Origin: Candidatus Komeilibacteria bacterium
Lineage (GTDB): Bacteria > Patescibacteriota > Patescibacteriia > UBA1558 > UBA10009
Assembly: GCA_026396575.1 (NCBI GenBank)
Contig: JAPLWM010000020.1
Location: 14,266-78,265 of the forward strand
Reading direction: 5' to 3'
Length of the DNA stretch: 64,000 nucleotides
Each line of letters starts with the position of its first letter. Position 1 is the stretch's first letter. Below the pieces are notes generated by a model. That model did no database searches, had not been told where the DNA came from, and was given only the letters and a program-made list of their open reading frames with translations. The translations under genes and the position numbers were made by a program. This document shows, one piece after another, positions 1-64,000 of this stretch.

Positions 1-207
1 TGCACTAAATTTTTTGTATCAACCGGCGCGCCGCCTCCGGACTCTCCAACTTTCCAAGGTGCTGTTTGAATTACTACTCGTCTATAATGTGCCATGCCTC
101 TCACAAAAAACCTCTTCACCTCATCAAGTACCTTTTGCGGATTGCGAGCCAGTGCCGTCTGAAATTCTTTTAACCCAACAATTTCTACCGCTTGCTCGGC
201 CATATAG

Positions 208-528
208 TTAAACGCTTAAATAATCCTCGTGCCTTTCAATGATCAATTGCAAATGCTGGTTCGTGCCGTAATCTCTTTTATTAATCGCCTTAACTCCGTA
301 ATCAAATTCCCCATCGCTTATCAAATCCCCCTCTTCAACATCCGTGCCCAGCGGGCACCACAGCGTAAACGCCCGGGTAAAATTCAATCGTAAAGTTTCG
401 GCCAGCTCGGCCGCTGCCTGTTGCAAGTAGCCGTCGAAAGTGCTTTGCGTAATTAAGGCAGAACTTTCCCCGGACCAAGACATTCTCTTGGTTGTGAATT
501 GCGTTGTAAAAAACTTTGCGATTGTCAT
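208..528 (-). CDS. hypothetical phage protein (structural-module neighbour)
   Basis: 106 aa ORF in the co-directional phage gene string; no motif recognised. Confidence 0.35.
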   Translation of the reverse strand: MTIAKFFTTQFTTKRMSWSGESSALITQSTFDGYLQQAAAELAETLRLNFTRAFTLWCPLGTDVEEGDLISDGEFDYGVKAINKRDYGTNQHLQLIIERHEDYLSV

Positions 529-531
529 TGT

Positions 532-1146
532 TTAAATTTCAAATTTTTTATAACTTTCTAAAATTTGCTTAGCCCTGGCAAAGTCCTGCCAGTTGGCATC
601 ATTGGCATAAGACACTGAATACTCACCAATCCTTTCTGATTGCACATTCCTAGAAGTTACCAGCTGGCCAAGGTTGCAACATAGGCCGGCCACAATAACC
701 GTAACAGCGAACTTAATATCATCAGGAACAACTGTGCTGTAGCCCCACTTGGCAGTGATTCTTGCGTTTTGGAGCCCTTTAAGCCAATAACCCGATAAAA
801 GGTGCAACTTTCTAATTGGTACCCCCAGGGAAGCGTAATTATTAGGCAAAGCAAGATACCGGCCTGATCCGGCAGCCAACACCTCGGTAAAACTATCACC
901 GCACTCATCATTACCCGCCTCAACCTTAGTAATGGCCACACAATCATCAATTAATAAATCCGTCCGGCCGTTGCCGTCAAACACGCGCGCGCTCGTGGCC
1001 GAATCAGCAACAAAGTTTCTACCGGTCAGCTGATCGATAAATTTTTCAATCGAGGCAATCCAATTCTCAACCTGCTCTTGATAGCTGGCTTCAATAGTTA
1101 AAAGCAAATAATTTTCAATTGCCAAAATGCTCGAATATCCTTTCAT
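532..1146 (-). CDS. putative head-tail connector (gp6-like) protein
   Basis: N-terminus LAIENYLLLTIEASYQEQVENWIASIEKFIDQLTGR resembles phage gp6-like head-tail connector N-termini; 204 aa. Confidence 0.4.
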   Translation of the reverse strand: MKGYSSILAIENYLLLTIEASYQEQVENWIASIEKFIDQLTGRNFVADSATSARVFDGNGRTDLLIDDCVAITKVEAGNDECGDSFTEVLAAGSGRYLALPNNYASLGVPIRKLHLLSGYWLKGLQNARITAKWGYSTVVPDDIKFAVTVIVAGLCCNLGQLVTSRNVQSERIGEYSVSYANDANWQDFARAKQILESYKKFEI

Positions 1147-1154
1147 AAAATTTA

Positions 1155-1664
1155 TTAATTATCTTGAATATCTAAAATTAATGACTCTTTAACCGGTTGC
1201 ATTGCCATTCCCTTTACCTCAAGCTTTTCTCTAATCTTAACCGGTAACTGCTCCATATTTTCCTGAGTCAAATCGACGTTAAGTTTCTTGGCCAAAGATA
1301 GCAGGCCGTCATTTGCTCGCTTATAATTCATTCTCAAAACCTGTCCGCCCTGGATGCATTGCTCCGACACGCCGAAATCAGCGTAGTCCTTAATTTTTCC
1401 GCAATTGCTTTCGCAAACATCGATTACCGGCCTGCATCCGTTAGCAATGGCTGTCTGAATATAATTCTCAATTTCGGTGTCGGAAACATTAAGCGTCTGA
1501 TAACCGGCAATCACTCCAGCTATGCCCAAAGCGGCCGCGCCAATGATATTTATAATCTTGGCGTCGATTTTAGGTTTAAGTTCCGGTTGGATTTGTTCAA
1601 CCGGCGCTTGCTCTTCTATGGGCGCTTCTACCGGTTGCTCTTCCTGTTGTATTTCATCGGGCAT
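1155..1664 (-). CDS. phage membrane protein with acidic Pro/Glu-rich N-terminus
   Basis: 169 aa; single hydrophobic helix IINIIGAAALGIAGVIAGY; no catalytic motif. Confidence 0.35.
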   Translation of the reverse strand: MPDEIQQEEQPVEAPIEEQAPVEQIQPELKPKIDAKIINIIGAAALGIAGVIAGYQTLNVSDTEIENYIQTAIANGCRPVIDVCESNCGKIKDYADFGVSEQCIQGGQVLRMNYKRANDGLLSLAKKLNVDLTQENMEQLPVKIREKLEVKGMAMQPVKESLILDIQDN

Positions 1665-1738
1665 AATGATTGAATAAAAATAGTAAATAAATAATTAATG
1701 GCAAAGCCATGCTTAAAACGATTATCGGTCCAAAATTG

Positions 1739-2614
1739 TCAGGTTTGAAATTCATAATCCGTTAATGTTTTAATAAGCGAGCTATTTTGAATTTTCTTAA
1801 TTCCATGTCTAAATTCCGTACTAACAAAGCTTGAAAGATTTTCTTTACTCTTGGCTTTTAATTTTAACTTTTTGCCGATTTCTAAATTATTCAATTCCTT
1901 GCCGTCCTCCAATCCAAACCTAAATTTTATAATATCTCGCTCCCTGTCTTTTAAAGTTTTTAAAACATTGCCGATATGCTTTTGTAATAATTCAAGCGAA
2001 ATTTTTAACTCAGCGATATCTATCCTATTATCAACAATCGTATCTCCCAGGGTCATCGTATCCCTATCCTTACCCTCTATAGGAGCGTCAATGCTTTCGA
2101 TAGTGAAGTTTAAATAGTCGAGCGCTGGTTTTAAGGCATGCTTAGTCCAGCCAAGCAATGTGCCAATTTTTTTAACCACCTCTTCAACCTCGGGCATCCG
2201 GCCTAGCTCCTGCATCAATCGTTCTTCGGCTTTCCTATAACGGCCAATAACCATCCCTACTTCCTTGGGTAATTTAATGATATGACTTTTTTCATAGACG
2301 TACCCAATGACATAATTGTTGATATAGCTAATTGCGCTGTGAAAGAATTTGCCTTTTGCAGGGTCATGCTTATCTACTGCCTTCATTAATCCGATTAAAC
2401 CCTCTTGCAATAAATCCTCTTCAGGGGCAAAGGGGGTCCATTTTTGTACTTTATTAACGACCAAACCAAACCAATACAAAACTATTTTTTCCCTAATGTC
2501 TTGGTTTTTTGTCTGGCGGTATTCATCAATCCAGGACTCTTCAAATTTTTTTAAACCAAGCTCTTTTATTCGGGCATTGATTATTTTATAATACTCTTTG
2601 TTTGTTTCGTACAT
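1739..2614 (-). CDS. sigma-70 family RNA polymerase sigma factor (phage-encoded)
   Basis: Region 2 motif LLQEGLIGLMKAVDKHDPAKGKFFHSAISYINNYVIGYV and region 4 HTH ERDIIKFRFGLEDGKELNNLEIGKKLKL; 291 aa. Confidence 0.75.
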   Translation of the reverse strand: MYETNKEYYKIINARIKELGLKKFEESWIDEYRQTKNQDIREKIVLYWFGLVVNKVQKWTPFAPEEDLLQEGLIGLMKAVDKHDPAKGKFFHSAISYINNYVIGYVYEKSHIIKLPKEVGMVIGRYRKAEERLMQELGRMPEVEEVVKKIGTLLGWTKHALKPALDYLNFTIESIDAPIEGKDRDTMTLGDTIVDNRIDIAELKISLELLQKHIGNVLKTLKDRERDIIKFRFGLEDGKELNNLEIGKKLKLKAKSKENLSSFVSTEFRHGIKKIQNSSLIKTLTDYEFQT

Positions 2615-2615
2615 A

Positions 2616-4067
2616 TTAATCTAATTTTTTCCAGTCAGTGCCGTCGCACCCCCAGAAATGCTTATTATTCGGATTATAGAAAAACGAACCCTCAACATCG
2701 GCCGCGCAAGTGGTGGTGGAAGTTTGGGTCGTTCGTGAAATACCTTTAACGTTAAACTGGATTTTATCCGTTATTAATACCGGCGTGTCGGTGGCCACCC
2801 TAAGCAAACCCTGAATAGTGCTGGTGCCGTAAGTTTCCATTGAATCGTCTATAACCACTACCCCAAGATTGGCCGCCCTTAAAGTTAAATCAGCATTGGC
2901 ATAGGGGCTATAAGTTTCAATGTAAAAAGGATTTTCAGCCTTAATATAGCTGGCCGTTTCATTGGATAAAATTAAATTGCCGGCCATACCAACGTCGCCA
3001 CTTTGGGCGATTTGCAGTGGCACATTGGAAACAACCTGCACATCGCTGATAGTAAGGGCCGTAGTGTCTCTAACCTGCAGATTAAACGCAGGAACAGTGC
3101 CTGTGGCCAAAAATATGGCCGTTCCTGACGCGTTAACGGTCGTTGACCAGTAATTGCTGGAATTATATGAAAGACGCAATTGTTCCGTGGTTCCTTGCAC
3201 CTGAAGATAGGCCGATGGGCTGCTTAAACCAATGCCGGTTTTACCTCCGTCCAAAATGGTAAATACTTTAGTGTTGCCGTCATAGGCATTAAATAAATCT
3301 CCTGCACCTCCCTGCCTAACTGTTAAAATAGCTGATGTACCAGTGGCGCTGATAGTAGAAGTGGCAAAATTTCCTCTTGCTGCAAAATTAATATCGCCGC
3401 CACTTGGAGTGATGTTTAAATCGCCATTTGCGTCAGTTAAGAAATATGTTTGATGCGAGGCATCATAGGCCATTTTTAATTGCGCTGTAGTGCTTAAAAC
3501 TTCCAGCTTGGCCTGTGGATTAGTTGTGCCAATACCGACATTGCCGGTAGTAGGGTTTAAAATAATACTGGTGTTTCCCTGGCTGGCCTGATCAACCGTT
3601 AAAGCGCCGGTTGAATTGAAAATCTTTTGGTGAGCGTCAGTCGTACCGGTTGTTTTTAAGTTGCCGTTAACAGTAAAATCACCGCTGGAAACAATGGTAA
3701 AAAATGCTTTGCCGTCAACTTTAAGATTGCCGTTAATGTGCAAATTACCCTGAATGGTTGAAGTGGCTGTGGTAGAGGCCGCGTTAAACGAACCTAAATT
3801 TAAGTTATTAATATCCTGCCAGGCCGGGATGCCGTTATTAACCTGTAAAAATTGGCCGGTAGTGCCAATAGGCAATGTCTTTAAAAGAGTCGGGGCAGTA
3901 GATGAACCGTACAAAATATCGCCACGGTTATAATTCGTGATGCCGGTGCCGCCTCTGTTAGGAAAAACAATGGCCTGAGCGGAAACTGTGCCGGCTAAAC
4001 TTAGTCCGGCTAATATAGAAATGATGGCAAAGATTTTTTTCATAAAATTAAATTCTATAATCCGCAA
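2616..4067 (-). CDS. secreted tail-fiber-like beta-rich repeat protein
   Basis: Sec signal peptide MKKIFAIISILAGLSLAGTVSAQA; recurrent GNVGIGTTNP / TGIGLSSP fiber-like repeats; Cys-containing C-terminal knob; overlaps next tail fiber gene by 20 nt. Confidence 0.5.
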   Translation of the reverse strand: MRIIEFNFMKKIFAIISILAGLSLAGTVSAQAIVFPNRGGTGITNYNRGDILYGSSTAPTLLKTLPIGTTGQFLQVNNGIPAWQDINNLNLGSFNAASTTATSTIQGNLHINGNLKVDGKAFFTIVSSGDFTVNGNLKTTGTTDAHQKIFNSTGALTVDQASQGNTSIILNPTTGNVGIGTTNPQAKLEVLSTTAQLKMAYDASHQTYFLTDANGDLNITPSGGDINFAARGNFATSTISATGTSAILTVRQGGAGDLFNAYDGNTKVFTILDGGKTGIGLSSPSAYLQVQGTTEQLRLSYNSSNYWSTTVNASGTAIFLATGTVPAFNLQVRDTTALTISDVQVVSNVPLQIAQSGDVGMAGNLILSNETASYIKAENPFYIETYSPYANADLTLRAANLGVVVIDDSMETYGTSTIQGLLRVATDTPVLITDKIQFNVKGISRTTQTSTTTCAADVEGSFFYNPNNKHFWGCDGTDWKKLD

Positions 4068-4677
4068 TTACCGCGCTCATAGGCGGGGTGATAAATGTTA
4101 TTGTCGCCGTGCCTAAAGTAAAATCAACATTAGGCGTCATCCTTAATCCATCAGCCCAAACTTTAAGCGAACCGGCCGCTGGCGTATCCGGCAAGACAAA
4201 AATCGTGTTAATTCCATTGATTGCTCCGGTCGGAACAACATTGTCTTTGATTTTACTCAAGGTCTGATGCGGGTCATTATAATCAGTTAAATGCCCGGAC
4301 AAATCTTCAGCATTAGCCTTCGCATTTAATAATTCATCGGTTTCCCCGGATGTGTAGGCCCCTGTTTGGGCAGCTGTGACTGCGTGTGGATTATCATGAT
4401 CACCCTCATGATTGGTTAAATCCTCTGAATTAGCTTTAGCGCTTAATAATTCATCATCCTCGCCCTTAGTGTAAGCGCCAACCTGTCCGGCTGTTACCTG
4501 ATGCGGATTATCAGTGTCGCCAATATGATCGTCGGCCTTATCATTAACCTCCTTAAGTAAATTTGCTTTGGTTTGCTTTTTAGTTTCGTTGGCCGAAACA
4601 TCAACCACCACAACAAGGTCATTGTCTTCACTAGTGGTTATCGGGTCTAATTCTGAAATTTTTTTATTGGCGCTCAT
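4048..4677 (-). CDS. phage tail fiber protein with DNPH-type fiber repeats
   Basis: Two tandem repeats DNPHQVTAGQVGAYTKGEDDELLSAKANSEDL / DNPHAVTAAQTGAYTSGETDELLNAKANAEDL typical of the phage tail fibre repeat family. Confidence 0.6.
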   Translation of the reverse strand: MSANKKISELDPITTSEDNDLVVVVDVSANETKKQTKANLLKEVNDKADDHIGDTDNPHQVTAGQVGAYTKGEDDELLSAKANSEDLTNHEGDHDNPHAVTAAQTGAYTSGETDELLNAKANAEDLSGHLTDYNDPHQTLSKIKDNVVPTGAINGINTIFVLPDTPAAGSLKVWADGLRMTPNVDFTLGTATITFITPPMSAVIADYRI

Positions 4678-4814
4678 AGCTCTATAAAATAATCGTTCTC
4701 TTGCTTAATAAATCCGCCGTCCTCCTTTAAAAGCCTTGGGCAGTAGCTAACCCCGGCGTACGGCGTTGTTTTTGCGGCGTACGGCGTTGTTTCACATTCA
4801 GCTCCTGGCATAAG

Positions 4815-4958
4815 CTATTTTTGGATTATTTTGCCTGTTTTAAGGCCTGCTCGCAGTCCGGTATCCTTAAGCAACTCAAAACGCTTGCTATCAAGCTGTT
4901 CGTTGCTCAAAACCCTGTTACCGGTTTTTTTGTCTTTATAAATAAATCTTTTCATCAT
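4815..4958 (-). CDS. small hypothetical protein (47 aa)
   Basis: ATGATG start preceded by AAGGG; lies between capsid and tail fiber genes; not in the ORF track because it is under 60 aa. Confidence 0.2.
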   Translation of the reverse strand: MMKRFIYKDKKTGNRVLSNEQLDSKRFELLKDTGLRAGLKTGKIIQK

Positions 4959-4974
4959 ACTTCAACCCTTAATT

Positions 4975-4998
4975 CCGGGCGGGAATAATCCCGCCCGG
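4975..4998 (-). other. perfect 10 bp stem-loop directly downstream of the capsid gene stop
   Basis: ccgggcggga-ataa-tcccgcccgg; no U-tract, so more likely an mRNA-stabilising or attenuating hairpin than a full terminator. Confidence 0.4.
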
Positions 4999-5007
4999 TC
5001 AAAGAGC

Positions 5008-6363
5008 TTAAGCAGAAGCTTCAGCGGTCTTAAGGACAGTGATTGGTTTATTCAAAGTGGTAATCAATTGAACGTAACCAACTCTTTCAATAAGACGGAT
5101 GGCTTTGCGGTCAGTGGTAATCAGGTTCAGATCAGCGTTGGCGGCAACATTTCTAACCACGCCAGCGTCAAATCTCTCGGCCCTGATAGCGCCCTGGTAG
5201 CCGAATAAGGCACCGGCTTTCAAATCACCAAAGATGACGAAAGCGGTATCTTCGGCACTGTCGCCAGAGGTAGGCATAACCTCAACTTCCACAACCGGCT
5301 TGCCCCAAATGCTGGCAGGTCCAGTTTCGGAAGGACGTTGGAAGATATAATCTCCCTCTGCCTTTAATTTCCTAACCAAAGCCATGATGGAGAAGTGCAT
5401 GAAGTACTTACCCCTTGCCCTGGCAGCTGCCGGAGTGTCGATCTGCATATCCAGCAAATCGTCGGCATCAATGGAAGCAAAAGTGGTTCCAGCCATTACG
5501 GTTTCATTCACATTGGCGCTAAGGAGCAAACCAGTGAAGCTGCCGTAATCTGAAGTGCCGTCGCCATTAAAGACAAAATCGTCTTCAGCGCGAGCAAACT
5601 TTTCAGCTGCCCTTTCTGCAACCAAGCTGAACAAATCGATTTCCTGTTCTTCCAAAAGTTCGCTGGTCAGAGTTACAATCACGCCCAATTTCTTAAGGCT
5701 TAATGAATTCTGATCAAGAACCAACTGGCTGGAGGAAATAACCGCGCCCTCATCAACCCAATAAACGGTCAAATCAGTGACCAATTCATTGGCTTTATAG
5801 GTGTGCTTGGTTAATTGCAGGGAGGTTAGTTCGCGTCTGGCCACACCGTAGTCAGTCATCAAGTGACGAACTTCAGCGGACAATTCGCTATCAACCACGT
5901 AACCGGCGTAAGGAGTGCCCTGCGCATCAGTGGTCATTTCCTTAAATTTGGCTTCATCACCGGTAATAAGGGCCTTGGCCAAAGCTCTAATATGCTCATT
6001 AAAGCCTTTTCTTTTGGCCGCAATATCGGGCTGATAAACGCCGGCCTTTTTGGCCATTAAATCCTTGTGCTCTTCCAACCATTCCTTGACTTTCACTTCA
6101 AGATTGGTTTGGATGCCCTGGGCTTCCTTTCTCAGCAAATTGCTAAGCAATTCAGCGGTTTTTTCCTCAGAGGGTTCACCGCCGCCAGCGCCAGCAAGAG
6201 GATCAACCTCAGGCAATTTTTCGGCCTGCTCGGTTTCTTCCTTAACTGGTTCCTGCTCTTCCTGCTTCAATTTGGAAAATTCAGCCTTCAGGGCTTCCTT
6301 TTCCGCTTTGGTGGCAAAGCCTTTTTTTAAAAGGGCTTTTAACATTTTTAAGTAAATCAGCAT
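5008..6363 (-). CDS. HK97-family major capsid protein with N-terminal coiled-coil (delta or scaffold-like) extension
   Basis: C-terminal region (GKPVVEVEVMPTSGDSAEDTAFVIFGDLKAGALFGYQGAIRAERFD...) resembles HK97-fold capsids; N-terminal about 120 aa is K/E-rich coiled coil; sits between protease and tail fiber genes. Confidence 0.7.
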   Translation of the reverse strand: MLIYLKMLKALLKKGFATKAEKEALKAEFSKLKQEEQEPVKEETEQAEKLPEVDPLAGAGGGEPSEEKTAELLSNLLRKEAQGIQTNLEVKVKEWLEEHKDLMAKKAGVYQPDIAAKRKGFNEHIRALAKALITGDEAKFKEMTTDAQGTPYAGYVVDSELSAEVRHLMTDYGVARRELTSLQLTKHTYKANELVTDLTVYWVDEGAVISSSQLVLDQNSLSLKKLGVIVTLTSELLEEQEIDLFSLVAERAAEKFARAEDDFVFNGDGTSDYGSFTGLLLSANVNETVMAGTTFASIDADDLLDMQIDTPAAARARGKYFMHFSIMALVRKLKAEGDYIFQRPSETGPASIWGKPVVEVEVMPTSGDSAEDTAFVIFGDLKAGALFGYQGAIRAERFDAGVVRNVAANADLNLITTDRKAIRLIERVGYVQLITTLNKPITVLKTAEASA

Positions 6364-6367
6364 AGAA

Positions 6368-7318
6368 CTAAACTTTTAATTTTAATAACTTCCTAATGGC
6401 CTGATTAATTGTGCGATTAGTCGCGATCTTCGTTGCTGTTGCAGGGTCTTCCCCTGTTACAGTTACGGCACCTATTACATCTATCGCCTTGTTAATTCTG
6501 GCCAAAGCTCCACAACGCTTCTCAATAATCAGATTCGCTGCGGAGTTGATTGTTTTTAATGGATTGCTTTTTACCGGTTCAGCTGTTCCTGTTGGGCTAT
6601 TTTCGCCTCCCTGATTTGTTGGCTGTTGATCGCCAGGCTGGCCATTGTTTTGCTCTCCTCCGTTTTGCTCGCCTGCATCATTATTATTTTTCCCGCCCGC
6701 TTCACCACCGTCGCCGTTTCCGGGAGCTGGCGGTTCATCACCTTCCGGATTCTCTGGATCTTCATTACCTTTTGATTTATCATAATTTTTTTCAAATAAG
6801 GCCTCTGGATTTGCCGGCACTGGAACGGCCGATATTTCCAAAAGCTCGCTTTTAACAATTGACATTCCGTCGTCGCTGAACTCTTTGGGAATAAAGCCGA
6901 CGGACAGCGTATTTAAAAGTCCAGCCAGGCGCAATTTGTAAGCCAACATGCCTTTAGGGCTTTCCAAAGCAAAATAAACATCTCCTTGCAATTTATCATC
7001 CTTAACTTTAATGTTTTTAATCCCGCCGATGATATGTTCAATAGAATCGTAATTGTGGCTGTCTAAAAGAACGGGATTATTTTTATAACTTTTCAAATCC
7101 CAGTTTTGCTCCACAACATCGCCGTGCCTGTCTTCCGCGGCCGTTGAAAAAATAGCGTGGAAAAGATTATCCACCCCCTCGGCTTTTTGGAAAATGGTAA
7201 AAACAGGCAAAGTAAAACCCTCAAAACCTTTTTCCTGGATTTTATCCCAGAGGTCCTTGTAAGTTTTAACTTTTAATTCGGAAAACGACTTAGTTGAGAG
7301 TTGATAGAATTTTCGCAT
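6368..7318 (-). CDS. HK97-family prohead protease fused to a G/N/Q-rich low-complexity C-terminal region
   Basis: FSTAAEDRHGDVV ... LLDSHNY motif block typical of Caudovirales prohead serine proteases; gene order portal-protease-capsid. Confidence 0.7.
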   Translation of the reverse strand: MRKFYQLSTKSFSELKVKTYKDLWDKIQEKGFEGFTLPVFTIFQKAEGVDNLFHAIFSTAAEDRHGDVVEQNWDLKSYKNNPVLLDSHNYDSIEHIIGGIKNIKVKDDKLQGDVYFALESPKGMLAYKLRLAGLLNTLSVGFIPKEFSDDGMSIVKSELLEISAVPVPANPEALFEKNYDKSKGNEDPENPEGDEPPAPGNGDGGEAGGKNNNDAGEQNGGEQNNGQPGDQQPTNQGGENSPTGTAEPVKSNPLKTINSAANLIIEKRCGALARINKAIDVIGAVTVTGEDPATATKIATNRTINQAIRKLLKLKV

Positions 7319-7335
7319 ATAAAATGATTATTAAT

Positions 7336-9312
7336 TTAGATTTGGCATTGACAGTTCACGGTCTCTTCCGGATCTGCGCTTGGATCACCAGGATATTGAA
7401 GTCCATTGGAAAACGGATGATCCAAAGGCACTTCCTCGCCATCAATGGCTTGGTGTTCCGGCCTGACTCCGCCTCGAGCGCCAGCTGACCAAACCCAAAT
7501 CTTGGTCGGAATTTGCGCTTGCCTATAGGCCTCAAATGTTCCTTTGGAAGTAACGCCGCCGATTTCAGTCCTGGCAATCGTCTCGGCTCGTGATTTGGAT
7601 ATATCGCCGTAAACATTCTGTATTCTTTTAACCAATCCATCCCTGCCCTCGCCGGCCTCTAAGCTGGCTGCGAATTCATCCTGCAATTTATTTAAGGTAG
7701 TATCGGCAATTTCCCATGACGATTTGCTGACTTTTTCATTAAGCCAAGACGCAATCTGGCTGGAAAAAACAAAATCAAAATCTTTATAGCCGATGAAATT
7801 CATCGTTTCCTCTCCCGACTCAACCAAATACTTCTGTAAAAATGGCAGGAAAAGATTAATAGCCAGCTTAACCTCGTCGGCTTTATCAAACCTCTCATCA
7901 ATCAAACTTTTCTTTTTTAAGCTTTTAGCAGATTTTAATCCGTTCAATAGTCGTTCCTCCTGGCCTTTAAAATACTTATTCAACACTCTGGTAAATTCTT
8001 TTTCGCGCTTGCTATGGCTGATAGTTTTAAAATCCCAATACTTCCTGCGGATAAATTCATCACGTAATGGGTGCTCATAACCTTTTCTAAAACCTTTTTG
8101 AGCGGCCGGATCAGCGTTGGCCGGATTAACCGCGTCGCCCAAAGTACCCAGCCCAAAAGGAATTAAAATCTCATCGCCGCCATCAACCGGATCCAATTTA
8201 AGCATTTCTCGCTTTTCATTCGTGGTTAAAGCGTATGAAGCGGAAGCGGCTGCTAAGTCCTGCCTGATTTCGTTCCTATCCTCGGGCACCGGATTAACAA
8301 AATCCAGTTCAAACTCGGCCGGGATTAAATCCCAGTTAAGCTTATTAACCAAACGCTTCATTAAAGGCGCGATGGTTTCTTTCAAGAAAATCTTAATAGC
8401 CGCGTCAGCATTATCGAACTTAATCTCGTCCAAGCTGGACAATAACGGCTTAGGCACTGATGTTAAAATACAAATATCATTAAGCGTCATTTTTTTACTT
8501 TCAATGAACCCAAGCTCTTCCGGCGTTAAAGCTGTATTGGAATAATCAGAATCCCCGCCCAAGAATAACGGCTTGCCTGATTTTCTGGCCTCGGCAAACT
8601 GTTCGTCGTAATTATCTTTAAGCTCTGATAATTGCTGTTTGGTCAAACGTTCTGTTTTAAATTTGAATACTCCGCCAATCCGCCCGCCATTTTTTAAAAT
8701 GTTCGCCTGGTATTCAGCCAGCTGGATCTCGGTTGATATCGCTTTAATGCCCGATAAAATTAAACTCTCTGCCTTAAGCGGCGAATCCATACTCGGGTTA
8801 AAATCCCTAATAATTTCATCCGGCGTGTATTCTTGCTCTCTACTGTTAGGTAGCCGACGAATATACTTAGTAATACCCTGACTATCATCAACCACGTAGG
8901 ACATGGTCGTTGGATTAAAAAGGTGCAATGCCTCAATGCTTTTGGCCTCATTAAAAGCCCGGCCGTCTTTAGGCTGTTTCCAAATGTAAACCTCGCCCCA
9001 AAGGTCAAAATAACGCTGGTAAAGGTGGAAAAACTGCCGGCCGCTTAAAAACTGATTAGGCCTCCTTAAAAGTTGCAACCACGGATTGTTATCTGCTTTA
9101 TCAAGCACTTGCTCTCCGCGCCTTAAAATAAATTCAATCTCGCTAACCTTTTCAGCCCTTTTATTTAAAGCCCTATTTAAAGGCAAGCTTGATTTATAGG
9201 CAGTTAAAAAGTTTTTGCCGTCCCAGGCCTGTTCTTCACCACTCCAGTCATTAATCAGGCCGGTATAACTTTTTGCCTTAAAGAAATTTTTGATTGTTTT
9301 TAGGATTTGCAT
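7336..9312 (-). CDS. phage portal protein fused to a Mu-F / SPP1 gp7-like head morphogenesis domain
   Basis: About 650 aa; C-terminus TEIGGVTSKGTFEAYRQ...VNCQCQI matches the Mu F-like minor head domain; N-terminal 400 aa portal-like. Start set at ATG 9312; the ORF track uses an upstream TTG at 9336. Confidence 0.65.
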   Translation of the reverse strand: MQILKTIKNFFKAKSYTGLINDWSGEEQAWDGKNFLTAYKSSLPLNRALNKRAEKVSEIEFILRRGEQVLDKADNNPWLQLLRRPNQFLSGRQFFHLYQRYFDLWGEVYIWKQPKDGRAFNEAKSIEALHLFNPTTMSYVVDDSQGITKYIRRLPNSREQEYTPDEIIRDFNPSMDSPLKAESLILSGIKAISTEIQLAEYQANILKNGGRIGGVFKFKTERLTKQQLSELKDNYDEQFAEARKSGKPLFLGGDSDYSNTALTPEELGFIESKKMTLNDICILTSVPKPLLSSLDEIKFDNADAAIKIFLKETIAPLMKRLVNKLNWDLIPAEFELDFVNPVPEDRNEIRQDLAAASASYALTTNEKREMLKLDPVDGGDEILIPFGLGTLGDAVNPANADPAAQKGFRKGYEHPLRDEFIRRKYWDFKTISHSKREKEFTRVLNKYFKGQEERLLNGLKSAKSLKKKSLIDERFDKADEVKLAINLFLPFLQKYLVESGEETMNFIGYKDFDFVFSSQIASWLNEKVSKSSWEIADTTLNKLQDEFAASLEAGEGRDGLVKRIQNVYGDISKSRAETIARTEIGGVTSKGTFEAYRQAQIPTKIWVWSAGARGGVRPEHQAIDGEEVPLDHPFSNGLQYPGDPSADPEETVNCQCQI

Positions 9313-9346
9313 AAAAAAAACTGCCACCAATAGCAATTACGAATAA

Positions 9347-9398
9347 ACGTAATTGACATTGATGGCAGTTCTCCTGACACCGTTGGGCTGTTGTGCAG
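9347..9398 (-). terminator. 23 bp imperfect inverted repeat followed by a T8 run on the minus strand
   Basis: aactgccaccaatagcaattacg-aataaa-cgtaattgacattgatggcagtt; the minus-strand hairpin is followed by UUUUUUUU; lies between the terminase and portal genes. Confidence 0.4.
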
Positions 9399-9551
9399 CT
9401 AAAAAGGTATAGCCCTTTTATTCAATTGTGCTTTAATTATAAACCACAACTTATCCACAGTCAAGCAAATAAAAAAGCCCCCATTAAGGCGGGCCTTAAC
9501 AGGGTCTTTTTCGTAGTGATTGTTGAAATTATAGCAGACCTAAAATATCTG

Positions 9552-9734
9552 TCAACCGACATTAACGTTGTTTTTAATTTTGGCCTGGCTGATATTGGTC
9601 ACGACTCCATCCTTAACCGTCATCGTTAATTCAACCGTGCCAAAACCGGTCTCTTTAACGTAGCTTTTAATTACACTGAACCAAAGCCGTTCGTTTTTAT
9701 TTTCTATTTCTGACTCTTTGATTTCTTTAGCCAT
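9552..9734 (-). CDS. small hypothetical protein (60 aa)
   Basis: ORF in the long terminase-portal intergenic region; no motif. Confidence 0.2.
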   Translation of the reverse strand: MAKEIKESEIENKNERLWFSVIKSYVKETGFGTVELTMTVKDGVVTNISQAKIKNNVNVG

Positions 9735-9940
9735 GTGACAAGCATGTTAATTAATTTTTGAAAAAAACTTAATCTCGGTTTTACTTCTAGCTCGGCCGCA
9801 TAGGTTACACCGGTAATTTCCTTGGTTGGTTTTGTTTCCACCCATTCTTGAAGCCGATTTTTTCTGACTTTCAAATAGCGGTTAAACTTGTGAACATAGA
9901 CCCAAACGGTCTTGGCGTTCTCCTGGACAAATCCGCACAT
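9704..9940 (-). CDS. small basic hypothetical protein (78 aa)
   Basis: ORF in the terminase-portal intergenic region; overlaps the previous ORF in another frame. Confidence 0.2.
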   Translation of the reverse strand: MCGFVQENAKTVWVYVHKFNRYLKVRKNRLQEWVETKPTKEITGVTYAAELEVKPRLSFFQKLINMLVTWLKKSKSQK

Positions 9941-10002
9941 TTAATAGTACGGCGTGCCCGGATGATTTTGGATTTTTACGAACATATTTGTTTGGTTAAT
10001 TT

Positions 10003-11532
10003 TTAAACAAATCCTATGAATGAACCCTCATTGAACGTCAGTGCCAAGCTGTCCGCGTGGTCAGGCGATTTGCGCGTCCGTTCCTTTAATTTTTCTTTTG
10101 GCTCAAAAATGATTTTCTTTTCACCGGACTGCTGTTTATATTTCATCCAGGTAATCTGCGTCCATTCACCAGCTTGATCCAGCAACCCGCCGTCTTTAAT
10201 CCAAAGGCCTAAGTCCCAAAACAGCTCGGCTTTTTTATTGGCAAACCTTTCATTTTCAACGGCCGAACCGCCGAACGCCACGCCGTTAACGCTGTAGCCA
10301 ATCTCACGCAAGCGGTCCACTACGCCGCCGCCAACGCCCGTGTCATCAATGTTTACCTGGCCGGGGTCAATATCCAAATCCTTAATCAAGGCCTCAATTT
10401 CGTTCACGTTAACCATCGTATCAGCACTTTGGTTCTTGCCAGCCACATAGGCGAATAAGCCCTTGCGTACCACATAAACATTAAAGTCCTTGCCCCTGGC
10501 AATATCCGCGCCCAACTTGGTTGGCGGCATAGAGCCAAGCTCCTTTCTAAGCTCAACCTTTTCTTTTGATAATTTATCAATCTCGTCAAAGGTAATACCT
10601 TTCCGTTTAGATTCCTCGCCTATCGCAACCATGCGCGCTTTAATATCCCGCTCGCGCTGGATCAGCTTCATTACCTCGCCCCTAGCATCGCCGAATTTAA
10701 GCTGGTTACTGGTAACCAGCAAATAATAGCCCTGCTTATCAATCACATCCTCGGGCGGGAATTCGCAGGCAAATAAAATGTTATAAAGCGGTTTAGTCCG
10801 GGCAATAGCCAATTCTTCAGGGTTAGCCCGGCCCTCTTTTAACGCCAGCTCATCGTTAATATAAATTTTGTGGTACAAATCATTGTTCCAATCATTGAAA
10901 AAATGAGTTAAGGGCGGAGCTGAATAAAAAGGGTTGCCAATTTTACAGTATAATTTATCGTCGCCGGTTTTACCGGTAATCATACGGAAGATAGTGGCCT
11001 CAGTGTCGTCCTCAATCAAACCTGCCTCATCCGGAATTACTATCTTAGCGCCTTGACCCATGGCCGCCTCAATGCTTTTCTTGCTGTTCTTTTGGTCAAC
11101 CGATAAAGCAAATATCCCTCCGCCATTCCGCAAAATAATCCTCTGCTTGTTTTCTTCCTGCCTTAACCTTTCCAATTTAGTGTTTTTTTCCAACTGCTTA
11201 TAAAAAATCTCATGATCGCCGATATGCTCAATAAAATAACGCATTGTCAGTTTGGCTTTTTCAGCCGTTGGGGCCACAATGCAAACAACGATTCCCTGTA
11301 CCGCCGCCACGATGATTGCCGCCAAGGCGGTAAATAAAGTTTTGCCGTATTGAGTTAAGCAAATAATTTCAACGAACTTATGGAAGCGAAAAACAATGGC
11401 CGCGAAAATTGCGATTTGACCCTCAGTGGCAACCTGATCGGCCGGCTTGCCATCGATTTTAAAATAGCTTAATAAATGCAAACATGACTCTCTAACTATC
11501 GGGTCAAGTTCTGGTAACGGCGGTTTTAACAT
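10003..11532 (-). CDS. terL: terminase large subunit
   Basis: 509 aa; ATPase N-half with Walker-A-like YGKTL and Walker B VIPDEAG; nuclease-like C-half; directly upstream of the portal, protease and capsid genes. Confidence 0.75.
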   Translation of the reverse strand: MLKPPLPELDPIVRESCLHLLSYFKIDGKPADQVATEGQIAIFAAIVFRFHKFVEIICLTQYGKTLFTALAAIIVAAVQGIVVCIVAPTAEKAKLTMRYFIEHIGDHEIFYKQLEKNTKLERLRQEENKQRIILRNGGGIFALSVDQKNSKKSIEAAMGQGAKIVIPDEAGLIEDDTEATIFRMITGKTGDDKLYCKIGNPFYSAPPLTHFFNDWNNDLYHKIYINDELALKEGRANPEELAIARTKPLYNILFACEFPPEDVIDKQGYYLLVTSNQLKFGDARGEVMKLIQRERDIKARMVAIGEESKRKGITFDEIDKLSKEKVELRKELGSMPPTKLGADIARGKDFNVYVVRKGLFAYVAGKNQSADTMVNVNEIEALIKDLDIDPGQVNIDDTGVGGGVVDRLREIGYSVNGVAFGGSAVENERFANKKAELFWDLGLWIKDGGLLDQAGEWTQITWMKYKQQSGEKKIIFEPKEKLKERTRKSPDHADSLALTFNEGSFIGFV

Positions 11533-12070
11533 TTGAAATTAATTCGTTTAATTTTTCCCGATGATTTGTGATCTCGTCTTTTTCCTCACCATCGCCCTCG
11601 CGCTTAAAGATTGTAGTCGGCTCGCCCAGTTCGGTTTTGATTATTTCCCAGGCAGCCTTTATTTCCTGATAGGTTGGATTTTTAGTTAAGATGACCTTGT
11701 CGCCATTTTTATCGAGCAAAGTTATCTGCCTGGTCTCCAACAGCTTTATTGCTTCCTCGATTGATTTAACCTTGGCCGAAACAAGAATTTGCTGAACCGT
11801 GGAATTATACTCATCAATCCTTTTCTGCCTAATTTCAACTATTCTCGCCTTAAATGCATATAAATCCCTGTAATAATAAAGTTGCGCCGGACTGTGAAAA
11901 TCCGACTCTTGATCACGGCTGATAGCCAAAACATTGCCATTATGCCGGTCGTAAAGCATCAGTAAAAACTCCTGTTCCTCGGGGGTTAAATTGCGATAGG
12001 GGTATTTAAAAACTGTGAAATCCTGTACTTCACCAACCGGCACAATTGCTAAGTTTTGTTTTTCCTCCAT
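11504..12070 (-). CDS. putative terminase small subunit
   Basis: Called by position only: 188 aa gene immediately upstream of the large terminase and overlapping it. Confidence 0.3.
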   Translation of the reverse strand: MEEKQNLAIVPVGEVQDFTVFKYPYRNLTPEEQEFLLMLYDRHNGNVLAISRDQESDFHSPAQLYYYRDLYAFKARIVEIRQKRIDEYNSTVQQILVSAKVKSIEEAIKLLETRQITLLDKNGDKVILTKNPTYQEIKAAWEIIKTELGEPTTIFKREGDGEEKDEITNHREKLNELISNVKTAVTRT

Positions 12071-12195
12071 TGTTTTTATTTTAATAGCTTCCTGACACTG
12101 TTGATTAAATCGTTTAAATCATCGCGCTGGCGGTCAATTTTTTCATTATCACTGACATTCAAATCCGCTCTTGGCTTGTATTTGTCTTTTTGCTC

Positions 12196-12426
12196 CTAGG
12201 TCCAGCCGATAATCTGAATCACATCCACTTCGACCTGGCCAAGCTCCTTTAAAGCTTTCAGCCGGCCGTGGCCGCCTAAAATAACATTGTTTTCGTCAAT
12301 GACAATATCGTCCACGAAACCCAGCTCATCAATACTTTTCTTAATCAGCTGGTCAGCATGAAGCTTAGGATTGCGGTCGTTTTCCTTAAGCTCGCTTATT
12401 TTAATTTTAAGGTGTCGCTTTTCCAT
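12196..12426 (-). CDS. ParB N-terminal domain protein (76 aa)
   Basis: KISELKENDRNPKLHADQLIKKSIDELGFVDDIVIDENNVILGGHGRLKALKELG matches the ParB/Srx fold GxxR signature. Confidence 0.5.
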   Translation of the reverse strand: MEKRHLKIKISELKENDRNPKLHADQLIKKSIDELGFVDDIVIDENNVILGGHGRLKALKELGQVEVDVIQIIGWT

Positions 12427-12433
12427 AAATTTT

Positions 12434-12859
12434 CTACTTTTTACTTTCTCCCTCCCGGTTGATTAATCCCTCCTGCTTTAACTCAAATTGAATTAAGCCG
12501 CGGATCAGCTTAATGTAATCGCTGAATTTCATTTTTTTATAATCAATTCCGAAGTTCCGCATGATGTAGGCCTGCAGTTCGTTGGCTTTTTCGCCCTGCT
12601 TTCTAAAAGCGTCAAAGACATCTTTGTATTTACGCTTTAAGGTTTTACCGGCGTCCGAATCCTCGCCTAAAACAAAAACCTCATCCCAAAGGATTTTTTC
12701 TTTAAGCTTAATCGGCCTGCCCTCGCGCTCCAGCTCAACCTCGTCCTGGCCGTGCTGATCCTGCACTGTCCTTAAACCCTCGGAAGCAAGATACTCAAGA
12801 TCTTCCAGCTCCTTGGTCATCCGGACAATATCGGTTATTTTTTCTTCACTAATTTGCAT
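12434..12859 (-). CDS. hypothetical phage protein
   Basis: 141 aa, charged and helical; no motif. Confidence 0.35.
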   Translation of the reverse strand: MQISEEKITDIVRMTKELEDLEYLASEGLRTVQDQHGQDEVELEREGRPIKLKEKILWDEVFVLGEDSDAGKTLKRKYKDVFDAFRKQGEKANELQAYIMRNFGIDYKKMKFSDYIKLIRGLIQFELKQEGLINREGESKK

Positions 12860-14420
12860 AGATTTTTCCTTTCTTAACCACGCCTCCCTCCAAGGCGATG
12901 GTATAGTTATTTTTATAAATTATCTTTGTTAAATAATGTTTTTCAAGCAGGATTTTTAAAAACTCATTTCGCTTCCGTAAAACCTTGTAATCCGCAGTGT
13001 TGCCGATTTTATTGTGATCAACGGCTGATTCCGGAGTAAAAGCGACTTGCCAATAAGTTTGCGACAGGCGCCAATAAAAATCAGTATGCTCGCCCTCGAT
13101 TTTAATCTTCTCGTCCCAGCGAACATCATTGAATAATTGCCGGCGAAATAACGTAAAATTCATAACCGCGCCCGTTTTTTTATATTTAATATGGTCGCAG
13201 TAATCCCATTGGTCGCCGTCATCAACGTGATATAAAATATCGCCCTCCTGCTTCCAATAATGGCAAAATCTGACCGGGTAACCGTTTTCCAGCACCTCGC
13301 CGCCTAAAGCCCCAATCGTCGGGTTCATTTCCAAAATGGTCATCATTTTATTGATATTGGTTTTATCGGTAAAAACAAAGTCATCCTCAAGCAATAGGAT
13401 GTACGGAGCGGAAGTTTTATTAAGCAAAAAGTTCCTGGCGTAAGACAGGCCGCAATCGTAAGGCAGGTTATAAGCCGTAGGTTTGTTTTTAAAATCAAGC
13501 TTTTTCCAAAGTGCCCGGTAATAGCTGGCATAAAACTTCTTTGACTGGTCAGCAATGAATATCCGGGCCATCGGGTAAAATTCCCTGATGGAAAAAAGCA
13601 ATTTTTCCAGTTGCGGATAGCGGTCAAAAGTAGTTATTAAAAAATCCACTTCCGCCATTTTAGTGCTGTCGTATTCATCTCGTCGGCCGGACATATCAAT
13701 CGTATAGTCCAATTTATATTTTTCATAAAAGGCCTTTTTATCATTCGTCCGGCGGCGATAAAGCAAATAAGTATCGTAATCCGTCTTGGAAATTTTAACC
13801 GGCGGCTTATGCTCTACAATCGGCAAAGGTGAATAGGCCGCTTTAAATCCGGCACGCTTCAAATCAATAAAAAAGGTGCTGTGCTCGTAAGAAATCTTAA
13901 TGCTTTCATCCCACCTGACTTGTTTTAAAACCTCCGTCTTGCCGATGAAAAAATTAAAAGTAATGTCAGCCGGCTGCAACTTAGCACCGTTGTCATTAAG
14001 CTTCCGCCAAATCATATAATTACCGTGATCCTCAATAAAACCTTGATAATCCCTAACCTTGCCGCCCTCGCGCGCGCGCCCACCCACCATGTCAAAATTG
14101 CTATTCTTAATTAGATCCAGCATTAACTCAAGTTTTGCATCCTTGGTATATAAAAAATCATCATCGCCGATTAAGGTATAAGGTGTTTTTATTAAATCAA
14201 CGAGCATATTTCGGCCAACGCAGATACCGCAATCAAACGGCAGATCATAATAATCAGCTTGGTATTTTTGGCAAATGGCTCGTTTAGATTCCGGATCCCC
14301 GCCATTATTGCCGACAATGATATTAATATCAGGGTAAATTTCCCTTAGAGATTTAACGCAAAGCTCAAGGTACTCAATGCGGAAAAACGAAACAATTAAG
14401 GCAGTTAGTTGGTTTTTCAT
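12849..14420 (-). CDS. tandem two-domain family-2 (GT-A) glycosyltransferase
   Basis: Two repeated GT-A units (IVSFFRIEYLELCVKSLREIYPD...IGDDDFLY and FLITTFDRYPQLEKLLFSIREFYP...LLLEDDFVF), each with a DxD or EDD motif. Confidence 0.65.
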   Translation of the reverse strand: MKNQLTALIVSFFRIEYLELCVKSLREIYPDINIIVGNNGGDPESKRAICQKYQADYYDLPFDCGICVGRNMLVDLIKTPYTLIGDDDFLYTKDAKLELMLDLIKNSNFDMVGGRAREGGKVRDYQGFIEDHGNYMIWRKLNDNGAKLQPADITFNFFIGKTEVLKQVRWDESIKISYEHSTFFIDLKRAGFKAAYSPLPIVEHKPPVKISKTDYDTYLLYRRRTNDKKAFYEKYKLDYTIDMSGRRDEYDSTKMAEVDFLITTFDRYPQLEKLLFSIREFYPMARIFIADQSKKFYASYYRALWKKLDFKNKPTAYNLPYDCGLSYARNFLLNKTSAPYILLLEDDFVFTDKTNINKMMTILEMNPTIGALGGEVLENGYPVRFCHYWKQEGDILYHVDDGDQWDYCDHIKYKKTGAVMNFTLFRRQLFNDVRWDEKIKIEGEHTDFYWRLSQTYWQVAFTPESAVDHNKIGNTADYKVLRKRNEFLKILLEKHYLTKIIYKNNYTIALEGGVVKKGKIYAN

Positions 14421-15001
14421 AGTTCGCTGGCAAAAATAAATATGCTATTTTTTGATTTTAAATACTCAATACATTTAACAAACTCCGCGAAACTGGCCAC
14501 GCTCCACATGCTTGGATGAAGCTGGAAAGTAATCACGCCCTCCGGCGCCTCGACTTCGGCCAGCGATCTAACAAACTTCTCGTAATCAACCCCTGTGGGA
14601 TTTTCCAGTACTCCATAGCCATTAACATCGATAATCGGTTTAATCTTTAAAAGATTTTGGTATTGAAAAAATGTTTTTAAATAAAAAACGTGGTGAATTT
14701 CCGGAATTTGCGAAAGGATTTTTATAGTGGTATCGTCGCAAGCATTGGCTGGAAACCCGATTGCCTGGCAGTTAAAATCAAAAACCTGCTTTATGGCCAG
14801 ATTAGTTTTAGTAATGCTTTCCAGCTGATAATCATGATCCGTGCCAAATAATTCCTTTTTAGTTCCGGTAAAAAATCTATGCCCCCAGGAATGGTTAAAC
14901 GGCTCAATAAAATCCTTGTAAGTCAATAACCTCTGCCTTTTTTCGTCAGAGATATTTTCCAGTCCGGCACCGATCACGCCAAGATTAACTTTAATGCCCA
15001 A
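14417..15001 (-). CDS. possible polysaccharide deacetylase-like (CE4-like) protein
   Basis: FNHSWGHR (HSxxH-like) and LHPSMW motifs; N-terminal Asp motif not seen; weak call. Confidence 0.3.
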   Translation of the reverse strand: MGIKVNLGVIGAGLENISDEKRQRLLTYKDFIEPFNHSWGHRFFTGTKKELFGTDHDYQLESITKTNLAIKQVFDFNCQAIGFPANACDDTTIKILSQIPEIHHVFYLKTFFQYQNLLKIKPIIDVNGYGVLENPTGVDYEKFVRSLAEVEAPEGVITFQLHPSMWSVASFAEFVKCIEYLKSKNSIFIFASEL

Positions 15002-15072
15002 ATGAACGATGCCATTTAAAAAATAAAACCATTTCTCGCCTGGCCAAAAGTCATCCGCTTTTAAAATAATTC

Positions 15073-15393
15073 TTATAGATAATTAATTAGTTTATTAATT
15101 TGATGGGCGAAAAAGTGTTCTCTAATTGCCCCGGCGCTTTTTTTCCAATTCGGCAGCATGTAAACTTCATCAACCCGCTTAATAACATCAAAGTCCCGCT
15201 CCATCCACTCCTCGTAAGTTAATAAATTCACATTGATGCCGGTCTCGTTCAGGTGCGGGCTGTAAACAATCAAACCCTGCCTCCAAAGCTTTCGCGCGTA
15301 TTGCCAGGCAACAAGGTAATTCCACAGCTTAAAGCCTGAAAGCTTGCCGGCCAAATAAATCATTTTAAGCTTTTTTTCCATAGTCAACTCCAA
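15073..15393 (-). CDS. nucleoside 2-deoxyribosyltransferase-like fold protein (YLAG motif)
   Basis: MIYLAGKLSG near the N-terminus resembles the Nuc_deoxyrib_tr/DUF4406 family signature; 106 aa. Confidence 0.3.
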   Translation of the reverse strand: MELTMEKKLKMIYLAGKLSGFKLWNYLVAWQYARKLWRQGLIVYSPHLNETGINVNLLTYEEWMERDFDVIKRVDEVYMLPNWKKSAGAIREHFFAHQINKLINYL

Positions 15394-16588
15394 CCCTTAA
15401 ATAAATAATATCTCCGTGCCGGTCCGTATTCAGATACCGGCAAACATAATCAGCTACTACCAATGGCTCCAATAATTCCGTTGCTTCCGGATTAAGCGCC
15501 TGCTGAAGTTTGCCCCTAACCTTTGCCGGCGCGATTGCGTTGATAAAAATACCTTTGCCGGCTAGCTCCACGTGCCTGCTTTGAATTAAAGAATTAAGCG
15601 CGGCCTTGCTCGCAGAATAAATCGGAGTGCCTGGGCGGCCGTAAGCGCCAGCCGTCGATGACAAAAAAACAATGTTGCCTTGCCAGTTTTGTTCCTCGGC
15701 CAATTCAATCAACCTTACGGCTGACCAAAAATTTACCTCCATCATTTCCCAGTCATTTTTGTATGAGCCCGCCGCATAGATAATCGAGCGGAAATCTTTT
15801 AAATTTAAGATTGGTTTATTATTCAAGGTAAAATCAAACGATGATTTTGCGAGGTTAAGCTCCTGACGGCTTGGAGCGCAATAATTATCTAACCTAGCAC
15901 AGCAGGCCTGGCCAATATCCCCTGATCCCCCAAAAACAAGCACCTTACCCCAAAATTCTGCCCCAAGTTGAAGCGGTTGCGCCCAGTTGGCCATAATGCC
16001 CTCGGCAAACCCCAAATCCCGCTCGTACGTGATTTTTGAATTAATCTGCGTACCGTAAACAATGGCCGGTTTAAGCCCTAACAAATCGTAAACCATCGAC
16101 ACTTCATCCTGATAATTTTTAACTCTCAAAGTAAAAGCTTTTCTTAAAATATCTCTAGGAAATCCTTCGGGCGTTAAGCTGATTTGCCTGCCTGTTTTTT
16201 CTTTTGGGAATCCATCCTCTAAATAGCCGTCCACAATATCCACTGCCGTATCAACCGATTTCCAGTCATTCAAAAGCAACTGCTTTAATTCCTCAATCTC
16301 CCGGGCCGTAATAAATGGCCGCACAGCATCATGGAAAATAATAAAATCGCCGGTTGAAGCTTTAAAGCCATTCTCGGCGCTCTCACTCCGGCTGCTTCCT
16401 GGCCGGACTGTTTTATAATTTTTATATTGTTCGTTGGCCACGATGATCACTTCATCAACCAACGGCTCGATTACGTCCAGGCAATACTGAATAACCAGCT
16501 TGCCGTTTAAAGACATGAACTGCTTAGGAATGGTTGAGCCAAAGCGCTCGCCGGATCCGCCGGCCAAAATGATTGCGGTAAATTTCAT
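15365..16588 (-). CDS. bifunctional CDP-ribitol synthase-like protein (TarI/IspD-type cytidylyltransferase fused to TarJ-type short-chain dehydrogenase)
   Basis: N-terminus MKFTAIILAGGSGERFG...PKQF (IspD/TarI nucleotidyltransferase); C-half VLVFGGSGDIGQA ... YSASKAALNSL (SDR Rossmann plus YxxxK). Confidence 0.65.
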   Translation of the reverse strand: MKFTAIILAGGSGERFGSTIPKQFMSLNGKLVIQYCLDVIEPLVDEVIIVANEQYKNYKTVRPGSSRSESAENGFKASTGDFIIFHDAVRPFITAREIEELKQLLLNDWKSVDTAVDIVDGYLEDGFPKEKTGRQISLTPEGFPRDILRKAFTLRVKNYQDEVSMVYDLLGLKPAIVYGTQINSKITYERDLGFAEGIMANWAQPLQLGAEFWGKVLVFGGSGDIGQACCARLDNYCAPSRQELNLAKSSFDFTLNNKPILNLKDFRSIIYAAGSYKNDWEMMEVNFWSAVRLIELAEEQNWQGNIVFLSSTAGAYGRPGTPIYSASKAALNSLIQSRHVELAGKGIFINAIAPAKVRGKLQQALNPEATELLEPLVVADYVCRYLNTDRHGDIIYLRVGVDYGKKA

Positions 16589-16745
16589 AGATTACTTTTT
16601 TATTATTTCTTTTAACTCATCCCAAAATTTAGTAAATTGGTGACTATACTCCCAGGGCTTGATCATTTGGATTAAAAATATCACCAAGATTAAAACCACT
16701 CGTTCCCTTAAATTAAGATAGTCTTTTTCCATTGTTTTAAATGCC

Positions 16746-16961
16746 TTACGGCTTAATTATTTTGTACCCTAATTTATTTAAAGCATCTACCAACTCAACG
16801 ATTAAAGACGTTTTTGGTAGCGCTAAAAATGAATAAATACATTCGTTATCTTTAACGTCTTGCGAACCAGCAGCAACTATTAAGGCCGACATTAAAGCGT
16901 TGCATTGCTCGCCATTTTCGCCCCCAAACATATCGCATTTAAGCTGATTACTGGATGTCAT
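16746..16961 (-). CDS. small hypothetical protein (71 aa)
   Basis: ORF between the CDP-ribitol synthase-like and LicD-like genes; overlaps the LicD gene start. Confidence 0.3.
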   Translation of the reverse strand: MTSSNQLKCDMFGGENGEQCNALMSALIVAAGSQDVKDNECIYSFLALPKTSLIVELVDALNKLGYKIIKP

Positions 16962-17511
16962 ATTTTTCCCTCACTAATTTATTATTTTCCGCGTTATAGC
17001 AGGAGTAATCCCTGCGGTTAACTGGCGTGCGCCAGTCGCCATATTTAAGCGTCAGGTACTCCTCGATGTTCCGTGGCCGGTTAAATAAAGCACCGTGAAA
17101 CTCAATCAGCTCCAGCTCCTCGTAAAAATGAGCCGGGATAACAACGAACTTGTCAATGTTGAAAGTGCCAGGCCGGTAAAGATATGTGTAAGCTTCTTTG
17201 CCATTTTTTTTGTTAAAAAATAAATCTATTTTATAGCCGTCGCGCTTAAAAGCGATTTCCAATTCCCAGCGTCTTTTAACTTCAAAACCTTTTTCAGCGG
17301 CCCGTGCAATCAGCTCGTCAGCCAAAACCATCCAATTGTCCCAGCAACAAAGGTCTACATCATCTTCATCATTGGCGCAAAAGTTATGATCCCGATAAGC
17401 GCCCAGCAAAGTACCGCCATCAAGCCAAAAAACAATCCCGAGCCGGTCAAGAATGTTTTTAAAATCAAGCAGATTTTTTTTAGCGATTTGCTGGCTTGTA
17501 TTTAATTCCAT
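16948..17511 (-). CDS. LicD-family (fukutin-like) phosphotransferase
   Basis: IVFWLDGGTLLGAYRDHNFCANDEDDVDLC: canonical LicD GTLLGAxR plus DxD motifs; 187 aa. Confidence 0.65.
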   Translation of the reverse strand: MELNTSQQIAKKNLLDFKNILDRLGIVFWLDGGTLLGAYRDHNFCANDEDDVDLCCWDNWMVLADELIARAAEKGFEVKRRWELEIAFKRDGYKIDLFFNKKNGKEAYTYLYRPGTFNIDKFVVIPAHFYEELELIEFHGALFNRPRNIEEYLTLKYGDWRTPVNRRDYSCYNAENNKLVREKYDIQ

Positions 17512-17514
17512 AAA

Positions 17515-17862
17515 TTAATTTTCTTTAATAAATTTAATCGCCTCATCTGCGCCTTTACAAACGACCGCCTTAATGCCAGGACAACTCCCCAACGCCTCAA
17601 TCCAGCTTTTCTGAAATTCACTTACTACTCCGCCTTTAACCCGTTTCATTTCAATAAACAACAATCGATTGGCGGGAGAGATAACAATCAAGTCCGGAAG
17701 CCCGGGCCGGAGGCCAAGAGCTTTGTTTCGCATCTTAACCGCCCAGCTCCGGGTAAAGGTTGAATTTGGAATGGCCGTAAATTTTAAGTGCCTCAACTCC
17801 AGATATTCAACCAAAGCTTTTTGCTCGTCGTCTTCCGAACGGATGTAATTATTTTTTTGCAT
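17515..17862 (-). CDS. VRR-NUC domain nuclease
   Basis: PD-(D/E)xK-like PGLPDLIVI...FIEMK block; 115 aa, typical size for phage VRR-NUC. Confidence 0.55.
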   Translation of the reverse strand: MQKNNYIRSEDDEQKALVEYLELRHLKFTAIPNSTFTRSWAVKMRNKALGLRPGLPDLIVISPANRLLFIEMKRVKGGVVSEFQKSWIEALGSCPGIKAVVCKGADEAIKFIKEN

Positions 17863-19270
17863 CCTTGCCGGTAATTAATTTAACAACGCCAATTTTTTTC
17901 CAACTATCATAAGACGGCATTAAAACTTCAATCGTCAGCCTTAATTTTTCCGTGTCATCCAGCTTGGCCGCATTTTCCCTGACACACCTGTCATAATCCA
18001 AATAACCATTGGGCTGATATTGCGTTTTAGTTCTCGGTACTTCCCAACCACGTCTCTTAACGATTGGCCGATACTGGTCAGTGCCCGAATGGAACATGGC
18101 TAATCCAAAGAGAGTATTTAACATTTTACTGTCGATTGGCCACTTTATTGTTTTAAGTAAGTCAGCCGTCGCTTTGTTGTTGCGCTCAATCTTCTTTTTT
18201 TCGTTTTCTTTTTCCTTAAGGAGATCCGCTTTGCGTTTCTTTTCCTCAGCCGGGCTTAATCTGTATTCGGAATGGCTACGCCCATGGGTTTTGCAATCCT
18301 TATTGGAACAAATTAAAATTTCCTTGCCCAAATCATCACCCTCGGCAAAGATAGCGCCATGGGCTGATTCGCATTTATCCTTACCCTTAGCGGCAATAAC
18401 AGCGTATTCGCTCTTAGACAAACAACCCTTGGCCGGCTGGGAATACTCGCTGGAAATTTTAGTCAGCTTAGATTCCTGTTTCCGGTGTTCAATATAAGCC
18501 GTCATTTTCCTTTCCCAGCATTTTAAATTTGTGCAAGCACCCTCTTTAACTTCGCCGAACAATGAAGCGCGCGTCGGCTCGCACTCCTTACACGGACCAA
18601 CAGCGGCCATTAATTCTTTTGATTTCAGCCAGGGCTGATTTTCCAAAGTGGAATAAATATGATCATGAATCCAATCCTTTAAATCCTTAACGCTCATTCC
18701 TCGGCCCCATCTGTCAACGCACTCATTAAGTGCTTTCAGCTGATCATCGTTGGACAACTGGGCAATTAAAACGGCGTGGCCATCGTTAATTTTTCCGGAA
18801 CGATAAGCGTCAGCCGGCTTGGACTCAAGGTTGGTTAAGAATAATCTTTGCTTAACGTACGATTCGGATTTGCCGACCTTGGCCGCAATGGCGCTGATTT
18901 CGTACTTTGATTTTTCCCGAAGCTGGCGGTAGGCCTCGCCCTCTTCCAAAGGATGCACATCTTCACGCTGCAGGTTTTCAACAATCGCGGCTTCTCTTGC
19001 TTCAACGTCATTCATTTCAACAACGTAAACCGGGATCTCTTTTAAGCCAGCCTGTTGAGCTGCCCTAAGCCGACGATTGCCGGCAATAACCTCAAACTGT
19101 TTGGCACCGGCTTTCTTTTCCCGGACCAAAATTGGAACTAACACGCCTTTCTCTTTCACGCTGGCTACTAAATCGTCAAACGCCTGCCCCTCAAACCTGC
19201 TTCCACGGGGATTGGTTTTTGATTCGTAAGCCAAATTGACTAAAACACTTTTCAGATTCATTTTTGACAT
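17849..19270 (-). CDS. ParB-like nuclease domain protein with Cys-rich C-terminal half
   Basis: N-terminus FEVIAGNRRLRAAQQAGLKEIPVYVVEM (ParB/Srx GxxR); C-terminal CxxC clusters. Confidence 0.6.
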   Translation of the reverse strand: MSKMNLKSVLVNLAYESKTNPRGSRFEGQAFDDLVASVKEKGVLVPILVREKKAGAKQFEVIAGNRRLRAAQQAGLKEIPVYVVEMNDVEAREAAIVENLQREDVHPLEEGEAYRQLREKSKYEISAIAAKVGKSESYVKQRLFLTNLESKPADAYRSGKINDGHAVLIAQLSNDDQLKALNECVDRWGRGMSVKDLKDWIHDHIYSTLENQPWLKSKELMAAVGPCKECEPTRASLFGEVKEGACTNLKCWERKMTAYIEHRKQESKLTKISSEYSQPAKGCLSKSEYAVIAAKGKDKCESAHGAIFAEGDDLGKEILICSNKDCKTHGRSHSEYRLSPAEEKKRKADLLKEKENEKKKIERNNKATADLLKTIKWPIDSKMLNTLFGLAMFHSGTDQYRPIVKRRGWEVPRTKTQYQPNGYLDYDRCVRENAAKLDDTEKLRLTIEVLMPSYDSWKKIGVVKLITGKDAKK

Positions 19271-19432
19271 AATGTTTTTTGCCCTAAGGCTTTAATTATT
19301 ATTGATTTTTTATGCATTGCTGTAGTCGACCATTTAGATTGCTTATTTGATTATTTTGGAAAAAAATAATCGTAAAACAAACAGCAAAAAATAAAAGTAA
19401 AATTGAAATAATAAAGTTTTTAAACATAGGAT

Positions 19433-19507
19433 TGGTGTCGGGGGCAGGAATCGAACCTGCGACCTCCTGGTTATGAGCCAAGTGAGCTGCCACTGCTCTA
19501 CCCCGAG
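19433..19507 (-). tRNA. tRNA with CAT anticodon (Met); initiator-like features
   Basis: Cloverleaf folded by hand from the reverse complement: 7 bp acceptor stem, D arm GAGC/GCUC, anticodon loop CUCAUAA, T loop TTCGATT, 3' CCA encoded. Positions 1:72 are C:C (unpaired) and 11:24 are A:U, both initiator hallmarks; only 2 of the 3 G-C pairs expected in an initiator anticodon stem are present. Confidence 0.8.
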
Positions 19508-19539
19508 GCGAAGTGCCAGGACTTCCTGGCACTAAGTTT

Positions 19540-19740
19540 TTATTCAGCTGATTGATCAACTGCTGTAATTTGATCCTCAAACATCCCGCTGCTACAGATA
19601 GCGCCAGTGTCCGCTGAATACTCAACTTCGTATTGCAATCTATTTTGCCTATCGACAAAAAGACCAATTACCGTAGCGACTCTTTGATTAACATTTATGG
19701 TGACTTTGTCACCAATCTTGAATACAAAATTGTATTCCAT
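19540..19740 (-). CDS. small hypothetical protein (66 aa)
   Basis: Clean ORF immediately upstream of the tRNA on the same strand. Confidence 0.35.
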   Translation of the reverse strand: MEYNFVFKIGDKVTINVNQRVATVIGLFVDRQNRLQYEVEYSADTGAICSSGMFEDQITAVDQSAE

Positions 19741-19786
19741 AAAATACTGTCCTTTCTAAATGCGCTTTAAAGGCGCTTAATTAATT

Positions 19787-20449
19787 TTAAAATGGGCATT
19801 TCCAATACTCCAAAGTATATTTTAAATCCTCGCTCAAATCAGCTTGTTTGCTTAACCACTCCAAATAACCGATATCTTTTACCGTAACTTCCTCGAACGT
19901 TTGCTTTTTGTATTTCCCGAATGGCAACCGGCGCATTAGAACCGGATGCTGGCTGATTGTTAACATTTCCTCAACGCTGATTTTTTCTTTTAAGAGATTA
20001 AACAAAGCCCTTAAAACTTCCACATCGCCGTCAGCGCTGTGTGCATCGCCGGCAACGTCCAGCTTAAAATAATAACGCAGGTACTGAAGTTTATACTGTG
20101 GTAAATCGTAAAGGTGCTGGGCAACTTTTAAGGTGTCAATGACCCGCGAATGATCAACCTTAAGCCCCTCATTTTCCAAAATCTTAACGTCAAAGGCGGC
20201 GTTATGGGCAACTAAAATAGATTCGTCTATTGCGCCCTGGACAAACGGTCTATTAACAGAAAACGGCAAACATTCTGCTATGTGCTCATTTGTGATGCCA
20301 TGAACCGACATCGCCTCAACTGAAATCTCAACCGGCGGTTTATAATTTTGGCAAGTCGGTATATCGTTATTTTTTGCGTAAGCCAGTTGCACCAGCCGCG
20401 CGTCATCGTCCTTGCCGGTCGTCTCGGTGTCTAAAAATAGTAATTCCAT
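19787..20449 (-). CDS. DnaQ-like 3'-5' exonuclease (DEDDh family)
   Basis: Exo I FLDTETTG, Exo II VAHNAAFD, Exo III H...D block; 220 aa. Confidence 0.7.
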   Translation of the reverse strand: MELLFLDTETTGKDDDARLVQLAYAKNNDIPTCQNYKPPVEISVEAMSVHGITNEHIAECLPFSVNRPFVQGAIDESILVAHNAAFDVKILENEGLKVDHSRVIDTLKVAQHLYDLPQYKLQYLRYYFKLDVAGDAHSADGDVEVLRALFNLLKEKISVEEMLTISQHPVLMRRLPFGKYKKQTFEEVTVKDIGYLEWLSKQADLSEDLKYTLEYWKCPF

Positions 20450-20461
20450 TTGTGTATTTAA

Positions 20462-20890
20462 TTATTTTTTAGTGCAAACTACATTTAAACTTCCGTCCCT
20501 CACCTCAACAATTTTATAGGGGGAAGTTGGAGGTAAAAAATGCCCTGTTGTTGCTTCCACCCACACGCCCAGCCATGCGTGGCTCCGGTCCTTATTGATA
20601 AAAATACTGCTCTGAATACCATCCAACGCTAATTTTTCCTGCAAGGCCTTGCTATGGTCATAACAATTATTGCCAGGCGTCCAAGGGATTGATCCGATTT
20701 CGTCAAGCGCTTTTGTAAAGGCATTGTATTTTTTAACTTCCTGATATGCCGCTTCGGATGCCGAAAGCTTTAAAGTCAGCTGATATTTTTCGTTTTTAAT
20801 CTCGTCGTTAATTTTATTAGTTGATTTATTTAACAGAAACATCCCCGCGGAAACAACAACCAATAAAGTGATTATTAAATTTTTACCCAT
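20462..20890 (-). CDS. membrane-anchored protein with a Cys/His pair (possible papain-like peptidase; speculative)
   Basis: N-terminal TM LIITLLVVVSAGMFLL; NCYDHS ... SHAWLGVW pattern. Confidence 0.3.
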   Translation of the reverse strand: MGKNLIITLLVVVSAGMFLLNKSTNKINDEIKNEKYQLTLKLSASEAAYQEVKKYNAFTKALDEIGSIPWTPGNNCYDHSKALQEKLALDGIQSSIFINKDRSHAWLGVWVEATTGHFLPPTSPYKIVEVRDGSLNVVCTKK

Positions 20891-21188
20891 AAACCCTGTT
20901 TTTTAATTTAGTGATTCTTCTATGTGCCTGCCTTAACCTCTCAACCTCTTTTGCTAGATCAGTTCCTCTGTCCCTAACCGTTCCCGGCAACCAGGAGAAA
21001 TGCATCCGCCTTAAATCGATGTGGATAAAATAGGGCTGGTAAAGATTTTTAGTAACGTGGAACCTTGGAAAATCGTATTTGGTCAAACGCTTGATATACT
21101 CTTCGACTTTGCCCGAATCAGGATAGGGTTGTTTAGCTTCCCACCCGCACATTTTAAAAATCTTTTTATCAAGCCCTCCGATTTTCAT
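20883..21188 (-). CDS. hypothetical phage protein
   Basis: 101 aa; no motif. Confidence 0.35.
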   Translation of the reverse strand: MKIGGLDKKIFKMCGWEAKQPYPDSGKVEEYIKRLTKYDFPRFHVTKNLYQPYFIHIDLRRMHFSWLPGTVRDRGTDLAKEVERLRQAHRRITKLKNRVYG

Positions 21189-21198
21189 TTTTGTTTTG

Positions 21199-21624
21199 TT
21201 AATCTTTTAATGCATTTTGCCAGTCGCCAAATATATCGCTTAAAACTTCCGGATAAAAATTAGGGATAAAATAAACCTCGTCATTGAACGCAACCGGCCG
21301 TGTCAGCTCTAAGTACAAAGGATTTTTTACATACTGCCGGTCAGCAAAGCCGATTGTTATTTTTATATCGCCTTTAGAATAACGCCCAAGCGCCTCCTCC
21401 TTAAACTGAAACTCATCGATTAAATCATAAAGCAATTGGCTTTCAAATTGCGGTTTGTAATAATCCCACGTTATCAACTCAATTGATTCGCTGATCAATT
21501 TTTGGTCGCGGCCAATACCCAATAAAGTCCGGCCCCAAAGAATCATGGGAACATTTAACCTTTTAAAAACATCCCCGATATTTTCCAACGCGTTAATGGC
21601 TAAAGCTTCTTGATGGCTGTCCAT
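21199..21624 (-). CDS. LicD-like nucleotidyltransferase-fold protein lacking the DxD motif (possibly inactive paralogue)
   Basis: MILWGRTLLGIGRDQKLI mirrors the LicD GTLLGAxR block of the 16948-17511 gene; no DxD follows. Confidence 0.35.
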   Translation of the reverse strand: MDSHQEALAINALENIGDVFKRLNVPMILWGRTLLGIGRDQKLISESIELITWDYYKPQFESQLLYDLIDEFQFKEEALGRYSKGDIKITIGFADRQYVKNPLYLELTRPVAFNDEVYFIPNFYPEVLSDIFGDWQNALKD

Positions 21625-22138
21625 AGATTTTGTTTACCGGCATAATTTTAATGCCGAAATTAAATAATTTTACCTGTCCGTTATCCGGCGCAACCGGATC
21701 CAAATAATCAATCATCCTCGACTGCTCGCCAGCCCACATCGGCACGTCGCCTTTTAACAACTCTCTAAGCGTTACTAAACACCTCTCGGCCTCAAAATAA
21801 CCCTCCTGGTGCCCGGTAACCTTAGAAATGATGGCGTACTGCGGAATTGCCTTACCGTGCAGGAATTGGCCAGCTTTTCGTGTTAAGCAATAATAGCCGG
21901 GCTTGCCATCGATGTAGGCAATTAAACCGTGAAATCTTGGTCTTGATAAATTAGTCAGAAACCATTTTTTATTTCCACTGCAATCCATTTCACGCGCCGG
22001 GTGGATTTCATTTTTTCCCTTAGCTGAAATCGCATTAAGCATCGCCAAAACAATTTTCACAGTGCCTTTATCAAGGCCTAATAAATAATTTTCAGATTGG
22101 CCACAGCGTTCACAAGTTGTAGGTTTGAAACCAAGCAT
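21593..22138 (-). CDS. hypothetical phage protein with N-terminal CxxC
   Basis: 181 aa; TCERCGQSE at the N-terminus. Confidence 0.35.
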   Translation of the reverse strand: MLGFKPTTCERCGQSENYLLGLDKGTVKIVLAMLNAISAKGKNEIHPAREMDCSGNKKWFLTNLSRPRFHGLIAYIDGKPGYYCLTRKAGQFLHGKAIPQYAIISKVTGHQEGYFEAERCLVTLRELLKGDVPMWAGEQSRMIDYLDPVAPDNGQVKLFNFGIKIMPVNKIYGQPSRSFSH

Positions 22139-22153
22139 AGGTGCATCAAACTT

Positions 22154-22390
22154 TTAATCTTTAAAACAATTTGGATCAGCCCGAAAATGTGAATAAGATT
22201 CAAGGTCTTCAACATCGCGCAACATCCGTCTTATCCAGGCAAGGACAAAATAATCACACCCTTTTTTTGAGCATTTTTCACCTAAAATTTTCATTGTTTT
22301 CGCATCTCGGATGTGAATCGTTTCGGGGAATTTGCACTTTGGGCAATCTGCATCATGAACAGTTTGAATAATTTTAATTTTTTTAGTCAT
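22154..22390 (-). CDS. small zinc-ribbon protein
   Basis: 78 aa; CPKC ... C..GC pattern. Confidence 0.35.
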   Translation of the reverse strand: MTKKIKIIQTVHDADCPKCKFPETIHIRDAKTMKILGEKCSKKGCDYFVLAWIRRMLRDVEDLESYSHFRADPNCFKD

Positions 22391-22394
22391 AAAT

Positions 22395-22607
22395 TTATTT
22401 GATTAATTTTAGATATTTTTCTTTATTCGGACAGGCTGAATCATTTAAGCCATGATGATGGTGTCCACATTGCTCAGTATGAACACATTGAGCACAGCGA
22501 TTATTAATCCAACAAAATATCACACCATGCTGACTGCAATGATTATGGACAGGATCTCTTGTTACCCTATCAACCATTTGCTTCGGCGTTTCATTTCCAA
22601 TAATCAT
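22395..22607 (-). CDS. small Cys/His-rich protein
   Basis: 70 aa; HNHCSQH..C...CAQCVHTEQCGHHHH. Confidence 0.35.
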   Translation of the reverse strand: MIIGNETPKQMVDRVTRDPVHNHCSQHGVIFCWINNRCAQCVHTEQCGHHHHGLNDSACPNKEKYLKLIK

Positions 22608-22693
22608 TTTTTTATTTACTTAACTCAACCTCGCGCAACATCCGCCTTAGCCATGCCTTGCGCCAGTGTTTTAGCCAGATTTTTTTGATTAGA

Positions 22694-23143
22694 TTAAACA
22701 TTTTTTATGCTTTTATAATACCTATTGCTGACAGCTTGTTCCGTCACGCCAAATTCATCAGCTATTTTTCTGATACTCATTCCAGAATCTTTTAACGACT
22801 TAATTCTTTTATCATCCTCGTCGGTCCAGCGTCTTTTAGAGCCTTTGATTTTACTAACCTTAACTTCCGGTTCGTCCATTTCTTCACAATGGATTGAATT
22901 ACAGCTTGGGCAGGTGGCATCCCACTTTTTCAGATTAGATTTAAACTCTTTATTGCACTCCTGGCATTTGTAATTAATGGCGCTGCTTAAAGTTTCTTCT
23001 ACCTCGGCCTTTTTGTATTTTCGCTTTCCGTTTTTTTTGCCCTTTTTATAACCGTAAACTTTTTTAGCCGGTGGTTTTATCGGCTCAATTTCTTCCCTTA
23101 CCGGTTCAACTGGCTTTAAATTTTCTACCCCCCCCCCGACCAT
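22694..23143 (-). CDS. zinc-ribbon plus C-terminal HTH DNA-binding regulator
   Basis: CQEC...CPSC zinc ribbon; C-terminal RRWTDEDDKRIKSLKDSGMSIRKIADEFGVTEQAVSNRYYK (sigma-r4/GcrA-like HTH); start codon sits directly on a G10 tract. Confidence 0.55.
   Translation of the reverse strand: MVGGGVENLKPVEPVREEIEPIKPPAKKVYGYKKGKKNGKRKYKKAEVEETLSSAINYKCQECNKEFKSNLKKWDATCPSCNSIHCEEMDEPEVKVSKIKGSKRRWTDEDDKRIKSLKDSGMSIRKIADEFGVTEQAVSNRYYKSIKNV
23128..23137. repeat. homopolymeric C10 (G10 on the coding strand) tract at the 5' end of the regulator CDS
   Basis: Direct read: ...ctaccccccccccgacc...; it encodes the GGG of the MVGGGV N-terminus. Confidence 0.9.
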
Positions 23144-23209
23144 TAACCAGTTCCAAAATTAAATTCAGAACGGTAATAACTTTATCAATTTGATTTTGCA
23201 TATTTTATT

Positions 23210-23728
23210 TTAATTATTTAATAACCCTGCCGATTTTGAGCAGGCCCACAGATAAGCCTGGCCGGCTTTTAATTTATTAATTGTCCACGTGGCGCTCTCC
23301 TCAACGTCCATGGCGATTTTAGCCGTGCCTGGCCAAAACTCCTGATTGATTTGGAATAGACCTAAGCTTGAACCTCCATCACCCACAGCTTTCGGGTCAA
23401 ACCTGCTTTCGCACCAGGCCAGCCTGAGCAATTTTTCAGCGTCAAAGTTTTCCTGTTTGGCCACCAGCCTGATTCGGTCCCAAACAGTCAGTTCGTTCAG
23501 ATTGATTATTTCCGGCATCGCTTCCTGCGCTGCCACTTTTTGCGCCAGGCCGATGTTATAGCGCCTGCCTAATTCTCTTAACCCGAGCGAGGTAAAGAAA
23601 ATAATTAATATGGCCAAAATAATTAATCCAACAGTCAATCCCGAGCTTAATCTCTTCCTGCGCCACTCTTGATTTTTAGGTGTGATAATTGGCATACTCC
23701 AATTAGTCCAATAATTTTGTTGTTGCAT
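23210..23728 (-). CDS. membrane-anchored lytic transglycosylase (SLT-domain lysozyme)
   Basis: N-terminal TM; WCESRFDPKAVG...GLFQIN SLT catalytic block. Confidence 0.7.
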   Translation of the reverse strand: MQQQNYWTNWSMPIITPKNQEWRRKRLSSGLTVGLIILAILIIFFTSLGLRELGRRYNIGLAQKVAAQEAMPEIINLNELTVWDRIRLVAKQENFDAEKLLRLAWCESRFDPKAVGDGGSSLGLFQINQEFWPGTAKIAMDVEESATWTINKLKAGQAYLWACSKSAGLLNN

Positions 23729-23738
23729 ATTTTTGTTT

Positions 23739-24287
23739 TTATTTTTTTATTGATAACTTTTTAATTAGCTCCGTCCGAGCCATTAGGAACTTCTCCCCCT
23801 TTTCCGTATTTTTTAATTTTAAAAAATTCGTATTGGTATTTATACTGTCCTTTGGTACGGAGTACTGTCTTATATTAGGATTAGCATTTGTGCTAAACCT
23901 CTTTGCATTTGTGCTAAACCTCTCTTTAGCCGTCCACCGATTATCTACAGATTTATTAACAGCATTTCCACTGTGCTTCTTGAATTTCTTTTTGGCTTTT
24001 TTAACTCCAATTTTAATTCCGTAAGGGGTGTGGATTAGAGTTAAATATCCTTGCTCGGTCAACTTATTAATGTTCCGTGAAATCGTAGTGAAGTGAACAT
24101 CCATATCAACCGACAAATCCTTTAAGTTAACTGGCTTGCCACCCAGCACCCAGCCGGTACCGTCATCATCAATCATGGTGATGTGATCCAAGCACCACAT
24201 AAATTCCCACACTGCCTCGCCCATCTTTTTACGATGGCCGTTTTGCAATAGACCGTTAGAAATTTCTATGTAGTAACCTTGAACCAT
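23739..24287 (-). CDS. winged-helix DNA-binding protein (possible replication or regulatory protein)
   Basis: FTTISRNINKLTEQGYL wHTH; Lys-rich C-terminus carrying an in-frame 21 bp tandem duplication (KRFSTNA x2). Confidence 0.45.
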   Translation of the reverse strand: MVQGYYIEISNGLLQNGHRKKMGEAVWEFMWCLDHITMIDDDGTGWVLGGKPVNLKDLSVDMDVHFTTISRNINKLTEQGYLTLIHTPYGIKIGVKKAKKKFKKHSGNAVNKSVDNRWTAKERFSTNAKRFSTNANPNIRQYSVPKDSINTNTNFLKLKNTEKGEKFLMARTELIKKLSIKK

Positions 24288-24310
24288 ACCGGCTGGGTTT
24301 ATAATTTTAA

Positions 24311-24727
24311 TTAGAATGGGATGTCTTCAGTGTTGATTTCTTCTTCAACATTGATCACCGGCAAATCTTCTTCCTTTTGCATCCTTTCCTTAGCGGTTTC
24401 AGCCGGCTTGCTTCCCAACAGTTCGAATTCTTTAACGATAATCTCGGTGCGGTAATTAGTCCTGCCGTCATCATCTTTCCAGCTCCTGGTTTGAATTTTG
24501 CCCTCTACAAGCAACTGACTTCCCTTTTTAGCATATTTAGCCACAACATCGGCTTGGACTCCCCAAAAGACCAAACTGTGAAAATCAACCCTTTCTTTTT
24601 TCTCGCCAGTGCCGTCTTTCCAAATTTCATTCGTGGCCAAGCTGACTGTGCCAACCGTTTTGCCCGAGCCGGTTTTTTTCAATTCAACGTCTCGAACTAA
24701 CCGGCCCATTAAAGTAACTTTATTCAT
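24311..24727 (-). CDS. ssb: single-stranded DNA-binding protein
   Basis: OB-fold N-terminus MNKVTLMGRLVRDVELKKT...; acidic C-terminal tail ending DIPF. Confidence 0.8.
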   Translation of the reverse strand: MNKVTLMGRLVRDVELKKTGSGKTVGTVSLATNEIWKDGTGEKKERVDFHSLVFWGVQADVVAKYAKKGSQLLVEGKIQTRSWKDDDGRTNYRTEIIVKEFELLGSKPAETAKERMQKEEDLPVINVEEEINTEDIPF

Positions 24728-24732
24728 ATGAC

Positions 24733-25915
24733 TTATTTTTTAAGGACTTGGATTAAGTGATCGGCCTCGGCCACAGTTAATTCGTCTAATTTGGTAATTC
24801 CCTCTATTCCGTACATGAAACCAAGGAAACTAACTTGCCTTACTGGATCGCTGGTTTCGGCGGCTATTTCAAGCAACGACTTAAGGGTTGCCAATCTCAT
24901 CGGGCCAGCTTTCGGATCAGTAGCCCTGTTGACGACTGGCATTTTCAATCCAGGCAATTTGTCGTCAACTACTTTGTCGGCCGGCTGTTCCGGAATTAAC
25001 GGCTCCGCTGAATTTTCAGCAGGCGCTTTAGGCGCTGGATCAGCTGGCTTAGCGGGCTGCTGATTTTTCAGCGCTGTGGCTATGGCCTGATAATTTTCCT
25101 CTTTCAATTCGATGCCGGTTAAATCCTTAACACTCTGCTTCGCTTCTTCGGCCGTCGCCCTCTTAGCGTTCAATCTTTTTAACTGGCTCATGATTTCGCC
25201 TTTAACGGCGACATAATCCAATGATCCATTTTCGTTCCATTGCTTAATCTTTTTGCCGGTCTCAACTGTGATGACAAAAGGATCCACGTCAATGAACATT
25301 GAAGTCCTATCTTTACTGGCCATCGCGAAGTGGCCGTCACGATCAATGTTGAAGTTGACCGTTAATTCGTACTCAAATCCTTCGCGCTGGATTTCTTTGG
25401 TTCCAACCTTTTTAATTTTTTTATCCTCGGTTTGGATGGTGTCGGTCTTGCTTCTTGCGGTCGTAATCATGTGAGCTGGGGAAGTGACTATCGCCTCGAT
25501 AAACTTCCGATGCTTTGGCGTAGTCGCCGACCAAGCGGCCCAGCTGTTACCCTTAAACTTGGTTTGGGCTAACAACTCGTTTGTTTCAAGACAACCACCC
25601 TTACCATCCCACTCATGGGAAACTGAATCTACAATGATAACTTCCATGCCGGCATCCTCACACGCTTTAATTGCCTCGATGTATCTTTCCGGAGCAAATG
25701 GCGCGCTCAAAGTGATGACGTTGTACTCGCCGAGATTGCTGTATAATTCGCCCGACCCATTCTCGGTATCGATTAAAGCGATTTTTTCCCAATCGCTGGT
25801 AATGCCGTAAGCCAGCAATAAAGCGCTGTAGGTTTTACCGGCGCCTGATGGAGCCGATATACCAATCCTTAACTTCGCTTGCTTACGTTCTGCTCTCCTA
25901 ATCTGCATCGTCATA
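24733..25915 (-). CDS. RecA-fold ATPase (Sak4/AAA_24-like recombination protein) with a C-terminal extension
   Basis: Walker A LRIGISAPSGAGKTYSA, Walker B VIIVDSV; the ORF track extends to a GTG at 26025, and the ATG at 25915 is the more plausible start. Confidence 0.55.
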
Positions 25916-26056
25916 ATTTTCGTGGTTAATTGTTTTTCCCTTAGTCCGCCTGTGGCAATCCCAGCACTCGGGATATTTTTCGCTTTTATGATTTCCGCAC
26001 GCGCAGAGATCCGAGCCATGGGCACAACTAAGACAATTTATATTTTTACATTTCAT
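25898..26056 (-). CDS. possible 52 aa Cys/His-rich small protein overlapping the 5' region of the ATPase gene
   Basis: MKCKNINCLSCAHGSDLCACGNHKSEKYPECWDCHRRTKGKTINHENYDDAD read by hand in an alternative frame; not in the ORF track because it is under 60 aa. Confidence 0.2.
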   Translation of the reverse strand: MKCKNINCLSCAHGSDLCACGNHKSEKYPECWDCHRRTKGKTINHENYDDAD

Positions 26057-26065
26057 TTTAAAGTG

Positions 26066-26248
26066 CTATAATTTAATTAAGTTCTGCTCGTTAGTGTCGC
26101 CGGTTGGCGGCATTGACGAGTTTTTTATTTGTCCGGTTAGGCCGGATACCTCGACCTTGGGCGAGTTGGCATAAGTTGTCCACAGGTCGTAGGAACCCGG
26201 GCCAGAGCTTATGTCCACCTCGCCTAAGGTAGTTATCCCCTTAGACAA
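26066..26248 (-). CDS. small hypothetical protein (60 aa), last ORF of the phage-like block
   Basis: ORF only. Confidence 0.2.
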   Translation of the reverse strand: MSKGITTLGEVDISSGPGSYDLWTTYANSPKVEVSGLTGQIKNSSMPPTGDTNEQNLIKL

Positions 26249-26252
26249 ACAA

Positions 26253-26276
26253 AAAATCCTACTTTCGTAGGATTTT
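26253..26276 (-). terminator. rho-independent terminator of secA
   Basis: aaaatcctac-tttc-gtaggatttt perfect 10 bp hairpin; on the minus strand it is followed by UUUUUUGUUUG, 33 nt after the secA stop. Confidence 0.6.
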
Positions 26277-26308
26277 GAAATTCTGTTGATTTTGCTAAGG
26301 TTTATGCC

Positions 26309-28996
26309 CTATTTCCCATGGCACTTCTTAAATTTTTTGCCGGAACCGCAGTAACATGGATCGTTTCGCCCTATTTTATGGCCGGTCTCATCTTTGGGTT
26401 TTACGGAAATTACTTGAGCCGTGCGGTTTTTTTGATTTTCACCGGCCAATTTTGCTATGCCGCTTTGCTTGTCCAGGGCGGTTTTGGCAGCTCCGGAAAA
26501 AGTTAAATTATTATTAGACATGCCGGAAGCGGCTAAAACCGAGGCTTGGCCCACTTTAAATATAGTATAAACCACCTCGCTTTGAATAGTAGCCAGTAAA
26601 GTTTTAAATAATTGATAAGAGTCCTTTTTATATTCAATTAAGGGATCGCGCTGGCCGTAGCCCCTAAGCCCGATGCCGGTTCTAAGGTGATCAATGGCTT
26701 CCAAGTGTTCCACCCATAAAGTATCAATGGCGTTTAACAATAGGCGGCTTTCAATATTGCGCAAGGTTTCCGCTTGCCCTTCTTCCATGGCTTGGTATTT
26801 TTCTTTAGCCAAAGAAACCAGATATTCGATTAATTCCGCCGCTGTTTGATAAGTGGCGATTTTTTCTTTTTCTTCTTCGGTTAAAATAAAAATGGAATTA
26901 ACGGTTTCTATGATTTCTTTATTGTTTGAGTTATCCGTGGTTTCTTGAGAGAAATGAAAATTAACAACTTGGGTGATTTCCTGTTCCAAATATTCCAAAA
27001 TAACGTTTTTACCGGAAATTTCCTGGTTTAAGATGGCTCGGCGTTTTTTGTAAATCACTTCGCGGTGCTTATTGATCACGTCGTCGTATTCCACCAAATG
27101 TTTGCGGATATCAAAATTATTGCCTTCAACTTTATGCTGGGCCGATTCCAAGGATTTGGAAATCAATTTGTTTTCAATGGGCATGTCTTCCGGCACCCTT
27201 AAGGTGGTCATAATGGATTTAAGCCGTTCGGAGCCGAAAATCCGCATTAAATCGTCGTCCAAGGAAACAAAAAACTGGGAAGAGCCGTTATCCCCTTGCC
27301 GGCCGGATCTGCCTCTTAACTGGTTATCAATGCGCCTGGATTCGTGCCGTTCGGTGCCTAAAATATGCAACCCTCCGACTTCGCGCACCTGGCGCGCTTC
27401 GTCGGCTGAAGCCAGATAGCCTCCTAAAATTATATCCACGCCGCGGCCGGCCATATTGGTGGCCAGGGTTACGGCGCCCCAGCGCCCGGCTTGGGCAATG
27501 ATTTGCGCTTCCCGCTCATGGTTTTTGGCGTTTAACAATTCGTGCTTAATGCCTTCACGGCTAAGCAATTCCGAAAGCACTTCGTTTTTTTCTATGGAAA
27601 TAGTGCCGATCAAGACCGGCTGGCCGGTGCTATGCCGCTTTTTAACTTCGGCCACCACGGCTTTGAATTTGCCCATTTCCGATTTGTAAATCAAATCATT
27701 GAGGTCATGCCTAACCATGGGCTTATTTGTAGGAACAACGGTTACGTCCAAATTGTAGATTTTGGCGAATTCCTCGGATTCGGTGGCGGCCGTGCCGGTC
27801 ATGCCCGAAAGCTTTTTGTACATCCTGAAATAATTCTGGAAAGTGACAGTGGCCATGGTAATGCTTTCCCGCTGGACCTTGACGTTTTCCTTGGCTTCAA
27901 TGGCCTGGTGCAAACCTTCGCTGTATCTTCGGCCGAACATCAAGCGACCGGTAAATTCGTCCACGATAATCACCTCATCATCTTTAACCACGTAATCGCG
28001 ATCCCGCTTGAATAAAGTTTCGGCTTTTAAAGCCGCTTCCAAATGATGGACCATGCCGATGCCGTGCGATTCGTAGATATTTTTTACGCCCAGGGCTTTT
28101 TCGATTTTTTCTATGCCTTTTTCGGTTAAGCTGGCGGCCCGCATTTTTTCGTCAATATTGTAATCGTCATTTTCTTTCAGGTTTTTTACCAAGCGGGCGA
28201 ATTGGAAATACTGGTCGGTTGATTCTTCGGCCGGCGCGCTGATAATTAAAGGCGTGCGGGCTTCGTCGATTAAAATGGAATCAACTTCGTCGATAATGGC
28301 AAAGTTCAAGTCGCGCTGGACCATTTGCCCCAGCGATTGCACCATGTTGTCGCGCAAATAATCAAAACCGTATTCGTTATTGGTGCCGTAGGTAATATCG
28401 GCGGCATAGGCCTCGCGCCGGGGCACCGGTTTTAAATAATTTTCATTGACTACTACGCCGCGGTCGCGTTCGGCTTCGGTCAGTTCCGGCGCCTGATAAC
28501 TGGCATCATATAAGAAGGCCTTTTCATGCTGAACGCAAGCCACGCTTAAACCCAATAAATCATAAATTTGGCCCATCCAAACAGTATCGCGCTTGGCCAA
28601 ATAATCGTTAACGGTAATCACATGAACCCCCTTACCTGAAAGCGCGTTAAGATAGGCCGGCAAGGTGGCGACCATGGTTTTGCCTTCGCCGGTTTTCATT
28701 TCGGCAATCTGACCCTGATGCAGCACAATGCCGCCTAGCAATTGAACATCATAATGACGCTGGTTTAGCGTGCGCTTGGCCGCTTCCCTGACCAAAGCAA
28801 AAGCCAAGGGCAAAATATCGTCCAAAATTTTGCCGCTGGCCAGTTCGGTTTTAAGCTCCTGAGTTTTGGCTTTAAGCTCGTTATTGCTTAACTTTAATAA
28901 ACCCTCTTCCAAAGAGTTGGTTGCTAGAACCAATGGCTCCAAACCTTTTAAATAGCGCTTATTGGCGTCTCCGAAAATTTTATAGATAAATGACAT
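26309..28996 (-). CDS. secA: preprotein translocase ATPase SecA
   Basis: 895 aa; DEAD-like motor motifs; C-terminal zinc-binding CYCGSGKKFKKCHGK. Confidence 0.95.
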   Translation of the reverse strand: MSFIYKIFGDANKRYLKGLEPLVLATNSLEEGLLKLSNNELKAKTQELKTELASGKILDDILPLAFALVREAAKRTLNQRHYDVQLLGGIVLHQGQIAEMKTGEGKTMVATLPAYLNALSGKGVHVITVNDYLAKRDTVWMGQIYDLLGLSVACVQHEKAFLYDASYQAPELTEAERDRGVVVNENYLKPVPRREAYAADITYGTNNEYGFDYLRDNMVQSLGQMVQRDLNFAIIDEVDSILIDEARTPLIISAPAEESTDQYFQFARLVKNLKENDDYNIDEKMRAASLTEKGIEKIEKALGVKNIYESHGIGMVHHLEAALKAETLFKRDRDYVVKDDEVIIVDEFTGRLMFGRRYSEGLHQAIEAKENVKVQRESITMATVTFQNYFRMYKKLSGMTGTAATESEEFAKIYNLDVTVVPTNKPMVRHDLNDLIYKSEMGKFKAVVAEVKKRHSTGQPVLIGTISIEKNEVLSELLSREGIKHELLNAKNHEREAQIIAQAGRWGAVTLATNMAGRGVDIILGGYLASADEARQVREVGGLHILGTERHESRRIDNQLRGRSGRQGDNGSSQFFVSLDDDLMRIFGSERLKSIMTTLRVPEDMPIENKLISKSLESAQHKVEGNNFDIRKHLVEYDDVINKHREVIYKKRRAILNQEISGKNVILEYLEQEITQVVNFHFSQETTDNSNNKEIIETVNSIFILTEEEKEKIATYQTAAELIEYLVSLAKEKYQAMEEGQAETLRNIESRLLLNAIDTLWVEHLEAIDHLRTGIGLRGYGQRDPLIEYKKDSYQLFKTLLATIQSEVVYTIFKVGQASVLAASGMSNNNLTFSGAAKTALDKQSGIAKLAGENQKNRTAQVISVKPKDETGHKIGRNDPCYCGSGKKFKKCHGK

Positions 28997-29143
28997 ATAT
29001 TTCCCTGTTGCTAATATAAGCTCCTCGGCTCGGTAATATGAAAATAAATTTTCATATTACCTCGCCTTACGTCGCTTATAATCCAGCCAATCTTACCAGA
29101 TTTTATTGATTTTGACAATCTTATCCACTTTGACAGTTGGGCG

Positions 29144-29152
29144 TGGTATAAT
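29144..29152 (+). promoter_or_regulatory. extended -10 promoter element TGGTATAAT
   Basis: gcgTGGTATAATct about 50 nt upstream of the GGAGGAGG-preceded ATG at 29202. Confidence 0.4.
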
Positions 29153-29201
29153 CTAAGATATGGGTGAAATTGAACACAAACAATCTATTTTTGGAGGAGG
29201 T

Positions 29202-30209
29202 ATGTCAGTGCCACTCGGTACTTTAATGGGCAATGGGTTTGCCATCGTGTCCGGCAGAACCAATCCGGCGCTGGTTAACTCCATTGCCGAGTATTTGGCC
29301 GTGAAGCCGGTTTTTCTCCAAACGGGAAATTGGGGCAACGGCTATCCAAGGTGCAAACGCCGCGAGGAAGACAAAGATGTCACTTTTTCAGGCAAAAAAG
29401 TGATTATCATTACCAGTTTGCAATACCGCGGCATCGGTTCGCCGGTAGAAGAGCTGGAATTGATGGTTGATGCTTGTGGCAGCGCCGATGAAATCCACGT
29501 TATTCTTACCTGGCTCTGCGGCAAGGATGACGTTCAGCACGGTTCGGAGCACACGCCGACCATTGCCTGGATGGCTCATCGGATTGCCGGGCTTAACCCC
29601 ACTTCGGTTAACCTGTTCGATCCCCATCAATCCGGCCACACGGAGTTGTTTTATCCGGTAAAGCGGCGCCGTTTCTATCTGCTGCGCTTGCTGATAGAAA
29701 AAGCCAGGGAAATGAGCATCGACCAGATCGCGGCCACCGATTTTTCTTCAACCAAACGGGCGAAGAAGGTGGAAAGTTTTCTGGGCACCGGCCAACCGAT
29801 TTTTTTGGCCAGCAAAGAACACCACCATCAGGCCGCCGGCAGCCCATTGGCGGAACTGGACCTTAGGGGTCGCTTGGTTGGCGAAAAAATCGGCGTCTTT
29901 GACGATATGGCTCTAAGCTGGAATACCATGCGCAAAGTGGTGGAAAGCCTGAAAATGGATTTTGGGGCAAAAGAGGTGCATGCTTTTGCGCCGCACTTTG
30001 ATCCCACCCCGGAAACTTTCGACAATCTTCAGCTGGCTTTCCAAAACAATTGGCTAACCAGTTTTACCACCACCAACTCCAACCAGATCGATGCTCGGTA
30101 TCTGGAACTGCCCGGCTTTACCGTTGTTGATATCTCTAAGTTCGTGGCTCAAGTGGTTGAGCTTCTGATTCTAAAGAAATCAACATCCAATCTCTTCGAC
30201 GACATTTAA
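29202..30209 (+). CDS. divergent ribose-phosphate pyrophosphokinase (PRPP synthetase)-like protein
   Basis: FAIVSGRTNPALVNSIAEYL, ELELMVDACGSADEIHVILTWLCGKDD and RLVGEKIGVFDDMALSWNTMRKVVESLK align with the Prs N-domain, flexible loop and PRPP-binding DDM-T regions, with insertions; strong RBS GGAGGAGG; start moved from the track ATG 29160 to 29202. Confidence 0.5.
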   Translation: MSVPLGTLMGNGFAIVSGRTNPALVNSIAEYLAVKPVFLQTGNWGNGYPRCKRREEDKDVTFSGKKVIIITSLQYRGIGSPVEELELMVDACGSADEIHVILTWLCGKDDVQHGSEHTPTIAWMAHRIAGLNPTSVNLFDPHQSGHTELFYPVKRRRFYLLRLLIEKAREMSIDQIAATDFSSTKRAKKVESFLGTGQPIFLASKEHHHQAAGSPLAELDLRGRLVGEKIGVFDDMALSWNTMRKVVESLKMDFGAKEVHAFAPHFDPTPETFDNLQLAFQNNWLTSFTTTNSNQIDARYLELPGFTVVDISKFVAQVVELLILKKSTSNLFDDI

Positions 30210-30216
30210 GTCTAAA

Positions 30217-30258
30217 AGAGGGTCCCTTCCTTACAGGAACCCTCTCTTTTTTATCCGT
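30217..30258 (+). terminator. rho-independent terminator
   Basis: agagggtcc-cttccttaca-ggaaccctct stem (one bulged base) followed by TCTTTTTTAT. Confidence 0.5.
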
Positions 30259-30287
30259 GAAATCCGTTTTAATCCGTGTAATCCGTA

Positions 30288-31256
30288 TCAAAAACCTACG
30301 TATCTTACTTCTTCTTCCAGTTGTATGCCGGTTTTATCCCTAACCTGTTGTTTAATATAGCCGATCAGCCGGATAACGTCATCGGCTTTAGCGCCGCCCA
30401 GATTGATAATATAATTGGCATGTTTTTCGGCAATCTGCGCCTTGCCGATGGTTTTGCCTTTTAAGTCCAGTTTTTCAATTACCCAAGAGGCGGGTATTTT
30501 TTGGTATTCCTTGAATTTGGGCGAAAGCTCCCAATTTAATTTTTTCAGGTTTTCGGCAATGGTTTCTGTGTAAGCGATGTTTTTAAAAGTGCAGCCGGCT
30601 GAAGGATAACCATGGGGCTGGGAAGTGGTGCGGTAAGCCAGCCGTTCGTCGATTAACTTGCGGCTGGCTGCCAAATCCCCCGTGGTTAATTGTAGAACCG
30701 CGCTAACGATTAACCAGCTGTCGTGTTCTTTAAAAATGCTGTGGCGGTAAGCAAAGTTGCATTGCTGGCCGGTACAGGTTTCTATTTCCAAATTATCATT
30801 GATAAAATCAACGGTTTTTACCGCTTTATCCATGGCTTCGCCATAAGTGCCGGCATTGCCTTTAATTGCTCCGCCCACCGTGCCAGGCACGCCGGCGGCA
30901 AATTCCAAGCCGGTTAAGCCCAAATCCAGGGTTTTCATAATCAAGCCGGCCAAGGTACAGCCGGCATCGGCGGTTATCAGATTATTTTCAATTAATAATT
31001 CCCCGGGGTTGGTTTTAATCACGGCGCCGTCATAGCCGGCATCGCTCACCAGCAGATTGCTGCCGCCGCCGATCATTATGTATTTTAAGCCGCGCTGTTT
31101 GATGATTTTTAAAATTTCCAGCAGTTCGGTTGGCGACTTCGCTTCCAGATAAACCTTAGCCGGGCCGCCGATTTGGAAAGTGGTGTGATTGGCCAAGGGT
31201 TCATTTTCTTTAACTGCAATATTTAATTTTTGCAGCTCTTTAATTATTTGCTTCAT
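30288..31256 (-). CDS. murB: UDP-N-acetylenolpyruvoylglucosamine reductase
   Basis: FAD-binding N-terminus FQIGGPAKVYLEAKSPTELLEIL...GGGSNLL; dcw cluster context. Confidence 0.85.
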   Translation of the reverse strand: MKQIIKELQKLNIAVKENEPLANHTTFQIGGPAKVYLEAKSPTELLEILKIIKQRGLKYIMIGGGSNLLVSDAGYDGAVIKTNPGELLIENNLITADAGCTLAGLIMKTLDLGLTGLEFAAGVPGTVGGAIKGNAGTYGEAMDKAVKTVDFINDNLEIETCTGQQCNFAYRHSIFKEHDSWLIVSAVLQLTTGDLAASRKLIDERLAYRTTSQPHGYPSAGCTFKNIAYTETIAENLKKLNWELSPKFKEYQKIPASWVIEKLDLKGKTIGKAQIAEKHANYIINLGGAKADDVIRLIGYIKQQVRDKTGIQLEEEVRYVGF

Positions 31257-31310
31257 TGTTCTTTTGATTTATTGCTTCATTGTTCTTTTGATTTATTGCT
31301 TCATTGTTCT
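31254..31310. repeat. 24 bp tandem repeat (2.4 copies) duplicating the murB translation start
   Basis: ttgcttcattgttcttttgattta x2 plus a partial copy; on the minus strand it reads AGAACAATGAAGCAATAA twice (MKQ-stop mini-ORFs) before the real ATGAAGCAAATA start. Confidence 0.9.
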
Positions 31311-32687
31311 TTAAGTTAATTCTCTGGCCACGTTGTCAATGTCGCCGGCGCCGACAATTAAAATCAAATCGCCGGGCAAAGTTTTTTCCAAAATCAATTT
31401 TTTGGTTTCGCTTAAATCGGGCGAATAAATTATTTCCTTGTTAGGGTAGGTTTTTTGCAACTCCTCGGTTAAAATTTTACCGTTAATGGTCCGGCTGCCG
31501 TCGTGTTCCCTGCCGGCCACGTCGTAAATTTCATTAATTAAAAGTAAATCGGCGCCGGCCAAGCTGGCGATAAATTCCTTGAATAACTTGGCGGTCCGGT
31601 CAAAATGATGCGGCTGGAAAACGGCGAAAATCCGCTTGCTTGGATAAAATTCATGCGCCGCTTTTAACACGCCTTTTAAAGCAACGGGATGATGTCCGTA
31701 ATCCGAAACCACCAAGGTATCTTTTTTACCCTTAACCGGGCCTAAAATTTCAAACCTACGCCAGCAATTAGGAAACTCGGCCAAGGCAGCGGCGATAATT
31801 TCCTCGTCTATTTTAAAATATTTGGCTACGGTGATGGCGGCCAGAGCGTTATAAATATTGTATTCGCCGGGAATCTTCAAAGAATATTCTTTATCACCGA
31901 CGTTAAAAATTTGCCTGGCGTTTTCTTGTTTGATATTTTTAGCAAAACAATCGGCTGCTTCGTTATCTATGGCCCAGGATTTTACTTGATAGCCCTTATC
32001 TTTAGTTAAGCTTAAAACATTGGCATCGTCCGCATTATAGGCCAAAAAACCTTTTCTTACGGGCAAGGCATTAATGAATTTTTGAAAATAATGCTTGATA
32101 TCCTCTATATCCTTGTAAAAGTCCAAATGATCCGGCTCCAGATTGGTTAAAACAATGGTTTGGGGCGATAAATTAAGCATATGGGCGCGCCATTCGCAGG
32201 CCTCGGCAATCAGCCATTTTGATTGCCCCATTCGCAGATTGCCGTTAAAACCCGGCACTTGGGTGCCCACGATCACCGTGGGGTCCAGCCCCGCTTTCTC
32301 AAAAATTTTGCCGATCATGGCCGTGGTAGTGGATTTGCCGTTGGTGCCGGCAATGGCAATGGTTTTGTATTCGCGGCTCATGTCGCCTAAAAATTCCGGG
32401 TAGCTTAATTGTTCAATATTCAAGTCCTTGGCTTGCTGCCTTTCCGGATTGGTTTCCGGCACGGCCGGCGAATAAATGATCAAATCCGTTTCTTTGGCAA
32501 TATTGGCAGCGGCTTGCTGGTAAAAAATTTTAATCCCCTGTTTTTCCAAATTTTTAGTTAGATCGGCAGCCGCCGCATCCGAACCGCTGACTGTTTTATT
32601 GTTGGCCAGAAAAAATTTGGCCATGGCCGAAACGCCGATGCCCCCGATGCCGATTAAGTGAACTCGGTTGATCTTGCTTAAATTCAT
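31311..32687 (-). CDS. murC: UDP-N-acetylmuramate--L-alanine ligase
   Basis: N-terminus HLIGIGGIGVSAMAKFFL; Mur ligase P-loop GTNGKSTTTAMI. Confidence 0.85.
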   Translation of the reverse strand: MNLSKINRVHLIGIGGIGVSAMAKFFLANNKTVSGSDAAAADLTKNLEKQGIKIFYQQAAANIAKETDLIIYSPAVPETNPERQQAKDLNIEQLSYPEFLGDMSREYKTIAIAGTNGKSTTTAMIGKIFEKAGLDPTVIVGTQVPGFNGNLRMGQSKWLIAEACEWRAHMLNLSPQTIVLTNLEPDHLDFYKDIEDIKHYFQKFINALPVRKGFLAYNADDANVLSLTKDKGYQVKSWAIDNEAADCFAKNIKQENARQIFNVGDKEYSLKIPGEYNIYNALAAITVAKYFKIDEEIIAAALAEFPNCWRRFEILGPVKGKKDTLVVSDYGHHPVALKGVLKAAHEFYPSKRIFAVFQPHHFDRTAKLFKEFIASLAGADLLLINEIYDVAGREHDGSRTINGKILTEELQKTYPNKEIIYSPDLSETKKLILEKTLPGDLILIVGAGDIDNVARELT

Positions 32688-33721
32688 ATCAGCAGTTTTA
32701 AGGCGATCTCCGCCATTTTAGCAGCGCCCTCGTATTCCATAATTGAATGGATTTTATCGCTCAAATGTTTCAGTTTTGTTTTTTCTTTTAAGAGTCCGAC
32801 AATCTCGCCGGTTAAGCCTTCGGCCGAAAGTTTGGTTTGCTTTAAATAAACCGCCGCTCCCCGATCGGCAAAATATTCGGCATTTTTTTCCTGCTGGCTG
32901 GAAGCGATGGGAATAATAACAGTCGGTTTGGTTAAATAAGCCAGCTCCGTTAAAGCGCCCAAGCCGGCGCGGGAAACAACCAATTGGGCCGCCGCAATTT
33001 TGGCGTAATAATCTTCGGCTAACAAATCGCATTGATTATAGTTGGCGTAACCGTTGACGACGATGGCTTTGTTTTTGCCGGTAACATGGTTAACGGTTAT
33101 TTCTTCGGGCAGCAAGGGAATAACTTCGGCTATTAATTGGTTTAAAGTTAAAGCGCCGGTGCCGCCGCCTAAAATCAAAACATTGTTTTCTTGCGCCGCC
33201 GGCAAAGTTTGCTTGATTTCTTCGCGCAAAACCGCGCCAACGCAGGCAGTTTTATTTTTAGGAAAATTAACCAAAGATTCCTTGAAAGTTACGGTAATTT
33301 TATCGGCCAGATTTTTAACCAGCCGGTTGCTTAAGCTGGCTTGCAAATCCAGCTGATGGATTAAAACCTTAATATTTAAAATTTTAGCGATTAAAATTAC
33401 GGGCACGGCCGCAAAACTGCCGGCCGAAATAATCAGCTTCGGCTTGAATTTTAAAATAATAATCAAGGATTGCAGGCAGCCCAGTAATATTAAAAAGGGA
33501 TCCAGAAAATTTTTCAAACTGAAATAACGCCTTAATTTTCCGGCTAAAATCGGCTTAAAAATTATGGGATAACGGCTAAGAAACTCTTTTTCCGGCCCGG
33601 CATAGGTACCGATAAATAAAGCTTCCAGATTATCCGCGGTTTTATTTTTTAAGGCCTGCCAAACGGCAATTAACGGGCTAACCGAGCCCAAAGTGCCGCC
33701 GCCGGTTAGGATGATTTTCAT
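32684..33721 (-). CDS. murG: undecaprenyldiphospho-muramoylpentapeptide beta-N-acetylglucosaminyltransferase
   Basis: MKIILTGGGTLGSVSPLIAV N-terminus; GT-B fold, 345 aa; overlaps murC by 4 nt. Confidence 0.85.
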   Translation of the reverse strand: MKIILTGGGTLGSVSPLIAVWQALKNKTADNLEALFIGTYAGPEKEFLSRYPIIFKPILAGKLRRYFSLKNFLDPFLILLGCLQSLIIILKFKPKLIISAGSFAAVPVILIAKILNIKVLIHQLDLQASLSNRLVKNLADKITVTFKESLVNFPKNKTACVGAVLREEIKQTLPAAQENNVLILGGGTGALTLNQLIAEVIPLLPEEITVNHVTGKNKAIVVNGYANYNQCDLLAEDYYAKIAAAQLVVSRAGLGALTELAYLTKPTVIIPIASSQQEKNAEYFADRGAAVYLKQTKLSAEGLTGEIVGLLKEKTKLKHLSDKIHSIMEYEGAAKMAEIALKLLI

Positions 33722-33763
33722 GAAGCGAATTTTAGCTTAATTTGAGCTATTTTTCAAGCTGGA

Positions 33764-34933
33764 TTAATACGGTTTGGTTTGTTTGGAAATATTGGTAACA
33801 ATGCCCACGCCCAATAATGAAATAGCCAAGGCGGTGCCGCCGTAGCTGATAAACGGCAAAGGGATGCCGGTAATGGGAAACAGGCCGATCATGGCGGCGA
33901 TATTGATAAAGGCCTCAAAGATAAACCAGCTGATAATGCCCACGGTTAAAAATTGGCTGAAATTGTCCGGCGCGGCCCGGGCGATTTTAAAGCCGCGAAT
34001 GGCCACGGTTAAAAACAGCGCCAGTAAAATAACGCAGAAAATAAAACCCATCTCTTCGGCAATAACGGCAAAAATGGAATCGCCGTAAACTTCCGGCAAA
34101 TAATCGAATTTTTGGCGAGATTTACCGATGCCCAGCCCCAAAATTCCGCCGCTGCCCACGGCGATTTTGGCCTGGGTAATGTGGTAGCTGATGCCCTGCG
34201 GGTCAACGTCGGAATTTAAAAAAGCGGTAATGCGGGCCAGCCGATATGGCGCTATCTGAACGGCCAGGAAAAAAATAACTAAAACGCCGGCGCCGATCAG
34301 CAGCAGGTGCCGGTAAGGCGCTTTGGCGATAAAATAAACGGTTAAACAGCTGGCTAAAATAATAATCAAGGTGCCGATATCTGGCTGGGCCAGAATTAAA
34401 GTGGAAATAATGCCCAAAGAAGTCAGAAAAGGGATTAAGCCGTATTTTAAATCCTGCAAATTGCGTTCGCCGCGTTTTTCCAGCCAAGTGGCCAAATAAA
34501 CCAAAAAGAACAGCTTAACCGTTTCCGCCGGCTGAAAGCTGATCGGCCCCAGTTTTAACCAGCTTTGGGTTTTACCGTAATTTTTCCCCAAGCCGGGTAT
34601 AAAAACGGCCAGCAGGATAACCACGCAGACAATCAGCATTAAAAAAGCTTTTTTCTTCCAAGTGCGGAAATCCATCTGGGCGGCCCAGAAAAATAAAATC
34701 AAACCCGGTAAAAAACCGACCAGCAGCTGATGTTTGAAAAAGTAATAGCTGTCGCCGTGCTCTTTAAAGCCGGTCACCGAACTGGCTGAAGAAAGCATCA
34801 TTAAGCCGATCACGATAATTAAGGCCAAGGCGCCCAAAAAAACATAGTCAGGAGCATGATGCCGGCTCTGGTAGCTGAAGGGCAGCTTGAGCAAATGCTT
34901 TAAATATTCGGAAAATTTTCTTTTTCTGATCAT
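33764..34933 (-). CDS. ftsW: SEDS-family peptidoglycan glycosyltransferase FtsW/RodA
   Basis: About 10 TM protein with conserved C-terminal PLPFISYGG block; sits between murD and murG. Confidence 0.85.
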   Translation of the reverse strand: MIRKRKFSEYLKHLLKLPFSYQSRHHAPDYVFLGALALIIVIGLMMLSSASSVTGFKEHGDSYYFFKHQLLVGFLPGLILFFWAAQMDFRTWKKKAFLMLIVCVVILLAVFIPGLGKNYGKTQSWLKLGPISFQPAETVKLFFLVYLATWLEKRGERNLQDLKYGLIPFLTSLGIISTLILAQPDIGTLIIILASCLTVYFIAKAPYRHLLLIGAGVLVIFFLAVQIAPYRLARITAFLNSDVDPQGISYHITQAKIAVGSGGILGLGIGKSRQKFDYLPEVYGDSIFAVIAEEMGFIFCVILLALFLTVAIRGFKIARAAPDNFSQFLTVGIISWFIFEAFINIAAMIGLFPITGIPLPFISYGGTALAISLLGVGIVTNISKQTKPY

Positions 34934-36318
34934 GGCAATTGATTGACCAATTCTTTAAATTTTTCGGATCTGGCACGGTAATCGGCAAACTCGCCGAAGC
35001 TTTCGTGCGCCGGCGAGAGCAAGACAATATCGTTTTTTTTCGCTTTTGCCGAAGCTTGCTTGGTTGCTCCCGCTAAATTAGCGGCGGGAACGGCGTTAAG
35101 CCCGGCTTTTAGAAGCAGCGGCAATAAAAATTTTCGGATCCGGCCGCTAACAATAACCGCTTTAACTTTCCTTTCTTTTATGGCTTTAATTAATTTTAAA
35201 TATTCGGCCATCATTTTTTCCGGCGCTTTGCGGGAACCTTCCAAAATTAAAATAATTTTGCCTGCGGGAAAACTGTTTAACGCCTCAATGGTTGATTTAA
35301 GGCGGGTAGCCGCGCCGTCATTGATAAACTGAATGCCTTGATAATTGCGGATCGGCTCCAAGCGGCCGCTTCTGGGCTTAAAGCCGCCTAAGGCCCGGCT
35401 GATCGCCTGATTACCGATCTTTAAAGTTTTGGCAACGATAATTGCCGCCACCGCGTCGCTTTTAAGATGTTCGGCAATTAAATTTTTATTGTTGATCAGC
35501 TTGCTTTGGGCATTGTGCGAATTGTAAATGATGGTTTTTTTCGGCCAAGCCAGTTTGGCAATTTCCGGATCCTGACCGTTAACAATTAAAAGATCGCCCG
35601 GTTTTTGGTAACGGCGGATTTCCAGCTTAACTTTTTTATATTCGGCAAAGGAATTATGATGATCGTCCAAGTGGTGTGGAAAGATATTGGTAATAATCGC
35701 TACCGAGGGAGATTTTTTTGACTCGCCGGCCAGCAGCAAGGTTCGGTTATTAACTTCTGCTACCACTATCCCCTGTTGGCCGGTTTTAAAAATACGGGCC
35801 AAATCCAGGTAATGCCAGCTTTCACCGGCCAGCCAAACTTTCTTTTTAGCGGTTTTTAAAATTTGGTAAAGCAAATTGGTCACCGTGCCTTTGCCGGCCG
35901 TGCCGGTAACGCCGATCAACAGTCCGGGATAAAATTCCAATAGCAAATTATACCAATTCCAGATTTTAACCCGGCCTTGGGCTTTAAGCGTAACCAAGGG
36001 CCGATTCTGCGGGTACCTGAAATAAGAAGCAGGAGCAAAAATTATTTCCGCCTCTTTAATGCCCGCTAGATAACTATTCTTAAAATTAATTTTTTTAAAG
36101 CTTGTTTTTAATTTATCAAATAAGGCGTTTTTAGCCGAATTGTTTAAATTATCGTGATAATTAAAAAAGCTCCGTTTAAACTCCGCGGCTGTTTTAAAAT
36201 CATGGCCGATTAAATTTTTTATCCCCAACGAAGCTAAAAAAAGAGCCAAACTGCTGCTCTCCGCTCCGGAAATCCCAATCAGGTGGATTTTCTTGTTTTT
36301 TAAATCTGCCAGTTTCAT
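34930..36318 (-). CDS. murD: UDP-N-acetylmuramoylalanine--D-glutamate ligase
   Basis: Mur ligase family; P-loop GVTGTAGKGTVT; position between mraY and ftsW. Confidence 0.75.
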   Translation of the reverse strand: MKLADLKNKKIHLIGISGAESSSLALFLASLGIKNLIGHDFKTAAEFKRSFFNYHDNLNNSAKNALFDKLKTSFKKINFKNSYLAGIKEAEIIFAPASYFRYPQNRPLVTLKAQGRVKIWNWYNLLLEFYPGLLIGVTGTAGKGTVTNLLYQILKTAKKKVWLAGESWHYLDLARIFKTGQQGIVVAEVNNRTLLLAGESKKSPSVAIITNIFPHHLDDHHNSFAEYKKVKLEIRRYQKPGDLLIVNGQDPEIAKLAWPKKTIIYNSHNAQSKLINNKNLIAEHLKSDAVAAIIVAKTLKIGNQAISRALGGFKPRSGRLEPIRNYQGIQFINDGAATRLKSTIEALNSFPAGKIILILEGSRKAPEKMMAEYLKLIKAIKERKVKAVIVSGRIRKFLLPLLLKAGLNAVPAANLAGATKQASAKAKKNDIVLLSPAHESFGEFADYRARSEKFKELVNQLP

Positions 36319-36322
36319 GAAT

Positions 36323-37378
36323 TTAAAATTTGGCTTTATCCAATAAAAATAAAATCAGGCCGATAGCCGAAGTGACGCCGGAAATCACCCAGAAGCGCAT
36401 GACGATTTTCGGCTCGCTCCAGCCCAAGGCCTCCAGATGATGGTGCAAAGGCGAGGATAAAAAAACCTTTTTGCCGCGCCTCAATTTTTTGGAAGTCAGC
36501 TGGATAATCACCGATAGCGATTCAATAACCAAAACCGCGCTGATTACCGGTAAAAATAAAGCGGTATTGGTCACCATCGCCACAATGCCCAGGGTAATCC
36601 CCAGCGACATGGAACCGGTATCGCCCATAATAAAGCGGGCCGGATTGATGTTAAACCATAAAAAAGCCAGCAAGGCGCCGACGATTACCCCGCAAAAAGC
36701 CGCTAAATTGTATTTGCCCAAACTAAAAGAGATCACTCCCAGCGAACCGAAAGAGGTTAAAAGCACGCCGCCGGCCAAACCGTCCAGACCGTCGGTTTCA
36801 TTAACCGAAAAAGCGGTGGCCACGATGGTAAAAACAAAAATCGGCAGATACCACCAGCCTAAAGCGAAATTTCCCAAAAAAGGCACGTGCAAGGTATCCC
36901 AGCCCAGTTTAAAGTAAAACCAAGCGGCGCCTACCAAGGCAATGGCCGCATAAATTAACAATTTGTGTTTTACTTTTAAGCCGCCGCCATGCGGGCCGAT
37001 GCCCCTTACTCCAAGCCAGTCGTCAACTAAGCCGACAATGGCCGAAGCGACCAAGACGCCCAGGGGCAGCCAGGTTTCGGAACGGGTTAAAAAATTAAGG
37101 TTTAAAAAACTGCCGGCGGGAACGAAGTTGCTTAAAATTAAAAATAAAAAAGCCAAGAGCAAGGTGGTCAGCCAGATAATGATGCCGCCCATGGTGGGCG
37201 TGCCACTTTTATGCTGGTGCAATTTGAAAAAAATCGGGCTGGAACTTTCATTTCTGATCTGCTTGCCCATTTTATAGCGGTATAAAAAATGAGTCAGCGC
37301 CGGAGTTAATAAAAAAGCCAAAATAAAAGAAACCGTGGTTAAAAGAAAAATCTTAATGATGATAAAATTGACCGGCAT
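36323..37378 (-). CDS. mraY: phospho-N-acetylmuramoyl-pentapeptide transferase
   Basis: Polytopic protein with the MraY hallmark blocks (NFMGDTGSMSLG-like IMGDTGSMSLG, HHHLE). Confidence 0.9.
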   Translation of the reverse strand: MPVNFIIIKIFLLTTVSFILAFLLTPALTHFLYRYKMGKQIRNESSSPIFFKLHQHKSGTPTMGGIIIWLTTLLLAFLFLILSNFVPAGSFLNLNFLTRSETWLPLGVLVASAIVGLVDDWLGVRGIGPHGGGLKVKHKLLIYAAIALVGAAWFYFKLGWDTLHVPFLGNFALGWWYLPIFVFTIVATAFSVNETDGLDGLAGGVLLTSFGSLGVISFSLGKYNLAAFCGVIVGALLAFLWFNINPARFIMGDTGSMSLGITLGIVAMVTNTALFLPVISAVLVIESLSVIIQLTSKKLRRGKKVFLSSPLHHHLEALGWSEPKIVMRFWVISGVTSAIGLILFLLDKAKF

Positions 37379-37382
37379 AGGG

Positions 37383-37748
37383 TTAACTGAAGTAGTTGAT
37401 AATCAGGGAAAGAACGGTAATCAGGACGAAAACCTGCACGCCCAGGCCGGCCCAGGCCAAGGCCAGGCCCAGCTGTCGCTGGCGATCGTAAATTAAGCCG
37501 CTGATGATTAAGTTAATTATCAGGATTAACAAGCTTAAGCCCGGGTAATAAATAACATTGATCCATTGGCCGATCCAGCCGATGCCGAAATAAACATTGT
37601 AGTAAAGGGGTATCCAAGCGGCCGAAGCCGGCAAGCGCCAAATAATCAGCAGCCAAATAAAAGCATTGATAAACAAAGCGGCCAGCAGCGGTAAAAATAA
37701 AGCCGACTCTTTGTAAAACCGGCCCAGGAAAACATTGATATTTTTCAT
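37383..37748 (-). CDS. small polytopic membrane protein upstream of mraY
   Basis: 121 aa, 3-4 predicted TM helices; no motif. Confidence 0.4.
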   Translation of the reverse strand: MKNINVFLGRFYKESALFLPLLAALFINAFIWLLIIWRLPASAAWIPLYYNVYFGIGWIGQWINVIYYPGLSLLILIINLIISGLIYDRQRQLGLALAWAGLGVQVFVLITVLSLIINYFS

Positions 37749-37828
37749 AATGTCGCTTATAAAAAGTTTTTAAAAACAGCAGGGCTATTATAGCAAAATA
37801 TCCGGGAAATGACGAGAGGCCGGATTTA

Positions 37829-37837
37829 TGTTATAAT
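37829..37837 (+). promoter_or_regulatory. extended -10 element TGTTATAAT upstream of pilB
   Basis: tatGTTATAAT; ATG at 37866 follows about 29 nt downstream. This argues against the track start at 37809, which would contain the promoter. Confidence 0.35.
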
Positions 37838-37865
37838 TTATTCATTAACATTTGTCAATTTGCCT

Positions 37866-39602
37866 ATGATTGAGGATAAAAAGCTAAAAGACCTGCTAAC
37901 CAAGGACGATTTAATCGATGCTAAAAAATTGGCAGACGCCTTTAAAGAATGCCAGGAGAAAAAAACCACCCTTTTTTATTACCTTTTGGAAAAAAATCTA
38001 GTTTCCGAAAGCGTGCTTTATAATTTGGCGGCTGATTTTTTTAAACTGCCCTTAGTGGATTTAAAGGACGAGAATATCCGCAAAGATATCCTCTTTTTCG
38101 TTCCCGAGCCCATTGCCCAGGCCCACGAAATCGTGGCTTTCGGCGAAAGCGACGAAGGCATTAAAATCGCCACCACCGACCCCACCGATTTGCAAACCAT
38201 CGAGTTTCTTAAAAAGCGGCTGGAAAAAAATCTGGTCATTCACCTGGCCACGCCCAAAACCATTAAAGAAGCTTTAAAACAGTATCACCAAAGCTTGGAA
38301 GCGGAATTTCAAAACATCGGCAAGGCCGAGCAGGACGAACCGGGCGAAAAAACCGACCAGGAATTAAAGGAGCTGGCCCAGGATTTGCCGATCGTTAGGG
38401 TGGTGGATACTTTGCTGGAATACGCCATTTTTGAAGACGCTTCCGATATCCATATCGAACCGACGGAAAAAAACGTGGTCATCCGCTATCGGCTGGACGG
38501 CATGCTTAAGGAAGTTATGACTTTGCCGAAATCGGTCCAAGCCGGCTTGGTGGCCAGAATCAAAGTTTTGGCCAATTTAAAACTGGACGAACACCGCCTG
38601 CCACAGGACGGCCGCTTTAAAATTTCTTCGCCCCAGTATAAAGTGGCTTTCCGCGTTTCCATTATTCCGGTTTTTGACGGCGAAAAAGTGGTTTTAAGAT
38701 TGTTAAACGAATCCACCAAAACTTTAAGCCTGGAAGATCTGGGTTTGCAAAAAAAACAGCTGGAGCTTTTAAAAACCGGCATCAGCAAGCCCCATGGCAT
38801 TATTTTGGTCACCGGCCCGACCGGTTCGGGCAAAACCACCACCTTGTACACCATTATGAATGTTTTAAACAAACCCGCTGTTAATATCGCCACCATTGAA
38901 GACCCGATTGAATACCGCATGCCCAGAATCAACCAAAGCCAGGTTAACCCAAAAATCGATTTCACCTTTGCCAAGGGCTTAAGGGCGCTGCTGCGGCAGG
39001 ATCCCAATATTATCATGGTGGGCGAAATCCGCGATAAGGAAACCGCGGAAATTGCCGCCAACGCCGCCATGACCGGACATTTGGTTTTATCCACTCTGCA
39101 CACCAACGACGCGGTTTCTTCGCCCCAGCGCCTGATTAACATGGGCATTCCCTCCTTTCTGGTTTCTTCCACCACCAATTTAATCATGGCCCAGCGCTTG
39201 GTTAGAAAAATCTGCAAGAACTGCATTTACAGCTATACCTTGGACAAGAAAATGATCGAGGAGCTGGATCGGCATTTTAATTTAAAAAAGGTCTTTGAAT
39301 TTTTAATCAAAGAAGGCCTGCTGGCCAAGGATAAGGCCTCTTCTTTGGACGAAGTGCTGTTTTATCGGGGCAAAGGCTGTAAAAAATGCGGCCAAACCGG
39401 CTATAAAGGCCGGGTGGGCATTTATGAATTAATGGAAGTTTCCCCTAAAATCGCCGGTTTAATTACGGAAAAAGCTTCGGTAGAACAAATTTTCAACCAG
39501 GCGATTGCCGAAGGCATGGTTATCCTTACCCAGGACGGCTTTATTAAAGCCATTACCGGCGTAACCAGCGTTGAAGAAGTTTTGCGCGTTACCCAGGAAT
39601 AA
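37866..39602 (+). CDS. pilB: type IV pilus assembly ATPase PilB/GspE
   Basis: GSPII_E N-domain then Walker A GPTGSGKTTTL, Asp box, Walker B, His box; tetracysteine CKNC...CKKCGQTG. Confidence 0.85.
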   Translation: MIEDKKLKDLLTKDDLIDAKKLADAFKECQEKKTTLFYYLLEKNLVSESVLYNLAADFFKLPLVDLKDENIRKDILFFVPEPIAQAHEIVAFGESDEGIKIATTDPTDLQTIEFLKKRLEKNLVIHLATPKTIKEALKQYHQSLEAEFQNIGKAEQDEPGEKTDQELKELAQDLPIVRVVDTLLEYAIFEDASDIHIEPTEKNVVIRYRLDGMLKEVMTLPKSVQAGLVARIKVLANLKLDEHRLPQDGRFKISSPQYKVAFRVSIIPVFDGEKVVLRLLNESTKTLSLEDLGLQKKQLELLKTGISKPHGIILVTGPTGSGKTTTLYTIMNVLNKPAVNIATIEDPIEYRMPRINQSQVNPKIDFTFAKGLRALLRQDPNIIMVGEIRDKETAEIAANAAMTGHLVLSTLHTNDAVSSPQRLINMGIPSFLVSSTTNLIMAQRLVRKICKNCIYSYTLDKKMIEELDRHFNLKKVFEFLIKEGLLAKDKASSLDEVLFYRGKGCKKCGQTGYKGRVGIYELMEVSPKIAGLITEKASVEQIFNQAIAEGMVILTQDGFIKAITGVTSVEEVLRVTQE

Positions 39603-39621
39603 CAATTAAAAATTAATTCGT

Positions 39622-40758
39622 ATGGTTTTGGATTTAAAAACAAAAGAAACCTCGCCGGAACAAAATTCTAAAACTAATATCTGGTTTAAAGCTTTATTGG
39701 CTCGTTCGGAGGAAATCAGCAGCATTTCCGCCAAGGAAAAGATTTTTTTCGTGCAAAATTTACAGGTGATGATCCGGAGCGGTTTGGCTTTGGACCGTTC
39801 CTTAAAAACCCTGGCCGAACAAACCAAAAACAAGCGCTTTAAAAAAATTATCACGGCTTTGGCTTACGATACGGAAAAAGGCGTTTCTTTTACCGACAGC
39901 TTGAAAAAATACGAAAGCGTTTTCGGCCATTTGTTCATCAGCATGGTGGAAGCCGGAGAAATTTCCGGACGGCTGGAGGCGGTCTTGAAGCAAATTTATC
40001 TGCAAATTAAAAAAAGCCATGAGCTGAAAAGCAAGGTGATGGCGGCCATGGCTTACCCGATGATCGTGGTTATCGCCATGGCGGGCATCGGCATCGGCAT
40101 GATGATTTTCGTGGTGCCCAAAATCATCGGAATTTTCGATCAAATGGCCGCCCAGTTGCCGCCGGCCACCAAATTTTTAATCGGCGTTTCCAATTTTATC
40201 ACCCATAACGGCATCCTCTGCGCCGTTTTGGCTGTGTTAGCCGTAATTTTTGTGATCGTTACCTTAAAGATGGAAAAAACCAAATATTATTACCATTACC
40301 TTTTCATCCATATTCCCATTTTCGGCACGATCGTCAAAAAAATCAATTTAGCAAGGTTCGCCCGCACCATTAGTTCGCTGATTAAAACCGACATTGCCAT
40401 TATGAAGGCCTTTGAAATTACCGGGGAAATTTTAGGCAACCGCCTTTACCGCCAGTCCTTACTGGCTTCGGTGGAAAGTTTAAGGGGCGGTTCAACTTTA
40501 ACTTCGGTTTTGGAAAAATACCCGCAGCTCTATCCGCCGGTTATCGTTCAAATGACGGCGGCCGGCGAAGAAACCGGCACGGTTGATGAAATTTTAGGCG
40601 AGCTGGCCGATTTTTACGAAGAAGAAATAGACCAAACCATGAAAACCCTGCCCTCCATAATCGAACCCATCCTTTTATTGGTTTTGGGCGCCGGCGTCGG
40701 CCTGATGGCCGTGGCGATTATCATGCCAATGTACACTTTAACCCAGTATGTTAACTAA
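39622..40758 (+). CDS. pilC: type IV pilus platform protein PilC/GspF
   Basis: Two GspF repeats, 3 TM helices; directly follows pilB. Confidence 0.85.
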   Translation: MVLDLKTKETSPEQNSKTNIWFKALLARSEEISSISAKEKIFFVQNLQVMIRSGLALDRSLKTLAEQTKNKRFKKIITALAYDTEKGVSFTDSLKKYESVFGHLFISMVEAGEISGRLEAVLKQIYLQIKKSHELKSKVMAAMAYPMIVVIAMAGIGIGMMIFVVPKIIGIFDQMAAQLPPATKFLIGVSNFITHNGILCAVLAVLAVIFVIVTLKMEKTKYYYHYLFIHIPIFGTIVKKINLARFARTISSLIKTDIAIMKAFEITGEILGNRLYRQSLLASVESLRGGSTLTSVLEKYPQLYPPVIVQMTAAGEETGTVDEILGELADFYEEEIDQTMKTLPSIIEPILLLVLGAGVGLMAVAIIMPMYTLTQYVN

Positions 40759-41212
40759 TTTAAAAAAGAGCCGGGCGGGATTCACGCTTTTTGAGCTGTT
40801 GACGGTTATCGCCATAATTGCTATTTTAGCCGCGATTTTTTATCCCAGTTTTAGGGATTATTTGCAGGATCAGGATTTAAAAAACAGCACCCTGGCTTTT
40901 ATCGGCAATTTAAAATTGGCCCAGCAGGATACCGTTACTGAACAGGTAAAATATTCTCTGCAAATGAACTTGCAATCCAACGCTTATGCCTTGGTTAAAA
41001 AAACCTCTCCGGCTACGGTGATCGGTAATTTTCACCTGGGCGGCAATATCTATTTTTCCACTATTACCGGCTTGGTTAACAACGAGGCGGTTTTTAATCC
41101 CACCGGCGCGGCGGATTTTAGCGGTGAAATTTTTTTAAGCCACGGCTCTTCCGGCAAAAGAACAAAAATTTATCTTAAACCATCCGGTTATGTTACCTGG
41201 GAAATGCTTTAA
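40748..41212 (+). CDS. type IV pilin (prepilin-type N-terminal cleavage/methylation domain)
   Basis: RAGFTLFELLTVIAIIAILAAI class III signal peptide with G-1, F+1, E+5. Confidence 0.7.
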   Translation: MLTNLKKSRAGFTLFELLTVIAIIAILAAIFYPSFRDYLQDQDLKNSTLAFIGNLKLAQQDTVTEQVKYSLQMNLQSNAYALVKKTSPATVIGNFHLGGNIYFSTITGLVNNEAVFNPTGAADFSGEIFLSHGSSGKRTKIYLKPSGYVTWEML

Positions 41213-41630
41213 ACAACCAAGATCCGTCCCTAAGGGATTTACTTTAGTGGAAACTCTAATCGCTTTGGCGGTTTTTATCATTGCCGTTGTTTATTTGGCC
41301 GGCGTTTTCCCAACAGGCCTAGGCTTCACTTTAAGCGCCCAGCATAAAACCGTGGCCGTGGCTTTGGCCCAGGCCCGAATTGAAGAAATTATCAGTTCGC
41401 AGTATTCCGGCGTAACCGTTGGCCAGGCGCGGGAGGCTTCGCTCTCCGCCATTGATCCGGATTTTAGCCACTACTCCCGGACCACTACGGTAAATTACGT
41501 CAACGGCGATTTGCAAACCGTTGGCGCCGACATCGGCTTGAAAAAAATCCAGGTAGCGGTTTTTTGGAAAGATCGGGCCGATCAAGCCACTACTTCAATT
41601 AATTTAATGACTTTAATCGCCAATTATTGA
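41190..41630 (+). CDS. minor pilin (prepilin-type N-terminus)
   Basis: PKGFTLVETLIALAVFIIAVV. Confidence 0.65.
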   Translation: MLPGKCFKQPRSVPKGFTLVETLIALAVFIIAVVYLAGVFPTGLGFTLSAQHKTVAVALAQARIEEIISSQYSGVTVGQAREASLSAIDPDFSHYSRTTTVNYVNGDLQTVGADIGLKKIQVAVFWKDRADQATTSINLMTLIANY

Positions 41631-42214
41631 TGAAAAATTGCCGGAAAAAAAATCAGCGTGGATTTACCTTAACCGAAGTGCTGACGGTTTTGGGCATTAC
41701 GATAATTATCACTTTAATCACCTATGATATTTTTTTAGTTTCCCAACAGTCGTTTAAAAAAGGCGACGCCGCTTTGGAAATTACCCAGAACGGCCGGATT
41801 TTTTTGGACCGCTTAACCAGGGAACTTAGGCAAACTCCGGAAATTGCCACTTCGCTGCCGCCCGCTAAAACCACCCAGGGTTTTCCGCCGGCGGCCGAAA
41901 TTATGTTTGCCGACGGCCACGACGTGCCTGATATTCAATATTTGCGTTATTTTTTAAACAACGGGATGGTTAAACGCCAGCGGCTGGTTTACTATTTTGC
42001 CACCGAACCCGGCGTTTACGTTCATTGGAATGCCCGCGATGCATTCGGCCAGCTGCCGCAAAGTTCGGTTTTGGAAGAGCGGGACATCGCCGAATACGTT
42101 AACCAGATAAAATTTTACGGTGCCGGCGTAACTTACATGGAAATCTGGCTGACTAAAGGCCTCTCAACCGCGCATTTTTATACCGGCGTTTGGGGCCGCA
42201 ATACCAGATTGTAA
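41627..42214 (+). CDS. minor pilin (prepilin-type N-terminus)
   Basis: QRGFTLTEVLTVLGITIIITL. Confidence 0.65.
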   Translation: MMKNCRKKNQRGFTLTEVLTVLGITIIITLITYDIFLVSQQSFKKGDAALEITQNGRIFLDRLTRELRQTPEIATSLPPAKTTQGFPPAAEIMFADGHDVPDIQYLRYFLNNGMVKRQRLVYYFATEPGVYVHWNARDAFGQLPQSSVLEERDIAEYVNQIKFYGAGVTYMEIWLTKGLSTAHFYTGVWGRNTRL

Positions 42215-42218
42215 TTTT

Positions 42219-43424
42219 ATGCGAACAAGCCAAAAACAATCGGGCATGATTTTAATTTTGGTGGTCACCGTCATGGCGGCCCTGCTTTTATCCATTACTT
42301 ATTTTTTGGATTTTATCGTAACCGAAAAAAAAATCGCCCAAAGCCAATATCTGGCTACCGAAGCTTATTACTTAACCGAAGCCGGCATTCAGCAGGCTAT
42401 TTGGAAAGTCAGCCACGACCCGACCTGGCTCGTTAATTTTCAAACCGACCCCGATTGGCAAACCAGTTTTGATCTGGCCAATCCCATGGATGCCAATCAA
42501 TCGTATCACGTGGCGGCCCAAAATAACGGCCTGGGCAATGCCCAGGTGGTAGTTACCGGGCACTTAAATTTAGGCGATAAACAATCCCAAAGGGTGGTAA
42601 AAACCACTGTTTTTCAGGCGCAAGGCCCGGCGGCCACCTCCAGCGTGGCTTTATTTTCGGATAATGAACTTAATTTTAACGGCGTTAACGCTCATTTTGT
42701 TAATGCCGGTATTTTTGCCAATAATAATATCAAGGTTAACCTAAGCAGCACAATTAATGTAGATGGCAATGCTTCGGCAGCGAATAATATCAGCATTTCC
42801 TGGCTTTCACACCTTAACGCCGCCCATCTTTATGACAAGGATCATCCGCCCAAGCCGGCTAAGCAGGAAATGGCCCAGATTGATTTTGATTCAAATAACG
42901 CCGCTTCTTTACTGAAATGCGCCACTGCTGTTTACACTTCTAATCAATTTGACCAACTGCTTAATCAGCATCCCACTTTAACGCTTAACGGCCTTATTTT
43001 TGTAGACGGCAATTTAACCATTCCCCGAGGCGTTAATTTAACCGTGAACGGCGCGCTGGTGGCGAGCGGCAATATCAGCATTGGTGCCGATTTATGGCCG
43101 TTTTGGCTAAGCGGACCGATCCTGACCATTAACGATCCCGGTTCCGGGCCGGCCGGGCTCTTGGCTAAAAGAAAAATCAATGTCGGCAGCTATGCCGATA
43201 CCCTGGCGGTTAACGGCTTAATTTACGCCAATGACGAATTTAAAATCGACGCCTACGGCTTAAATTTCAATTTAAACGGCGGTTTTATCACCAGAACTTT
43301 TACGGTTTCCAGCTTATGGCAAACCTTGGTAATCAATTACAATGAAGCGGTAATCAAACGCACTTTAGGTTTGCCCCAAGCGGCGCCGATTATCAACGTT
43401 GACCATTGGGAAGAAGAGTATTAA
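42219..43424 (+). CDS. large minor pilin / GspK-PilX-like protein
   Basis: N-terminus KQSGMILILVVTVMAALLL (prepilin-like, no Glu at +5 as in GspK); 401 aa Asn/Gly-rich beta-rich body. Confidence 0.45.
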   Translation: MRTSQKQSGMILILVVTVMAALLLSITYFLDFIVTEKKIAQSQYLATEAYYLTEAGIQQAIWKVSHDPTWLVNFQTDPDWQTSFDLANPMDANQSYHVAAQNNGLGNAQVVVTGHLNLGDKQSQRVVKTTVFQAQGPAATSSVALFSDNELNFNGVNAHFVNAGIFANNNIKVNLSSTINVDGNASAANNISISWLSHLNAAHLYDKDHPPKPAKQEMAQIDFDSNNAASLLKCATAVYTSNQFDQLLNQHPTLTLNGLIFVDGNLTIPRGVNLTVNGALVASGNISIGADLWPFWLSGPILTINDPGSGPAGLLAKRKINVGSYADTLAVNGLIYANDEFKIDAYGLNFNLNGGFITRTFTVSSLWQTLVINYNEAVIKRTLGLPQAAPIINVDHWEEEY

Positions 43425-43457
43425 AAAACCGCTTTTTGTGCTATAATTAAACGGCTT

Positions 43458-44498
43458 ATGGAATTTAATTTCATTCAAAATTACTTCGGCCTGGATATCA
43501 GCGAGAATTATTTGCGTTTGGTGGAATTAAAAAAAATCGGCGCCAAAATTTACTGTTCCGCTTATAATTCTTTAAAAATGGAGCCGGGGATAATTGCCGA
43601 CGGCCAATTTGTTAAAAAAACGGAAGCGGTTCATTTGTTAAAAAAGCTGATCCAAACCGACCAGGGCCAAAAAATCTTTACCCGCTACGCCGTGGCTTCC
43701 CTGCCGGAACCGAAAACTTTCATCAAGGTCATCGATATCGTTTACGCCAAAGTTCAAAATATCGTGGACGAGGTGATTGAAGAGTCCAAAAAACACATCC
43801 CCTACACTTTGGATAAAGTTTACCTGGATTGGCAGCCGCTCTGGCAGGGCGATAAAACCAAGGTGATTATCGGCGTTTGCCCCAAAGAAGTGGTGGAAAA
43901 TTACCAGCAAGTTTTAGCCCAAGCCGCCATTATGCCGGTGGTTTTGGAAATTGAAGCCATGGCCATTGCCCGCAGCCTCTTCCCCTTGCGCAAAACCTTG
44001 GCCGAACCGATTATGGTTATCGATCTGGGCGCTTCCCGGACCGGCCTGTTTGTTTATGAAAAGGATTATATTCCTTTCAGCCTGTCTTTAAAAACTTCTT
44101 CCAACGATCTAACCAAATGCTTGGCCGCCAAATTAAAATTAACCGCGGACCAAGCCGAGGAAATTAAAAAGAAAATCGGCCTGGATGCCACCCTGGCCGA
44201 CGGAGGTTTAAAAAAAGTTTTAGACCGGCCTTTAAGCGCTTTAGCCGAACAAATCAAAGAAGCCAAATATTTTTATTACGAACATTTTAACAGTGCCAGT
44301 AAAATCGCCAAAGTTTATTTAACCGGCGGCGGCTCCAATTTAAAAAATCTGGCGCCGTTCTTAGCCGAAAAAATTAATTTGCCGGTTGAACGGGCCAACC
44401 CCCTGCTTAATTTAACCGCTGGTAAAATAAATTTACCCGTTAGCGAAATACAATCTTACACCACGGCGATCGGCCTGGCTCTAAGGCAATACCAATAA
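43458..44498 (+). CDS. pilM: type IV pilus assembly protein PilM (actin-like ATPase fold)
   Basis: 346 aa; N-terminal LDISENYLRLVEL, actin-fold phosphate motifs; followed by PilN and PilO-like genes. Confidence 0.8.
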   Translation: MEFNFIQNYFGLDISENYLRLVELKKIGAKIYCSAYNSLKMEPGIIADGQFVKKTEAVHLLKKLIQTDQGQKIFTRYAVASLPEPKTFIKVIDIVYAKVQNIVDEVIEESKKHIPYTLDKVYLDWQPLWQGDKTKVIIGVCPKEVVENYQQVLAQAAIMPVVLEIEAMAIARSLFPLRKTLAEPIMVIDLGASRTGLFVYEKDYIPFSLSLKTSSNDLTKCLAAKLKLTADQAEEIKKKIGLDATLADGGLKKVLDRPLSALAEQIKEAKYFYYEHFNSASKIAKVYLTGGGSNLKNLAPFLAEKINLPVERANPLLNLTAGKINLPVSEIQSYTTAIGLALRQYQ

Positions 44499-44503
44499 TT
44501 CAT

Positions 44504-45025
44504 ATGATTTCCTTAAATTTAATTTCACCCCAGCAGCAGCATTATTTAAAAATCCGCTATGGGCATGTTTTAATTAAGAATTTTTTGGGCGTTTTGATTA
44601 TTTTAAGCGTGGCCTTGGCGATTGTTTCTCTGCCTTTACAGCGGCAGCTTAATAATTTGGAAATAAACAATGCGGCGATTAAAAAATCCATTGCCGGACA
44701 AAACCAGGAAACCACCCAAAAAATATCGGTTTTAAACCAAAAAATCCTGGATTTAACCAAAATTACCGTCGAAGCTTATAACTGGAATCGGCTGTTGCTG
44801 GCTTTAGCCGCCGCCGCGCCCCAGGACGTGGCTTTAAGTGATTTTTCCGCCAATTTAAGTTCAGCCGATTTTACGCTTAAGGGCTATGCCAAAACCCGGG
44901 AGGGTTTAATTGCCTTCAAGGACAATTTGGATAAAGCGGCTGTTTTTTCCAATATTCAATCCCCGCTGGAAAACTATTTGGAAAAACAGAATATCACTTT
45001 TTCTATTAGCGGCAAAATAAAATGA
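44504..45025 (+). CDS. pilN: PilN-like bitopic protein
   Basis: Single N-terminal TM (FLGVLIILSVALAIVSL) plus coiled coil; position after pilM. Confidence 0.6.
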   Translation: MISLNLISPQQQHYLKIRYGHVLIKNFLGVLIILSVALAIVSLPLQRQLNNLEINNAAIKKSIAGQNQETTQKISVLNQKILDLTKITVEAYNWNRLLLALAAAAPQDVALSDFSANLSSADFTLKGYAKTREGLIAFKDNLDKAAVFSNIQSPLENYLEKQNITFSISGKIK

Positions 45026-45558
45026 TTAAAAAAATCTTCAACCAAGCGGAACTGATTAAACTGGCCATCTTTTTGACCGTTTTCGGCTTTGTTTTATTGG
45101 CCTTCAATTTGCCTTTTATCGCCCGGGTTAACGACTTTTACGCCGCCTTAAAAGATGGTGAACAAAAATTAGCCGCCCAGTCTAAAGCCGGCAGCAGCCT
45201 GGATAAAGCCCAGGAAGATTATTCGGCTTTTAACGCTCTTATTCCCGAAGCCGAAGATTTATTCACCGCCAGCGGCCAGGAATTAAAATTAATCACGGAT
45301 TTGGAACAACTGGCCGCCACCCATAATTTAACCCAAAAATTGAACCTTAGCCCCGATCGGGTTAATTATTCCGACCAACTGGAGGCCTTAACTTTGTCCT
45401 TGGAGTTAAAAGGCGGCTTTAACGATCTGCTGGCTTATTTGGCCGATTTAAGCCAGCGCCGCTTTAGTTTAAACGTTAACGCCATCAGCTTAACCCAGCT
45501 AGACCAAAATTCGCTGGAAATTAAATTATTGACCAATACCTATTGGTTAAAACCGTAA
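45022..45558 (+). CDS. pilO: PilO-like bitopic protein
   Basis: Single N-terminal TM, coiled coil; overlaps pilN stop (ATGA). Confidence 0.55.
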   Translation: MIKKIFNQAELIKLAIFLTVFGFVLLAFNLPFIARVNDFYAALKDGEQKLAAQSKAGSSLDKAQEDYSAFNALIPEAEDLFTASGQELKLITDLEQLAATHNLTQKLNLSPDRVNYSDQLEALTLSLELKGGFNDLLAYLADLSQRRFSLNVNAISLTQLDQNSLEIKLLTNTYWLKP

Positions 45559-45857
45559 TTATGGCTTTTAAAAACCCAAAATTAAATATAAAATTCTTCT
45601 ATGCTTTAATGGCTGCGATAATTATATTAATCGTTGGTTTATTCGGTTTTACTACCTATAAGAAATATCTGGAATCGTTTGCTTTATCCGATAATATTAA
45701 TAAATACCTGAAAAGCGTTTCTTTGCGGGAAGTGGAAAAAGACAAAGCCGAAGCGATTATTAAATTTTTAGCGGCCAGCTCCACTGAACCGATAAATTTG
45801 GCAGGCGTAAAAAATCCTTTTTTCCCAGTACCGGCTGACGAGGAAAAGAAAAAATAA
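45543..45857 (+). CDS. small membrane protein (PilP-like position)
   Basis: 104 aa with one TM; last gene of the pilus operon. Confidence 0.35.
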   Translation: MVKTVIMAFKNPKLNIKFFYALMAAIIILIVGLFGFTTYKKYLESFALSDNINKYLKSVSLREVEKDKAEAIIKFLAASSTEPINLAGVKNPFFPVPADEEKKK

Positions 45858-45861
45858 TGTA

Positions 45862-45883
45862 AGGGCGCAATATATTGCGCCCC
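45862..45883. terminator. bidirectional hairpin terminator between the pilus operon and a convergent small gene
   Basis: agggcgcaatatattgcgccct perfect 9 bp palindromic stem; the minus-strand copy is followed by a U-rich tract. Confidence 0.5.
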
Positions 45884-45902
45884 TCAAACAAAAAACCGAA
45901 AA

Positions 45903-46022
45903 TTATTTGCGCTTTTTCTTAGCCCGGGCTTCCAGCATCAATCTTTTTACTTCCAATCTCTTCTTGGTTTTATGGGAATGCGATTTTTGCCTTCGGCCGA
46001 AGGCATGCTCTCTTTTTGCCAT
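45903..46022 (-). CDS. 39 aa highly basic small protein
   Basis: MAKREHAFGRRQKSHSHKTKKRLEVKRLMLEARAKKKRK read by hand; lies between tRNA-Gln and the terminator; not in the ORF track because it is under 60 aa. Confidence 0.3.
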   Translation of the reverse strand: MAKREHAFGRRQKSHSHKTKKRLEVKRLMLEARAKKKRK

Positions 46023-46056
46023 ATGCGTATGCGTAAAGATTAAAAATTAGTTTCTT

Positions 46057-46130
46057 TGGCTCGGAGACAGGGAATCGAACCCCGATTAGCAGAGCCAGAA
46101 TCTGCTGTCCTACCATTAGACGATCTCCGA
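46057..46130 (-). tRNA. tRNA-Gln (CTG anticodon)
   Basis: Hand-folded cloverleaf: acceptor UCGGAGA/UCUCCGA with U1-A72, D arm GTCT/GGAC, anticodon stem GCAGA/TCTGC, loop TTCTGGC, T loop TTCGATT, discriminator G; CCA encoded. Confidence 0.85.
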
Positions 46131-46156
46131 AAACAAATATATTATTATAATGCCTT

Positions 46157-47689
46157 TCATTTTACCACTTCCCCGCCAAGGGCATCAATTACACCCTTTA
46201 CCAGATTATCGCCTTTTTGTCCAGCCAGATCGTCCAATAAGCCGTTGCCGAAACTTTCATCTATTTTGCCCAAAATGGACAGGGGCTTTAAAAACACCTT
46301 GCTTAAAACCTCTTCCACCATCCTTAAATTTTTATCTTCCTTAATTCTTTCGTAATGGAAATTGTATTTGAAGCCCACCACGATTTTTTTGCCCTGCACT
46401 GCCACAGGATAACCTGATTTTAAAAACATGGACAAAGAATGGTTGTAATCCTTTAGGGCCTCGATAATTTCCGGCCATTTTTGGCGGACCGTTTCCAGAT
46501 TGATGGCGCCGGCTTCCTGAATTTCCGGCTCTTGGGGAACTGATTTTTCGACCGCCGGTTTTTGAACCGCTTTTTCAGCAGTTAATATCGGCTGAACTTT
46601 ACCCAGGGCCTCGGCCGATTTAACCGCGGCAATTTCCAGAGGCAGCTGGATAATGGCGGTTTGCTTTAAGCCGAGCAAGGCTTCCAAAAATATTTCCAAA
46701 ACCTTAACCATAGAGGCGGTTGAAATTTCCTTGGTGTTTAAAACCAATTGGCGCAAGCGCTCTTCGCCGGCTTCCCAGCCCAATTCCTGCCAATCGCCGG
46801 TAACCTTGGCCAATAAAATTTTTCTTAAAGTTTCCACGGCGGTTTTGGCGAAGTGCTCCAAATCCACCCCTTCTTCCATTAAGACATTGATCATCTGGAT
46901 GGCTTCCTTGGTTTGGCCCAAAAACAAAAAATTGATAAACTCCATGACTTTTTGCCAATGGCTCTTGGGTAAAACCAAACTGGCCTGTTCTTCGGTGATT
47001 TCACGCTCGCCCAAAGACAAAATCTGGCCCAAAAGCGAAACCGCGTCCCGCAGGTAGCCCTCGGAAATCCGGGCGATATTTTTTATCACGGCGCCGGCTA
47101 CCTTAACATCTTCCCGAGAGGCCAAATCTTCCAGATGCAGAATAATTTCGTTTAACGGCACTTTTTTATAATCAAAACGCTGGCAGCGGGAAATGATGGT
47201 TTCAGGAATTTTATGGATTTCGGTGGTGGCCAGGATAAAAATGGCGTGCGCGGGCGGTTCTTCCAAGGTTTTTAAGAGGGCGTTAAAAGCCTCGTTGGTA
47301 AGCATGTGCGCCTCATCTATTATAAAAACCTTGTATTTTTCCTTAAGCGGGGTGTATTTGGTTTGCTCTCGCAGTTCCCGGATCTCGTTAATGCCCCGAT
47401 TGGAAGCGGCATCAATTTCCACTAAATCCAAAGAACGGCCTTCGCGGATTTCCACGCAACTGGGGCACTCGTCGCAGGGCTCAAAACCCCGGCGATTCTG
47501 GCAATTTAGGGCCTTGGCCAAAATCCGGGCAATGGTGGTTTTGCCGATGCCCCGGGGGCCGGAAAATAAATAAGCGTGGGCCAGCTTGCCCGAAGAAATT
47601 TCGTTTTGCAAAGTTACCTTGATATGGTTTTGGGCCACCACTTGGGAAAACTTCTGCGGCCGGTATTTGCGGTATAAGGTAGTAGACAT
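46157..47689 (-). CDS. dnaX: DNA polymerase III subunit gamma/tau
   Basis: AAA+ clamp-loader motifs GPRGIGKTT, DEAHML, SRC (TIISRCQRF), zinc module CDECPSC. Confidence 0.9.
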   Translation of the reverse strand: MSTTLYRKYRPQKFSQVVAQNHIKVTLQNEISSGKLAHAYLFSGPRGIGKTTIARILAKALNCQNRRGFEPCDECPSCVEIREGRSLDLVEIDAASNRGINEIRELREQTKYTPLKEKYKVFIIDEAHMLTNEAFNALLKTLEEPPAHAIFILATTEIHKIPETIISRCQRFDYKKVPLNEIILHLEDLASREDVKVAGAVIKNIARISEGYLRDAVSLLGQILSLGEREITEEQASLVLPKSHWQKVMEFINFLFLGQTKEAIQMINVLMEEGVDLEHFAKTAVETLRKILLAKVTGDWQELGWEAGEERLRQLVLNTKEISTASMVKVLEIFLEALLGLKQTAIIQLPLEIAAVKSAEALGKVQPILTAEKAVQKPAVEKSVPQEPEIQEAGAINLETVRQKWPEIIEALKDYNHSLSMFLKSGYPVAVQGKKIVVGFKYNFHYERIKEDKNLRMVEEVLSKVFLKPLSILGKIDESFGNGLLDDLAGQKGDNLVKGVIDALGGEVVK

Positions 47690-47737
47690 AGCAAAAGCAT
47701 TTTAACAAAATAACGGTTAAAAGGCAAATAAAAAAAA

Positions 47738-47853
47738 CTTGCCTACTATGTATCATTGCGAGCCCCGAGGGGGCGTGGCAATCCCGTTGTACTTGGTATA
47801 AACATCGGGATTGCTTCGTCGCGCGGCTCCTCGCAATGACAGCGATAGGCAAG
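47738..47853. repeat. copy 1 of a roughly 115 bp imperfect palindromic repeat element
   Basis: cattgcgag-ccccgagggggcgtg-gcaatcccg [19 nt loop] cgggattgc-ttcgtcgcgcggctc-ctcgcaatg flanked by an 8 bp outer stem cttgccta/taggcaag and by A/T runs; a near-identical core recurs at 53221-53306. Confidence 0.75.
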
Positions 47854-47859
47854 ATTTTT

Positions 47860-48396
47860 TTATTTTTTAATGATGTTTTCTATGGCCGCGTGCTGGCTTT
47901 CGGCCCCTTTGGGCACTAAAATTACGGCCTCATCGCCGATGCTGCCCTTAAAATAGGTAATGCTGGCCAAAATAACCTTGTACACCTTGTTATCGGCCAA
48001 AACGCGGTATTCGCCGGTGGCTTCATCTTTAATCACCTTGCCAACCAAACGTTCCCGCTCTACCGGGCCGATCTGCTTATAAACAAAATTGCCGGCCTCG
48101 TCGATCGACAATTTTAAAATATCGCCTTCCACCAATTTTGATTTGGAAATATAATTGGCCGGCACCGAATATTCCTTGCCGTCCGGGCCGATCATTTTTT
48201 GTCCGTCAAACACCCCTTCCACGATCCGTTCGCTGCTTAAAGCTTTCATTTCTTCCATACCCACCTTGGCCGCTTTTTTGCTGTAATCGATATCGTCCAA
48301 GGGATTCAAACTGCCGCCGGCCAAAAGCACTTTGCATTTCTGCACCTGAATTTCTATGTTATCCAAAATTTGTTTTAGCTCTTCCAAATTTTTCAT
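47860..48396 (-). CDS. hypothetical protein with two beta-rich repeats
   Basis: 178 aa; internal repeat around GDILKLSIDEAGNFVYKQIGPV / GEYRVLADNKVYKVILASI; no known motif. Confidence 0.45.
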   Translation of the reverse strand: MKNLEELKQILDNIEIQVQKCKVLLAGGSLNPLDDIDYSKKAAKVGMEEMKALSSERIVEGVFDGQKMIGPDGKEYSVPANYISKSKLVEGDILKLSIDEAGNFVYKQIGPVERERLVGKVIKDEATGEYRVLADNKVYKVILASITYFKGSIGDEAVILVPKGAESQHAAIENIIKK

Positions 48397-48481
48397 ATTT
48401 ATTTTTTCCGCCTTCGCCTCAACGCGGAAGCTGGCGGATTTTTATTTTTATTTAAATATTTTGATTTTAGCTATTAAACTC

Positions 48482-48509
48482 AATATAACAACTTTTTCAG
48501 GGTTGTCAA
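48482..48509 (-). promoter_or_regulatory. sigma-70-like promoter (TTGACA, 16 nt spacer, TATATT) for the 178 aa gene
   Basis: Minus strand reads TTGACAaccctgaaaaagttgtTATATT, about 80 nt upstream of the ATG at 48396. Confidence 0.35.
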
Positions 48510-48568
48510 ACAGCCAAGGTGTGAATAACTTTACCCCGCGCCCCGAGCACAGCCGAGGCGGCGCGGGG

Positions 48569-49093
48569 TTAGAAACGATATAAATACAGGGGCATGCCGT
48601 TGGCTGTGGCTTTAAACACTTCGGCCGGCTGGTAGTTTGGCAATTTAAAAGCCAAAGAAACCACCCGGGCGCCGGGATGCAATTCTTTTTTAAATTTGGG
48701 CTCCAGCTTGGCCATAACTTTGGGCAGAGAAAAAATATAAATCACGTCGGCCCCGCTTAAATCCAGCTGGTAAAAATTCCGCCAGCAAACTTTAATCCGC
48801 GCGCGATTCGGGCTAAGCCAGCGGCGCACTTGCGCCAAAACATAAGGCAATAAAGAAATTTCCACGCCGATTATTTTTTTTGCTCCCGTTAAGCGGGCCG
48901 CCGCGGTTAGCCAGCGGCCGTCGCCGCAACCCAGATCATAAACCGTTTCCCTTGCCTTAATATCGGCCAGCTTAAAACTGGCCAGCAGATTTTTATTAAA
49001 AGTCGGCACCCAGGGAGCACCGCTAAAGCCGGCCCGGATCATGGTGCCGAAAAGAATTAAAAATATTAAAATAAGCAGGGTGGGCAGAAACAT
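48569..49093 (-). CDS. class I SAM-dependent methyltransferase with N-terminal TM anchor
   Basis: Motif I VYDLGCGDGRW; N-terminal hydrophobic helix; 174 aa; 5 nt downstream of the VirD4-like gene. Confidence 0.65.
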   Translation of the reverse strand: MFLPTLLILIFLILFGTMIRAGFSGAPWVPTFNKNLLASFKLADIKARETVYDLGCGDGRWLTAAARLTGAKKIIGVEISLLPYVLAQVRRWLSPNRARIKVCWRNFYQLDLSGADVIYIFSLPKVMAKLEPKFKKELHPGARVVSLAFKLPNYQPAEVFKATANGMPLYLYRF

Positions 49094-49097
49094 AAAA

Positions 49098-51690
49098 TTA
49101 AGAAACCAGCCTCATCCGGGTTAAAATTTCCTGCTCGGCCAAAGCCCGGTCGCGGCCGTATTTAAGGCGCGATAATTCCCTGACGCGCAAAGCCATGGCT
49201 TTATCGCCGCCGGTAGGCGGATAGGGGCTTAAATTAAAAGCCCGGGCATTTTGATTGTCTATTAAAAGCTTGATGTAAGCGTTATATTTGGGAATATTGA
49301 TTAAATCGTACTCGTTAAACACCGGGGCGAATTGCTTGGCCAGCAGTTCGGCGTCATCGGGCCCGATTCTAAACGCCAGCATGGTGCCCACGTTGCCAAA
49401 AACCGCATCTCTAATGGAGGTATCCTTATTATTCCTGGTTAATTGGCCGATATACTGATGAGCCACGATTAAACACAGCCGGTATTTGCGGGCTTCGGAT
49501 AAAATAATGGCAATGGAATCGGTAATAAAATTCTGGAACTCGTCAATATACAGATAAAAATCCCGGCGCTCTTCCAAGGGCAGATCCACTCTGGACAAAG
49601 CGGCAATCAACAGTTTGCCCACGATGACCATGCCCAGCAAGTTGGCGCTTAAATCGCCGATTTTGCCTTTGGCCAATTTAATCAGCAAAATCTGGCCGCG
49701 ATCCATAACCTGCCTGAAATTGAAGGAACTTTTTTGCTGGGCGATAATCGGGCGCATTAAATCCGAAGAAACGAACGGCGTCAGCTTGCTGGTAATGTAA
49801 GGCACCATATTGGCGAGCGATGCTTCGCCGCCGGCTTTTTCCGCTTCTTTCTGCCAAAAATCCTTAACCACCGGATTTAAGCATTTCTCAAGTTTGAATT
49901 TTCGGAAAGCGGCATCGGCCAAAACCTTGGGCACTTCCAATAAGGTGGAGCCTGAAGCCGGATCTTCCATCATCAACAGCATGGCGTTGCGCATATACTG
50001 CTCAAACATCGGGCCGCCGGTGGCTTTAAGGTCGTAAAGCTTGTCAAAAATATTGATCATTTCGTTGATCACAAAAGTTTTCTGCTCCGGATTTTCAAAT
50101 TCCAGCATATTGAGGCCGATCGGCCGCTCGGTATCCGACGGATCGAACAAGATAACGTCATCGGCCCGCTCCGGCGGAATATGCTCCAGCACAGCGTCCA
50201 CCAAATCGCCGTGCGGATCAATTAAGCAAACGCCTTTGCCGGCGGCAATATCCTGGATAATCAGATTCTGCTGGAAAACCGATTTGCCGGTGCCGGATTT
50301 GCCGATAATGTACATATGGCGGCGGCGGTCGTCTTCGGCCATTCTGATCGGCGTACGCAAGCCGCGGTAAAAATTATCCCCGAGTAAAATTCCTTCCGCC
50401 GGAAGATTTAAAGGCGGCGCCGCTTTGCGGGCTTCCAACCAATGGATATTCGGCGTTTCCGAACGAGGCAAAGGCAAATGCCAAAGCGAAGCCATTTCTT
50501 CGGCATTTAAAATCATATTGTACTTGGGCACAAAGCCGCGTTGGATAAAATCAGTCACCAGCTTGGGCAAATTAACGAATTTGGCCCGCTTAAAAGCGTT
50601 GCCGTACTGGTAAATATTGAATTGGGCGAAAGCATTGACCATGTTGCCCAGATAATTTTCGGCCAGCTGCTTGGTCGGCGCCGAAACCACCAGCCGCAAA
50701 TTAACATCCAAGCCGGCTTTGCTGGTTTTTTCTTCAATGCCCTTGATTAGTTCCTGCTCCATGGGCGACAAGCGGTACTGCAATTCGGCCCGGCCAAGAT
50801 TTTCCTCGCTTTTTTTGGTAGTGGAAAAAAAAGTCACGATGCCCCAGATAAAACCGCCGATTTTATCAAAAACATTGCCAAACCCGGCCCGCCTTAAAGC
50901 GGCCCGCATGGTCCGGCCCTGCTGAACTTCCCGCGCTACCCTAACCCCGCGCCAGTGCCACCTTCGGTGCGAAGAACGGATCACGAATTGAATGCCGGCC
51001 GAAAGCGTTTTATCCGCTTCGGCATTGCCCAAACCGGCGATTTTAGCCAAAGAACTGGTAAGGGCATCAACCGGATCGCTGCCCATTTTTACATAGGTTT
51101 TAAGGGGAAAAATAAAATCCCGGGCCAAACGCAAATAAGCGCCGGCCAGCTCGCCTTTAACCGAAAAAATATTATAATCCTCCACTTCTTCCGTTAAAGC
51201 GAACGGATAAGAAGCGTGGATCTGCTGTTCCAAGGTTTCTTTCAAGTAATCAGGCACGGCAATATAAAAATAAATTTTACCCTGTTGTAAAATTATTTCC
51301 AGGGAAAACAAATCGGTCCGGCCGACCAGCCATTGATGCAAACCGCGCTGGGCTCTTAACCCGCCCAAAACAGAAAATAAATCTTCGGCCACGCTGATTT
51401 CCTCTTTTAGGGCCTGCTGAATCGGCGCCGTGGGAGATTTTTCGTTTTTGCGCAAGGACTCTTTGGGCACGGAAACCAACAAGACCCTTTGCTTGAAAGC
51501 GGCGGGCAAACGATAGGACCTGGCCAACCACCTTCTTAAAAAATGCAGGCCGGCCCACAAAAACAAAAAAATAATTGCCGCCCAAAAAAGAGAGACAATT
51601 ACCGGACTGTTTAAAAAAAGATTAAAATTATTGGTAGCCGGCAAGTCGGAACCGAACTCCAGCTGCACGGCCAATAAAAACATCGCCATT
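49098..51690 (-). CDS. VirD4/TraG/TraD-like coupling ATPase (type IV secretion DNA-transfer family), membrane anchored
   Basis: Two N-terminal TM helices; Walker A MYIIGKSGTGKSV; Walker B YLYIDEFQNF; LIVAHQYIGQL block. Start placed at ATG 51690, adjacent to the upstream gene stop (TAATG); the track start 51791 lies inside the upstream ORF. Confidence 0.55.
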
Positions 51691-52219
51691 ATTTTTGCAT
51701 TCTTTCTTTTAAAGCCAGCAGGCGGTCGGCTTTGATTTTCGCTTCCTGCTCCAAAAAATACTTGTTCACGCCAGGAATAATCCGCAGCCACTTAAAAATC
51801 AGCAAGAAAATCTCCTTAACCTTAACTTTGGCGCTAATCAACAATTTGGCTATTTTACGGGCCGTTTCCTCGCCTTGAGTTTTAAACTCCTGCTGTTTGG
51901 CGCGGGGCATTTTGGCGTAGGCCTCCTCCAAATCTTCGGCTAAAATGCTTTCCACCTGCCTGGTTAGCTGAACCGCCGCCGGAGCAGCCGCCGTTGCGGC
52001 CGGACTTGAGGAAAATTTTTGTTCCAAGCCGGTCGGAGCCGTTTCCTTGATCGCTTCTTTAATTTCCGGACTAATTTCAAAAACGGCCTCTGGAGCTTCG
52101 GCTTGGGGCTCTGATTTTTCCGCCCGACTAAGCGACTCTAAAACTGCTAAATCGTCCCGGGCCTCTTTAATTGCGCCATCAAGGTTATTTTGCGGCATCT
52201 TGCTTAAATTATACAACAA
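51691..52219 (-). CDS. hypothetical coiled-coil protein translationally coupled to the VirD4-like ATPase
   Basis: 176 aa, Ala/Pro-rich middle, amphipathic C-terminus; stop codon abuts the downstream start. Confidence 0.4.
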
Positions 52220-52224
52220 AACGT

Positions 52225-52233
52225 GGTATAATA
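52225..52233 (+). promoter_or_regulatory. extended -10 element TGGTATAAT upstream of corA
   Basis: acgTGGTATAATaaaaggag; the same CGTGGTATAAT 11-mer occurs at 29142-29152. Confidence 0.35.
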
Positions 52234-52263
52234 AAAGGAGTTCAACTAAGCTTCTTTTTCAAC

Positions 52264-53196
52264 ATGGAAAAATCAAAACACGTCAAAGAAATAAAAACCG
52301 CCAAAGTCCGCTGGGTGCATTTAAGCAAAAACACCGTGCGGGAAATAGATTATTTAAGGCAGAACTTTAAATTCCACCCGCTGGATTTGGACGATTGCCT
52401 TTCGCCCGCCCAGCGCCCCAAGCTGGATGAATACGAAAGCTATCTGTTTTTAGTGATGACCTTCCCCTATTATGACCGCGAACAGCGGGAAATTATGGCT
52501 TCGGAAGTCAACTTTTTTATCGGGCCGGATTATTTGGTAACGGTGACCGACGGCAAGCTGCTGCCTTTATTAAAATTCTTCGAGCAATGCCAAACCAGCG
52601 ACGGCTACCGCGAAAAATACCTGGGCATTAACCCTATTTTCCTGTTTTCAGAAATCTTGGATAAATTGCAGCTTAATTTGTACCCTATTTTGGACCATAT
52701 CGGCGAAGAAATAAACCAGCTGCAAAAAGCGATTTTTTCCGGTTCGGAAAAACAGATGGTTAAGGAAATCCTGATCATCAAGCGCAACATCATCAATTTC
52801 CGCAAAATCGTCCAGGCCCATAAAAACGTGGTGCGCAAGCTGATTGCCAAAAAAGACAAATTTTTTATTCCTTCCAATTTAATGGTTTACCTGGCCAATA
52901 ATTTGGAGCAAAGCAAGGATATCTGGGACACTTTGGAAAGCCTGAAAGAAAACGTGGAAGCCCTGCACAATACCAACGAATCGCTGATTTCTTTCCGCTT
53001 AAACGACATCATTAAAATTTTAACCATTATTTCTGTAATTTTATTGCCGGCCAATTTGATTGCCGTAACTTTCGGCATGAAAACCGCAGGCATGCCTTTA
53101 GCCAACAATCCATATGGCTTTTGGCTGGCGGTGGGCCTGATGGCGGCGGTGATGCTTTCGTTGATCCTTTATTTTAAAAACAAGCGTTGGTTGTAA
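52264..53196 (+). CDS. corA: CorA-family divalent cation transporter with GMK in place of the GMN signature
   Basis: Cytoplasmic N-domain plus two C-terminal TM helices; loop sequence AVTFGMKTAGMP aligns with the CorA YGMNF motif; start set at MEKSKHVKEIK. Confidence 0.65.
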   Translation: MEKSKHVKEIKTAKVRWVHLSKNTVREIDYLRQNFKFHPLDLDDCLSPAQRPKLDEYESYLFLVMTFPYYDREQREIMASEVNFFIGPDYLVTVTDGKLLPLLKFFEQCQTSDGYREKYLGINPIFLFSEILDKLQLNLYPILDHIGEEINQLQKAIFSGSEKQMVKEILIIKRNIINFRKIVQAHKNVVRKLIAKKDKFFIPSNLMVYLANNLEQSKDIWDTLESLKENVEALHNTNESLISFRLNDIIKILTIISVILLPANLIAVTFGMKTAGMPLANNPYGFWLAVGLMAAVMLSLILYFKNKRWL

Positions 53197-53206
53197 AATA
53201 AAAAAA

Positions 53207-53321
53207 CTTTGCTCTTTTGTCATTGCGAGCCCCGAAGGGGCGTGGCAATCCCGATGTTAATGGTTATTAATAACGGGATTGCTTCGTCGCGCGGCTCCTC
53301 GCAATGACAGCGTAAGCAAAG
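53207..53321. repeat. copy 2 of the palindromic repeat element
   Basis: Core cattgcgagccccgaaggggcgtggcaatcccg...cgggattgcttcgtcgcgcggctcctcgcaatg identical to copy 1 except one base and the loop; outer stem here is ctttgct/agcaaag (different sequence, still complementary); sits between convergent corA and the pilin-like gene. Confidence 0.75.
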
Positions 53322-53326
53322 TTTTT

Positions 53327-53782
53327 TTATTCCCCGAAAACCACCATTTGCTGGCGGGTGATTTCGGAAAAATACCACAAGTTGTAAGATTGGCCGTCGC
53401 TCCAATAGCCGTACGACAGGCCGCTGCCGGACAAAGGATCCCTGGGGATCTCTTTTAAAGCCGCGGCTAAAATATCCTGGCCGTGAACGGTCTCTTTTTT
53501 CTGGACCGGATAGGTTTTATGTTCGGCTTGGTAGGTTTTAAGCTTGTCCTGCAAAACAACCATGTCGGCTTTTCTTTGTTCGTCGCGCTTTCCTTCCAAA
53601 CCCTTGGCATGGTCCAGATTGGCAAACACGCTGCTGCCAATTAGGCCTAAAATGGCTAAAGTCAGCGGAATAGCTATAATGGCAAAACCTTTTTGATTAG
53701 TCATAGTATGGCAGTTAGATAACTTGGGCATTGTACTCTTTTTTAAGATTTTGTCAACCCGCAATGCGCTTGACAAAATCAT
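53327..53782 (-). CDS. membrane-anchored pilin-like protein (no Glu+5)
   Basis: MTNQKGFAIIAIPLTLAILGLIGSSVFANL hydrophobic N-terminus resembling a prepilin but lacking E5; 151 aa. Confidence 0.35.
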   Translation of the reverse strand: MILSSALRVDKILKKSTMPKLSNCHTMTNQKGFAIIAIPLTLAILGLIGSSVFANLDHAKGLEGKRDEQRKADMVVLQDKLKTYQAEHKTYPVQKKETVHGQDILAAALKEIPRDPLSGSGLSYGYWSDGQSYNLWYFSEITRQQMVVFGE

Positions 53783-53859
53783 TATAATCTGCTAGATTTA
53801 AATGTTTGAGTTCGTTGAAATTCAATCAAAAACAACACAATACAAAAGGAGGCATTAAA

Positions 53860-54645
53860 ATGCCAGAAGGTTCGGAAACGGCAAAATCTGCCATCCGACT
53901 CACCCTTGAGGCCATGCTCAACAATATACTCAAAACCTTGGGAGTAGCGGCTGAGAAGTGGGTCGATCGTATTTCTCAAGACGTGTTCAACGTCAAGGGA
54001 CACTGGGACGACAGTGTATTCAACCTGATCAAAGCCATGTACCGCAAGGTGCGTGGCAAAAAAAACTACAGTGCGCTACTACGCCTAATTGGGTTCTTAA
54101 CCGAACCCGAGCATCAAGAATTCGGAGTGATTTCCATCAGCGAATTGGCTCTTACCTATAAGGAAGAAGAGCCGCCTGCTAAAGGAAAAGCATCGAAACC
54201 CGGAGAAAAAGAAGGAGGCAAAAAACCGCTTTCCGTGGTGGAAAAAAATTTCGCTTTCTTTCTGAACGATTTCGATTTCGAAAAGCGGGAGAACTACACC
54301 GTCCTGTTTGAATCGTACGACTTTCTGATTCGCGACTTTTTACAGCTGGAAGCAAAAGGCCGGGCCAATCGAGATGAGGTAGTGCGCCTGATGCACTTGA
54401 ATTCGCTTTACGCCGATGAAACGTTGAAAAAACGGCTAGCCGGCGTGATGTTGCATGTTGCCGACTGGCCCGCCACTCTGAAAAAGTGGCGTAAGCAAGG
54501 TTGGGCAATGTTTGTTGTCGGCTTGAAAGCTGCTGATAAACACCTCAACGAACGGTTTAGCGAACGTGCTCGGGCATCTCGGGAAAGCAGCGCTAATGCT
54601 CTTGCGCAAGCAAAAGAGCGGTTATGTAACCGCCTCCAACACTAA
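53860..54645 (+). CDS. hypothetical soluble protein, first gene of a three-gene cassette
   Basis: Strong RBS AAAGGAGG 8 nt upstream of ATG 53860; 262 aa with Lys/Glu-rich linker; no motif; locally elevated GC. Confidence 0.5.
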   Translation: MPEGSETAKSAIRLTLEAMLNNILKTLGVAAEKWVDRISQDVFNVKGHWDDSVFNLIKAMYRKVRGKKNYSALLRLIGFLTEPEHQEFGVISISELALTYKEEEPPAKGKASKPGEKEGGKKPLSVVEKNFAFFLNDFDFEKRENYTVLFESYDFLIRDFLQLEAKGRANRDEVVRLMHLNSLYADETLKKRLAGVMLHVADWPATLKKWRKQGWAMFVVGLKAADKHLNERFSERARASRESSANALAQAKERLCNRLQH

Positions 54646-54654
54646 GGAGAACGC

Positions 54655-55545
54655 ATGAATTCAATCTTGGACCAACTCTGGAGTTTTATCGATCGTCTTG
54701 GAGTGTTGGTTTTAACCATCGCCGACATGATCGTCCAGGGTAAAAACACACTGGCCGAAATCCACTACAAGGAATTTGGCGAGCGAATACAATGGCAGGT
54801 GCGAAGAGCCGGCATCATCGCCCTGATTTGCATCGGGGTGCTGCTGGCCATGAGTGTGGCAGGCCTGTGGTGCGGTTATACCGGCCACTGGGTAATAAGT
54901 TCATGGCTTCTGGGCTGGGCAATAGTGGGCTTGGGCCTGCTAATGCTGTTTGAGCAGGCGGTATTTGCTGCGCTGGGGATTATGGTCTTTGGCGCTAGAT
55001 TTGCCGCTTTGGCAGGGGTCTACCCCGCCTTCATGATAGGCAAGGGCCTACTTGGAGAGATCGGCAAAATGCTCAAACTACCGGGCAAACTGGTGGAATG
55101 GATACCCCGCCTGGGAAAAGTAATCGCCATCCAGTTGAACACCTGGGGCAAGAAATCGCCCGAAGAAATCCGCCAGCTCTTTGAGCTGATGGAAAAACCG
55201 GAAGGCGATCAAAGTCATCCCGACCAACAGGCCTGGGATGATAACTGGCGAGAAGTGAACGGGATGTTGAATGAAGCGAAGCAGAAAGCAGAGGAGGTGG
55301 CGCAAACCATCTTCTTCTATACCGAGGCCTGCCTTGGGTTCCTGGCATTCATGGCCATTTTCTTCTTTGTCGTGGCACCAAACTCCGAAACCGCTTCTGC
55401 GGCTTTAGGGTTGGATAGCTCGATAAAAGGATTCTGGCTGGACATCGTCAATAGTCGGCGTACATTACTCGCCGTAACGCTGATCGGATTGTTCGGAGCG
55501 TTTACGGTAAGTAGGAAACCAAAACTGCCGGAGGCAACTCAATGA
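54655..55545 (+). CDS. hypothetical polytopic membrane protein, second gene of the cassette
   Basis: 296 aa, about 4 N-terminal TM helices plus one C-terminal TM with a soluble acidic middle; starts 10 nt after gene 1. Confidence 0.5.
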   Translation: MNSILDQLWSFIDRLGVLVLTIADMIVQGKNTLAEIHYKEFGERIQWQVRRAGIIALICIGVLLAMSVAGLWCGYTGHWVISSWLLGWAIVGLGLLMLFEQAVFAALGIMVFGARFAALAGVYPAFMIGKGLLGEIGKMLKLPGKLVEWIPRLGKVIAIQLNTWGKKSPEEIRQLFELMEKPEGDQSHPDQQAWDDNWREVNGMLNEAKQKAEEVAQTIFFYTEACLGFLAFMAIFFFVVAPNSETASAALGLDSSIKGFWLDIVNSRRTLLAVTLIGLFGAFTVSRKPKLPEATQ

Positions 55546-56453
55546 GACCAAAAACTCTAATCATCGTGCTGGTTGCCGCTGGCATGATCGTCATTGCCGC
55601 CAGTGCGGTAATAAAAAATCTGCCCATCAAAGGCGACGCTCGAGTGGCTTACGCCGATGCTGACCGCAACGAAATCGTCAGGAATAACGAAGCCGCCCTG
55701 CTGCTCGACGAAAGCGTTTGGATCAGTGAAGAAAAACTGGCGGTCTGCCTGGATTCCACTAATCTGACGGACTTGATGTTCGCGGAAACGCCAATAACGA
55801 TTTCAGCCGGTGAGATTGTTATTTACGGCGACGTTGTCTTTTCTGAACCGAGGCAAATGTTCAGAAAAATTTGGCTTGTTAACCAGCGAAGCCGCCGGGC
55901 AACTGGCCACACCGGACTGGTGTTAAGCGCGTTGTTAAGGTATTTCCCGGACCCGAACCAGGCCTGGGCTTACCAAGACAGCTGCCAAAAAGCGCTGGCT
56001 GATACCGGAGAAACGCCAAACCCTAGTTTGGCCGCCTCACTGCCTGATTCGTTTGTTTACGATATCAGCCAAGGCGAGGTGGCATTGGGCTTGGTAACAG
56101 AGGGCGAATCCTTCCGGATTGTGCCGACACTGTTATCGGATACGCTTATCTGGGACAGGTGCCGGTGCGATTACTGCCGCACCCATACCGACGGCGGCAG
56201 CAAATCCCTTCGGGGAATTGTTACCGGCCGCTTGGCTAGAACGGTAAAGGAACGTCCAAACGATTACCCGGCTCCGGAAGCACCAATAGGCGCCTTGCTG
56301 ATTAAGCTGCCCGGCCAAACCTGGGCAATACTGGATCGTCCTGAAACTTATCAGGCCAGGCAAAACGGCTTGGTATTGGTAAGTTTAAATGACCGAAACG
56401 GGCTCTTCTCGGAAAACGCCGGGAAGATTCTGTTAAAGTCATCGCGGCTCTAA
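55542..56453 (+). CDS. hypothetical membrane-anchored protein with CRCDYCRTH cysteine cluster, third gene of the cassette
   Basis: N-terminal TM LIIVLVAAGMIVIAASAV; overlaps gene 2 stop by 4 nt (ATGA). Confidence 0.5.
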   Translation: MRPKTLIIVLVAAGMIVIAASAVIKNLPIKGDARVAYADADRNEIVRNNEAALLLDESVWISEEKLAVCLDSTNLTDLMFAETPITISAGEIVIYGDVVFSEPRQMFRKIWLVNQRSRRATGHTGLVLSALLRYFPDPNQAWAYQDSCQKALADTGETPNPSLAASLPDSFVYDISQGEVALGLVTEGESFRIVPTLLSDTLIWDRCRCDYCRTHTDGGSKSLRGIVTGRLARTVKERPNDYPAPEAPIGALLIKLPGQTWAILDRPETYQARQNGLVLVSLNDRNGLFSENAGKILLKSSRL

Positions 56454-56459
56454 GCCGAA

Positions 56460-56498
56460 AAACCAAGAAGCCAGCCGTCCATTCGTGGACAGCTGGCC
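56460..56498 (+). terminator. rho-independent terminator of the three-gene cassette
   Basis: gccagccgtcca-ttcg-tggacagctggc (12 bp stem, one mismatch, TTCG loop) followed by CTCTTTTTTTT. Confidence 0.7.
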
Positions 56499-56545
56499 TC
56501 TTTTTTTTAATAAATTCACAGCGAATAAAATGAGCTGTAGAATTT

Positions 56546-56607
56546 ATTAACCCCGCACCCGAGGCGTGATACCTGAGCGAAGCGAATGGTTCACGGCGAG
56601 TGGTGCG
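56546..56607. other. GC-rich stem (ccccgcacc/ggtgcgggg) enclosing a 44 nt structured loop, downstream of dnaJ
   Basis: Direct read; similar GC-rich 9 bp stems at 48533-48572 and inside the palindromic repeat cores. Confidence 0.3.
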
Positions 56608-56630
56608 GGGTACTATGAATTTTTTAATAT

Positions 56631-57746
56631 TTAAAGTCCTTCTTTAGCTAAATCTTCCAACAATTTTTTTTGTGAGCGCGATAAATTATTAGGTATAATA
56701 ACTTTTACTTCCACTAATAAATCCCCTCGGCCATGGCCATGCAACTTGACTACGCCCTTGCCTTTAATGCTGAACTGCTGGCCGCCGGGAGTGCCGGCCG
56801 GAATTTTCAAACTGACCTGGCCGTCCAAAGTTTCCACGTCCACCTTATCGCCCAAAGCGGCCCGGCTAAAGCTGATATTTTTAACGGTAAGCAAATTATC
56901 GCCCGAACGCTTAAACAGCGGATGGGGCAAAACTTTGATATTAATATACAAATCGCCCGGCCTTAAGCCGCGTTCGGCAGCGCCGCCTTTGCCCGAAAGC
57001 TTTAAGGTTTCGCCACTGGATATTCCGGCCGGAACTTTTACCTTGATCGTTTCCACGCCCCGCTTAAAACCCCGCCCACCGCAAACAATGCACTTTTTTT
57101 CAGGCACCTGGCCTTCGCCATTGCAATCCGGACAAGCCGCCACCGAGCGGAAATTGCCAAAAAAAGTGGCTTGCGAAATGGTAACCTGGCCCGAACCTTT
57201 GCAGGTTTTGCAGGTATTTATTTTAACGCCCGGCTCGGCGCCATTGCCTTGGCAATGATCGCAGGTTATTTCTTTGGTTAATTCCAAAACTTTTTCCGCG
57301 CCAAAAACCGCGTCTTGCAAGCTAATGGTAATGCCGGCTTCCAAGTCTTCGCCGTGCGTACGCTGCCTGGTAGAACTTCTGCCGCCGCCGAAGAAATCGC
57401 CGAAAATCTCGCCCAAATCGGAAATATTAAAATCCTGGTTTCTAAAACCGGAAGCGCCAAAACCGGACTGGCGGCTAAAATCGGACCAATTAAATCCGCC
57501 CTGGCCGCCGCCAGCGCCAAAACCCGCTCCTTGAGAAAAGGCCTCGGAGCCGAATTGGTCATAGGTTTTGCGCTTTTCCGGATTGCCCAGCACCTGATAG
57601 GCCTCGTTTAATTCCTTGAATTTTTCGGCATTGCCGCCGGATTTGTCCGGATGGTGCTGATGGGCCTTTTTCCTAAAAGCGCTTTTAATTTCTTCAGGCG
57701 TGGCCGTTTTGGCCACGCCTAAAATGGAATAGTAATCTTTTGCCAT
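56631..57746 (-). CDS. dnaJ: molecular chaperone DnaJ
   Basis: J-domain with HPD (KAHQHHPDK), G/F-rich region, four CxxCxGxG zinc-finger repeats. Confidence 0.9.
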   Translation of the reverse strand: MAKDYYSILGVAKTATPEEIKSAFRKKAHQHHPDKSGGNAEKFKELNEAYQVLGNPEKRKTYDQFGSEAFSQGAGFGAGGGQGGFNWSDFSRQSGFGASGFRNQDFNISDLGEIFGDFFGGGRSSTRQRTHGEDLEAGITISLQDAVFGAEKVLELTKEITCDHCQGNGAEPGVKINTCKTCKGSGQVTISQATFFGNFRSVAACPDCNGEGQVPEKKCIVCGGRGFKRGVETIKVKVPAGISSGETLKLSGKGGAAERGLRPGDLYINIKVLPHPLFKRSGDNLLTVKNISFSRAALGDKVDVETLDGQVSLKIPAGTPGGQQFSIKGKGVVKLHGHGRGDLLVEVKVIIPNNLSRSQKKLLEDLAKEGL

Positions 57747-57941
57747 TTAATTTTTCTTTTCTTTGCTGTTTAATAACTCCATTTCCGGATCTATATATGT
57801 TTTTTTACAATCCGAGCAAATGCCGTGGCTAATACCAGGCCCTTCCCATCTGCCTATTTCCTTTTTACACCAAGCGCAAACCACCATACCTTTTAATTGT
57901 TCACTTTCCGGCTTGGGCATCGGTTGTTGTTCAAAATCCAT
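57747..57941 (-). CDS. small zinc-ribbon protein between dnaK and dnaJ
   Basis: 64 aa; CAWCKK ... CSDCKK two CxxC pairs. Confidence 0.4.
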   Translation of the reverse strand: MDFEQQPMPKPESEQLKGMVVCAWCKKEIGRWEGPGISHGICSDCKKTYIDPEMELLNSKEKKN

Positions 57942-57954
57942 AATTTTAGATCAA

Positions 57955-59904
57955 TTATTTTTTAACCTCTTCATATTCGGCTTCTACTGGTTCCTCCTTC
58001 GCTCCTTGCGGAGCTTCGGAGGATGCACCCGCCTGTCCGCTTGATTGCTGGCCTGCTTGTCCGCCGGAGCCTTGGGCGGAGGCGGAATACATGGCCGAAC
58101 CGATTTTTTGCACGGTTTGGTTTAAATCTTCAAAGGCCGATTTTATAGCTGCAGCATCGCTGCCATCTTTAACCTTTTTCAAAACTTCAACTTTTTCATT
58201 AACTTCCTTTACCACCTCGGCCGGCACTTTATCGCCGGATTCCTTGAGGATTTTTTCGGTCTGGTAAATTACGCTGTCGGCATTGTTCCTTAAATCGATC
58301 AGCTCTTTCTTTTTTTCGTCTTCGGCAGCATGAATTTCCGCTTCCTTGCGCATCTTTTCCACTTCGTCTTTGGACAAGCCCGAAGAAGCGGTAATGGTAA
58401 TGGATTGCTCCTTATTGGTGGCTTTATCCTTGGCTTTAACATTTAAGATGCCGTTGGCGTCCAAATCAAAAGTTACTTCCACTTGAGGCACGCCCCTGGG
58501 AGCCGGCGGAATGCCGGATAAAATGAAGCGGCCCAAAGTTTTATTGTCTTCGGCCATTTTGCGCTCGCCCTGTAAAACATGGATTTCCACGCTGGTTTGC
58601 GAATCGGCAGCCGTGGAAAAAATCTGGCTCTTGGAAGTGGGAATAGTGGTGTTGCGGTCAATCAGCGGCGTCATTACGCCGCCCAAAGTTTCAATGCCCA
58701 AAGTTAAAGGCGTAACATCCAAGAGTAAAACATCCTTAACGTCGCCTTGCAGTACGCCGGCTTGCACGGCCGCGCCTAAGGCCACAACTTCATCCGGATT
58801 AACCGAGACATTGGGCTTTTTGCCGAAAAATTCTTCGACTTTCTTTAAAACCAAAGGCATGCGGGTCATGCCGCCGACCAAAACCACTTCGTTAATCTGG
58901 GCTTTGGAAAAACCCGAATCCTTAATCGCCTGTTCGGCCGCAATGAATGTTTTATCAACCAAATCCATTACCAGCTCTTCCAGCTTGGCACGGGTTAATT
59001 TCATAACCAAATGTTTGGGGCCGGAAGCATCGGTAGAAATAAACGGCTGGTTAATTTCGGTTTCCACGGAAGTGGAAAGTTCGATTTTGGCTTTTTCGGC
59101 AGCCTCCTTGACCCGCTGCATGGCCATGGCGTCGCCGGTTAAATTAATCCCCTGATCTTTTTTGAATTCGGCAATAATCCAGTTAATCAAACGCTGGTCA
59201 AAATCGTCGCCGCCCAAATGGGTATCGCCGTTGGTGGATTTTACTTCAATGTGCGGCTCTTTAACTCCGCCGCCCATGTCTGCTTCGCCAATTTCCATAA
59301 TGGAAATGTCAAACGTACCGCCGCCTAAATCATAAACAGCGATTTTTTGTTCTTTACTTTTATCAAAGCCGTAAGCCAAAGCCGCGGCCGTGGGTTCGTT
59401 GATGATTCTTTTTACGGTAAAGCCCGCAATTTCGCCGGCATCCTTGGTGGCTTGGCGCTGGGAATCGTCAAAATAAGCGGGTACGGTAATAATCGCTTCG
59501 GTAATTTTTTCGCCCAAACGCTCTTCGGCATCGGCTTTTAACTTGGCCAGAATCATGGCCGAAATTTCCTGCGGCGTGTAATCCTTGTCGCCCATTTTTA
59601 TTTTAACGCCTTCGCCGGCTTGGATGATTTTATAAGGCATGGTTTTTAAATCGCGGCTTACTTCCGGGTCGTTAAAATGCCGGCCGATCAAGCGCTTAAT
59701 GGAAAACAAGGTATTGGCCGGATTGGTTACGGCCTGGCGCTTGGCCAACAAGCCTACTAACCGTTCGCCGGTTTTAGCAATCGCCACCATGGAAGGAGTG
59801 GTGCGGTTGCCTTCTTTGTTTTCTAAAATCTTGGGCTGGCCGCCTTCCATAACGGCCATGGCACTGTTGGTGGTGCCCAAATCAATTCCTAAAATTTTTG
59901 GCAT
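57955..59904 (-). CDS. dnaK: molecular chaperone DnaK (Hsp70)
   Basis: 649 aa; [20 protein letters not shown]-less acidic C-terminus. Confidence 0.95.
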
Positions 59905-59930
59905 ATGTTTTTTAATTATTTATTAATAAT

Positions 59931-60266
59931 TTAAATTTTTCTCATTTTCTCGATAAAAAAACCGTTGCTGTCAATTAACTGATGGATGGCCAAAACCTGG
60001 TCGCTGACTACCGAAGGTTCGGCGCCGTAAACGGCAACTTCGGCCGCGGTTAAATCGGTTAAAATGGCGTTGCCCACCAAGCCGTGCGGCATGGTCATCA
60101 CCCGCACAATAATGCTGGAAGCGCAAAAACCGCAGGTTAGATAGGCCAAAAAGCTGTATTCGTTTTCCTCCAAAATTTCCACCCGGCCTTCGTTGTAATC
60201 ATTGTTGCAAACCGGGCATTTTTGGATTAAACGGACGCTGAATTGTCCGCGCTGGTCTTGGTTCAT
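59931..60266 (-). CDS. hypothetical zinc-ribbon protein inserted between grpE and dnaK
   Basis: 111 aa; CPVC ... CGFC. Confidence 0.4.
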   Translation of the reverse strand: MNQDQRGQFSVRLIQKCPVCNNDYNEGRVEILEENEYSFLAYLTCGFCASSIIVRVMTMPHGLVGNAILTDLTAAEVAVYGAEPSVVSDQVLAIHQLIDSNGFFIEKMRKI

Positions 60267-60778
60267 CGGTTAGTTGGATTTAAATCCTCTTCTTGAACAG
60301 AAGCTGATTTATCCCCATTATTAGATACGATTACCTGGGCCGCTTGCAAAATTTGGCCGTTTAACAGATAACCGGCTTTTACTTCGCTGATAATTTCCCC
60401 TTCCGGCTTATCCGACGGCTGGTAGCTTAAGGCCTGGTGCAAATTATGGTTAAACTGCTCGCCCTTGGTTTTAATTTCCGTCACACCGGCGTTTTGCAAA
60501 AAATCGTCAAACTGCTTTTTAATATGCAAAATGCCTTTGACCCAATCTTCAGCTAATTGATTCATTGGAATATGCGCCGCCCCTAATTTAAAATGATCGT
60601 AAATCGGCAAAACCTGCAAAAGCAAATTTTGGCTGACATATTCGCCGGCCGCTGCCAACTTTTTAGCCGTTTCTTTCTGCAAGTTTTCATAATCGGCCAA
60701 AGAACGCTTCCAACCGGCCAGATATTCGTCGGCTTTGGCTTGCAATTCAATTAGTTCCTGGTTCTGTTTATTGCTCAT
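60263..60778 (-). CDS. grpE: nucleotide exchange factor GrpE
   Basis: 171 aa; coiled-coil N-terminus then GrpE beta-domain; operon position hrcA-grpE-dnaK. Confidence 0.8.
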   Translation of the reverse strand: MSNKQNQELIELQAKADEYLAGWKRSLADYENLQKETAKKLAAAGEYVSQNLLLQVLPIYDHFKLGAAHIPMNQLAEDWVKGILHIKKQFDDFLQNAGVTEIKTKGEQFNHNLHQALSYQPSDKPEGEIISEVKAGYLLNGQILQAAQVIVSNNGDKSASVQEEDLNPTNR

Positions 60779-60780
60779 AA

Positions 60781-61473
60781 TTAAATCTGTTCTCTGATAA
60801 AATTAACCAAGCCCAGATTTTTTTCATAATCCATCCGCACCGGGCCCAAAATGCCCAGCAGGCCGCTCTGTTTTTTAAAACGCCAATTGATTAAAACCAC
60901 GCTACACTGCTGGCCGAAAGGATTTTTAGCCCCGATTTTAACGGTGGCCTGGGTAACCTCGTTAAATAGCCGATTCATCACTTGATCCAGATGGTCGATA
61001 ATCAAACTTAAATCGTAAACACAAGACGGATCCTGGAATTCCGGCTGGGAAAATAAATTAGCCAAGCCGGTGTAATAAAAACTGTTATCGGCAAAACCCA
61101 CTACAATGGCGTTATTGGACAGGTCAGCTAATTTTCTAGCCAAATTCCTAATTAATAATTCCAACGGTTCGTTTTGCCATTTTTGCGCCAATTGTTTTAA
61201 ATCCTGTTCCTCCTTGGCCGTTATTTTACCCAAATTTTTAAGCTGATTATCCAAAAAATACTGATAGCCAAGGCACGTGGGAATCCGGCCGGCCGAAGTG
61301 TGGGGCTGAACAATATAACCCAGCTCTTCCAACTCGGCCAGGGCGTTTCTGATGGTAGCTGAAGAAAGTCCCAAGTGGCTTTTATTTTCCAAAGTTTTGG
61401 AGCCAATCGGCACGGCGCTATGCAAATATTCTTTAATTACCTGCCCCAATAAGGCTTCTTGGCGCTGATTCAT
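60781..61473 (-). CDS. hrcA: heat-inducible transcription repressor HrcA (short form)
   Basis: wHTH N-terminus IGSKTLENKSHLGLSSATIRNALAELEELGYI; CIRCE operator immediately upstream; 230 aa, shorter than typical HrcA. Confidence 0.75.
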   Translation of the reverse strand: MNQRQEALLGQVIKEYLHSAVPIGSKTLENKSHLGLSSATIRNALAELEELGYIVQPHTSAGRIPTCLGYQYFLDNQLKNLGKITAKEEQDLKQLAQKWQNEPLELLIRNLARKLADLSNNAIVVGFADNSFYYTGLANLFSQPEFQDPSCVYDLSLIIDHLDQVMNRLFNEVTQATVKIGAKNPFGQQCSVVLINWRFKKQSGLLGILGPVRMDYEKNLGLVNFIREQI

Positions 61474-61488
61474 AAGGCTTTTCTTACA

Positions 61489-61515
61489 TTAGCACTCTAC
61501 CAGTTAGAGTGCTAA
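61489..61515. promoter_or_regulatory. CIRCE operator (TTAGCACTC-N9-GAGTGCTAA), perfect consensus
   Basis: ttagcactc-taccagtta-gagtgctaa read directly, 16 nt upstream of the hrcA start. Confidence 0.9.
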
Positions 61516-61519
61516 AACC

Positions 61520-61547
61520 ATTATAACAAATAATAAAATAGCGTCAA
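61520..61547 (-). promoter_or_regulatory. sigma-70 promoter of the hrcA operon (TTGACG, 16 nt spacer, TATAAT) abutting CIRCE
   Basis: Minus strand reads TTGACGctattttattatttgtTATAATggtt followed by CIRCE. Confidence 0.5.
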
Positions 61548-61592
61548 GTGCCCTGTAATACTGTATAAAAGCGAGCGCGAGCTTCAATATAT

Positions 61593-62828
61593 TTATTCAA
61601 ATCTCAACGCTTCAATCGGGTCCATTTTGGCCGCTTTTTGAGCCGGATAGAGGCCAAAACCCAAACCGATTAAAACCGAAACGCCCACCGCCCAAACCAA
61701 AGACATGGGCTTGATTACAAAAGCCCAATTAAAGCCCTGCGAATTAGCGGCTACCGAAACAAGAAACGACAGACCGATGCCGAAAATAATGCCGATAATG
61801 CCGCCGATAAACGTTAAAAACACAGCTTCCCACAAAAATTGCAGCATGATTTTTTGTTCGCTGGCGCCAACGGCTTTGCGCAGGCCGATCTCATTGGTCC
61901 GCTCGGTGACCGAAACCAGCATGATATTCATAATCCCCACTCCCCCCACGATCAGGGAAACTGCGGCAATGGCGATTAATAATAAAGAAATGCCGCCCAA
62001 AATTTTATTCAAATTATCCAAAGCGTCCACCATGGTGGTAATGGCAAAATCCTCCTTGTCCGGATCGGTAATATTGTGCCGCTCCCTCATTAATATTTTC
62101 AAATCATCGGCCGTGGCAGCGGTTAAATCGGTATTTTTAAGTTTGGCGACCACGAAAGAAACATGGTTAATGCCCATAATCAATTTCTGCAAAGAAGTAA
62201 GGGGCAGATAGATAAACTTATCCATATCCATATACATAATCGCGCCTTTCCCGGCCATCACGCCGATGACCTTAAAATTATGTTTGCCGATTTTTAGGCT
62301 TTTGCCGATCGGGTCGCTATCGCCGAAAAACTTGGTTTTAGCCGAAGAGCCCAACACCGCCACCCGGGCTAAACTTTTATCCTCGTCATCGGTAAAAAAC
62401 CGCCCGGTGGCCACTTTGCCCGAATCGATATTTAAAAAACTGGCCGTTGTGCCCCAAAGCTGGACGATATCCGAATCCTGATCGGTGCCGGCTACGGCCT
62501 GGCCCATCACTGTTGAATAAACATCCTTGATATTGGGCACTTTGGCAATGGCTGCGGCATCGGCATTTTTTAAAGTGGTAATGCCGGCCTGGCCCATAGC
62601 GTTGGCCGTAGAGTTCTGGGCGGCTGCCGGCACCTTGGGCTCCACTTCAATAAAATCCGAGCCCCAGCTGGCCACTTGGGCCATAATCAAACCCCTTAAG
62701 CCCTCGCCGGCCGAAAAAACTATAATCACCGCCATAATGCCGATGACAATGCCAGCAATGGTTAAAAAACTGCGCAAGCGATTACGCCACAAAGATGATA
62801 AAGAAATTTTAATAATACTTAAATCCAT
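61593..62828 (-). CDS. ABC transporter permease, FtsX/MacB-like (MacB periplasmic domain plus 4 TM)
   Basis: N-terminal TM LRSFLTIAGIVIGIMAVI, large periplasmic domain, C-terminal FtsX block ERTNEIGLRKAVGA. Confidence 0.75.
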   Translation of the reverse strand: MDLSIIKISLSSLWRNRLRSFLTIAGIVIGIMAVIIVFSAGEGLRGLIMAQVASWGSDFIEVEPKVPAAAQNSTANAMGQAGITTLKNADAAAIAKVPNIKDVYSTVMGQAVAGTDQDSDIVQLWGTTASFLNIDSGKVATGRFFTDDEDKSLARVAVLGSSAKTKFFGDSDPIGKSLKIGKHNFKVIGVMAGKGAIMYMDMDKFIYLPLTSLQKLIMGINHVSFVVAKLKNTDLTAATADDLKILMRERHNITDPDKEDFAITTMVDALDNLNKILGGISLLLIAIAAVSLIVGGVGIMNIMLVSVTERTNEIGLRKAVGASEQKIMLQFLWEAVFLTFIGGIIGIIFGIGLSFLVSVAANSQGFNWAFVIKPMSLVWAVGVSVLIGLGFGLYPAQKAAKMDPIEALRFE

Positions 62829-62830
62829 AG

Positions 62831-63994
62831 TTATTCGTATCTTAACGCCTCAATGGGATCCAAGTGAGCGGCTCTTTTTGCCGGAAAATAACCGAAAATA
62901 ATGCCGATGCCGGCCGAAACAACCACGCTCACTATAATAGAAACGGGCGAAACAATAAATTGCCAGGCGTAACCCAAATAATTGGCTACCACCGCTACCA
63001 AGCCGGAAACGCCGGCGCCCAACAAAACGCCGATCACGCCCGCTAAAAAGGTAAGCATTATGGCTTCGGCCAAAAACTGTTTTAAAATGCTTTCTTCCTG
63101 CGCGCCCACGGCTTTGCGCAAGCCGATTTCCCTGGTGCGCTCGGTTACGGCCACATACATGATATTCATAATGCCTACGCCGCCCACCAGTAAGGAAATG
63201 GCGGCAATGGCCGCCAGAAAAAACTTCAAGGCGTTGGTAATGGTGGTTAAAGCGGCTAAGGCCTCGGCCTGATTGCGCACGTCAAAATCGTCATTATTGG
63301 AATTTTGGATATTATGGCGCTGCCGCAAAACCTGCTTGATGCTTTCCACGGCCTGGAGCACTTCTGCGGAACTAGCCACCTTGACCCTGATTAAATGAAG
63401 ATAATTAATGCCCAAAAGCAGTTTTTGTCCGCTGGACAATGGAATAAAAACCTGGCTGTCGGGGCTTTGAAAACCAACCGATCCCCTTTCCTTAAAAACG
63501 CCTATTACTTCAAAACTTTCGCGCTTGATTTTAATCTGCTGGCCCAAGGGATCCTGATCGCTGAATAAATCCTGGGCGATTTTAGAGCCCAGCACCGCTA
63601 CCCGGGCCACGCTTTTTTCTTCCGACTCGCTAAAAAAACGGCCGCTCAATAAAGTGGCGTCTTCCACCGAAGTATAGCTGGCCTGGGTGCCTAAAAAAGT
63701 GACGGAAGCTTTTTGATTCTGCCAGGAAACCGTATCGTTGCCCTGGACAAAGGCGGCCACGGCCGAAACTTCCGGCACCTGCCTTAAAATCGCTTCGGCA
63801 TCGGCGGTTTTTAAAGTGGTCACGGTAATGCCGAAAGCAATGGCCGGCGGTCCGTTCTTATCGGCCGCGCCCGGCAAAATGCCCACTAAATTGGAGCCGA
63901 CTTTTTCAATCTGGGAAAAAATCAAACTCTGGGCCCCGGCGCCCACCGACATAATGATGATTACCGAAGCAATGCCAATAACAATGCCCAGCAT
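62831..63994 (-). CDS. ABC transporter permease, FtsX/MacB-like, tandem paralogue (5' end probably beyond the window)
   Basis: ERTREIGLRKAVGA block; same architecture as the previous gene; the ORF runs to the window edge. Confidence 0.7.
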   Translation of the reverse strand: MLGIVIGIASVIIIMSVGAGAQSLIFSQIEKVGSNLVGILPGAADKNGPPAIAFGITVTTLKTADAEAILRQVPEVSAVAAFVQGNDTVSWQNQKASVTFLGTQASYTSVEDATLLSGRFFSESEEKSVARVAVLGSKIAQDLFSDQDPLGQQIKIKRESFEVIGVFKERGSVGFQSPDSQVFIPLSSGQKLLLGINYLHLIRVKVASSAEVLQAVESIKQVLRQRHNIQNSNNDDFDVRNQAEALAALTTITNALKFFLAAIAAISLLVGGVGIMNIMYVAVTERTREIGLRKAVGAQEESILKQFLAEAIMLTFLAGVIGVLLGAGVSGLVAVVANYLGYAWQFIVSPVSIIVSVVVSAGIGIIFGYFPAKRAAHLDPIEALRYE

Positions 63995-64000
63995 GGTTAA

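What the first reader, a model, noticed from the sequence alone, without database searches (positions are those of the whole stretch)
1..26290. About 26 kb phage/prophage-like block, single-strand, minimal HK97 head module; no integrase seen
All ORFs from the window start to 26,248 are on the minus strand. They include TerL, portal-MuF, prohead protease, HK97-like capsid, two tail-fiber genes, a connector-like gene, lysozyme, SSB, a Sak4-like ATPase, a DnaQ-like exonuclease, VRR-NUC, two ParB-N proteins and many small Cys-rich ORFs. The block ends exactly at the secA terminator hairpin (26253-26276). No integrase, tape-measure or tail-tube gene is visible. The left end is outside the window, so the integrase and the remaining tail genes may lie there. 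If the host is a CPR-like organism, this would be a fairly complete temperate phage for a lineage with few described phages.
Basis: partly seen in the sequence, partly recalled or inferred. Interest (0 to 1): 0.55.

Follow-up and report, generated by a model that had tools for sequence, protein, structure and literature searches.

The report
Intact temperate phage inserted in secA
The block is the right-hand two thirds of a complete, probably still active 39-kb tailed prophage inserted in the last codons of the secA gene of a Candidatus Komeilibacteria (CPR/Patescibacteria) genome; it is a well-resolved example of a kind of element already reported from CPR bacteria.

Summary
Window 1-26,335 is a minus-strand phage block. 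HMM searches confirm TerL, portal-MuF, S78 protease, HK97 capsid, head-tail adaptor, a fibre-repeat protein, SLT lysin, SSB, a Sak4-like AAA_24 ATPase, an RNase T-type exonuclease, VRR-NUC and ParB.

Public contigs 100% identical to the window extend it about 14 kb to the left. Next comes a displaced copy of the secA 3' end (GSAKKFKKCHGK*) and a host-type gene.

The prophage measures 38,965 bp between two copies of an 8-bp core, AAATTTAA. It sits inside secA's last codons, and the phage arm supplies the last six codons, the stop codon and the "secA terminator".

In three metagenome samples, six contig ends fall on the exact bases predicted if attP (two samples) or an empty attB (one sample) coexists with the integrated form. 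That suggests excision or replication and non-lysogenic hosts.

The host is a Candidatus Komeilibacteria MAG. CPR prophages are already published, so this is a new member of a known kind.

The parts
26328..26335 (.). att core AAATTTAA at the secA-proximal junction. The second copy lies about 12.6 kb left of the window, at L013 9600-9607.
   Evidence: the two copies are 38,965 bp apart and flanked by single-base differences; contig ends fall on the bases predicted from this core.
26309..26327 (-). Phage-supplied replacement of the secA 3' end: G of the second AAG (K) codon that follows TTT, then K, C, H, G, K, stop. The SecA protein sequence is unchanged.
   Evidence: the displaced copy at L013 9588-9626 encodes GSAKKFKKCHGK*, differing only by synonymous changes and the stop codon over the last nine codons. 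Base-by-base reading.
26253..26276 (-). Hairpin followed by a T-run. It terminates secA transcription, and its two arms carry the GTAGGAT motif (possible integrase-binding sites in the P' arm).
   Evidence: 10-pair stem. GTAGGAT occurs only three times in the 44-kb composite, all in the reconstructed attP arms.
26026..26252 (.). Rest of the P' arm and early control region. The 60-aa ORF 26066-26248 is doubtful. The region holds a 16-pair hairpin (26086-26121, + strand) and a promoter-like site (26045-26072, + strand).
   Evidence: No domain evidence supports the ORF.
24733..26025 (-). Sak4-like RecA-family ATPase (AAA_24).
   Evidence: PF13479, 7e-20.
24311..24727 (-). Single-stranded DNA-binding protein.
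   Evidence: PF00436 on the identical product.
23210..23728 (-). Membrane-anchored SLT lytic transglycosylase.
   Evidence: PF01464, 1.7e-7.
21593..23143 (-). Small Cys-rich / zinc-ribbon and HTH proteins of the early region.
   Evidence: Translations. Zn_ribbon and HTH hits for 22694-23143.
19787..20449 (-). DnaQ/RNase T-type 3'-5' exonuclease with an ExoX-like C-terminus.
   Evidence: PF00929 2e-15, PF20600 1.6e-7.
19433..19507 (-). Phage-borne tRNA-Met (anticodon CAT).
   Evidence: ARAGORN; Rfam RF00005, 62 bits.
17849..19270 (-). ParB-family protein (ParB_N plus HTH_ParB).
   Evidence: (TIGR00180, 3e-41).
17515..17862 (-). VRR-NUC nuclease.
   Evidence: PF08774, 1e-10.
12849..17511 (-). 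Glycan / polyol-phosphate module:
- LicD-family transferase, 16948-17511.
- IspD/TarI-like cytidylyltransferase fused to an SDR reductase, 15365-16588.
- DUF4406 protein, 15073-15393.
- Conserved 194-aa protein, 14417-15001.
- Tandem GT2 glycosyltransferase, 12849-14420.
   Evidence: Conserved at the same position in related phages L115, L127 and L128.
12196..12426 (-). 76-aa ORF that looks like a truncated remnant of a larger ParB_N-methyltransferase gene.
   Evidence: 58-60% identical to part of the larger genes at the same position in L115 and L127. The gene there carries N6_N4_Mtase in L115 and ParB_N plus N6_N4_Mtase in L128. No Pfam hit of its own.
11504..12070 (-). Candidate small terminase subunit, assigned by position only.
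   Evidence: It overlaps the TerL start. Homologues precede TerL in L116 and L126. No family hit.
10003..11532 (-). Large terminase subunit.
   Evidence: phrog_2, 5e-14.
7336..9336 (-). Portal protein fused to a MuF-like head-morphogenesis domain.
   Evidence: the NCBI record names it 'phage portal protein'.
6368..7318 (-). Prohead serine protease (S78).
   Evidence: PF04586.
5008..6363 (-). HK97-type major capsid protein.
   Evidence: PF05065, 2e-42.
1155..4677 (-). Variable insertion between capsid and adaptor:
- Fibre-repeat protein, 4048-4677.
- 483-aa protein with a signal-peptide-like N-terminus, 2616-4067.
- Sigma-70 family factor, 1739-2614.
- 169-aa protein with a central hydrophobic stretch, 1155-1664.
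   Evidence: sigma: RpoD-type, 1e-28. Absent from relative L115, where capsid abuts adaptor. Contig breaks at 4763/4783 and 1711.
532..1146 (-). Head-tail adaptor.
   Evidence: phrog_442, 3e-17.
208..528 (-). Conserved 106-aa head-tail joining protein.
   Evidence: 40-57% homologues at the same position in four relatives (L115, L116, L126, L127).
1..203 (-). 5' part of the Neck1 / tail-completion gene. It continues beyond the window.
   Evidence: the full 135-aa product on L001 hits phrog_5 at 1.4e-10.

Best explanation
Window 1-26,335 is the right-hand 26.3 kb of a complete 38,965-bp temperate, siphovirus-like (HK97-type) prophage of a Candidatus Komeilibacteria bacterium. The other 12.6 kb lies beyond the window's left edge.

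The phage's own Xer-like tyrosine integrase recombined an attP with the last codons of the host secA gene. Strand exchange took place within an 8-bp core, AAATTTAA.

The attP arm mimics the secA 3' end. After insertion it supplies the last six codons, a stop codon and a terminator hairpin. SecA therefore stays intact and its transcription stops before the phage early genes. The original secA end is left as a 12-codon remnant at the far junction, next to the integrase and a small HTH (excisionase-like) gene.

Module order along the minus strand is:
1. Recombination and replication genes.
2. Glycan-modification genes.
3. Packaging and head genes.
4. An inserted sigma-factor / surface-protein cassette.
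5. Connector, tail and lysis genes.
6. Two reverse-strand membrane genes.
7. Integrase.

Shown: the gene content, both junctions and the secA duplication. Inferred: that the integrase acts on this core, that the element still excises, and what the cargo genes do.
For: Gene content:
- Phage hallmark genes by HMM.

Junctions and extension:
- Contigs from independent runs are 100% identical to the window. They span the secA-phage junction (L005-L008, four runs) and the integrase-flank junction (L013, L014, L118-L120, five runs).
- The extension carries tail tube, tape measure, baseplate hub, holin, integrase (PF00589 4e-25; XerA/C/D-like 3e-40) and a 56-aa HTH protein.
- L013 9588-9626 encodes GSAKKFKKCHGK*, against GSGKKFKKCHGK* at the secA C-terminus. 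DNA identity is 25/29, with an identical 8-bp block flanked by mismatches.

Contig ends (with k=31):
- ERR15302196: L010 starts at 26335 and L017 ends at L013 9607. ERR15302206: L121 starts at L013 9578. Both are as predicted if attP coexists with the integrated form.
- ERR15302223: L011 starts at 26357, L015 ends at L013 9629 and L122 starts at L013 9600. This is as predicted if an empty attB coexists.

Host context:
- Upstream synteny murB-prs-secA is seen in the closest genome L019, and murB lies upstream of secA in many other Patescibacteria genomes.
- The left-flank 287-aa protein has a paralogue elsewhere in the same MAG and a homologue in another Patescibacteria MAG.
- GC is 41.6% against 46.1% in the host part.

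Size:
Against: - No read-level data. attP and attB are inferred from contig termini, not seen as spanning sequences.
- No repressor or clear lysogeny switch was identified.
- The integrase is Xer-like and scores below every curated family cut-off.
- The putative excisionase has only weak HTH hits.
- I could not extend beyond L013 11122, so the left flank rests on two genes of unknown function.
- One contig start (L009, 26345) does not fit the simple four-junction model.
- No related genome with an unoccupied secA site and the same downstream genes was found.
Confidence: 0.88

Rival explanations
1. A cryptic or defective prophage remnant that is fixed in the chromosome and can no longer excise or form particles.
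For: No repressor/anti-repressor switch was recognised. The ParB_N-methyltransferase gene seems reduced to a 76-aa remnant. Many samples give contigs that run straight through both junctions.
Against: All essential modules are present with full-length ORFs: packaging, head, connector, tail, lysis and integrase. Six contig termini in three samples fall on the exact bases expected for attP or attB forms.
Confidence: 0.07
2. An assembly or binning artefact: a free phage genome wrongly joined to a Komeilibacteria contig.
For: MAGs from short reads can contain chimeric joins. The Logan contigs break inside secA (27460) and at the phage edges.
Against: The same two junctions were assembled independently, at 100% identity, in at least four and five different runs. 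A secA 3'-end remnant sits at the far junction exactly as site-specific integration predicts.
Confidence: 0.02
3. The 300-aa recombinase is the host's own Xer recombinase, and the element lacks an integrase. It would then be an IMEX-like element, or its true left end would lie between the holin and the recombinase.
For: The best family matches are XerA/XerC/XerD. Two reverse-strand membrane genes separate it from the lysis genes.
Against: The secA remnant and the core lie distal to the recombinase and the HTH gene. Contig L017 runs from tail genes through the recombinase and stops exactly at the core, which fits an attP junction. No att-like repeat was found between holin and recombinase.
Confidence: 0.04

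Closest known systems
Prophages reported in Patescibacteria/CPR genomes: Paceibacteria prophages of about 44 kb (PMC12455944), Absconditicoccaceae prophages with predicted att sites (bioRxiv 10.1101/2024.03.08.584096) and groundwater Patescibacteriota phages with O-antigen sugar AMGs (PMC12911398).
   Same: A tailed temperate phage of about 40 kb integrated in a CPR genome, with glycan-related auxiliary genes.
   Different: - The host lineage is Komeilibacteria.
- It uses the standard genetic code.
- The att site is resolved to 8 bp inside secA.
- No detectable close sequence relative in IMG/VR, and only distant ones in deposited phage genomes (portal 25% or less).
Lambdoid phage 21 and element e14, which integrate into the 3' end of icd in E. 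coli (from my own knowledge, not tested here).
   Same: A tyrosine-integrase element inserts in the 3' end of an essential or housekeeping protein gene. It carries a substitute 3' end, so the protein stays functional and a displaced gene fragment is left at the far junction.
   Different: - The target is secA rather than icd.
- The substitute is only six codons and encodes an identical peptide.
- The integrase is Xer-like, with a SAM-like N-domain.
Uncultured phage clade defined by portal-MuF fusion proteins, with more than 100 metagenomic homologues at 37-50% identity on 33-42 kb contigs. The nearest is L115 (Logan SRR13007708).
   Same: Collinear TerL, portal-MuF, protease, HK97 capsid, adaptor, Neck1 and Phage_tube_2 tube. 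A tandem GT2 gene lies upstream of the terminase in four of the six genomes compared (the window plus five relatives).
   Different: - Amino-acid identity is only 40-60%.
- L115 has a different TerL type.
- L115 lacks the sigma-factor cassette.
- The hosts and integration sites of the relatives are unknown.
Bcs1-type bifunctional CDP-ribitol synthase with TarI/TarJ, plus LicD-family phosphotransferases of teichoic-acid and capsule pathways (from my own knowledge).
   Same: An N-terminal IspD/TarI-like cytidylyltransferase fused to a C-terminal SDR reductase, encoded next to a LicD-family protein and glycosyltransferases.
   Different: - The substrate was not tested.
- Scores are below the equivalog cut-offs.
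- The genes are encoded by a phage.

Membership tests
Integrated temperate tailed phage (Caudoviricetes, HK97-type head, non-contractile tail) | HK97-fold major capsid protein, portal, large terminase and prohead protease. | tested here: met
   PF05065 2e-42, PF04860 4e-43, phrog_2 5e-14, PF04586 1e-5.
Integrated temperate tailed phage (Caudoviricetes, HK97-type head, non-contractile tail) | Tail tube and tape-measure protein present, and no sheath. | tested here: met
   on the extension L001: PF18906 tube and phrog_991 tape measure (489 aa). No sheath hit among the genes between Neck1 and the tape measure.
Integrated temperate tailed phage (Caudoviricetes, HK97-type head, non-contractile tail) | Integrase gene next to one end. 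| tested here: met
   L013 8336-9238, PF00589 4e-25, ending 361 bp before the att core.
Integrated temperate tailed phage (Caudoviricetes, HK97-type head, non-contractile tail) | Direct repeats (attL/attR) at both ends, and host genes on both sides. | tested here: met
   AAATTTAA cores 38,965 bp apart inside a 25/29-nt repeat. secA, prs and mur genes lie on the right. NTZ18_03565, which has a paralogue in the same MAG, lies on the left. The left flank is only 1.5 kb long.
Integrated temperate tailed phage (Caudoviricetes, HK97-type head, non-contractile tail) | Ability to excise, replicate and form particles. | tested here: inconclusive
   contig termini fit attP in two samples and attB in one. 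There are no spanning reads, no coverage data and no culture.
Integration into the 3' end of a protein-coding gene with restoration of the gene (phage 21/e14-icd type) | The target gene's reading frame is preserved by phage-borne sequence, and a displaced 3' fragment lies at the distal junction. | tested here: met
   secA ends ...GSGKKFKKCHGK* across the junction. The remnant GSAKKFKKCHGK* is at L013 9588-9626.
Integration into the 3' end of a protein-coding gene with restoration of the gene (phage 21/e14-icd type) | An unoccupied attB of the predicted sequence exists in non-lysogens. | tested here: inconclusive
   three termini in ERR15302223 fit this. No attB-spanning contig could be retrieved. 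Related genomes have different downstream genes.
Tyrosine recombinase (phage integrase family) | Catalytic domain carrying the R...HxxR...Y residues. | tested here: met
   PF00589 over residues 121-287. Read from the sequence: DTGARNGE, HSFRHHMGH, STIYT. Residue roles are inferred from motif position only.
XerC/XerD/XerA chromosome-dimer resolvases | Score above the curated equivalog cut-off. | tested here: not met
   138.5 bits against a cut-off of 220 (XerA), and 123 bits against about 330 (XerC/D).
Bcs1/TarIJ-type CDP-ribitol synthase | Cytidylyltransferase plus reductase domains, and ribitol-5-phosphate specificity. | tested here: inconclusive
   both domains are present (IspD 1.5e-26, adh_short 1.4e-18), with a hit to D-ribitol-5-P cytidylyltransferase NF001183 at 9e-18, below its cut-off. 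Substrate specificity cannot be tested with these tools.

The most novel reading that the evidence does not exclude
The polyol-phosphate glycan module (CDP-alditol synthase, LicD transferase and tandem GT2), conserved in a subclade of these phages, may be a lysogenic-conversion system. It would remodel the cell-surface glycopolymer of the CPR host, changing phage receptors or the cell's attachment to its partner organism. Alternatively it may glycosylate the virion. Separately, the near-invariant secA 3' end may be a recurrent integration hot spot in CPR genomes: a second secA-end duplication brackets a 1.3-kb island in L110/L111.
Probability: 0.3. Interest if true: 0.6.

Novelty: new member of a known kind. 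Interest (0 to 1): 0.4.

Why it matters
Few phages of CPR/Patescibacteria bacteria are described beyond bulk predictions. This one is complete and linked to its host by integration. Its att sites are defined to the base, and there are hints that it is active in natural samples.

That gives a concrete integrase/attP/attB set for a lineage without genetic tools. The target sequence, the secA zinc-finger codons, is almost invariant across bacteria.

It also gives a candidate phage-borne surface-glycan module and sigma factor, whose effects on an episymbiotic host could be tested.

Tried and rejected
- An att repeat within the first 10 kb of extension (L001): none found, because the end lies further left.
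- Exact look-up of the SecA protein to obtain empty-site contigs: not on record.
- A scan of GTDB representative genomes with SecA, to find an unoccupied site in a close relative. The best match was only 64% identical. Upstream murB (and prs in L019) was found, but there were no homologues of the downstream 204- and 287-aa genes and no related prophage.
- IMG/VR scans with capsid peptide patterns and with the att pattern: nothing.
- PDB sequence searches for TerL, the 372-aa lysis-region protein P0001 and the 483-aa protein: nothing informative.
- Literature search for secA as a phage attB: the hits were unrelated, namely a eukaryotic-like secA in phage WO and secA2 in pneumococcus.
- The internal tRNA-Met as the integration site: rejected, because phage genes continue on both sides and the att lies in secA.
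- A plasmid-prophage reading based on ParB: rejected, because both chromosomal junctions are documented and no ParA is present.

Full report
**1. The observation**

The long ORFs that tile window 1-26,248 without gaps are all on the minus strand. Compared with the rest of the window, the block has lower GC (41.6% over the whole prophage against 46.1%). Its GC skew is also strongly negative, -0.13 to -0.19 against about 0.

- HK97-type capsid (5008-6363, PF05065 2e-42), S78 prohead protease, and portal fused to MuF (7336-9336, PF04860 4e-43 and PF04233 1.5e-15).
- VRR-NUC.
- ParB, an RNase T/ExoX-type exonuclease, an SLT lytic transglycosylase and a Sak4-like AAA_24 ATPase.
- SSB (PF00436).

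TerL (10003-11532) has no Pfam terminase hit. It matches phrog_2 'terminase large subunit' at 5e-14 and annotated terminases in deposited phages. It also has 39-55% homologues in the same position in related phages.

The adaptor (532-1146, phrog_442 3e-17) and one fibre-repeat protein (4048-4677, phrog_8147 5e-17) are supported. The second 'fibre' (2616-4067) is only weakly fibre-like (E 0.007), and its translation starts with a signal-peptide-like segment.

The small second ParB-N (12196-12426) has no Pfam hit of its own. It is 58-60% identical to part of the larger genes at the same position in L115 and L127. That gene carries N6_N4_Mtase in L115 and ParB_N plus N6_N4_Mtase in L128. It therefore looks like a truncated remnant.

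The hairpin at 26276-26253 is real.

**2. Host and context**

To the right of 26,309 lie secA, prs, murB/C/G-ftsW-murD-mraY, a type IV pilus cluster, dnaX and hrcA-grpE-dnaK-dnaJ. I named these from the translations.

Proteins from the element and its left flank are 100% identical to NCBI entries named 'Candidatus Komeilibacteria bacterium' (locus tags NTZ18_03565 and NTZ18_03600). Those entries sit on a 98,051-bp contig.

The nearest SecA proteins in GTDB representatives are Patescibacteria MAGs at 60-64% identity. murB lies upstream of secA in many of them, and prs too in the closest, L019.

**3. Extending the element**

Logan contigs from many runs are 100% identical to the window. L001 and L013 continue about 14 kb beyond the window's left edge.

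The extension encodes, in order:
- Neck1 / tail completion (phrog_5).
- A 330-aa tail tube (PF18906).
- Two paralogous chaperone-like genes.
- A 489-aa tape-measure protein (phrog_991).
- A 500-aa baseplate-hub-like protein (weak PF05954).
- Two small fibre-like or structural proteins.
- A 132-aa protein with a hydrophobic N-terminus.
- The 372-aa protein P0001, of unknown family.
- A holin.
- Two reverse-strand membrane proteins.
- A 300-aa tyrosine recombinase. It has PF00589 at 4e-25 and a SAM-like N-domain. Its best NCBIfam matches are XerA/XerC/XerD, all below cut-off.
- A 56-aa HTH protein.

No sheath gene was seen, so the tail is probably non-contractile.

**4. The attachment site**

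Just after the HTH gene, L013 9588-9626 reads GGG AGT GCT AAG AAA TTT AAA AAA TGC CAT GGA AAA TAA. This encodes GSAKKFKKCHGK*. The SecA C-terminus in the window is GSGKKFKKCHGK*.

At DNA level 25 of 29 bases match. The longest blocks of identity are AAATTTAA and TGCCATGG. The differences within the last nine codons are synonymous, apart from TAA against TAG.

This is the pattern expected when a phage integrates into the 3' end of a gene and brings a substitute end. The two AAATTTAA copies are 38,965 bp apart. That matches the 33-42 kb contigs carrying related portals.

Three consequences follow:
- The last six secA codons, the stop codon and the 'secA terminator' hairpin belong to the phage arm.
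- SecA is unchanged at protein level.
- The block's right boundary is 26,335, not 26,290.

In the reconstructed attP, the 7-mer GTAGGAT occurs three times around the core and nowhere else in the 44-kb composite. An 18-nt imperfect inverted repeat flanks the core, and so does CCATGGGA. I interpret these as possible integrase-binding sites. This is inference only.

**5. Signs of activity**

Logan contigs come from a k=31 de Bruijn graph. That figure is from my own knowledge of the resource and is an assumption here. On that basis a contig stops where a second sequence path joins or leaves.

If attP (P-core-P') coexists with the integrated junctions, three things are predicted:
- The phage-side contig ends at the last core base (L013 9607).
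- The P' contig starts at the first core base (26335).
- The contig specific to the host (B') side starts 30 nt before its first private base (L013 9578).

Observed: L017 ends at 9607 and L010 starts at 26335, both from ERR15302196. L121 starts at 9578, from ERR15302206.

If an empty attB coexists instead, the predictions are 26357 (26327+30), 9629 (9599+30) and 9600. Observed, all from ERR15302223: L011 starts at 26357, L015 ends at 9629 and L122 starts at 9600.

So six termini fall on exactly the predicted bases, consistently within each sample. Chance is an unlikely explanation. This is still indirect evidence, because no junction-spanning sequence was retrieved. One terminus (L009, 26345) is unexplained. 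It would fit an attB allele that shares 12 more bases with the phage arm.

Other runs give contigs that cross both junctions without a break. That documents the integrated state independently in at least four runs (right junction) and five runs (left junction).

**6. How it most likely works**

Integration. The Xer-like integrase exchanges strands within AAATTTAA, between attP and the terminal codons of secA. The phage arm restores secA and terminates its transcript. Excision would need the integrase, probably together with the adjacent HTH protein.

Early genes. The early region encodes single-strand annealing and recombination functions (Sak4-like ATPase, SSB, exonuclease, VRR-NUC), ParB, zinc-ribbon/HTH proteins and a tRNA-Met.

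Late genes. These follow the usual order from terminase to lysis. The strongest sigma-70 consensus promoters in the block lie just upstream of the portal gene.

Not found. No repressor was identified. The lysogeny switch is unknown.

**7. Cargo**

It contains:
- A LicD-family transferase.
- An IspD/TarI-like cytidylyltransferase fused to an SDR reductase, which is the Bcs1-type CDP-ribitol synthase architecture.
- A DUF4406 protein.
- A conserved 194-aa protein.
- A tandem GT2 glycosyltransferase.

This module is not a one-off. The nearest relative, L115 (portal 48%, capsid 59%), has LicD (50%), separate IspD and SDR genes, the 194-aa protein (39%) and the tandem GT2 (58%) at the same place. 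L127 has the GT2 (43%) plus a TagD-type cytidylyltransferase. L128 begins within the GT2 gene. L116 and L126 lack the module.

I infer a polyol-phosphate glycan function. It could modify the host surface (lysogenic conversion) or the virion. The tools cannot decide between these.

A second cargo segment (1155-4677) sits between capsid and adaptor and is absent from L115. It holds the fibre-repeat protein, the 483-aa protein with the signal-peptide-like start, a genuine sigma-70 family factor (RpoD-type 1e-28) and a 169-aa protein with a central hydrophobic stretch. Contig breaks at 4763/4783 and 1711 suggest it varies among co-occurring phage variants.

**8. Comparison with what is known**

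Deposited phages are only distantly related. The best portal match is Geobacillus phage GBK2 at 24.9%, and TerL matches are at most 38% over its C-terminal third. IMG/VR has no close relative. More than 100 metagenomic portal-MuF homologues at 37-50% identity define an uncultured clade.

Prophages of Patescibacteria are already reported:
- Paceibacteria prophages of about 44 kb with glycosyltransferase AMGs (PMC12455944).
- Absconditicoccaceae prophages with att sites (10.1101/2024.03.08.584096).
- Groundwater Patescibacteriota phages with O-antigen sugar AMGs (PMC12911398).

Integration into a gene's 3' end with a substitute end is classical (phage 21 and e14 in icd, from my own knowledge). 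I found no report of secA as a target in the library searched.

The secA terminal sequence is almost invariant at DNA level across distant bacteria. Another CPR-like contig, assembled in two metagenomes (L110 and L111), has a second secA-end copy bracketing a 1.3-kb island.

**9. Verdict**

The block is part of an intact, probably active, 39-kb temperate siphovirus-like phage of a Komeilibacteria host, integrated in the secA 3' end.

It is a new member of a known kind. Interest is moderate. The value lies in the base-level att definition, the evidence for attP and attB forms in natural samples, and the conserved glycan module.

Noticed in passing
L111 4200-4232 and 5509-5541 (the same sequence occurs in L110): A different CPR-like contig, assembled in two metagenomes, carries two copies of the secA 3' end 1.3 kb apart, with 18 nt identical. 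They bracket three small genes and no integrase. This looks like an independent insertion, or a remnant of one, at the same secA site.
   Followed up: partly
window 12849-17511; L115 1521-5991; L127 1-5381: The LicD / IspD-SDR / tandem-GT2 module is conserved at the same position in related phages. The GT2 is 58% identical in L115 and 43% in L127, and L127 has a TagD-type cytidylyltransferase instead. It is therefore typical of a subclade rather than a single acquisition.
   Followed up: partly
window 1155-4677: The segment between capsid and adaptor encodes a sigma-70 family factor, a 483-aa protein with a signal-peptide-like start and a fibre-repeat protein. It is absent from relative L115. 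Logan contigs break at 4763/4783 and at 1711, which suggests a variable cassette.
   Followed up: partly
window 4755-4795: A tandem direct repeat, ACAACGCCGTACGCCG x2 with a 5-nt spacer, lies downstream of the capsid gene. It coincides with the contig break at 4763/4783, so copy-number variation is possible.
   Followed up: no
window 19433-19507: A tRNA-Met (CAT) is encoded inside the phage. Position 1:72 looks unpaired (C.C) when read by eye. Its identity (initiator, elongator or Ile2) is not resolved.
   Followed up: no
window 9436-9555: The two best sigma-70 consensus promoters in the block (12/12 and 11/12 matches, minus strand) lie around a terminator-like hairpin (9504-9479), between TerL and the portal gene.
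   Followed up: no
window 26045-26121: A plus-strand promoter-like site (11/12, with TG) is followed by a 16-pair hairpin with a T-run, inside the doubtful 60-aa ORF. It could be a small antisense or regulatory transcript in the attP arm.
   Followed up: no
window 26253-26276 and L013 9562-9576: GTAGGAT occurs only three times in the 44-kb composite, all within about 75 bp of the att core in the reconstructed attP. Two copies form the 'secA terminator' stem. They may be integrase-binding sites.
   Followed up: partly
window 26345 (start of L009, ERR15302187): This contig start does not fit the simple attL/attR/attP/attB model. It would fit a secA allele that shares the sequence down to 26316 and differs at 26315.
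   Followed up: no
L001 7031-7366 and 8119-8460: Two paralogous 111- and 113-aa chaperone-like genes upstream of the tape measure are separated by reverse-strand small membrane genes, including one with a TM2 domain. This looks like a moron inserted within a gene duplication.
   Followed up: no
L013 11122: Every Logan contig from eight runs stops about 36 nt after the 287-aa flank gene. That gene has a 59% paralogue (NTZ18_00795) elsewhere in the same MAG. A repeat or variable point probably blocks assembly there.
   Followed up: no

What the first reader, a model, noticed from the sequence alone, without database searches (positions are those of the whole stretch)
12849..17511. Phage-borne CDP-ribitol and ribitol-phosphate transfer cassette with a tandem GT2
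Between the packaging genes and the replication genes of the phage-like block sit six co-directional genes. They encode a two-domain GT-A glycosyltransferase, a possible CE4-like deacetylase, a YLAG-motif protein, a TarI-type cytidylyltransferase fused to a TarJ-type SDR (the architecture of bifunctional CDP-ribitol synthases such as H. influenzae Bcs1), and a canonical LicD-family protein. By established knowledge, LicD-fold enzymes include the ribitol-5-phosphate transferases FKTN and FKRP and the pneumococcal LicD paralogues of teichoic-acid synthesis. A CDP-ribitol synthase next to a LicD enzyme therefore predicts ribitol-phosphate decoration of a glycan. A self-contained ribitol-phosphate glycosylation module inside a phage of a small-genome bacterium is unusual. 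It could modify the host surface (superinfection exclusion or receptor masking) or the virion.
Basis: partly seen in the sequence, partly recalled or inferred. Interest (0 to 1): 0.75.

Follow-up and report, generated by a model that had tools for sequence, protein, structure and literature searches.

The report
Prophage ribitol-phosphate glycan-decoration gene cassette
A virus integrated in the chromosome of a tiny-genome (Patescibacteria) bacterium carries a complete enzyme set that most likely makes CDP-ribitol and attaches ribitol-phosphate and sugars to a still unidentified target, and the same kind of module turns up in many unrelated phages.

Summary
Window 12849-17511 (minus strand) encodes, in transcription order:
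- a compact LicD/FKRP-fold phosphotransferase
- one or two small ORFs
- an IspD-type cytidylyltransferase fused to an SDR reductase (Bcs1 architecture)
- a DUF4406 protein
- a CE4 deacetylase
- a tandem GT2 glycosyltransferase

All catalytic signatures are present. The LicD model matches only FKRP strongly. The CE4 gene is real but starts about 27 codons upstream of the called TTG, at a non-canonical ATA/ATT.

The cassette lies inside a prophage, between replication and packaging genes. Independent assemblies reproduce the prophage's junction with host secA.

The cassette is not unique. One IMG/VR contig carries the same genes in the same order. LicD sits next to IspD-SDR in 7 of 12 lineages examined, and in two of them LicD is fused to the GT2. 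In 49 other viral contigs analysed, LicD usually pairs with a TagD-type cytidylyltransferase instead.

The biochemistry (CDP-alditol synthesis, then alditol-phosphate and sugar transfer) is well supported. Two things remain inferred: that the alditol is ribitol, and what the target is. Candidate targets are a host envelope polymer, virion proteins or, improbably, DNA.

Verdict: a new phage-borne variant of a known bacterial pathway, of moderate interest.

The parts
16948..17511 (-). Compact LicD/FKRP-fold phosphotransferase (187 aa); predicted alditol-phosphate transferase that uses a CDP-donor
   Evidence: - Pfam LicD: 34.8 bits against a cut-off of 22.6.
- Only significant PDB sequence hit: FKRP 6kaj, E 8.7e-7.
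- AlphaFold model pLDDT 96.8. Foldseek top 13 hits are all FKRP, E 2.2e-9, TMq 0.65.
- D48, D51 and D53 are invariant and align with FKRP Asp360/362/364. G32-G33-T34 corresponds to the hG[GS] motif. D96 in 'IDLFF' corresponds to the Asp416 motif.
16746..16961 (-). Small ORF (71 aa), unknown function; overlaps the LicD stop
   Evidence: ORF list. No Pfam, PHROG or NCBIfam hit. Called as a 61-aa gene in identical contigs.
16592..16732 (-). Possible 46-aa ORF filling the gap upstream of the fused enzyme
   Evidence: Gene call at L010 10729-10869, mapped to window coordinates through the 100% identical alignment. Not examined further.
15365..16588 (-). Bifunctional IspD/TarI-type cytidylyltransferase (residues 1-205) fused to an SDR reductase (residues 214-407). 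This is the Bcs1 architecture; predicted CDP-alditol (most likely CDP-ribitol) synthase
   Evidence: - Pfam IspD E 1.5e-26 and adh_short E 1.4e-18.
- PDB sequence hits to IspD and TarI chains and to human ISPD.
- Catalytic residues conserved in a 29-sequence alignment.
- JGI names seven relatives 'ribitol-5-phosphate 2-dehydrogenase / D-ribitol-5-phosphate cytidylyltransferase'.
15073..15393 (-). DUF4406 protein (nucleoside 2-deoxyribosyltransferase-like fold); accessory, role unknown
   Evidence: Pfam DUF4406 E 5.7e-17. phrog_355 E 8.5e-27. Absent from other cassettes. The syntenic locus L126 has an unrelated 142-aa ORF at this position.
14417..15076 (-). CE4 (NodB-fold) deacetylase, about 219 aa. 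The start is re-called at ATA 15076-15074 (or ATT 15070/15067) and overlaps the DUF4406 stop codon
   Evidence: - 313 relatives by exhaustive HMMER.
- Relatives begin 'MKIILKxDDF', and the window frame is open and reads RIILKADDFW.
- Relatives match Polysacc_deac_1 (12 of 26) and DUF2334 (9 of 26).
- AlphaFold model pLDDT 96.9. Foldseek top hits are CE4 esterases and peptidoglycan deacetylases, E 1e-9.
- D8-D9, H62, H66 and H187 are conserved.
12849..14420 (-). Tandem two-domain GT-A (GT2) glycosyltransferase (523 aa), soluble
   Evidence: - Pfam Glycos_transf_2, two stretches, E 1e-21.
- DDD at residues 86-88 and EDD at 345-347; no transmembrane segment.
- Domain 1 matches human B4GALNT1 (9h6j), E 3.1e-17.
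- 51% identical homologue at the same cassette position in L126.
- Homologous GT2 fused to LicD in L022 and L023.
17515..19270 (-). Upstream phage genes ParB (17849-19270) and VRR-NUC (17515-17862). They run straight into the cassette, with only 3 nt between the VRR-NUC stop and the LicD start
   Evidence: Pfam ParB_N E 5.3e-23, HTH_ParB, VRR_NUC E 1e-10. Coordinates.
10003..12859 (-). Downstream phage genes. A 141-aa ORF overlaps the GT2 stop. It is followed by a small ParB-like ORF (assigned by eye; no Pfam hit), a putative small terminase (assigned by position only) and the large terminase
   Evidence: TerL phrog_2 E 5.4e-14. Coordinates.
26026..26345 (.). Junction between the prophage and host secA. 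It contains the secA terminator at 26276-26253 and a possible att region at the last secA codons
   Evidence: SecA at 26309-28996. The junction is reproduced at 100% identity in Logan assemblies from four other runs, and two further contigs end at 26345 and 26335. Terminator.

Best explanation
The cassette is a self-contained, cytoplasmic glycan-decoration module carried by a prophage of a Patescibacteria (Komeilibacteria) host.

Step 1 (inferred from architecture and conserved catalytic residues). The fused enzyme reduces a ketopentose-5-phosphate, most likely ribulose-5-phosphate, with NAD(P)H in its SDR domain. Its IspD/TarI domain then activates the alditol-5-phosphate with CTP. The product is a CDP-alditol, most likely CDP-ribitol, as with H. 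influenzae Bcs1.

Step 2 (inferred from fold, active-site motifs and conserved adjacency or fusion). The compact FKRP-like LicD enzyme transfers alditol-phosphate from that donor onto a sugar hydroxyl. This forms a phosphodiester and releases CMP.

Step 3 (inferred). The two GT-A domains add one or two sugars, possibly HexNAc. The CE4 enzyme removes an acetyl group from the product.

Target and timing. All the enzymes are soluble, so the acceptor must be reachable in the cytoplasm. My marginally favoured target is a lipid-linked or nascent host cell-envelope glycopolymer. Modifying it would change the cell surface, giving receptor masking or superinfection exclusion. The cassette is packed without gaps into the phage's long replication-to-packaging gene array, so it is probably expressed with the lytic programme rather than as an independent lysogenic-conversion gene.

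Status of the parts. Shown: gene content, folds, motifs, prophage location and recurrence in other phages. Inferred: the substrates and the target.
For: **Domains and motifs**
- Domain assignments.
- Catalytic residues conserved across relatives: IspD-SDR, LicD, CE4.

**Structures**
- The LicD model matches FKRP. Its acidic residues correspond to FKRP's experimentally essential Asp360/362/364/416.
- The CE4 model matches CE4 deacetylases.

**Precedent for the chemistry**
- Bcs1 converts ribulose-5-P, NADPH and CTP into CDP-ribitol (PMC10299916).
- JGI names seven relatives of the fused enzyme as the bifunctional ribitol-5-P dehydrogenase/cytidylyltransferase.

**Functional linkage between the genes**
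- LicD is adjacent to IspD-SDR in 7 of 12 lineages examined.
- LicD is fused to the homologous GT2 directly after IspD-SDR in L022 and L023.
- L126 carries LicD, IspD, SDR, a variable ORF, CE4 and the tandem GT2 in the same order.
- Deacetylases recur in such cassettes: PIG-L in L023 and next to LicD in 3 other loci.
- In 49 other viral loci, LicD neighbours are chiefly cytidylyltransferases and GT2s. This fits the logic of a CDP-donor maker paired with a LicD transferase.

**Location and host**
- Prophage context and host junction.
- No transmembrane segments in any cassette protein.
- Host lineage is Patescibacteria.
Against: - No enzyme activity has been measured.
- Sequence does not separate ribitol-5-P cytidylyltransferases from MEP cytidylyltransferases. 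IspD chains score slightly better than TarI chains, and all NCBIfam matches are below their cut-offs.
- An IspD enzyme plus an SDR can also make CDP-arabinitol (S. pneumoniae AbpA/AbpB, from memory).
- FKRP is the only solved LicD-family structure. The structural match therefore shows family membership, not ribitol specificity.
- The host-surface reading has weaknesses. There is no flippase and no membrane glycosyltransferase. No separate promoter or terminator was found around the cassette. In other phages the module sits inside or next to structural genes.
- The CE4 gene lacks a canonical start codon and may be poorly expressed.
Confidence: 0.6

Rival explanations
1. Same chemistry, different target. 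The cassette glycosylates the phage's own virion proteins (capsid, tail tube or fibres) in the cytoplasm during late infection. This would give particles a sugar and alditol-phosphate coat that affects stability, adsorption or recognition.
For: - All enzymes are soluble and the module supplies its own donor.
- The cassette is embedded, without detectable promoter or terminator, in the gene array that runs into the terminase, portal and capsid genes.
- In L041 the LicD/IspD-SDR/GT module sits inside the head module, between terminase/portal-side genes and the head-tail adaptor.
- In L004 and L040 it sits between tail genes and the endolysin.
- Two LicD loci have a capsid gene as second neighbour.
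- Phage glycosyltransferases are cited as glycosylating mycobacteriophage virions in papers listed (those papers were not read further).
Against: - No alditol-phosphate modification of a virion protein is known.
- The tandem GT2 is not similar to GTs of cultured mycobacteriophages; the only hits in cultured phages are Salinibacter phages.
- Phages that share the LicD and IspD-SDR genes have unrelated structural proteins, so a common protein acceptor is not evident.
- Bacterial LicD enzymes act on lipid-linked glycopolymers (established knowledge).
Confidence: 0.25
2. The cassette hypermodifies phage DNA. A glycan and alditol-phosphate chain would be built on a base to block restriction, as suspected for the IspD-SDR-containing cluster of Yersinia phage YerA41.
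For: - The only cultured phages with a full-length IspD-SDR fusion are YerA41 and vB_Yru_GN1.
- In YerA41 the fusion lies next to the DNA polymerase, in a cluster with a CE4-like esterase, GTs and SDRs. YerA41 thymidine carries a phosphate-containing modification of about 1 kDa built in 184-Da steps.
- In the window the cassette directly follows ParB and VRR-NUC and contains a nucleoside-deoxyribosyltransferase-fold protein.
- The Flandersviridae licD+ispD pair sits in the replication module.
Against: - The window's part of the phage has no DNA polymerase, thymidylate-synthase-like hydroxymethylase, dNMP kinase or base-exchange enzyme that could provide an attachment point.
- The YerA41 enzyme is only 24% identical, and its CE4-like protein is unrelated to the window's.
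- No LicD or GT2 enzyme is known to act on DNA.
Confidence: 0.05
3. The donor is not CDP-ribitol. The fused enzyme would make another CDP-alditol (arabinitol from xylulose-5-P, erythritol from erythrose-4-P, mannitol, or similar), or would reduce after cytidylylation as in the AbpA/AbpB route. The rest of the mechanism is unchanged.
For: - Sequence gives no substrate discrimination within the IspD family.
- The phage clade is a compact form (375-407 aa), distinct from the 415-440-aa group.
- LicD partners in other phages use different donors: TagD-type cytidylyltransferase in 17+8 neighbours and PEP mutase in 4+2. This shows the family's donor plasticity.
Against: The only biochemically characterised IspD-SDR fusion (Bcs1) makes CDP-ribitol. 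KO-based names of relatives point to the same activity.
Confidence: 0.3

Closest known systems
H. influenzae Bcs1 (bifunctional CDP-ribitol synthase); two-protein equivalents TarI/TarJ of S. aureus and S. pneumoniae
   Same: An N-terminal IspD/TarI-family cytidylyltransferase and a C-terminal SDR reductase in one chain, with all catalytic motifs. The Bcs1 reaction is documented in PMC10299916.
   Different: - The phage enzyme is shorter (407 aa; its clade is 375-407 aa), with deletions in both domains relative to the 415-440-aa relatives.
- It could not be compared directly with the Bcs1 sequence.
- It feeds a LicD-type transferase, not a TagF-like one.
- It can occur as two separate genes (L126).
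Mammalian ISPD (CRPPA) / FKTN / FKRP ribitol-phosphate pathway
   Same: An IspD-family CDP-ribitol synthase is paired with LicD-fold ribitol-phosphate transferases that act on a HexNAc-containing glycan. FKRP is the best sequence and structure match of the window LicD. The GT2 domain's only PDB sequence match is the GalNAc transferase B4GALNT1.
   Different: - The phage LicD is the bare catalytic domain (187 aa), without FKRP's stem domain or zinc finger.
- It is cytoplasmic, not in the Golgi lumen.
- Identity is only about 24%.
Pneumococcal tarI-tarJ plus LicD paralogues, and LicD-family phosphotransferases of capsule and O-antigen loci
   Same: The same logic: a cytidylyltransferase makes a CDP-donor and a LicD enzyme transfers the phospho-group onto a glycan repeat unit (established knowledge).
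   Different: - Here the genes lie in a phage.
- No Und-P priming transferase, flippase, polymerase or ligase is present in the cassette.
- The reductase is SDR-type rather than MDR-type (TarJ, from memory).
licD + ispD gene pair in 'Flandersviridae' gut phages (Benler et al. 2021, PMC8008677)
   Same: A phage-borne adjacent LicD-family and IspD-family pair, inserted near replication genes and present in only some members.
   Different: - The authors read the two genes separately, as phosphocholine transfer and isoprenoid synthesis.
- No SDR, GT2 or CE4 was described.
- The gut-phage IspD hits in GenBank cover only the N-terminal domain.
Prophage-encoded wall-teichoic-acid glycosyltransferase TarP of S. 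aureus; Gtr seroconversion cassettes
   Same: Temperate-phage genes that re-decorate a host envelope glycopolymer and alter phage or immune recognition. TarP is a GT-A enzyme acting on ribitol-phosphate polymer (from memory).
   Different: TarP uses host-made donors and a host polymer. The Gtr systems need membrane proteins. The window cassette brings its own donor synthesis and has no membrane component.
YerA41 thymidine-hypermodification gene cluster
   Same: Contains an IspD-SDR fusion adjacent to a CE4-like esterase and glycosyltransferases.
   Different: - 24% identity.
- KpsC-like rather than GT2/LicD transferases.
- It lies beside a dedicated DNA polymerase in a 145-kb lytic phage.

Membership tests
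Bcs1-type bifunctional CDP-ribitol synthase | N-terminal IspD/TarI-family cytidylyltransferase domain with a Gly-rich loop plus Arg, a catalytic Lys, HDxxRP and a K-x-T motif | tested here: met
   Pfam IspD E 1.5e-26 over residues 4-200. G11, R15, K22, R90-P91 and K185-T187 are invariant in 29 relatives. PDB sequence hits to IspD and TarI chains.
Bcs1-type bifunctional CDP-ribitol synthase | C-terminal SDR reductase domain with a dinucleotide-binding Gly motif and the N-S-Y-K catalytic tetrad, in the same polypeptide | tested here: met
   adh_short E 1.4e-18, though only the C-terminal half of the profile is matched. G220xxG223xxG226, N286, S311, Y324 and K328 are conserved.
Bcs1-type bifunctional CDP-ribitol synthase | Catalyses ribulose-5-P + NADPH + CTP -> CDP-ribitol | not testable with these tools
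   Only indirect evidence: the Bcs1 reaction (PMC10299916) and JGI KO-derived names of seven relatives. NCBIfam 'D-ribitol-5-phosphate cytidylyltransferase' scores 64.5 bits against a cut-off of 166.
LicD family (PF04991) / FKRP-type phosphotransferase | Match to the family profile above the curated threshold | tested here: met
   34.8 bits against a cut-off of 22.6, in two stretches. 82 relatives found, most carrying PF04991.
LicD family (PF04991) / FKRP-type phosphotransferase | Nucleotidyltransferase fold with hG[GS], D-x-D(-x-D) and a third catalytic Asp | tested here: met
   - Model pLDDT 96.8; FKRP E 2.2e-9 over about 180 columns; the next family, ANT(2''), reaches only E 2.5e-5 over half the length.
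- G32-G33-T34, and invariant D48/D51/D53 aligned to FKRP Asp360/362/364.
- D96 corresponds to Asp416 by motif only; the HMMER alignment is shifted there.
LicD family (PF04991) / FKRP-type phosphotransferase | Canonical full-length architecture (about 260 aa bacterial LicD, or FKRP with stem domain) | tested here: not met
   187 aa. The Pfam profile (227 positions) is covered in two pieces. The phage clade is uniformly about 180 aa. I therefore call it a compact LicD-fold enzyme, not a canonical LicD.
LicD family (PF04991) / FKRP-type phosphotransferase | Transfers a phospho-alcohol from a CDP-donor to a glycan | not testable with these tools
   Supported only by conserved adjacency or fusion with cytidylyltransferases and GT2s.
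GT2 (GT-A fold) glycosyltransferase, tandem | Two GT-A domains, each with a DxD-type motif | tested here: met
   Two Glycos_transf_2 stretches. DDD at 86-88 and EDD at 345-347. Both halves hit the same GT2s in L022 and L023. Match to B4GALNT1, E 3.1e-17.
Carbohydrate esterase family 4 (NodB homology domain) | Deformed (beta/alpha) barrel with an Asp-Asp motif, H-S-x-x-H and L-x-H motifs | tested here: met
   Met only after re-calling the start. D8-D9 ('KADDF'), N61-H62-S63-x-x-H66 and Q185-L-H187-P188 are conserved. Foldseek gives CE4 enzymes at E 1e-9, TM 0.67-0.78. The protein itself has no Pfam hit; 12 of the 26 sequences scanned (the window ORF plus 25 relatives) do.
Integrated prophage | Phage structural, packaging and replication genes contiguous with host chromosome; the junction is reproducible | tested here: met
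   Phage genes. Host genes secA, mur, ftsW, mraY, dnaK and others. The junction is 100% identical in Logan assemblies from four other sequencing runs.
Integrated prophage | Integrase and att repeats | tested here: inconclusive
   No integrase in the window. The other phage end lies beyond the window and beyond L007. No repeat of the junction was found in reachable sequence. Contig ends at 26335 and 26345 hint at an att core.
Lysogenic-conversion (seroconversion) moron | Autonomous expression unit (own promoter and terminator) and/or membrane-embedded transferases or a flippase | tested here: not met
   Promoter-like and terminator-like sites are at or below shuffle expectation, and none brackets the cassette. 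Genes abut or overlap their phage neighbours. No transmembrane segment. This weakens membership of the class, not the possibility of host-surface modification.
Phage DNA hypermodification cluster | Accompanying base-hydroxymethylase, dNMP kinase, dedicated polymerase or base-exchange enzyme | tested here: not met
   None found among the phage genes in the window. Several small ORFs remain unannotated, and part of the phage lies outside the window.

The most novel reading that the evidence does not exclude
The module builds a teichoic-acid-like sugar and alditol-phosphate decoration on the phage particle itself, or much less likely on its DNA, rather than on the host. It would also be one flavour of a widespread, undescribed phage system. 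In that system a compact LicD-fold transferase is paired with an interchangeable donor-making enzyme (IspD-SDR, TagD-like cytidylyltransferase or PEP mutase) and with GT2 enzymes. The result would be phosphodiester-linked coats on virions.
Probability: 0.25. Interest if true: 0.8.

Novelty: new variant of a known kind. Interest (0 to 1): 0.55.

Why it matters
If the prediction holds, phages of ultra-small Patescibacteria, and many other uncultured phages, carry a complete portable route to alditol-phosphate-containing glycans. That chemistry is so far associated with Gram-positive teichoic acids, capsules and mammalian dystroglycan.

- It would give a concrete, testable meaning to the ispD and licD genes previously noted in gut phages but read as isoprenoid and phosphocholine functions.
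- It would supply very compact (about 180 aa) FKRP-like enzymes for structural and biotechnological work on ribitol-phosphate transfer.
- It would open the question of whether phages use phosphodiester glycans to remodel host receptors or to coat their own particles.
- The wider census suggests a general phage module class that has not been described: LicD next to TagD-like cytidylyltransferases, PEP mutase and GT2s in dozens of viral contigs.

Tried and rejected
- **Single-protein scans of IMG/VR.** Scans with the fused enzyme, LicD and TerL found nothing. Alignment-based scans were needed.
- **Word-indexed homology search for the 194-aa ORF.** It found only itself. The exhaustive HMMER search solved it.
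- **Genome-contig scan with the IspD-SDR alignment.** It was uninformative.
- **JGI metagenome scan with TerL.** No relative found. The CE4 alignment was too divergent for a scan.
- **Homology between the window CE4 and YerA41_150.** Tested and rejected (E 1.8).
- **Search for att repeats** between the secA junction and the reachable left-hand phage sequence. Only chance 11-13-mers were found.
- **Promoter and terminator scan.** Nothing above shuffle expectation around the cassette.
- **Tandem GT2 against cultured phages.** Only Salinibacter phage hypothetical proteins; no link to known virion-glycosylating GTs.
- **Literature searches** for phage CDP-ribitol synthases or LicD-cytidylyltransferase modules. 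Only the Benler 2021 remark was found. Nothing is known about DUF4406.
- **Idea considered, not supported.** DUF4406 as a CMP N-glycosidase that recycles CMP to ribose-5-P for the pathway. It is attractive, but the gene is not conserved in other cassettes.

Full report
**1. Observation**

The minus strand of window 12849-17511 carries a tight array of ORFs. Pfam assigns the following:
- two Glycos_transf_2 stretches to 12849-14420 (E 1e-21)
- DUF4406 to 15073-15393 (E 5.7e-17)
- IspD (E 1.5e-26) plus adh_short (E 1.4e-18) to 15365-16588
- LicD (34.8 bits against a cut-off of 22.6) to 16948-17511

The 194-aa ORF at 14417-15001 and the 71-aa ORF at 16746-16961 have no hits. No cassette protein has a hydrophobic stretch long enough for a membrane span.

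**2. The CE4 gene and its start**

A word-indexed search found only the protein itself. An exhaustive HMMER search found 313 relatives. These are typically 220-235 aa and begin 'MKIILKxDDF'. The called window ORF lacks those roughly 27 residues.

The same frame is, however, open upstream and reads R-I-I-L-K-A-D-D-F-W. The reading begins at an ATA codon (15076-15074) that overlaps the TAA stop of the DUF4406 gene, giving the sequence 'ATAA'. Two ATT codons follow.

Supporting evidence for the extended gene:
- The syntenic homologue in L126 begins with ATG at the equivalent place ('MKKVTLKIDDFW').
- Of 26 sequences scanned (the window ORF plus 25 relatives), 12 match Polysacc_deac_1 and 9 match DUF2334.
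- The extended protein models at pLDDT 96.9. Its best structural matches are CE4 acetylxylan esterases and peptidoglycan GlcNAc deacetylases (E 1e-9).
- The Asp-Asp, H-S-x-x-H and L-H-P motifs are conserved.

The 'possible CE4-like deacetylase' is thus confirmed. The gene has a non-canonical start, the same in every assembly. It may be translated by coupling to the upstream gene.

**3. The two key enzymes**

*Fused enzyme.* It matches IspD and TarI chains and human ISPD in the PDB through its N-terminal half, and FabG-like SDRs through its C-terminal half. In an alignment of 29 relatives the following are invariant or nearly so:
- cytidylyltransferase residues G11, R15, K22, R90-P91 and K185-T187
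- SDR residues G220/G223/G226, N286, S311, Y324 and K328

This is the architecture of Bcs1, which reduces ribulose-5-P with NADPH and activates it with CTP to CDP-ribitol (PMC10299916). JGI's own names for seven relatives say the same. Sequence alone does not separate ribitol-5-P from MEP or other alditol-phosphate specificity. The fusion to a reductase is what argues against an isoprenoid role.

*LicD protein.* It is a compact 187-aa form.
- Its only significant PDB sequence match is FKRP (E 8.7e-7).
- Its model (pLDDT 96.8) has FKRP as the top 13 Foldseek hits (E 2.2e-9, about 180 aligned columns). Other nucleotidyltransferases trail at E 2.5e-5 or worse over half the length.
- The invariant D48, D51 and D53 align with FKRP Asp360/362/364.
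- G32-G33-T34 corresponds to the hG[GS] motif.
- D96 ('IDLFF') corresponds by motif to Asp416 ('VDLW'). All four Asp residues are experimentally essential in FKRP.

**4. Phage or host?**

Downstream of the cassette lie a putative small terminase, TerL, portal, protease, major capsid protein, a fibre-like protein and a head-tail adaptor. Upstream lie VRR-NUC, ParB, a tRNA-Met, an exonuclease, a lytic transglycosylase, SSB and an AAA_24 ATPase.

From 26309 onwards the window is ordinary chromosome: secA, murB/C/G/D, ftsW, mraY, type IV pilus genes, dnaX, dnaK and dnaJ. NCBI assigns the 98-kb contig to a Candidatus Komeilibacteria MAG in the Patescibacteria/Parcubacteria group.

The phage-secA junction is reproduced at 100% identity in Logan assemblies of four other sequencing runs. 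Two further contigs end within the last secA codons, which may mark the att core. Identical contigs extend the phage at least 9.5 kb beyond the window's left edge into tail genes.

The cassette is therefore inside an integrated prophage. No integrase or att repeat was reachable.

**5. Relatives elsewhere**

The fused enzyme has about 76 full-length relatives at 44-58% identity, all metagenomic. Every context examined for these close relatives (L001-L006, L040, L041) was phage-like, with terminase, Rad52, endolysin and tail genes. Those phages share no other gene with the window phage. IMG/VR holds nine contigs with a full-length fusion.

LicD is adjacent to the fusion in 7 of 12 lineages examined. 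The two homologue lists share at least 12 contig lengths.

Two findings tie the parts together:
- In L022 and L023, LicD is fused to a GT2 domain homologous to the window's tandem GT2, immediately after IspD-SDR. L023 continues with a PIG-L de-N-acetylase and more GT2s.
- IMG/VR contig L126 carries the same cassette in the same order:
  - a homologue of window gene 20462-20890 (64% identity)
  - LicD (45%)
  - IspD and SDR as separate ORFs
  - an unrelated 142-aa ORF where the window has DUF4406
  - CE4 (36%)
  - the tandem GT2 (51% over 449 aa)

The core is thus LicD + IspD/SDR + CE4 + tandem GT2. The fusion is optional and DUF4406 is accessory.

**6. A wider pattern**

A scan with the LicD alignment found 53 viral contigs. 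Only two of them have an IspD gene nearby. A Pfam census of LicD's neighbours in the 49 loci where the LicD ORF could be delimited gave these counts:

| Family | First neighbours | Second neighbours |
|---|---|---|
| TagD-type CTP_transf_like | 17 | 8 |
| GT2 | 11 | 14 |
| PEP mutase | 4 | 2 |
| Class-I methyltransferases | 5-8 | 3-4 |
| NeuB | 3 | - |
| PIG-L | 3 | - |
| TPP enzymes | - | 3 |
| Radical SAM | - | 4 |

The recurring design is a CDP-donor maker, a LicD transferase and GT2s, with interchangeable donors. The window is the IspD-SDR flavour.

I found no paper describing this. Benler et al. 2021 noted one licD+ispD insertion in 'Flandersviridae' and read the two genes separately. Work on CPR viruses mentions glycosyltransferases only generically, as cell-surface modification genes.

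**7. Mechanism and target**

The chemistry in the best explanation follows from sections 3, 5 and 6. The target is unresolved.
- *For a host envelope polymer:* the phage is integrated, bacterial LicD enzymes act on lipid-linked polymers, and prophage TarP is a precedent (from memory).
- *Against it, and for virion glycosylation:* there is no membrane component. No autonomous promoter or terminator was found. Genes abut VRR-NUC upstream and overlap the gene array leading to the terminase. In other phages the module sits inside or beside structural genes.
- *A DNA target:* this is suggested only by analogy. The sole cultured phages with an IspD-SDR fusion, YerA41 and its relative, have a phosphate-containing thymidine hypermodification of about 1 kDa, and the fusion lies in the cluster beside their polymerase. 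However, identity is 24%, and the window phage shows no enzyme that would create an attachment point.

My estimates for the target are: host envelope about 0.45, virion about 0.25-0.3, DNA about 0.05, and the remainder unknown.

**8. Verdict**

Its interest lies in three things: the conserved, mobile, compact enzyme set; the reinterpretation of published phage ispD and licD genes; and the open question of what phages decorate with phosphodiester-linked alditols.

Noticed in passing
window 15065-15076 (minus strand): The CE4 gene has no canonical start codon where its relatives start. The frame begins at ATA (15076-15074), overlapping the TAA stop of the DUF4406 gene ('ATAA'), followed by two ATT codons. 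The first canonical start (TTG at 15001) would delete the catalytic Asp-Asp strand. The sequence is identical in the one independent assembly that spans this region (L010).
   Followed up: yes
L039 (Yersinia phage YerA41, MW570730, 85999-103324); PMC9023294, PMC12686479: YerA41's unexplained thymidine hypermodification grows in 184-Da steps and contains phosphate. By my arithmetic a tetritol-phosphate residue (C4H9O6P) weighs 184.01 Da, ribitol-phosphate 214.02 and glycerol-phosphate 154.00. YerA41_151 is an IspD-SDR fusion in the cluster beside the DNA polymerase. The chain may therefore be poly(erythritol/threitol-phosphate) made from a CDP-tetritol. This is speculative and rests on nominal masses only.
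   Followed up: partly
L124-L176 (IMG/VR contigs): Compact LicD-family genes occur in 53 viral contigs. They mostly sit next to TagD-type cytidylyltransferases, GT2s and methyltransferases. In six neighbour positions they sit next to PEP mutase (with TPP enzymes), which suggests phage-borne glycerol-phosphate-type and phosphonate decoration modules. Several LicD ORFs are long fusions (about 910 aa in L129 and L130; 405-529 aa in L127, L144, L145, L158 and L171).
   Followed up: partly
L022 11299-13086; L023 5731-7299: Single polypeptides fuse an N-terminal LicD domain to a GT2 domain, directly downstream of IspD-SDR. L023 continues with a PIG-L deacetylase, a WbqC-like protein and two or three more GT2 genes.
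   Followed up: yes
window 26026-26345: The prophage abuts the 3' end of secA. The secA terminator (26276-26253) lies between secA and the first phage gene. Two independent contigs end at 26335 and 26345, inside the last secA codons. This may mark the attachment-site core, with integration into the secA 3' end.
   Followed up: partly
window 19433-19507: A tRNA-Met (CAT) gene lies inside the prophage, between ParB and the exonuclease gene. The 122-aa ORF 19299-19667 overlapping it is probably spurious.
   Followed up: no
window 1739-2614: A sigma-factor-like gene (phrog_351, E 2.5e-32; faint Sigma70_r2) sits among the phage structural genes, between a fibre-like gene and the head-tail adaptor.
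   Followed up: no
window 9555-9528 (minus strand): A perfect sigma-70 consensus (TTGACA, 16 nt spacer, TG, TATAAT; 12 of 12 matches) lies in the 666-nt gap between the terminase and portal genes. It is the only strong promoter-like site in the phage region scanned.
   Followed up: no
L026, L027, L031-L036 (IMG/VR): A group of viral contigs encodes a TerL 35-37% identical to the C-terminal part of the window TerL. Within 1-3 kb they also carry an SDR-like gene 31-36% identical to residues 263-387 of the fused enzyme. These may be distant relatives of the window phage with a different sugar-modifying gene.
   Followed up: no
window 37809-45857 and 49098-51791: The host region carries a type IV pilus/T2SS-like gene set (T2SSE ATPase, T2SSF) and an 897-aa TrwB/HerA-like ATPase. 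This fits the surface-appendage-rich lifestyle of Patescibacteria. A tRNA-Gln lies at 46057-46130.
   Followed up: no
L001-L003, L016-L019: In one family of 38-kb phages the IspD-SDR gene has no LicD neighbour. Instead it is followed by a 417-aa class-I methyltransferase-like protein. Elsewhere these phages carry a methyltransferase-GT2 fusion and a faint TOD1/MUCI70-like protein. A different transferase may use the CDP-alditol there.
   Followed up: no

What the first reader, a model, noticed from the sequence alone, without database searches (positions are those of the whole stretch)
23120..23210. G10 homopolymer at the start of a phage Zn-ribbon/HTH regulator, with an upstream ATG in an alternative frame
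The regulator CDS 22694-23143 starts ATG GTC GGG GGG GGG GTA, directly on a 10-G run. A second ATG lies 60 nt upstream at 23201 (MQNQIDKVITVLNLILELVNG...) and reads into the tract in the -1 frame. With 10 G the protein starts at the internal ATG. With 9 G the upstream ATG would fuse a 21 aa N-terminal extension in frame. With 11 G both frames terminate early. This matches the layout of slipped-strand phase-variation switches. Alternatively it is a homopolymer sequencing error that hides a longer ORF.
Basis: seen in the sequence. Interest (0 to 1): 0.55.

Follow-up and report, generated by a model that had tools for sequence, protein, structure and literature searches.

The report
Poly-G tract splitting a prophage regulator gene
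A run of ten G's breaks the reading frame of a prophage DNA-binding regulator gene in a candidate-phyla-radiation bacterium; similar G runs sit in the same part of distant relatives of the gene, so it is most likely a slippage-prone on/off switch of a well-known kind, currently "off", although actual switching has not been shown.

Summary
C10 at 23128-23137 (G10 on the coding minus strand) is the only G/C run of 7 or more in 64 kb, in a genome that avoids such runs (2 runs of 6+ seen, about 36 expected). It is not a sequencing error: every assembly spanning the tract, from about 10 runs, reads G10.

The annotated 149-aa start (ATG 23143) looks like an internal ATG. The upstream ATG 23201 scores among the best starts in the window and lies 8 nt after the preceding gene. 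Its 21 codons encode an amphipathic helix that matches the N-terminus of the nearest homologue. So this is one gene (helix, Gly linker, Zn ribbon, Myb-like HTH; 168 aa at G9) broken by one extra G.

Two of four distant homologues, on other mobile elements, carry a G8 tract in the same linker, in frame. The tract recurs but the frameshift does not, and no stimulatory RNA structure is present. That favours slipped-strand phase variation over programmed recoding.

Switching is unproven. No other tract length appears at consensus level, and one run shows a contig break consistent with mixed G10 and G11+ reads. This is a new member of a known kind, of moderate interest.

The parts
23128..23137 (-). 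G10 homopolymer (C10 on + strand), the frame-setting tract. It encodes the first glycines of the linker.
   Evidence: the only G/C run of 7 or more in the window, in a genome strongly depleted of such runs.
23199..23201 (-). Upstream ATG, the likely true translation start of the gene.
   Evidence: start-context score 16.9 bits (94th percentile of 53 confident starts; 0 of 235 internal ATGs reach it). It lies 8 nt after the stop of the preceding SLT gene, which is typical spacing for this operon.
23138..23201 (-). Segment encoding the N-terminal amphipathic helix MQNQIDKVITVLNLILELVNG.
   Evidence: local alignment to the P0006 N-terminus scores 33, shuffle p=0.003, and the other two frames contain stop codons. 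AlphaFold predicts a helix at residues 2-20; hydrophobic moment 0.44, similar to the homologues' helices.
22694..23127 (-). Body of the gene downstream of the tract: disordered K-rich linker, CxxC...CxxC Zn ribbon, Myb/SANT-like three-helix HTH.
23141..23143 (-). Internal ATG used by the database annotation (149-aa product MCX6785951.1). It probably arises incidentally from the Asn-Gly codons AAT-GGT.
   Evidence: score -3.3 bits, below all 53 true starts. With upstream positions only it scores -3.2, below 96% of true starts, and 36% of internal ATGs score at least as high. P0006 has the equivalent AAT-GAC.
23106..23201 (-). 31-aa ORF, the product of the upstream start in the G10 state (helix + RGGGRKFKAS).
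   Evidence: called in the Logan assemblies (P0072).
22694..23201 (-). Whole regulator gene as reconstructed (in frame at G9 or G12).

Best explanation
The region 22694-23201 (minus strand) is one gene. It encodes a small DNA-binding protein of an integrated prophage: an N-terminal amphipathic helix (probably for oligomerisation), a flexible Gly/Lys-rich linker, a Zn ribbon and a Myb-like HTH. Translation starts at ATG 23201.

The poly-G tract lies at the helix/linker junction. It is a slippage-prone homopolymer that gains or loses G's during DNA replication (slipped-strand mispairing). At G9 or G12 the full 168/169-aa protein is made (ON). At G10, the state fixed in the sampled lysogen, ribosomes starting at 23201 stop after 31 aa. 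At best a small amount of a helix-less 149-aa form is made from a poor internal ATG (OFF or attenuated). At G8 or G11 nothing useful is made (null).

The recurrence of the tract in distant relatives on other mobile elements suggests that the tract is maintained as a contingency switch and is not an accident.

What is shown: the tract, the frames, the quality of the two starts, the homology of the N-terminus, the recurrence of tracts in homologues, and the accuracy of G10.

What is inferred: that the length actually changes at a useful rate, that this is selected, and what the regulator controls.
For: - Start-site model: ATG 23201 scores 16.9 bits against -3.3 for ATG 23143.
- Gene spacing.
- N-terminal homology to P0006. 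HMMER aligned query residues 4-162 to P0006 residues 3-155.
- Helix 2-20, disordered linker, Zn ribbon and three-helix domain in the AlphaFold model.
- G8 tracts in the equivalent linker of P0022, seen in two assemblies (CTA GGG GGG GGT = LGGG), and of P0076 (GAG GGG GGG GTA GAA = EGGVE, against window-G9 CGG GGG GGG GTA GAA = RGGVE). Both are in frame and full length.
- These are the only G/C runs of 7 or more in about 87 kb of window plus homologue loci.
- G/C runs are about 18-fold depleted in the window, and GGG is the rarest Gly codon.
- The frameshift is not conserved among homologues, and there is no stable RNA structure at the site (z=+0.79). By the criteria of Antonov et al. 2013 (PMC3711429) this argues against programmed recoding.
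- The prophage is otherwise intact.
- In run ERR15302223 the two contigs abutting the tract share exactly the ten G's, which is the break expected if G10 and longer alleles coexist.
- Contingency loci are documented in phages, and SSRs are about 2-fold enriched in phage regulatory genes (bioRxiv 10.1101/2025.10.21.683753).
Against: - No alternative tract length is seen at consensus level. All contigs spanning the tract are G10.
- The predicted products of G7, G8, G9, G11, G12 and G13 are absent from a 15-billion-protein collection, and the 5.8-billion search found only the 149-aa form.
- All assemblies sample one clonal lysogen (about 100% identity, same host junction), so stability across them is weak evidence either way.
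- The contig-break signature could come from recurrent Illumina homopolymer errors.
- The family is tiny: five members, all singleton clusters. Two members lack a tract.
- The position of the P0076 tract within the variable-length linker cannot be aligned rigorously.
- The function of the regulator is unknown.
Confidence: 0.55

Rival explanations
1. This is a non-adaptive frameshift mutation. A G-rich Gly linker drifted into a long homopolymer, which is a mutational hotspot, and one extra G has inactivated a dispensable prophage regulator. The gene is now a pseudogene in this lysogen, and the tract has no switching role.
For: G10 is fixed in every assembly, and no other allele is on record. 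The linker is disordered and would tolerate extra glycines. Prophage genes are often under relaxed selection. The internal ATG looks incidental.
Against: The same kind of tract occurs in 3 of 5 distant homologues, in genomes that otherwise lack G/C runs of 7 or more. That is hard to explain by drift. No other gene of the prophage is disrupted. A G10 tract reverts readily, so 'pseudogene' and 'OFF phase' differ only in rate and selection.
Confidence: 0.22
2. This is programmed recoding. The G10 state is the functional genotype, and the full-length protein is made from ATG 23201 either by RNA-polymerase slippage (dropping one G in the mRNA) or by +1 ribosomal slippage of tRNA-Gly on GGG_G. This would give a fixed ratio of the 31-aa helix peptide to the full-length regulator, as with Shigella MxiE or dnaX.
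For: G10 is stable in all samples. The upstream start is strong. A homopolymer of 10 is slippery for RNA polymerase and for ribosomes (established knowledge; Penno et al. 2005 and Larsen et al. 2000 as cited in PMC3711429).
Against: The frameshift is not conserved: homologues with the tract are in frame. No stimulatory RNA structure is present. Documented bacterial transcriptional slippage mostly uses A/T runs (own knowledge).
Confidence: 0.1
3. The database annotation is right. The 149-aa protein starts at ATG 23143, the tract merely encodes Gly-Gly-Gly near its N-terminus, and the 31-aa ORF is a separate small gene or is spurious.
For: This is how NCBI and the Logan gene callers annotate it. 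The leader of ATG 23143 is 75% A+T, close to the mean of true starts.
Against: ATG 23143 scores below essentially all true starts, and ATG 23201 scores near the top. The N-terminus encoded upstream is homologous to that of P0006. All homologues have an N-terminal helix. This model leaves a 66-nt gap in a tightly packed operon.
Confidence: 0.08
4. This is a sequencing or assembly artefact. The true tract is G9, and the extra G is a homopolymer error.
For: Homopolymers are error-prone. Two Logan assemblies break at the tract.
Against: The G10 consensus is identical in the NCBI MAG and in every Logan contig that spans the tract, from about 10 runs under ERR and SRR accessions. No G9 product is on record anywhere.
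Confidence: 0.03

Closest known systems
Hypermutable poly-G tracts in Campylobacter phage genes (Sørensen et al. 2021, known to me and cited by papers found) and contingency loci in T-even and other phages (Gomez, Barrick & Waters, bioRxiv 10.1101/2025.10.21.683753)
   Same: A homopolymer inside a phage ORF whose length sets the reading frame. The preprint also finds SSRs enriched about 2-fold in phage regulatory genes.
   Different: Those cases have read-level and phenotypic proof of switching, in lytic phages of Proteobacteria, mostly in receptor-binding or anti-defence genes. Here the gene is a prophage regulator in a CPR (Komeilibacteria) host, switching is unproven, and the tract recurs across distant homologues on different mobile elements.
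Bacterial translational phase variation with several start codons upstream of a repeat (Haemophilus influenzae lic1/lic2; poly-G/C tracts in Neisseria, Campylobacter and Helicobacter contingency genes; own knowledge, and review PMC11868660 listed)
   Same: The repeat lies in the 5' coding region, and two ATGs in different frames give three states (full, alternative or weak, null).
   Different: The second ATG here has a poor start context and is probably incidental. The target is a cytoplasmic DNA-binding protein, not a surface or modification function.
Regulators made by transcriptional slippage, such as Shigella MxiE at a T9 run (Penno et al. 2005, reference list of PMC3711429)
   Same: A transcription regulator whose N-terminal segment lies in a different frame from the body, with the two joined at a homopolymer.
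   Different: In MxiE the frameshift is the conserved, functional genotype at an A/T run. Here the homologues are in frame and the run is G.
Small Zn-ribbon + HTH (Myb/SANT-like, sigma-region-4-like) phage and mobile-element regulators
   Same: A CxxC...CxxC ribbon followed by a three-helix DNA-binding domain. JGI names P0006 a 'predicted Zn-ribbon and HTH transcriptional regulator'.
   Different: All Pfam hits for the window protein are below the gathering scores. There is no significant solved-structure match. The family as sampled has only five members.

Membership tests
Homopolymer contingency locus (slipped-strand phase variation) | Homopolymeric tract of about 7-8 nt or more inside, or just upstream of, the 5' part of an ORF | tested here: met
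   G10 at codons 23-26 of the reconstructed gene.
Homopolymer contingency locus (slipped-strand phase variation) | A change of one repeat unit switches between a full-length and a truncated product | tested here: met
   G9 and G12 give the full-length protein; G10 gives 31 aa (+149 aa from a poor ATG); G8 and G11 give 24 or 25 aa.
Homopolymer contingency locus (slipped-strand phase variation) | The tract is an outlier against the genome background, meaning it is retained despite general avoidance | tested here: met
   It is the only G/C run of 7 or more in the window. Runs of 6+ number 2 against 35.8 expected. GGG makes up 11% of Gly codons.
Homopolymer contingency locus (slipped-strand phase variation) | Homologues or strains carry the tract in different frame states | tested here: met
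   The window is out of frame at G10. P0022 and P0076 are in frame at G8. These are distant homologues, not strains.
Homopolymer contingency locus (slipped-strand phase variation) | Tract-length heterogeneity within a population or between isolates of one strain | tested here: inconclusive
   Every contig spanning the tract has a G10 consensus, and no alternative products are on record. One run shows a contig break consistent with G10 plus G11 or longer. Raw reads were not available.
Homopolymer contingency locus (slipped-strand phase variation) | Reversible, heritable switching of expression or phenotype | not testable with these tools
   This needs culture or reporter experiments.
Programmed frameshift / transcriptional slippage (recoding) | The frameshift is conserved at the same site across homologues | tested here: not met
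   The four homologues are single uninterrupted ORFs.
Programmed frameshift / transcriptional slippage (recoding) | A stimulatory element (RNA structure or SD-like sequence) flanks the slippery site | tested here: not met
   The fold of 23040-23215(-) gives z=+0.79, and 164 of 200 shuffles fold at least as well. No SD-like motif is visible.
Programmed frameshift / transcriptional slippage (recoding) | The shifted product is actually made from the unedited genotype | not testable with these tools
   This needs RNA-seq, proteomics or a reporter.
Myb/SANT-like HTH with Zn ribbon (Pfam PF00249/PF13921/PF22980; PF09723) | Score at or above the Pfam gathering threshold | tested here: not met
   HTH_7 scores 20.8 against a cut-off of 23.8, and Zn_ribbon_8 scores 19.7 against 34.4. 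Homologues carry precomputed Myb_DNA-binding and Zn_ribbon_8 hits.
Myb/SANT-like HTH with Zn ribbon (Pfam PF00249/PF13921/PF22980; PF09723) | Four Cys in a CxxC...CxxC arrangement and a C-terminal three-helix bundle | tested here: met
   C80, C83, C98 and C101 are invariant. AlphaFold predicts strands at 76-108 and helices at 128-139, 144-151 and 155-167, with pLDDT about 84-92.

The most novel reading that the evidence does not exclude
The poly-G tract may be an ancestral, maintained mutational switch in a family of mobile-element regulators. In this CPR prophage it would act as a stochastic trigger for the lysogeny-to-lytic programme (or another developmental programme). Lysogens would carry the OFF length (G10), which would explain why bulk metagenomes show only that allele. 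Rare slippage to G9 would restore the helix-bearing, oligomerising regulator and commit that cell to phage development, so in-frame alleles would be enriched in virions.
Probability: 0.15. Interest if true: 0.75.

Novelty: new member of a known kind. Interest (0 to 1): 0.45.

Why it matters
If the tract really switches, this would be a phase-variable regulator carried by a prophage of a candidate-phyla-radiation bacterium. Neither phase variation nor prophage regulation has been studied in that group. It would also be a regulator family in which the hypermutable tract itself is retained across distant mobile elements. That would extend recent reports that phages, not only their hosts, use contingency loci, from receptor-binding and anti-defence genes to regulatory genes.

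On the practical side, the database annotation (a 149-aa protein plus an uncalled or 31-aa ORF) is probably wrong about the start of the gene.

Tried and rejected
- Near-identical DNA in deposited phages: none.
- A length-tolerant DNA pattern (tract of 6-14) in the viral, metagenome and genome collections: no match.
With single proteins (P0022, P0076, the window protein): no relatives.
- 90% protein clusters of all family members: singletons, so no allelic variants.
- A second and third indexed protein search with alignments: no new helix-bearing members.
- P0141 and P0050 tested as possible split genes: both are intact and have no tract.
- Signal peptide or TM reading of the extension: rejected. 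The hydrophobic stretch is about 12 residues and interrupted by charges, the helix is amphipathic as in the homologues, and the protein is a DNA binder.
- Frameshift-stimulating RNA structure: none.
- Fold search against the PDB: only generic Zn-ribbon and HTH local matches, E >= 0.09.
It was replaced by an exact-sequence look-up, which found nothing.
- The CJIE1 prophage paper (PMC4004267) concerns host tracts, not prophage genes.

Full report
**1. The observation**

On the minus strand the sequence reads ATG(23201) CAA AAT CAA ... CTG GTT A-ATG(23143)-GTC-G10(23137..23128)-TAG AAA ATT.
- The 149-aa ORF 22694-23143 and the 31-aa ORF 23106-23201 are both listed mechanically.
- The two ATGs are 58 nt apart, so they lie in different frames.
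- Editing the tract in silico gives the following products:
  - G9 gives a 168-aa fusion (...LVNGRGGVENLKP...), and G12 gives 169 aa.
  - G10 gives 31 aa from the upstream ATG and 149 aa from the internal one.
  - G8 and G11 give 24 and 25 aa, because a TAG directly follows the tract in that frame, and only 11-12 aa from the internal ATG.

The tract is a strong outlier.
- It is the only G/C run of 7 or more in 64 kb, with no G run of 6+ and a single C6 elsewhere.
- A first-order Markov model of the window expects 35.8 G/C runs of 6+ and 10.1 of 7+, against 2 and 1 observed.
- GGG is the rarest glycine codon in the phage genes, at 11%.

**2. Where the window comes from**

- The 149-aa product is identical to MCX6785951.1 (locus tag NTZ18_03830), on a 98-kb contig of a 'Candidatus Komeilibacteria bacterium' MAG.
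- Window 1 to about 26.1 kb carries phage genes, all on the minus strand. In order they are:
  - head-tail adaptor, a sigma-factor-like protein, tail fibre, major head protein, protease, portal and large terminase;
  - a ParB-like nuclease, a resolvase, tRNA-Met and an exonuclease;
  - several small ORFs, the regulator, an SLT-domain protein, a DnaD-like loader, SSB and an AAA_24 ATPase.
- From 26.3 kb onward the genes are ordinary bacterial ones: SecA, MurB, MurC, FtsW, a T4P ATPase, a DnaX-like clamp loader, DnaK and FtsX.
- Independent Logan contigs run from the regulator region across this junction into secA. The element is therefore an integrated prophage in a CPR bacterium.

**3. Is G10 a sequencing error?**

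- Look-ups by the 149-aa product, by the upstream SLT protein and by the downstream 78-aa protein returned contigs from about ten sequencing runs (ERR153021xx/22xx and SRR2069865x).
- Every contig that spans the tract reads G10, and all are essentially 100% identical to the window.
- The products expected from G7, G8, G9, G11, G12 and G13 are absent from a 15-billion-protein collection, while the G10 products are present.
- G10 is thus the true majority sequence.
- Because all these assemblies sample the same clonal lysogen, this confirms accuracy and stability of the majority allele. It does not show evolutionary conservation.

**4. Which ATG is the start?**

Genes in this window have no Shine-Dalgarno motifs; they have A/T-rich leaders instead. 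I built a position weight matrix from 53 confident starts, with leave-one-out scoring and 235 in-frame internal ATGs as the null.

| Candidate | Full model | Upstream positions only |
|---|---|---|
| ATG 23201 | 16.9 bits; above 94% of true starts; reached by no internal ATG | 8.7 bits |
| ATG 23143 | -3.3 bits; below every true start | -3.2 bits; below 96% of true starts; 36% of internal ATGs score at least as high |

ATG 23201 lies 8 nt after the stop of the SLT gene, like the other 2-23-nt gaps of this operon. ATG 23143 would leave a 66-nt gap.

**5. Homologues**

- A HMMER search of 1.84 billion representatives with the in-frame fusion found only distant relatives, at about 30-35% identity. 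They are P0006 (160 aa, aligned from its residue 3 to query residue 4), P0022 (160 aa), P0081 (121 aa) and P0076 (115 aa).
- Indexed searches added no further members of this subfamily.
- All have an N-terminal helix, a variable linker rich in Lys/Arg, and an invariant CxxC...CxxC ribbon. The longer ones also have a Myb-like HTH.
- The 21 residues encoded upstream of the tract align to the P0006 N-terminus (QIDKVITVLNLILELVN / KIESLVKILELLERLIN) with score 33 and shuffle p = 0.003. The other two frames of that DNA contain 2 and 3 stop codons.
- AlphaFold on the family alignment predicts a helix at 2-20, disorder at 21-72, the ribbon at 76-108 and three helices at 128-167.
- The extension is amphipathic and is not a signal or TM segment.
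- The PDB fold search gave only generic ribbon and HTH matches.

Conclusion: 22694-23201 is one gene interrupted at the tract.

**6. The tract recurs**

- The DNA of P0022, seen in two assemblies (L013 and L014), reads ...TTA CTA GGG GGG GGT ACT... That is a G8 exactly at the helix/linker junction.
- The DNA of P0076 (L016, GC 61%) reads ...AAG GAG GGG GGG GTA GAA..., a G8 followed by the same GTAGAA as in the window.
- Both are in frame and give the full-length protein. One G more or fewer truncates them to 37-41 aa and 61-71 aa respectively.
- These are the only G/C runs of 7 or more in those loci. P0006 and P0081 have none.
- More distant Zn-ribbon/Myb proteins without the helix (P0141, P0050) have no tract and are not split.
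- Three of five members of a very divergent family therefore carry a G run of 8 or more in the same short linker, in genomes that otherwise lack such runs. If the three runs were placed at random within their own loci, the chance of all falling in the roughly 200-nt N-terminal segment of this gene is about 1e-5 (my estimate from the locus lengths).
- The homologues sit on other mobile elements: phage-like contexts for P0006 and P0081, and a conjugative context (Replic_Relax, TraG) for P0076.

**7. Mechanism**

- The tract recurs but the frameshift does not.
- There is no unusually stable RNA structure at the site (z = +0.79).
- By the criteria used to sort frame transitions in prokaryotic genomes, a conserved frameshift site marks programmed recoding, and repeats at non-conserved transitions mark phase variation (PMC3711429). 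On those criteria this is the phase-variation or mutation class.
- I therefore favour a slipped-strand contingency switch that is currently OFF, or attenuated if the weak internal ATG is used.
- This is a known kind of system. Poly-G tracts in Campylobacter phage genes, and recently contingency loci in T-even and other phages, have been described, with SSRs about 2-fold enriched in phage regulatory genes (10.1101/2025.10.21.683753).

**8. Evidence on actual variation**

- At consensus level there is none.
- In run ERR15302223 the upstream contig ends ...GGTC+G10 and the downstream contig begins G10+TAGAAAA, so they share exactly the ten G's. For k=31 unitigs that is the predicted break point if G10 and a longer allele both have k-mer support. 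A G9/G10 mixture would break after nine G's.
- That signature could also result from recurrent Illumina errors.
- A second run (SRR20698650) breaks near the tract in a way that looks like a coverage gap.
- Two of nine contig ends in this 2.4-kb stretch fall within 20 nt of the tract, which is more than chance would give. Any G10 would cause that, whatever its biology.

**9. Rivals**

- A non-adaptive frameshift in a decaying gene remains plausible (0.22). It differs from an OFF phase only in rate and selection.
- Programmed slippage from a fixed G10 genotype (0.10) fits the stability of G10 but not the in-frame homologues.
- The annotated two-ORF model (0.08) conflicts with the start-site scores and the N-terminal homology.
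- A sequencing error (0.03) is effectively excluded.

**10. Verdict**

- The gene model in the database is probably wrong about the start.
- The feature is a new member of a known kind.
- It has two modestly novel aspects: the host is a CPR prophage, and the tract is retained across a mobile-element regulator family.
- Interest is 0.45.

Noticed in passing
window 1-26100 vs 26300-64000: The window spans a prophage-host junction. An apparently intact tailed-phage genome segment, all on the minus strand, abuts secA and other housekeeping genes of a Komeilibacteria (CPR) chromosome. Independent Logan contigs cross the junction. No integrase or att site was identified within the window.
   Followed up: partly
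window 19433-19507 (-): A tRNA-Met (CAT) gene lies inside the prophage, between the exonuclease and the ParB-like gene. A tRNA-Gln lies at 46057-46130 in the host part.
   Followed up: no
window 23210-23728 (-): An SLT (lytic transglycosylase) domain protein with an N-terminal hydrophobic segment sits in the middle of the replication module, directly upstream of the regulator. The P0006 locus also has a DPBB_1 (RlpA-like) gene nearby.
   Followed up: no
whole window: G/C homopolymers are strongly depleted (2 runs of 6 or more against about 36 expected), while A/T runs of 6-9 are common. Starts lack Shine-Dalgarno motifs and have A/T-rich leaders.
   Followed up: partly
window 22631: Logan contigs from two different runs (ERR15302191 and SRR20698651) end at exactly this position, between the regulator's stop and the next ORF. 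No repeat in the window explains it. It may reflect a strain variant or a graph branch.
   Followed up: partly
window 22612-22701 (-): A 29-aa, very basic ORF (MFNLIKKIWLKHWRKAWLRRMLREVELSK) starts at an ATG overlapping the regulator's stop codon (A ATG TTT AA). This suggests translational coupling. It was called, in truncated form, in some Logan assemblies.
   Followed up: no
window 1739-2614 (-): A sigma-factor-like protein (phrog_351, E=2.5e-32) is encoded among the structural genes of the prophage.
   Followed up: no
L016 683-1030 and flanks: The homologue P0076, with its own G8 tract, lies on a 31-kb contig with Replic_Relax and TraG-like genes. So the regulator family is shared between phages and conjugative elements.
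   Followed up: no
window 23145-23175 (-): A small hairpin (CCGUUCUGAAU...AUUUUGGAACUGG) is the only element kept in the centroid RNA fold. It ends 8 nt before the tract. The region as a whole folds no better than shuffles, and the spacing does not match terminator-like slippage stimulators.
   Followed up: partly
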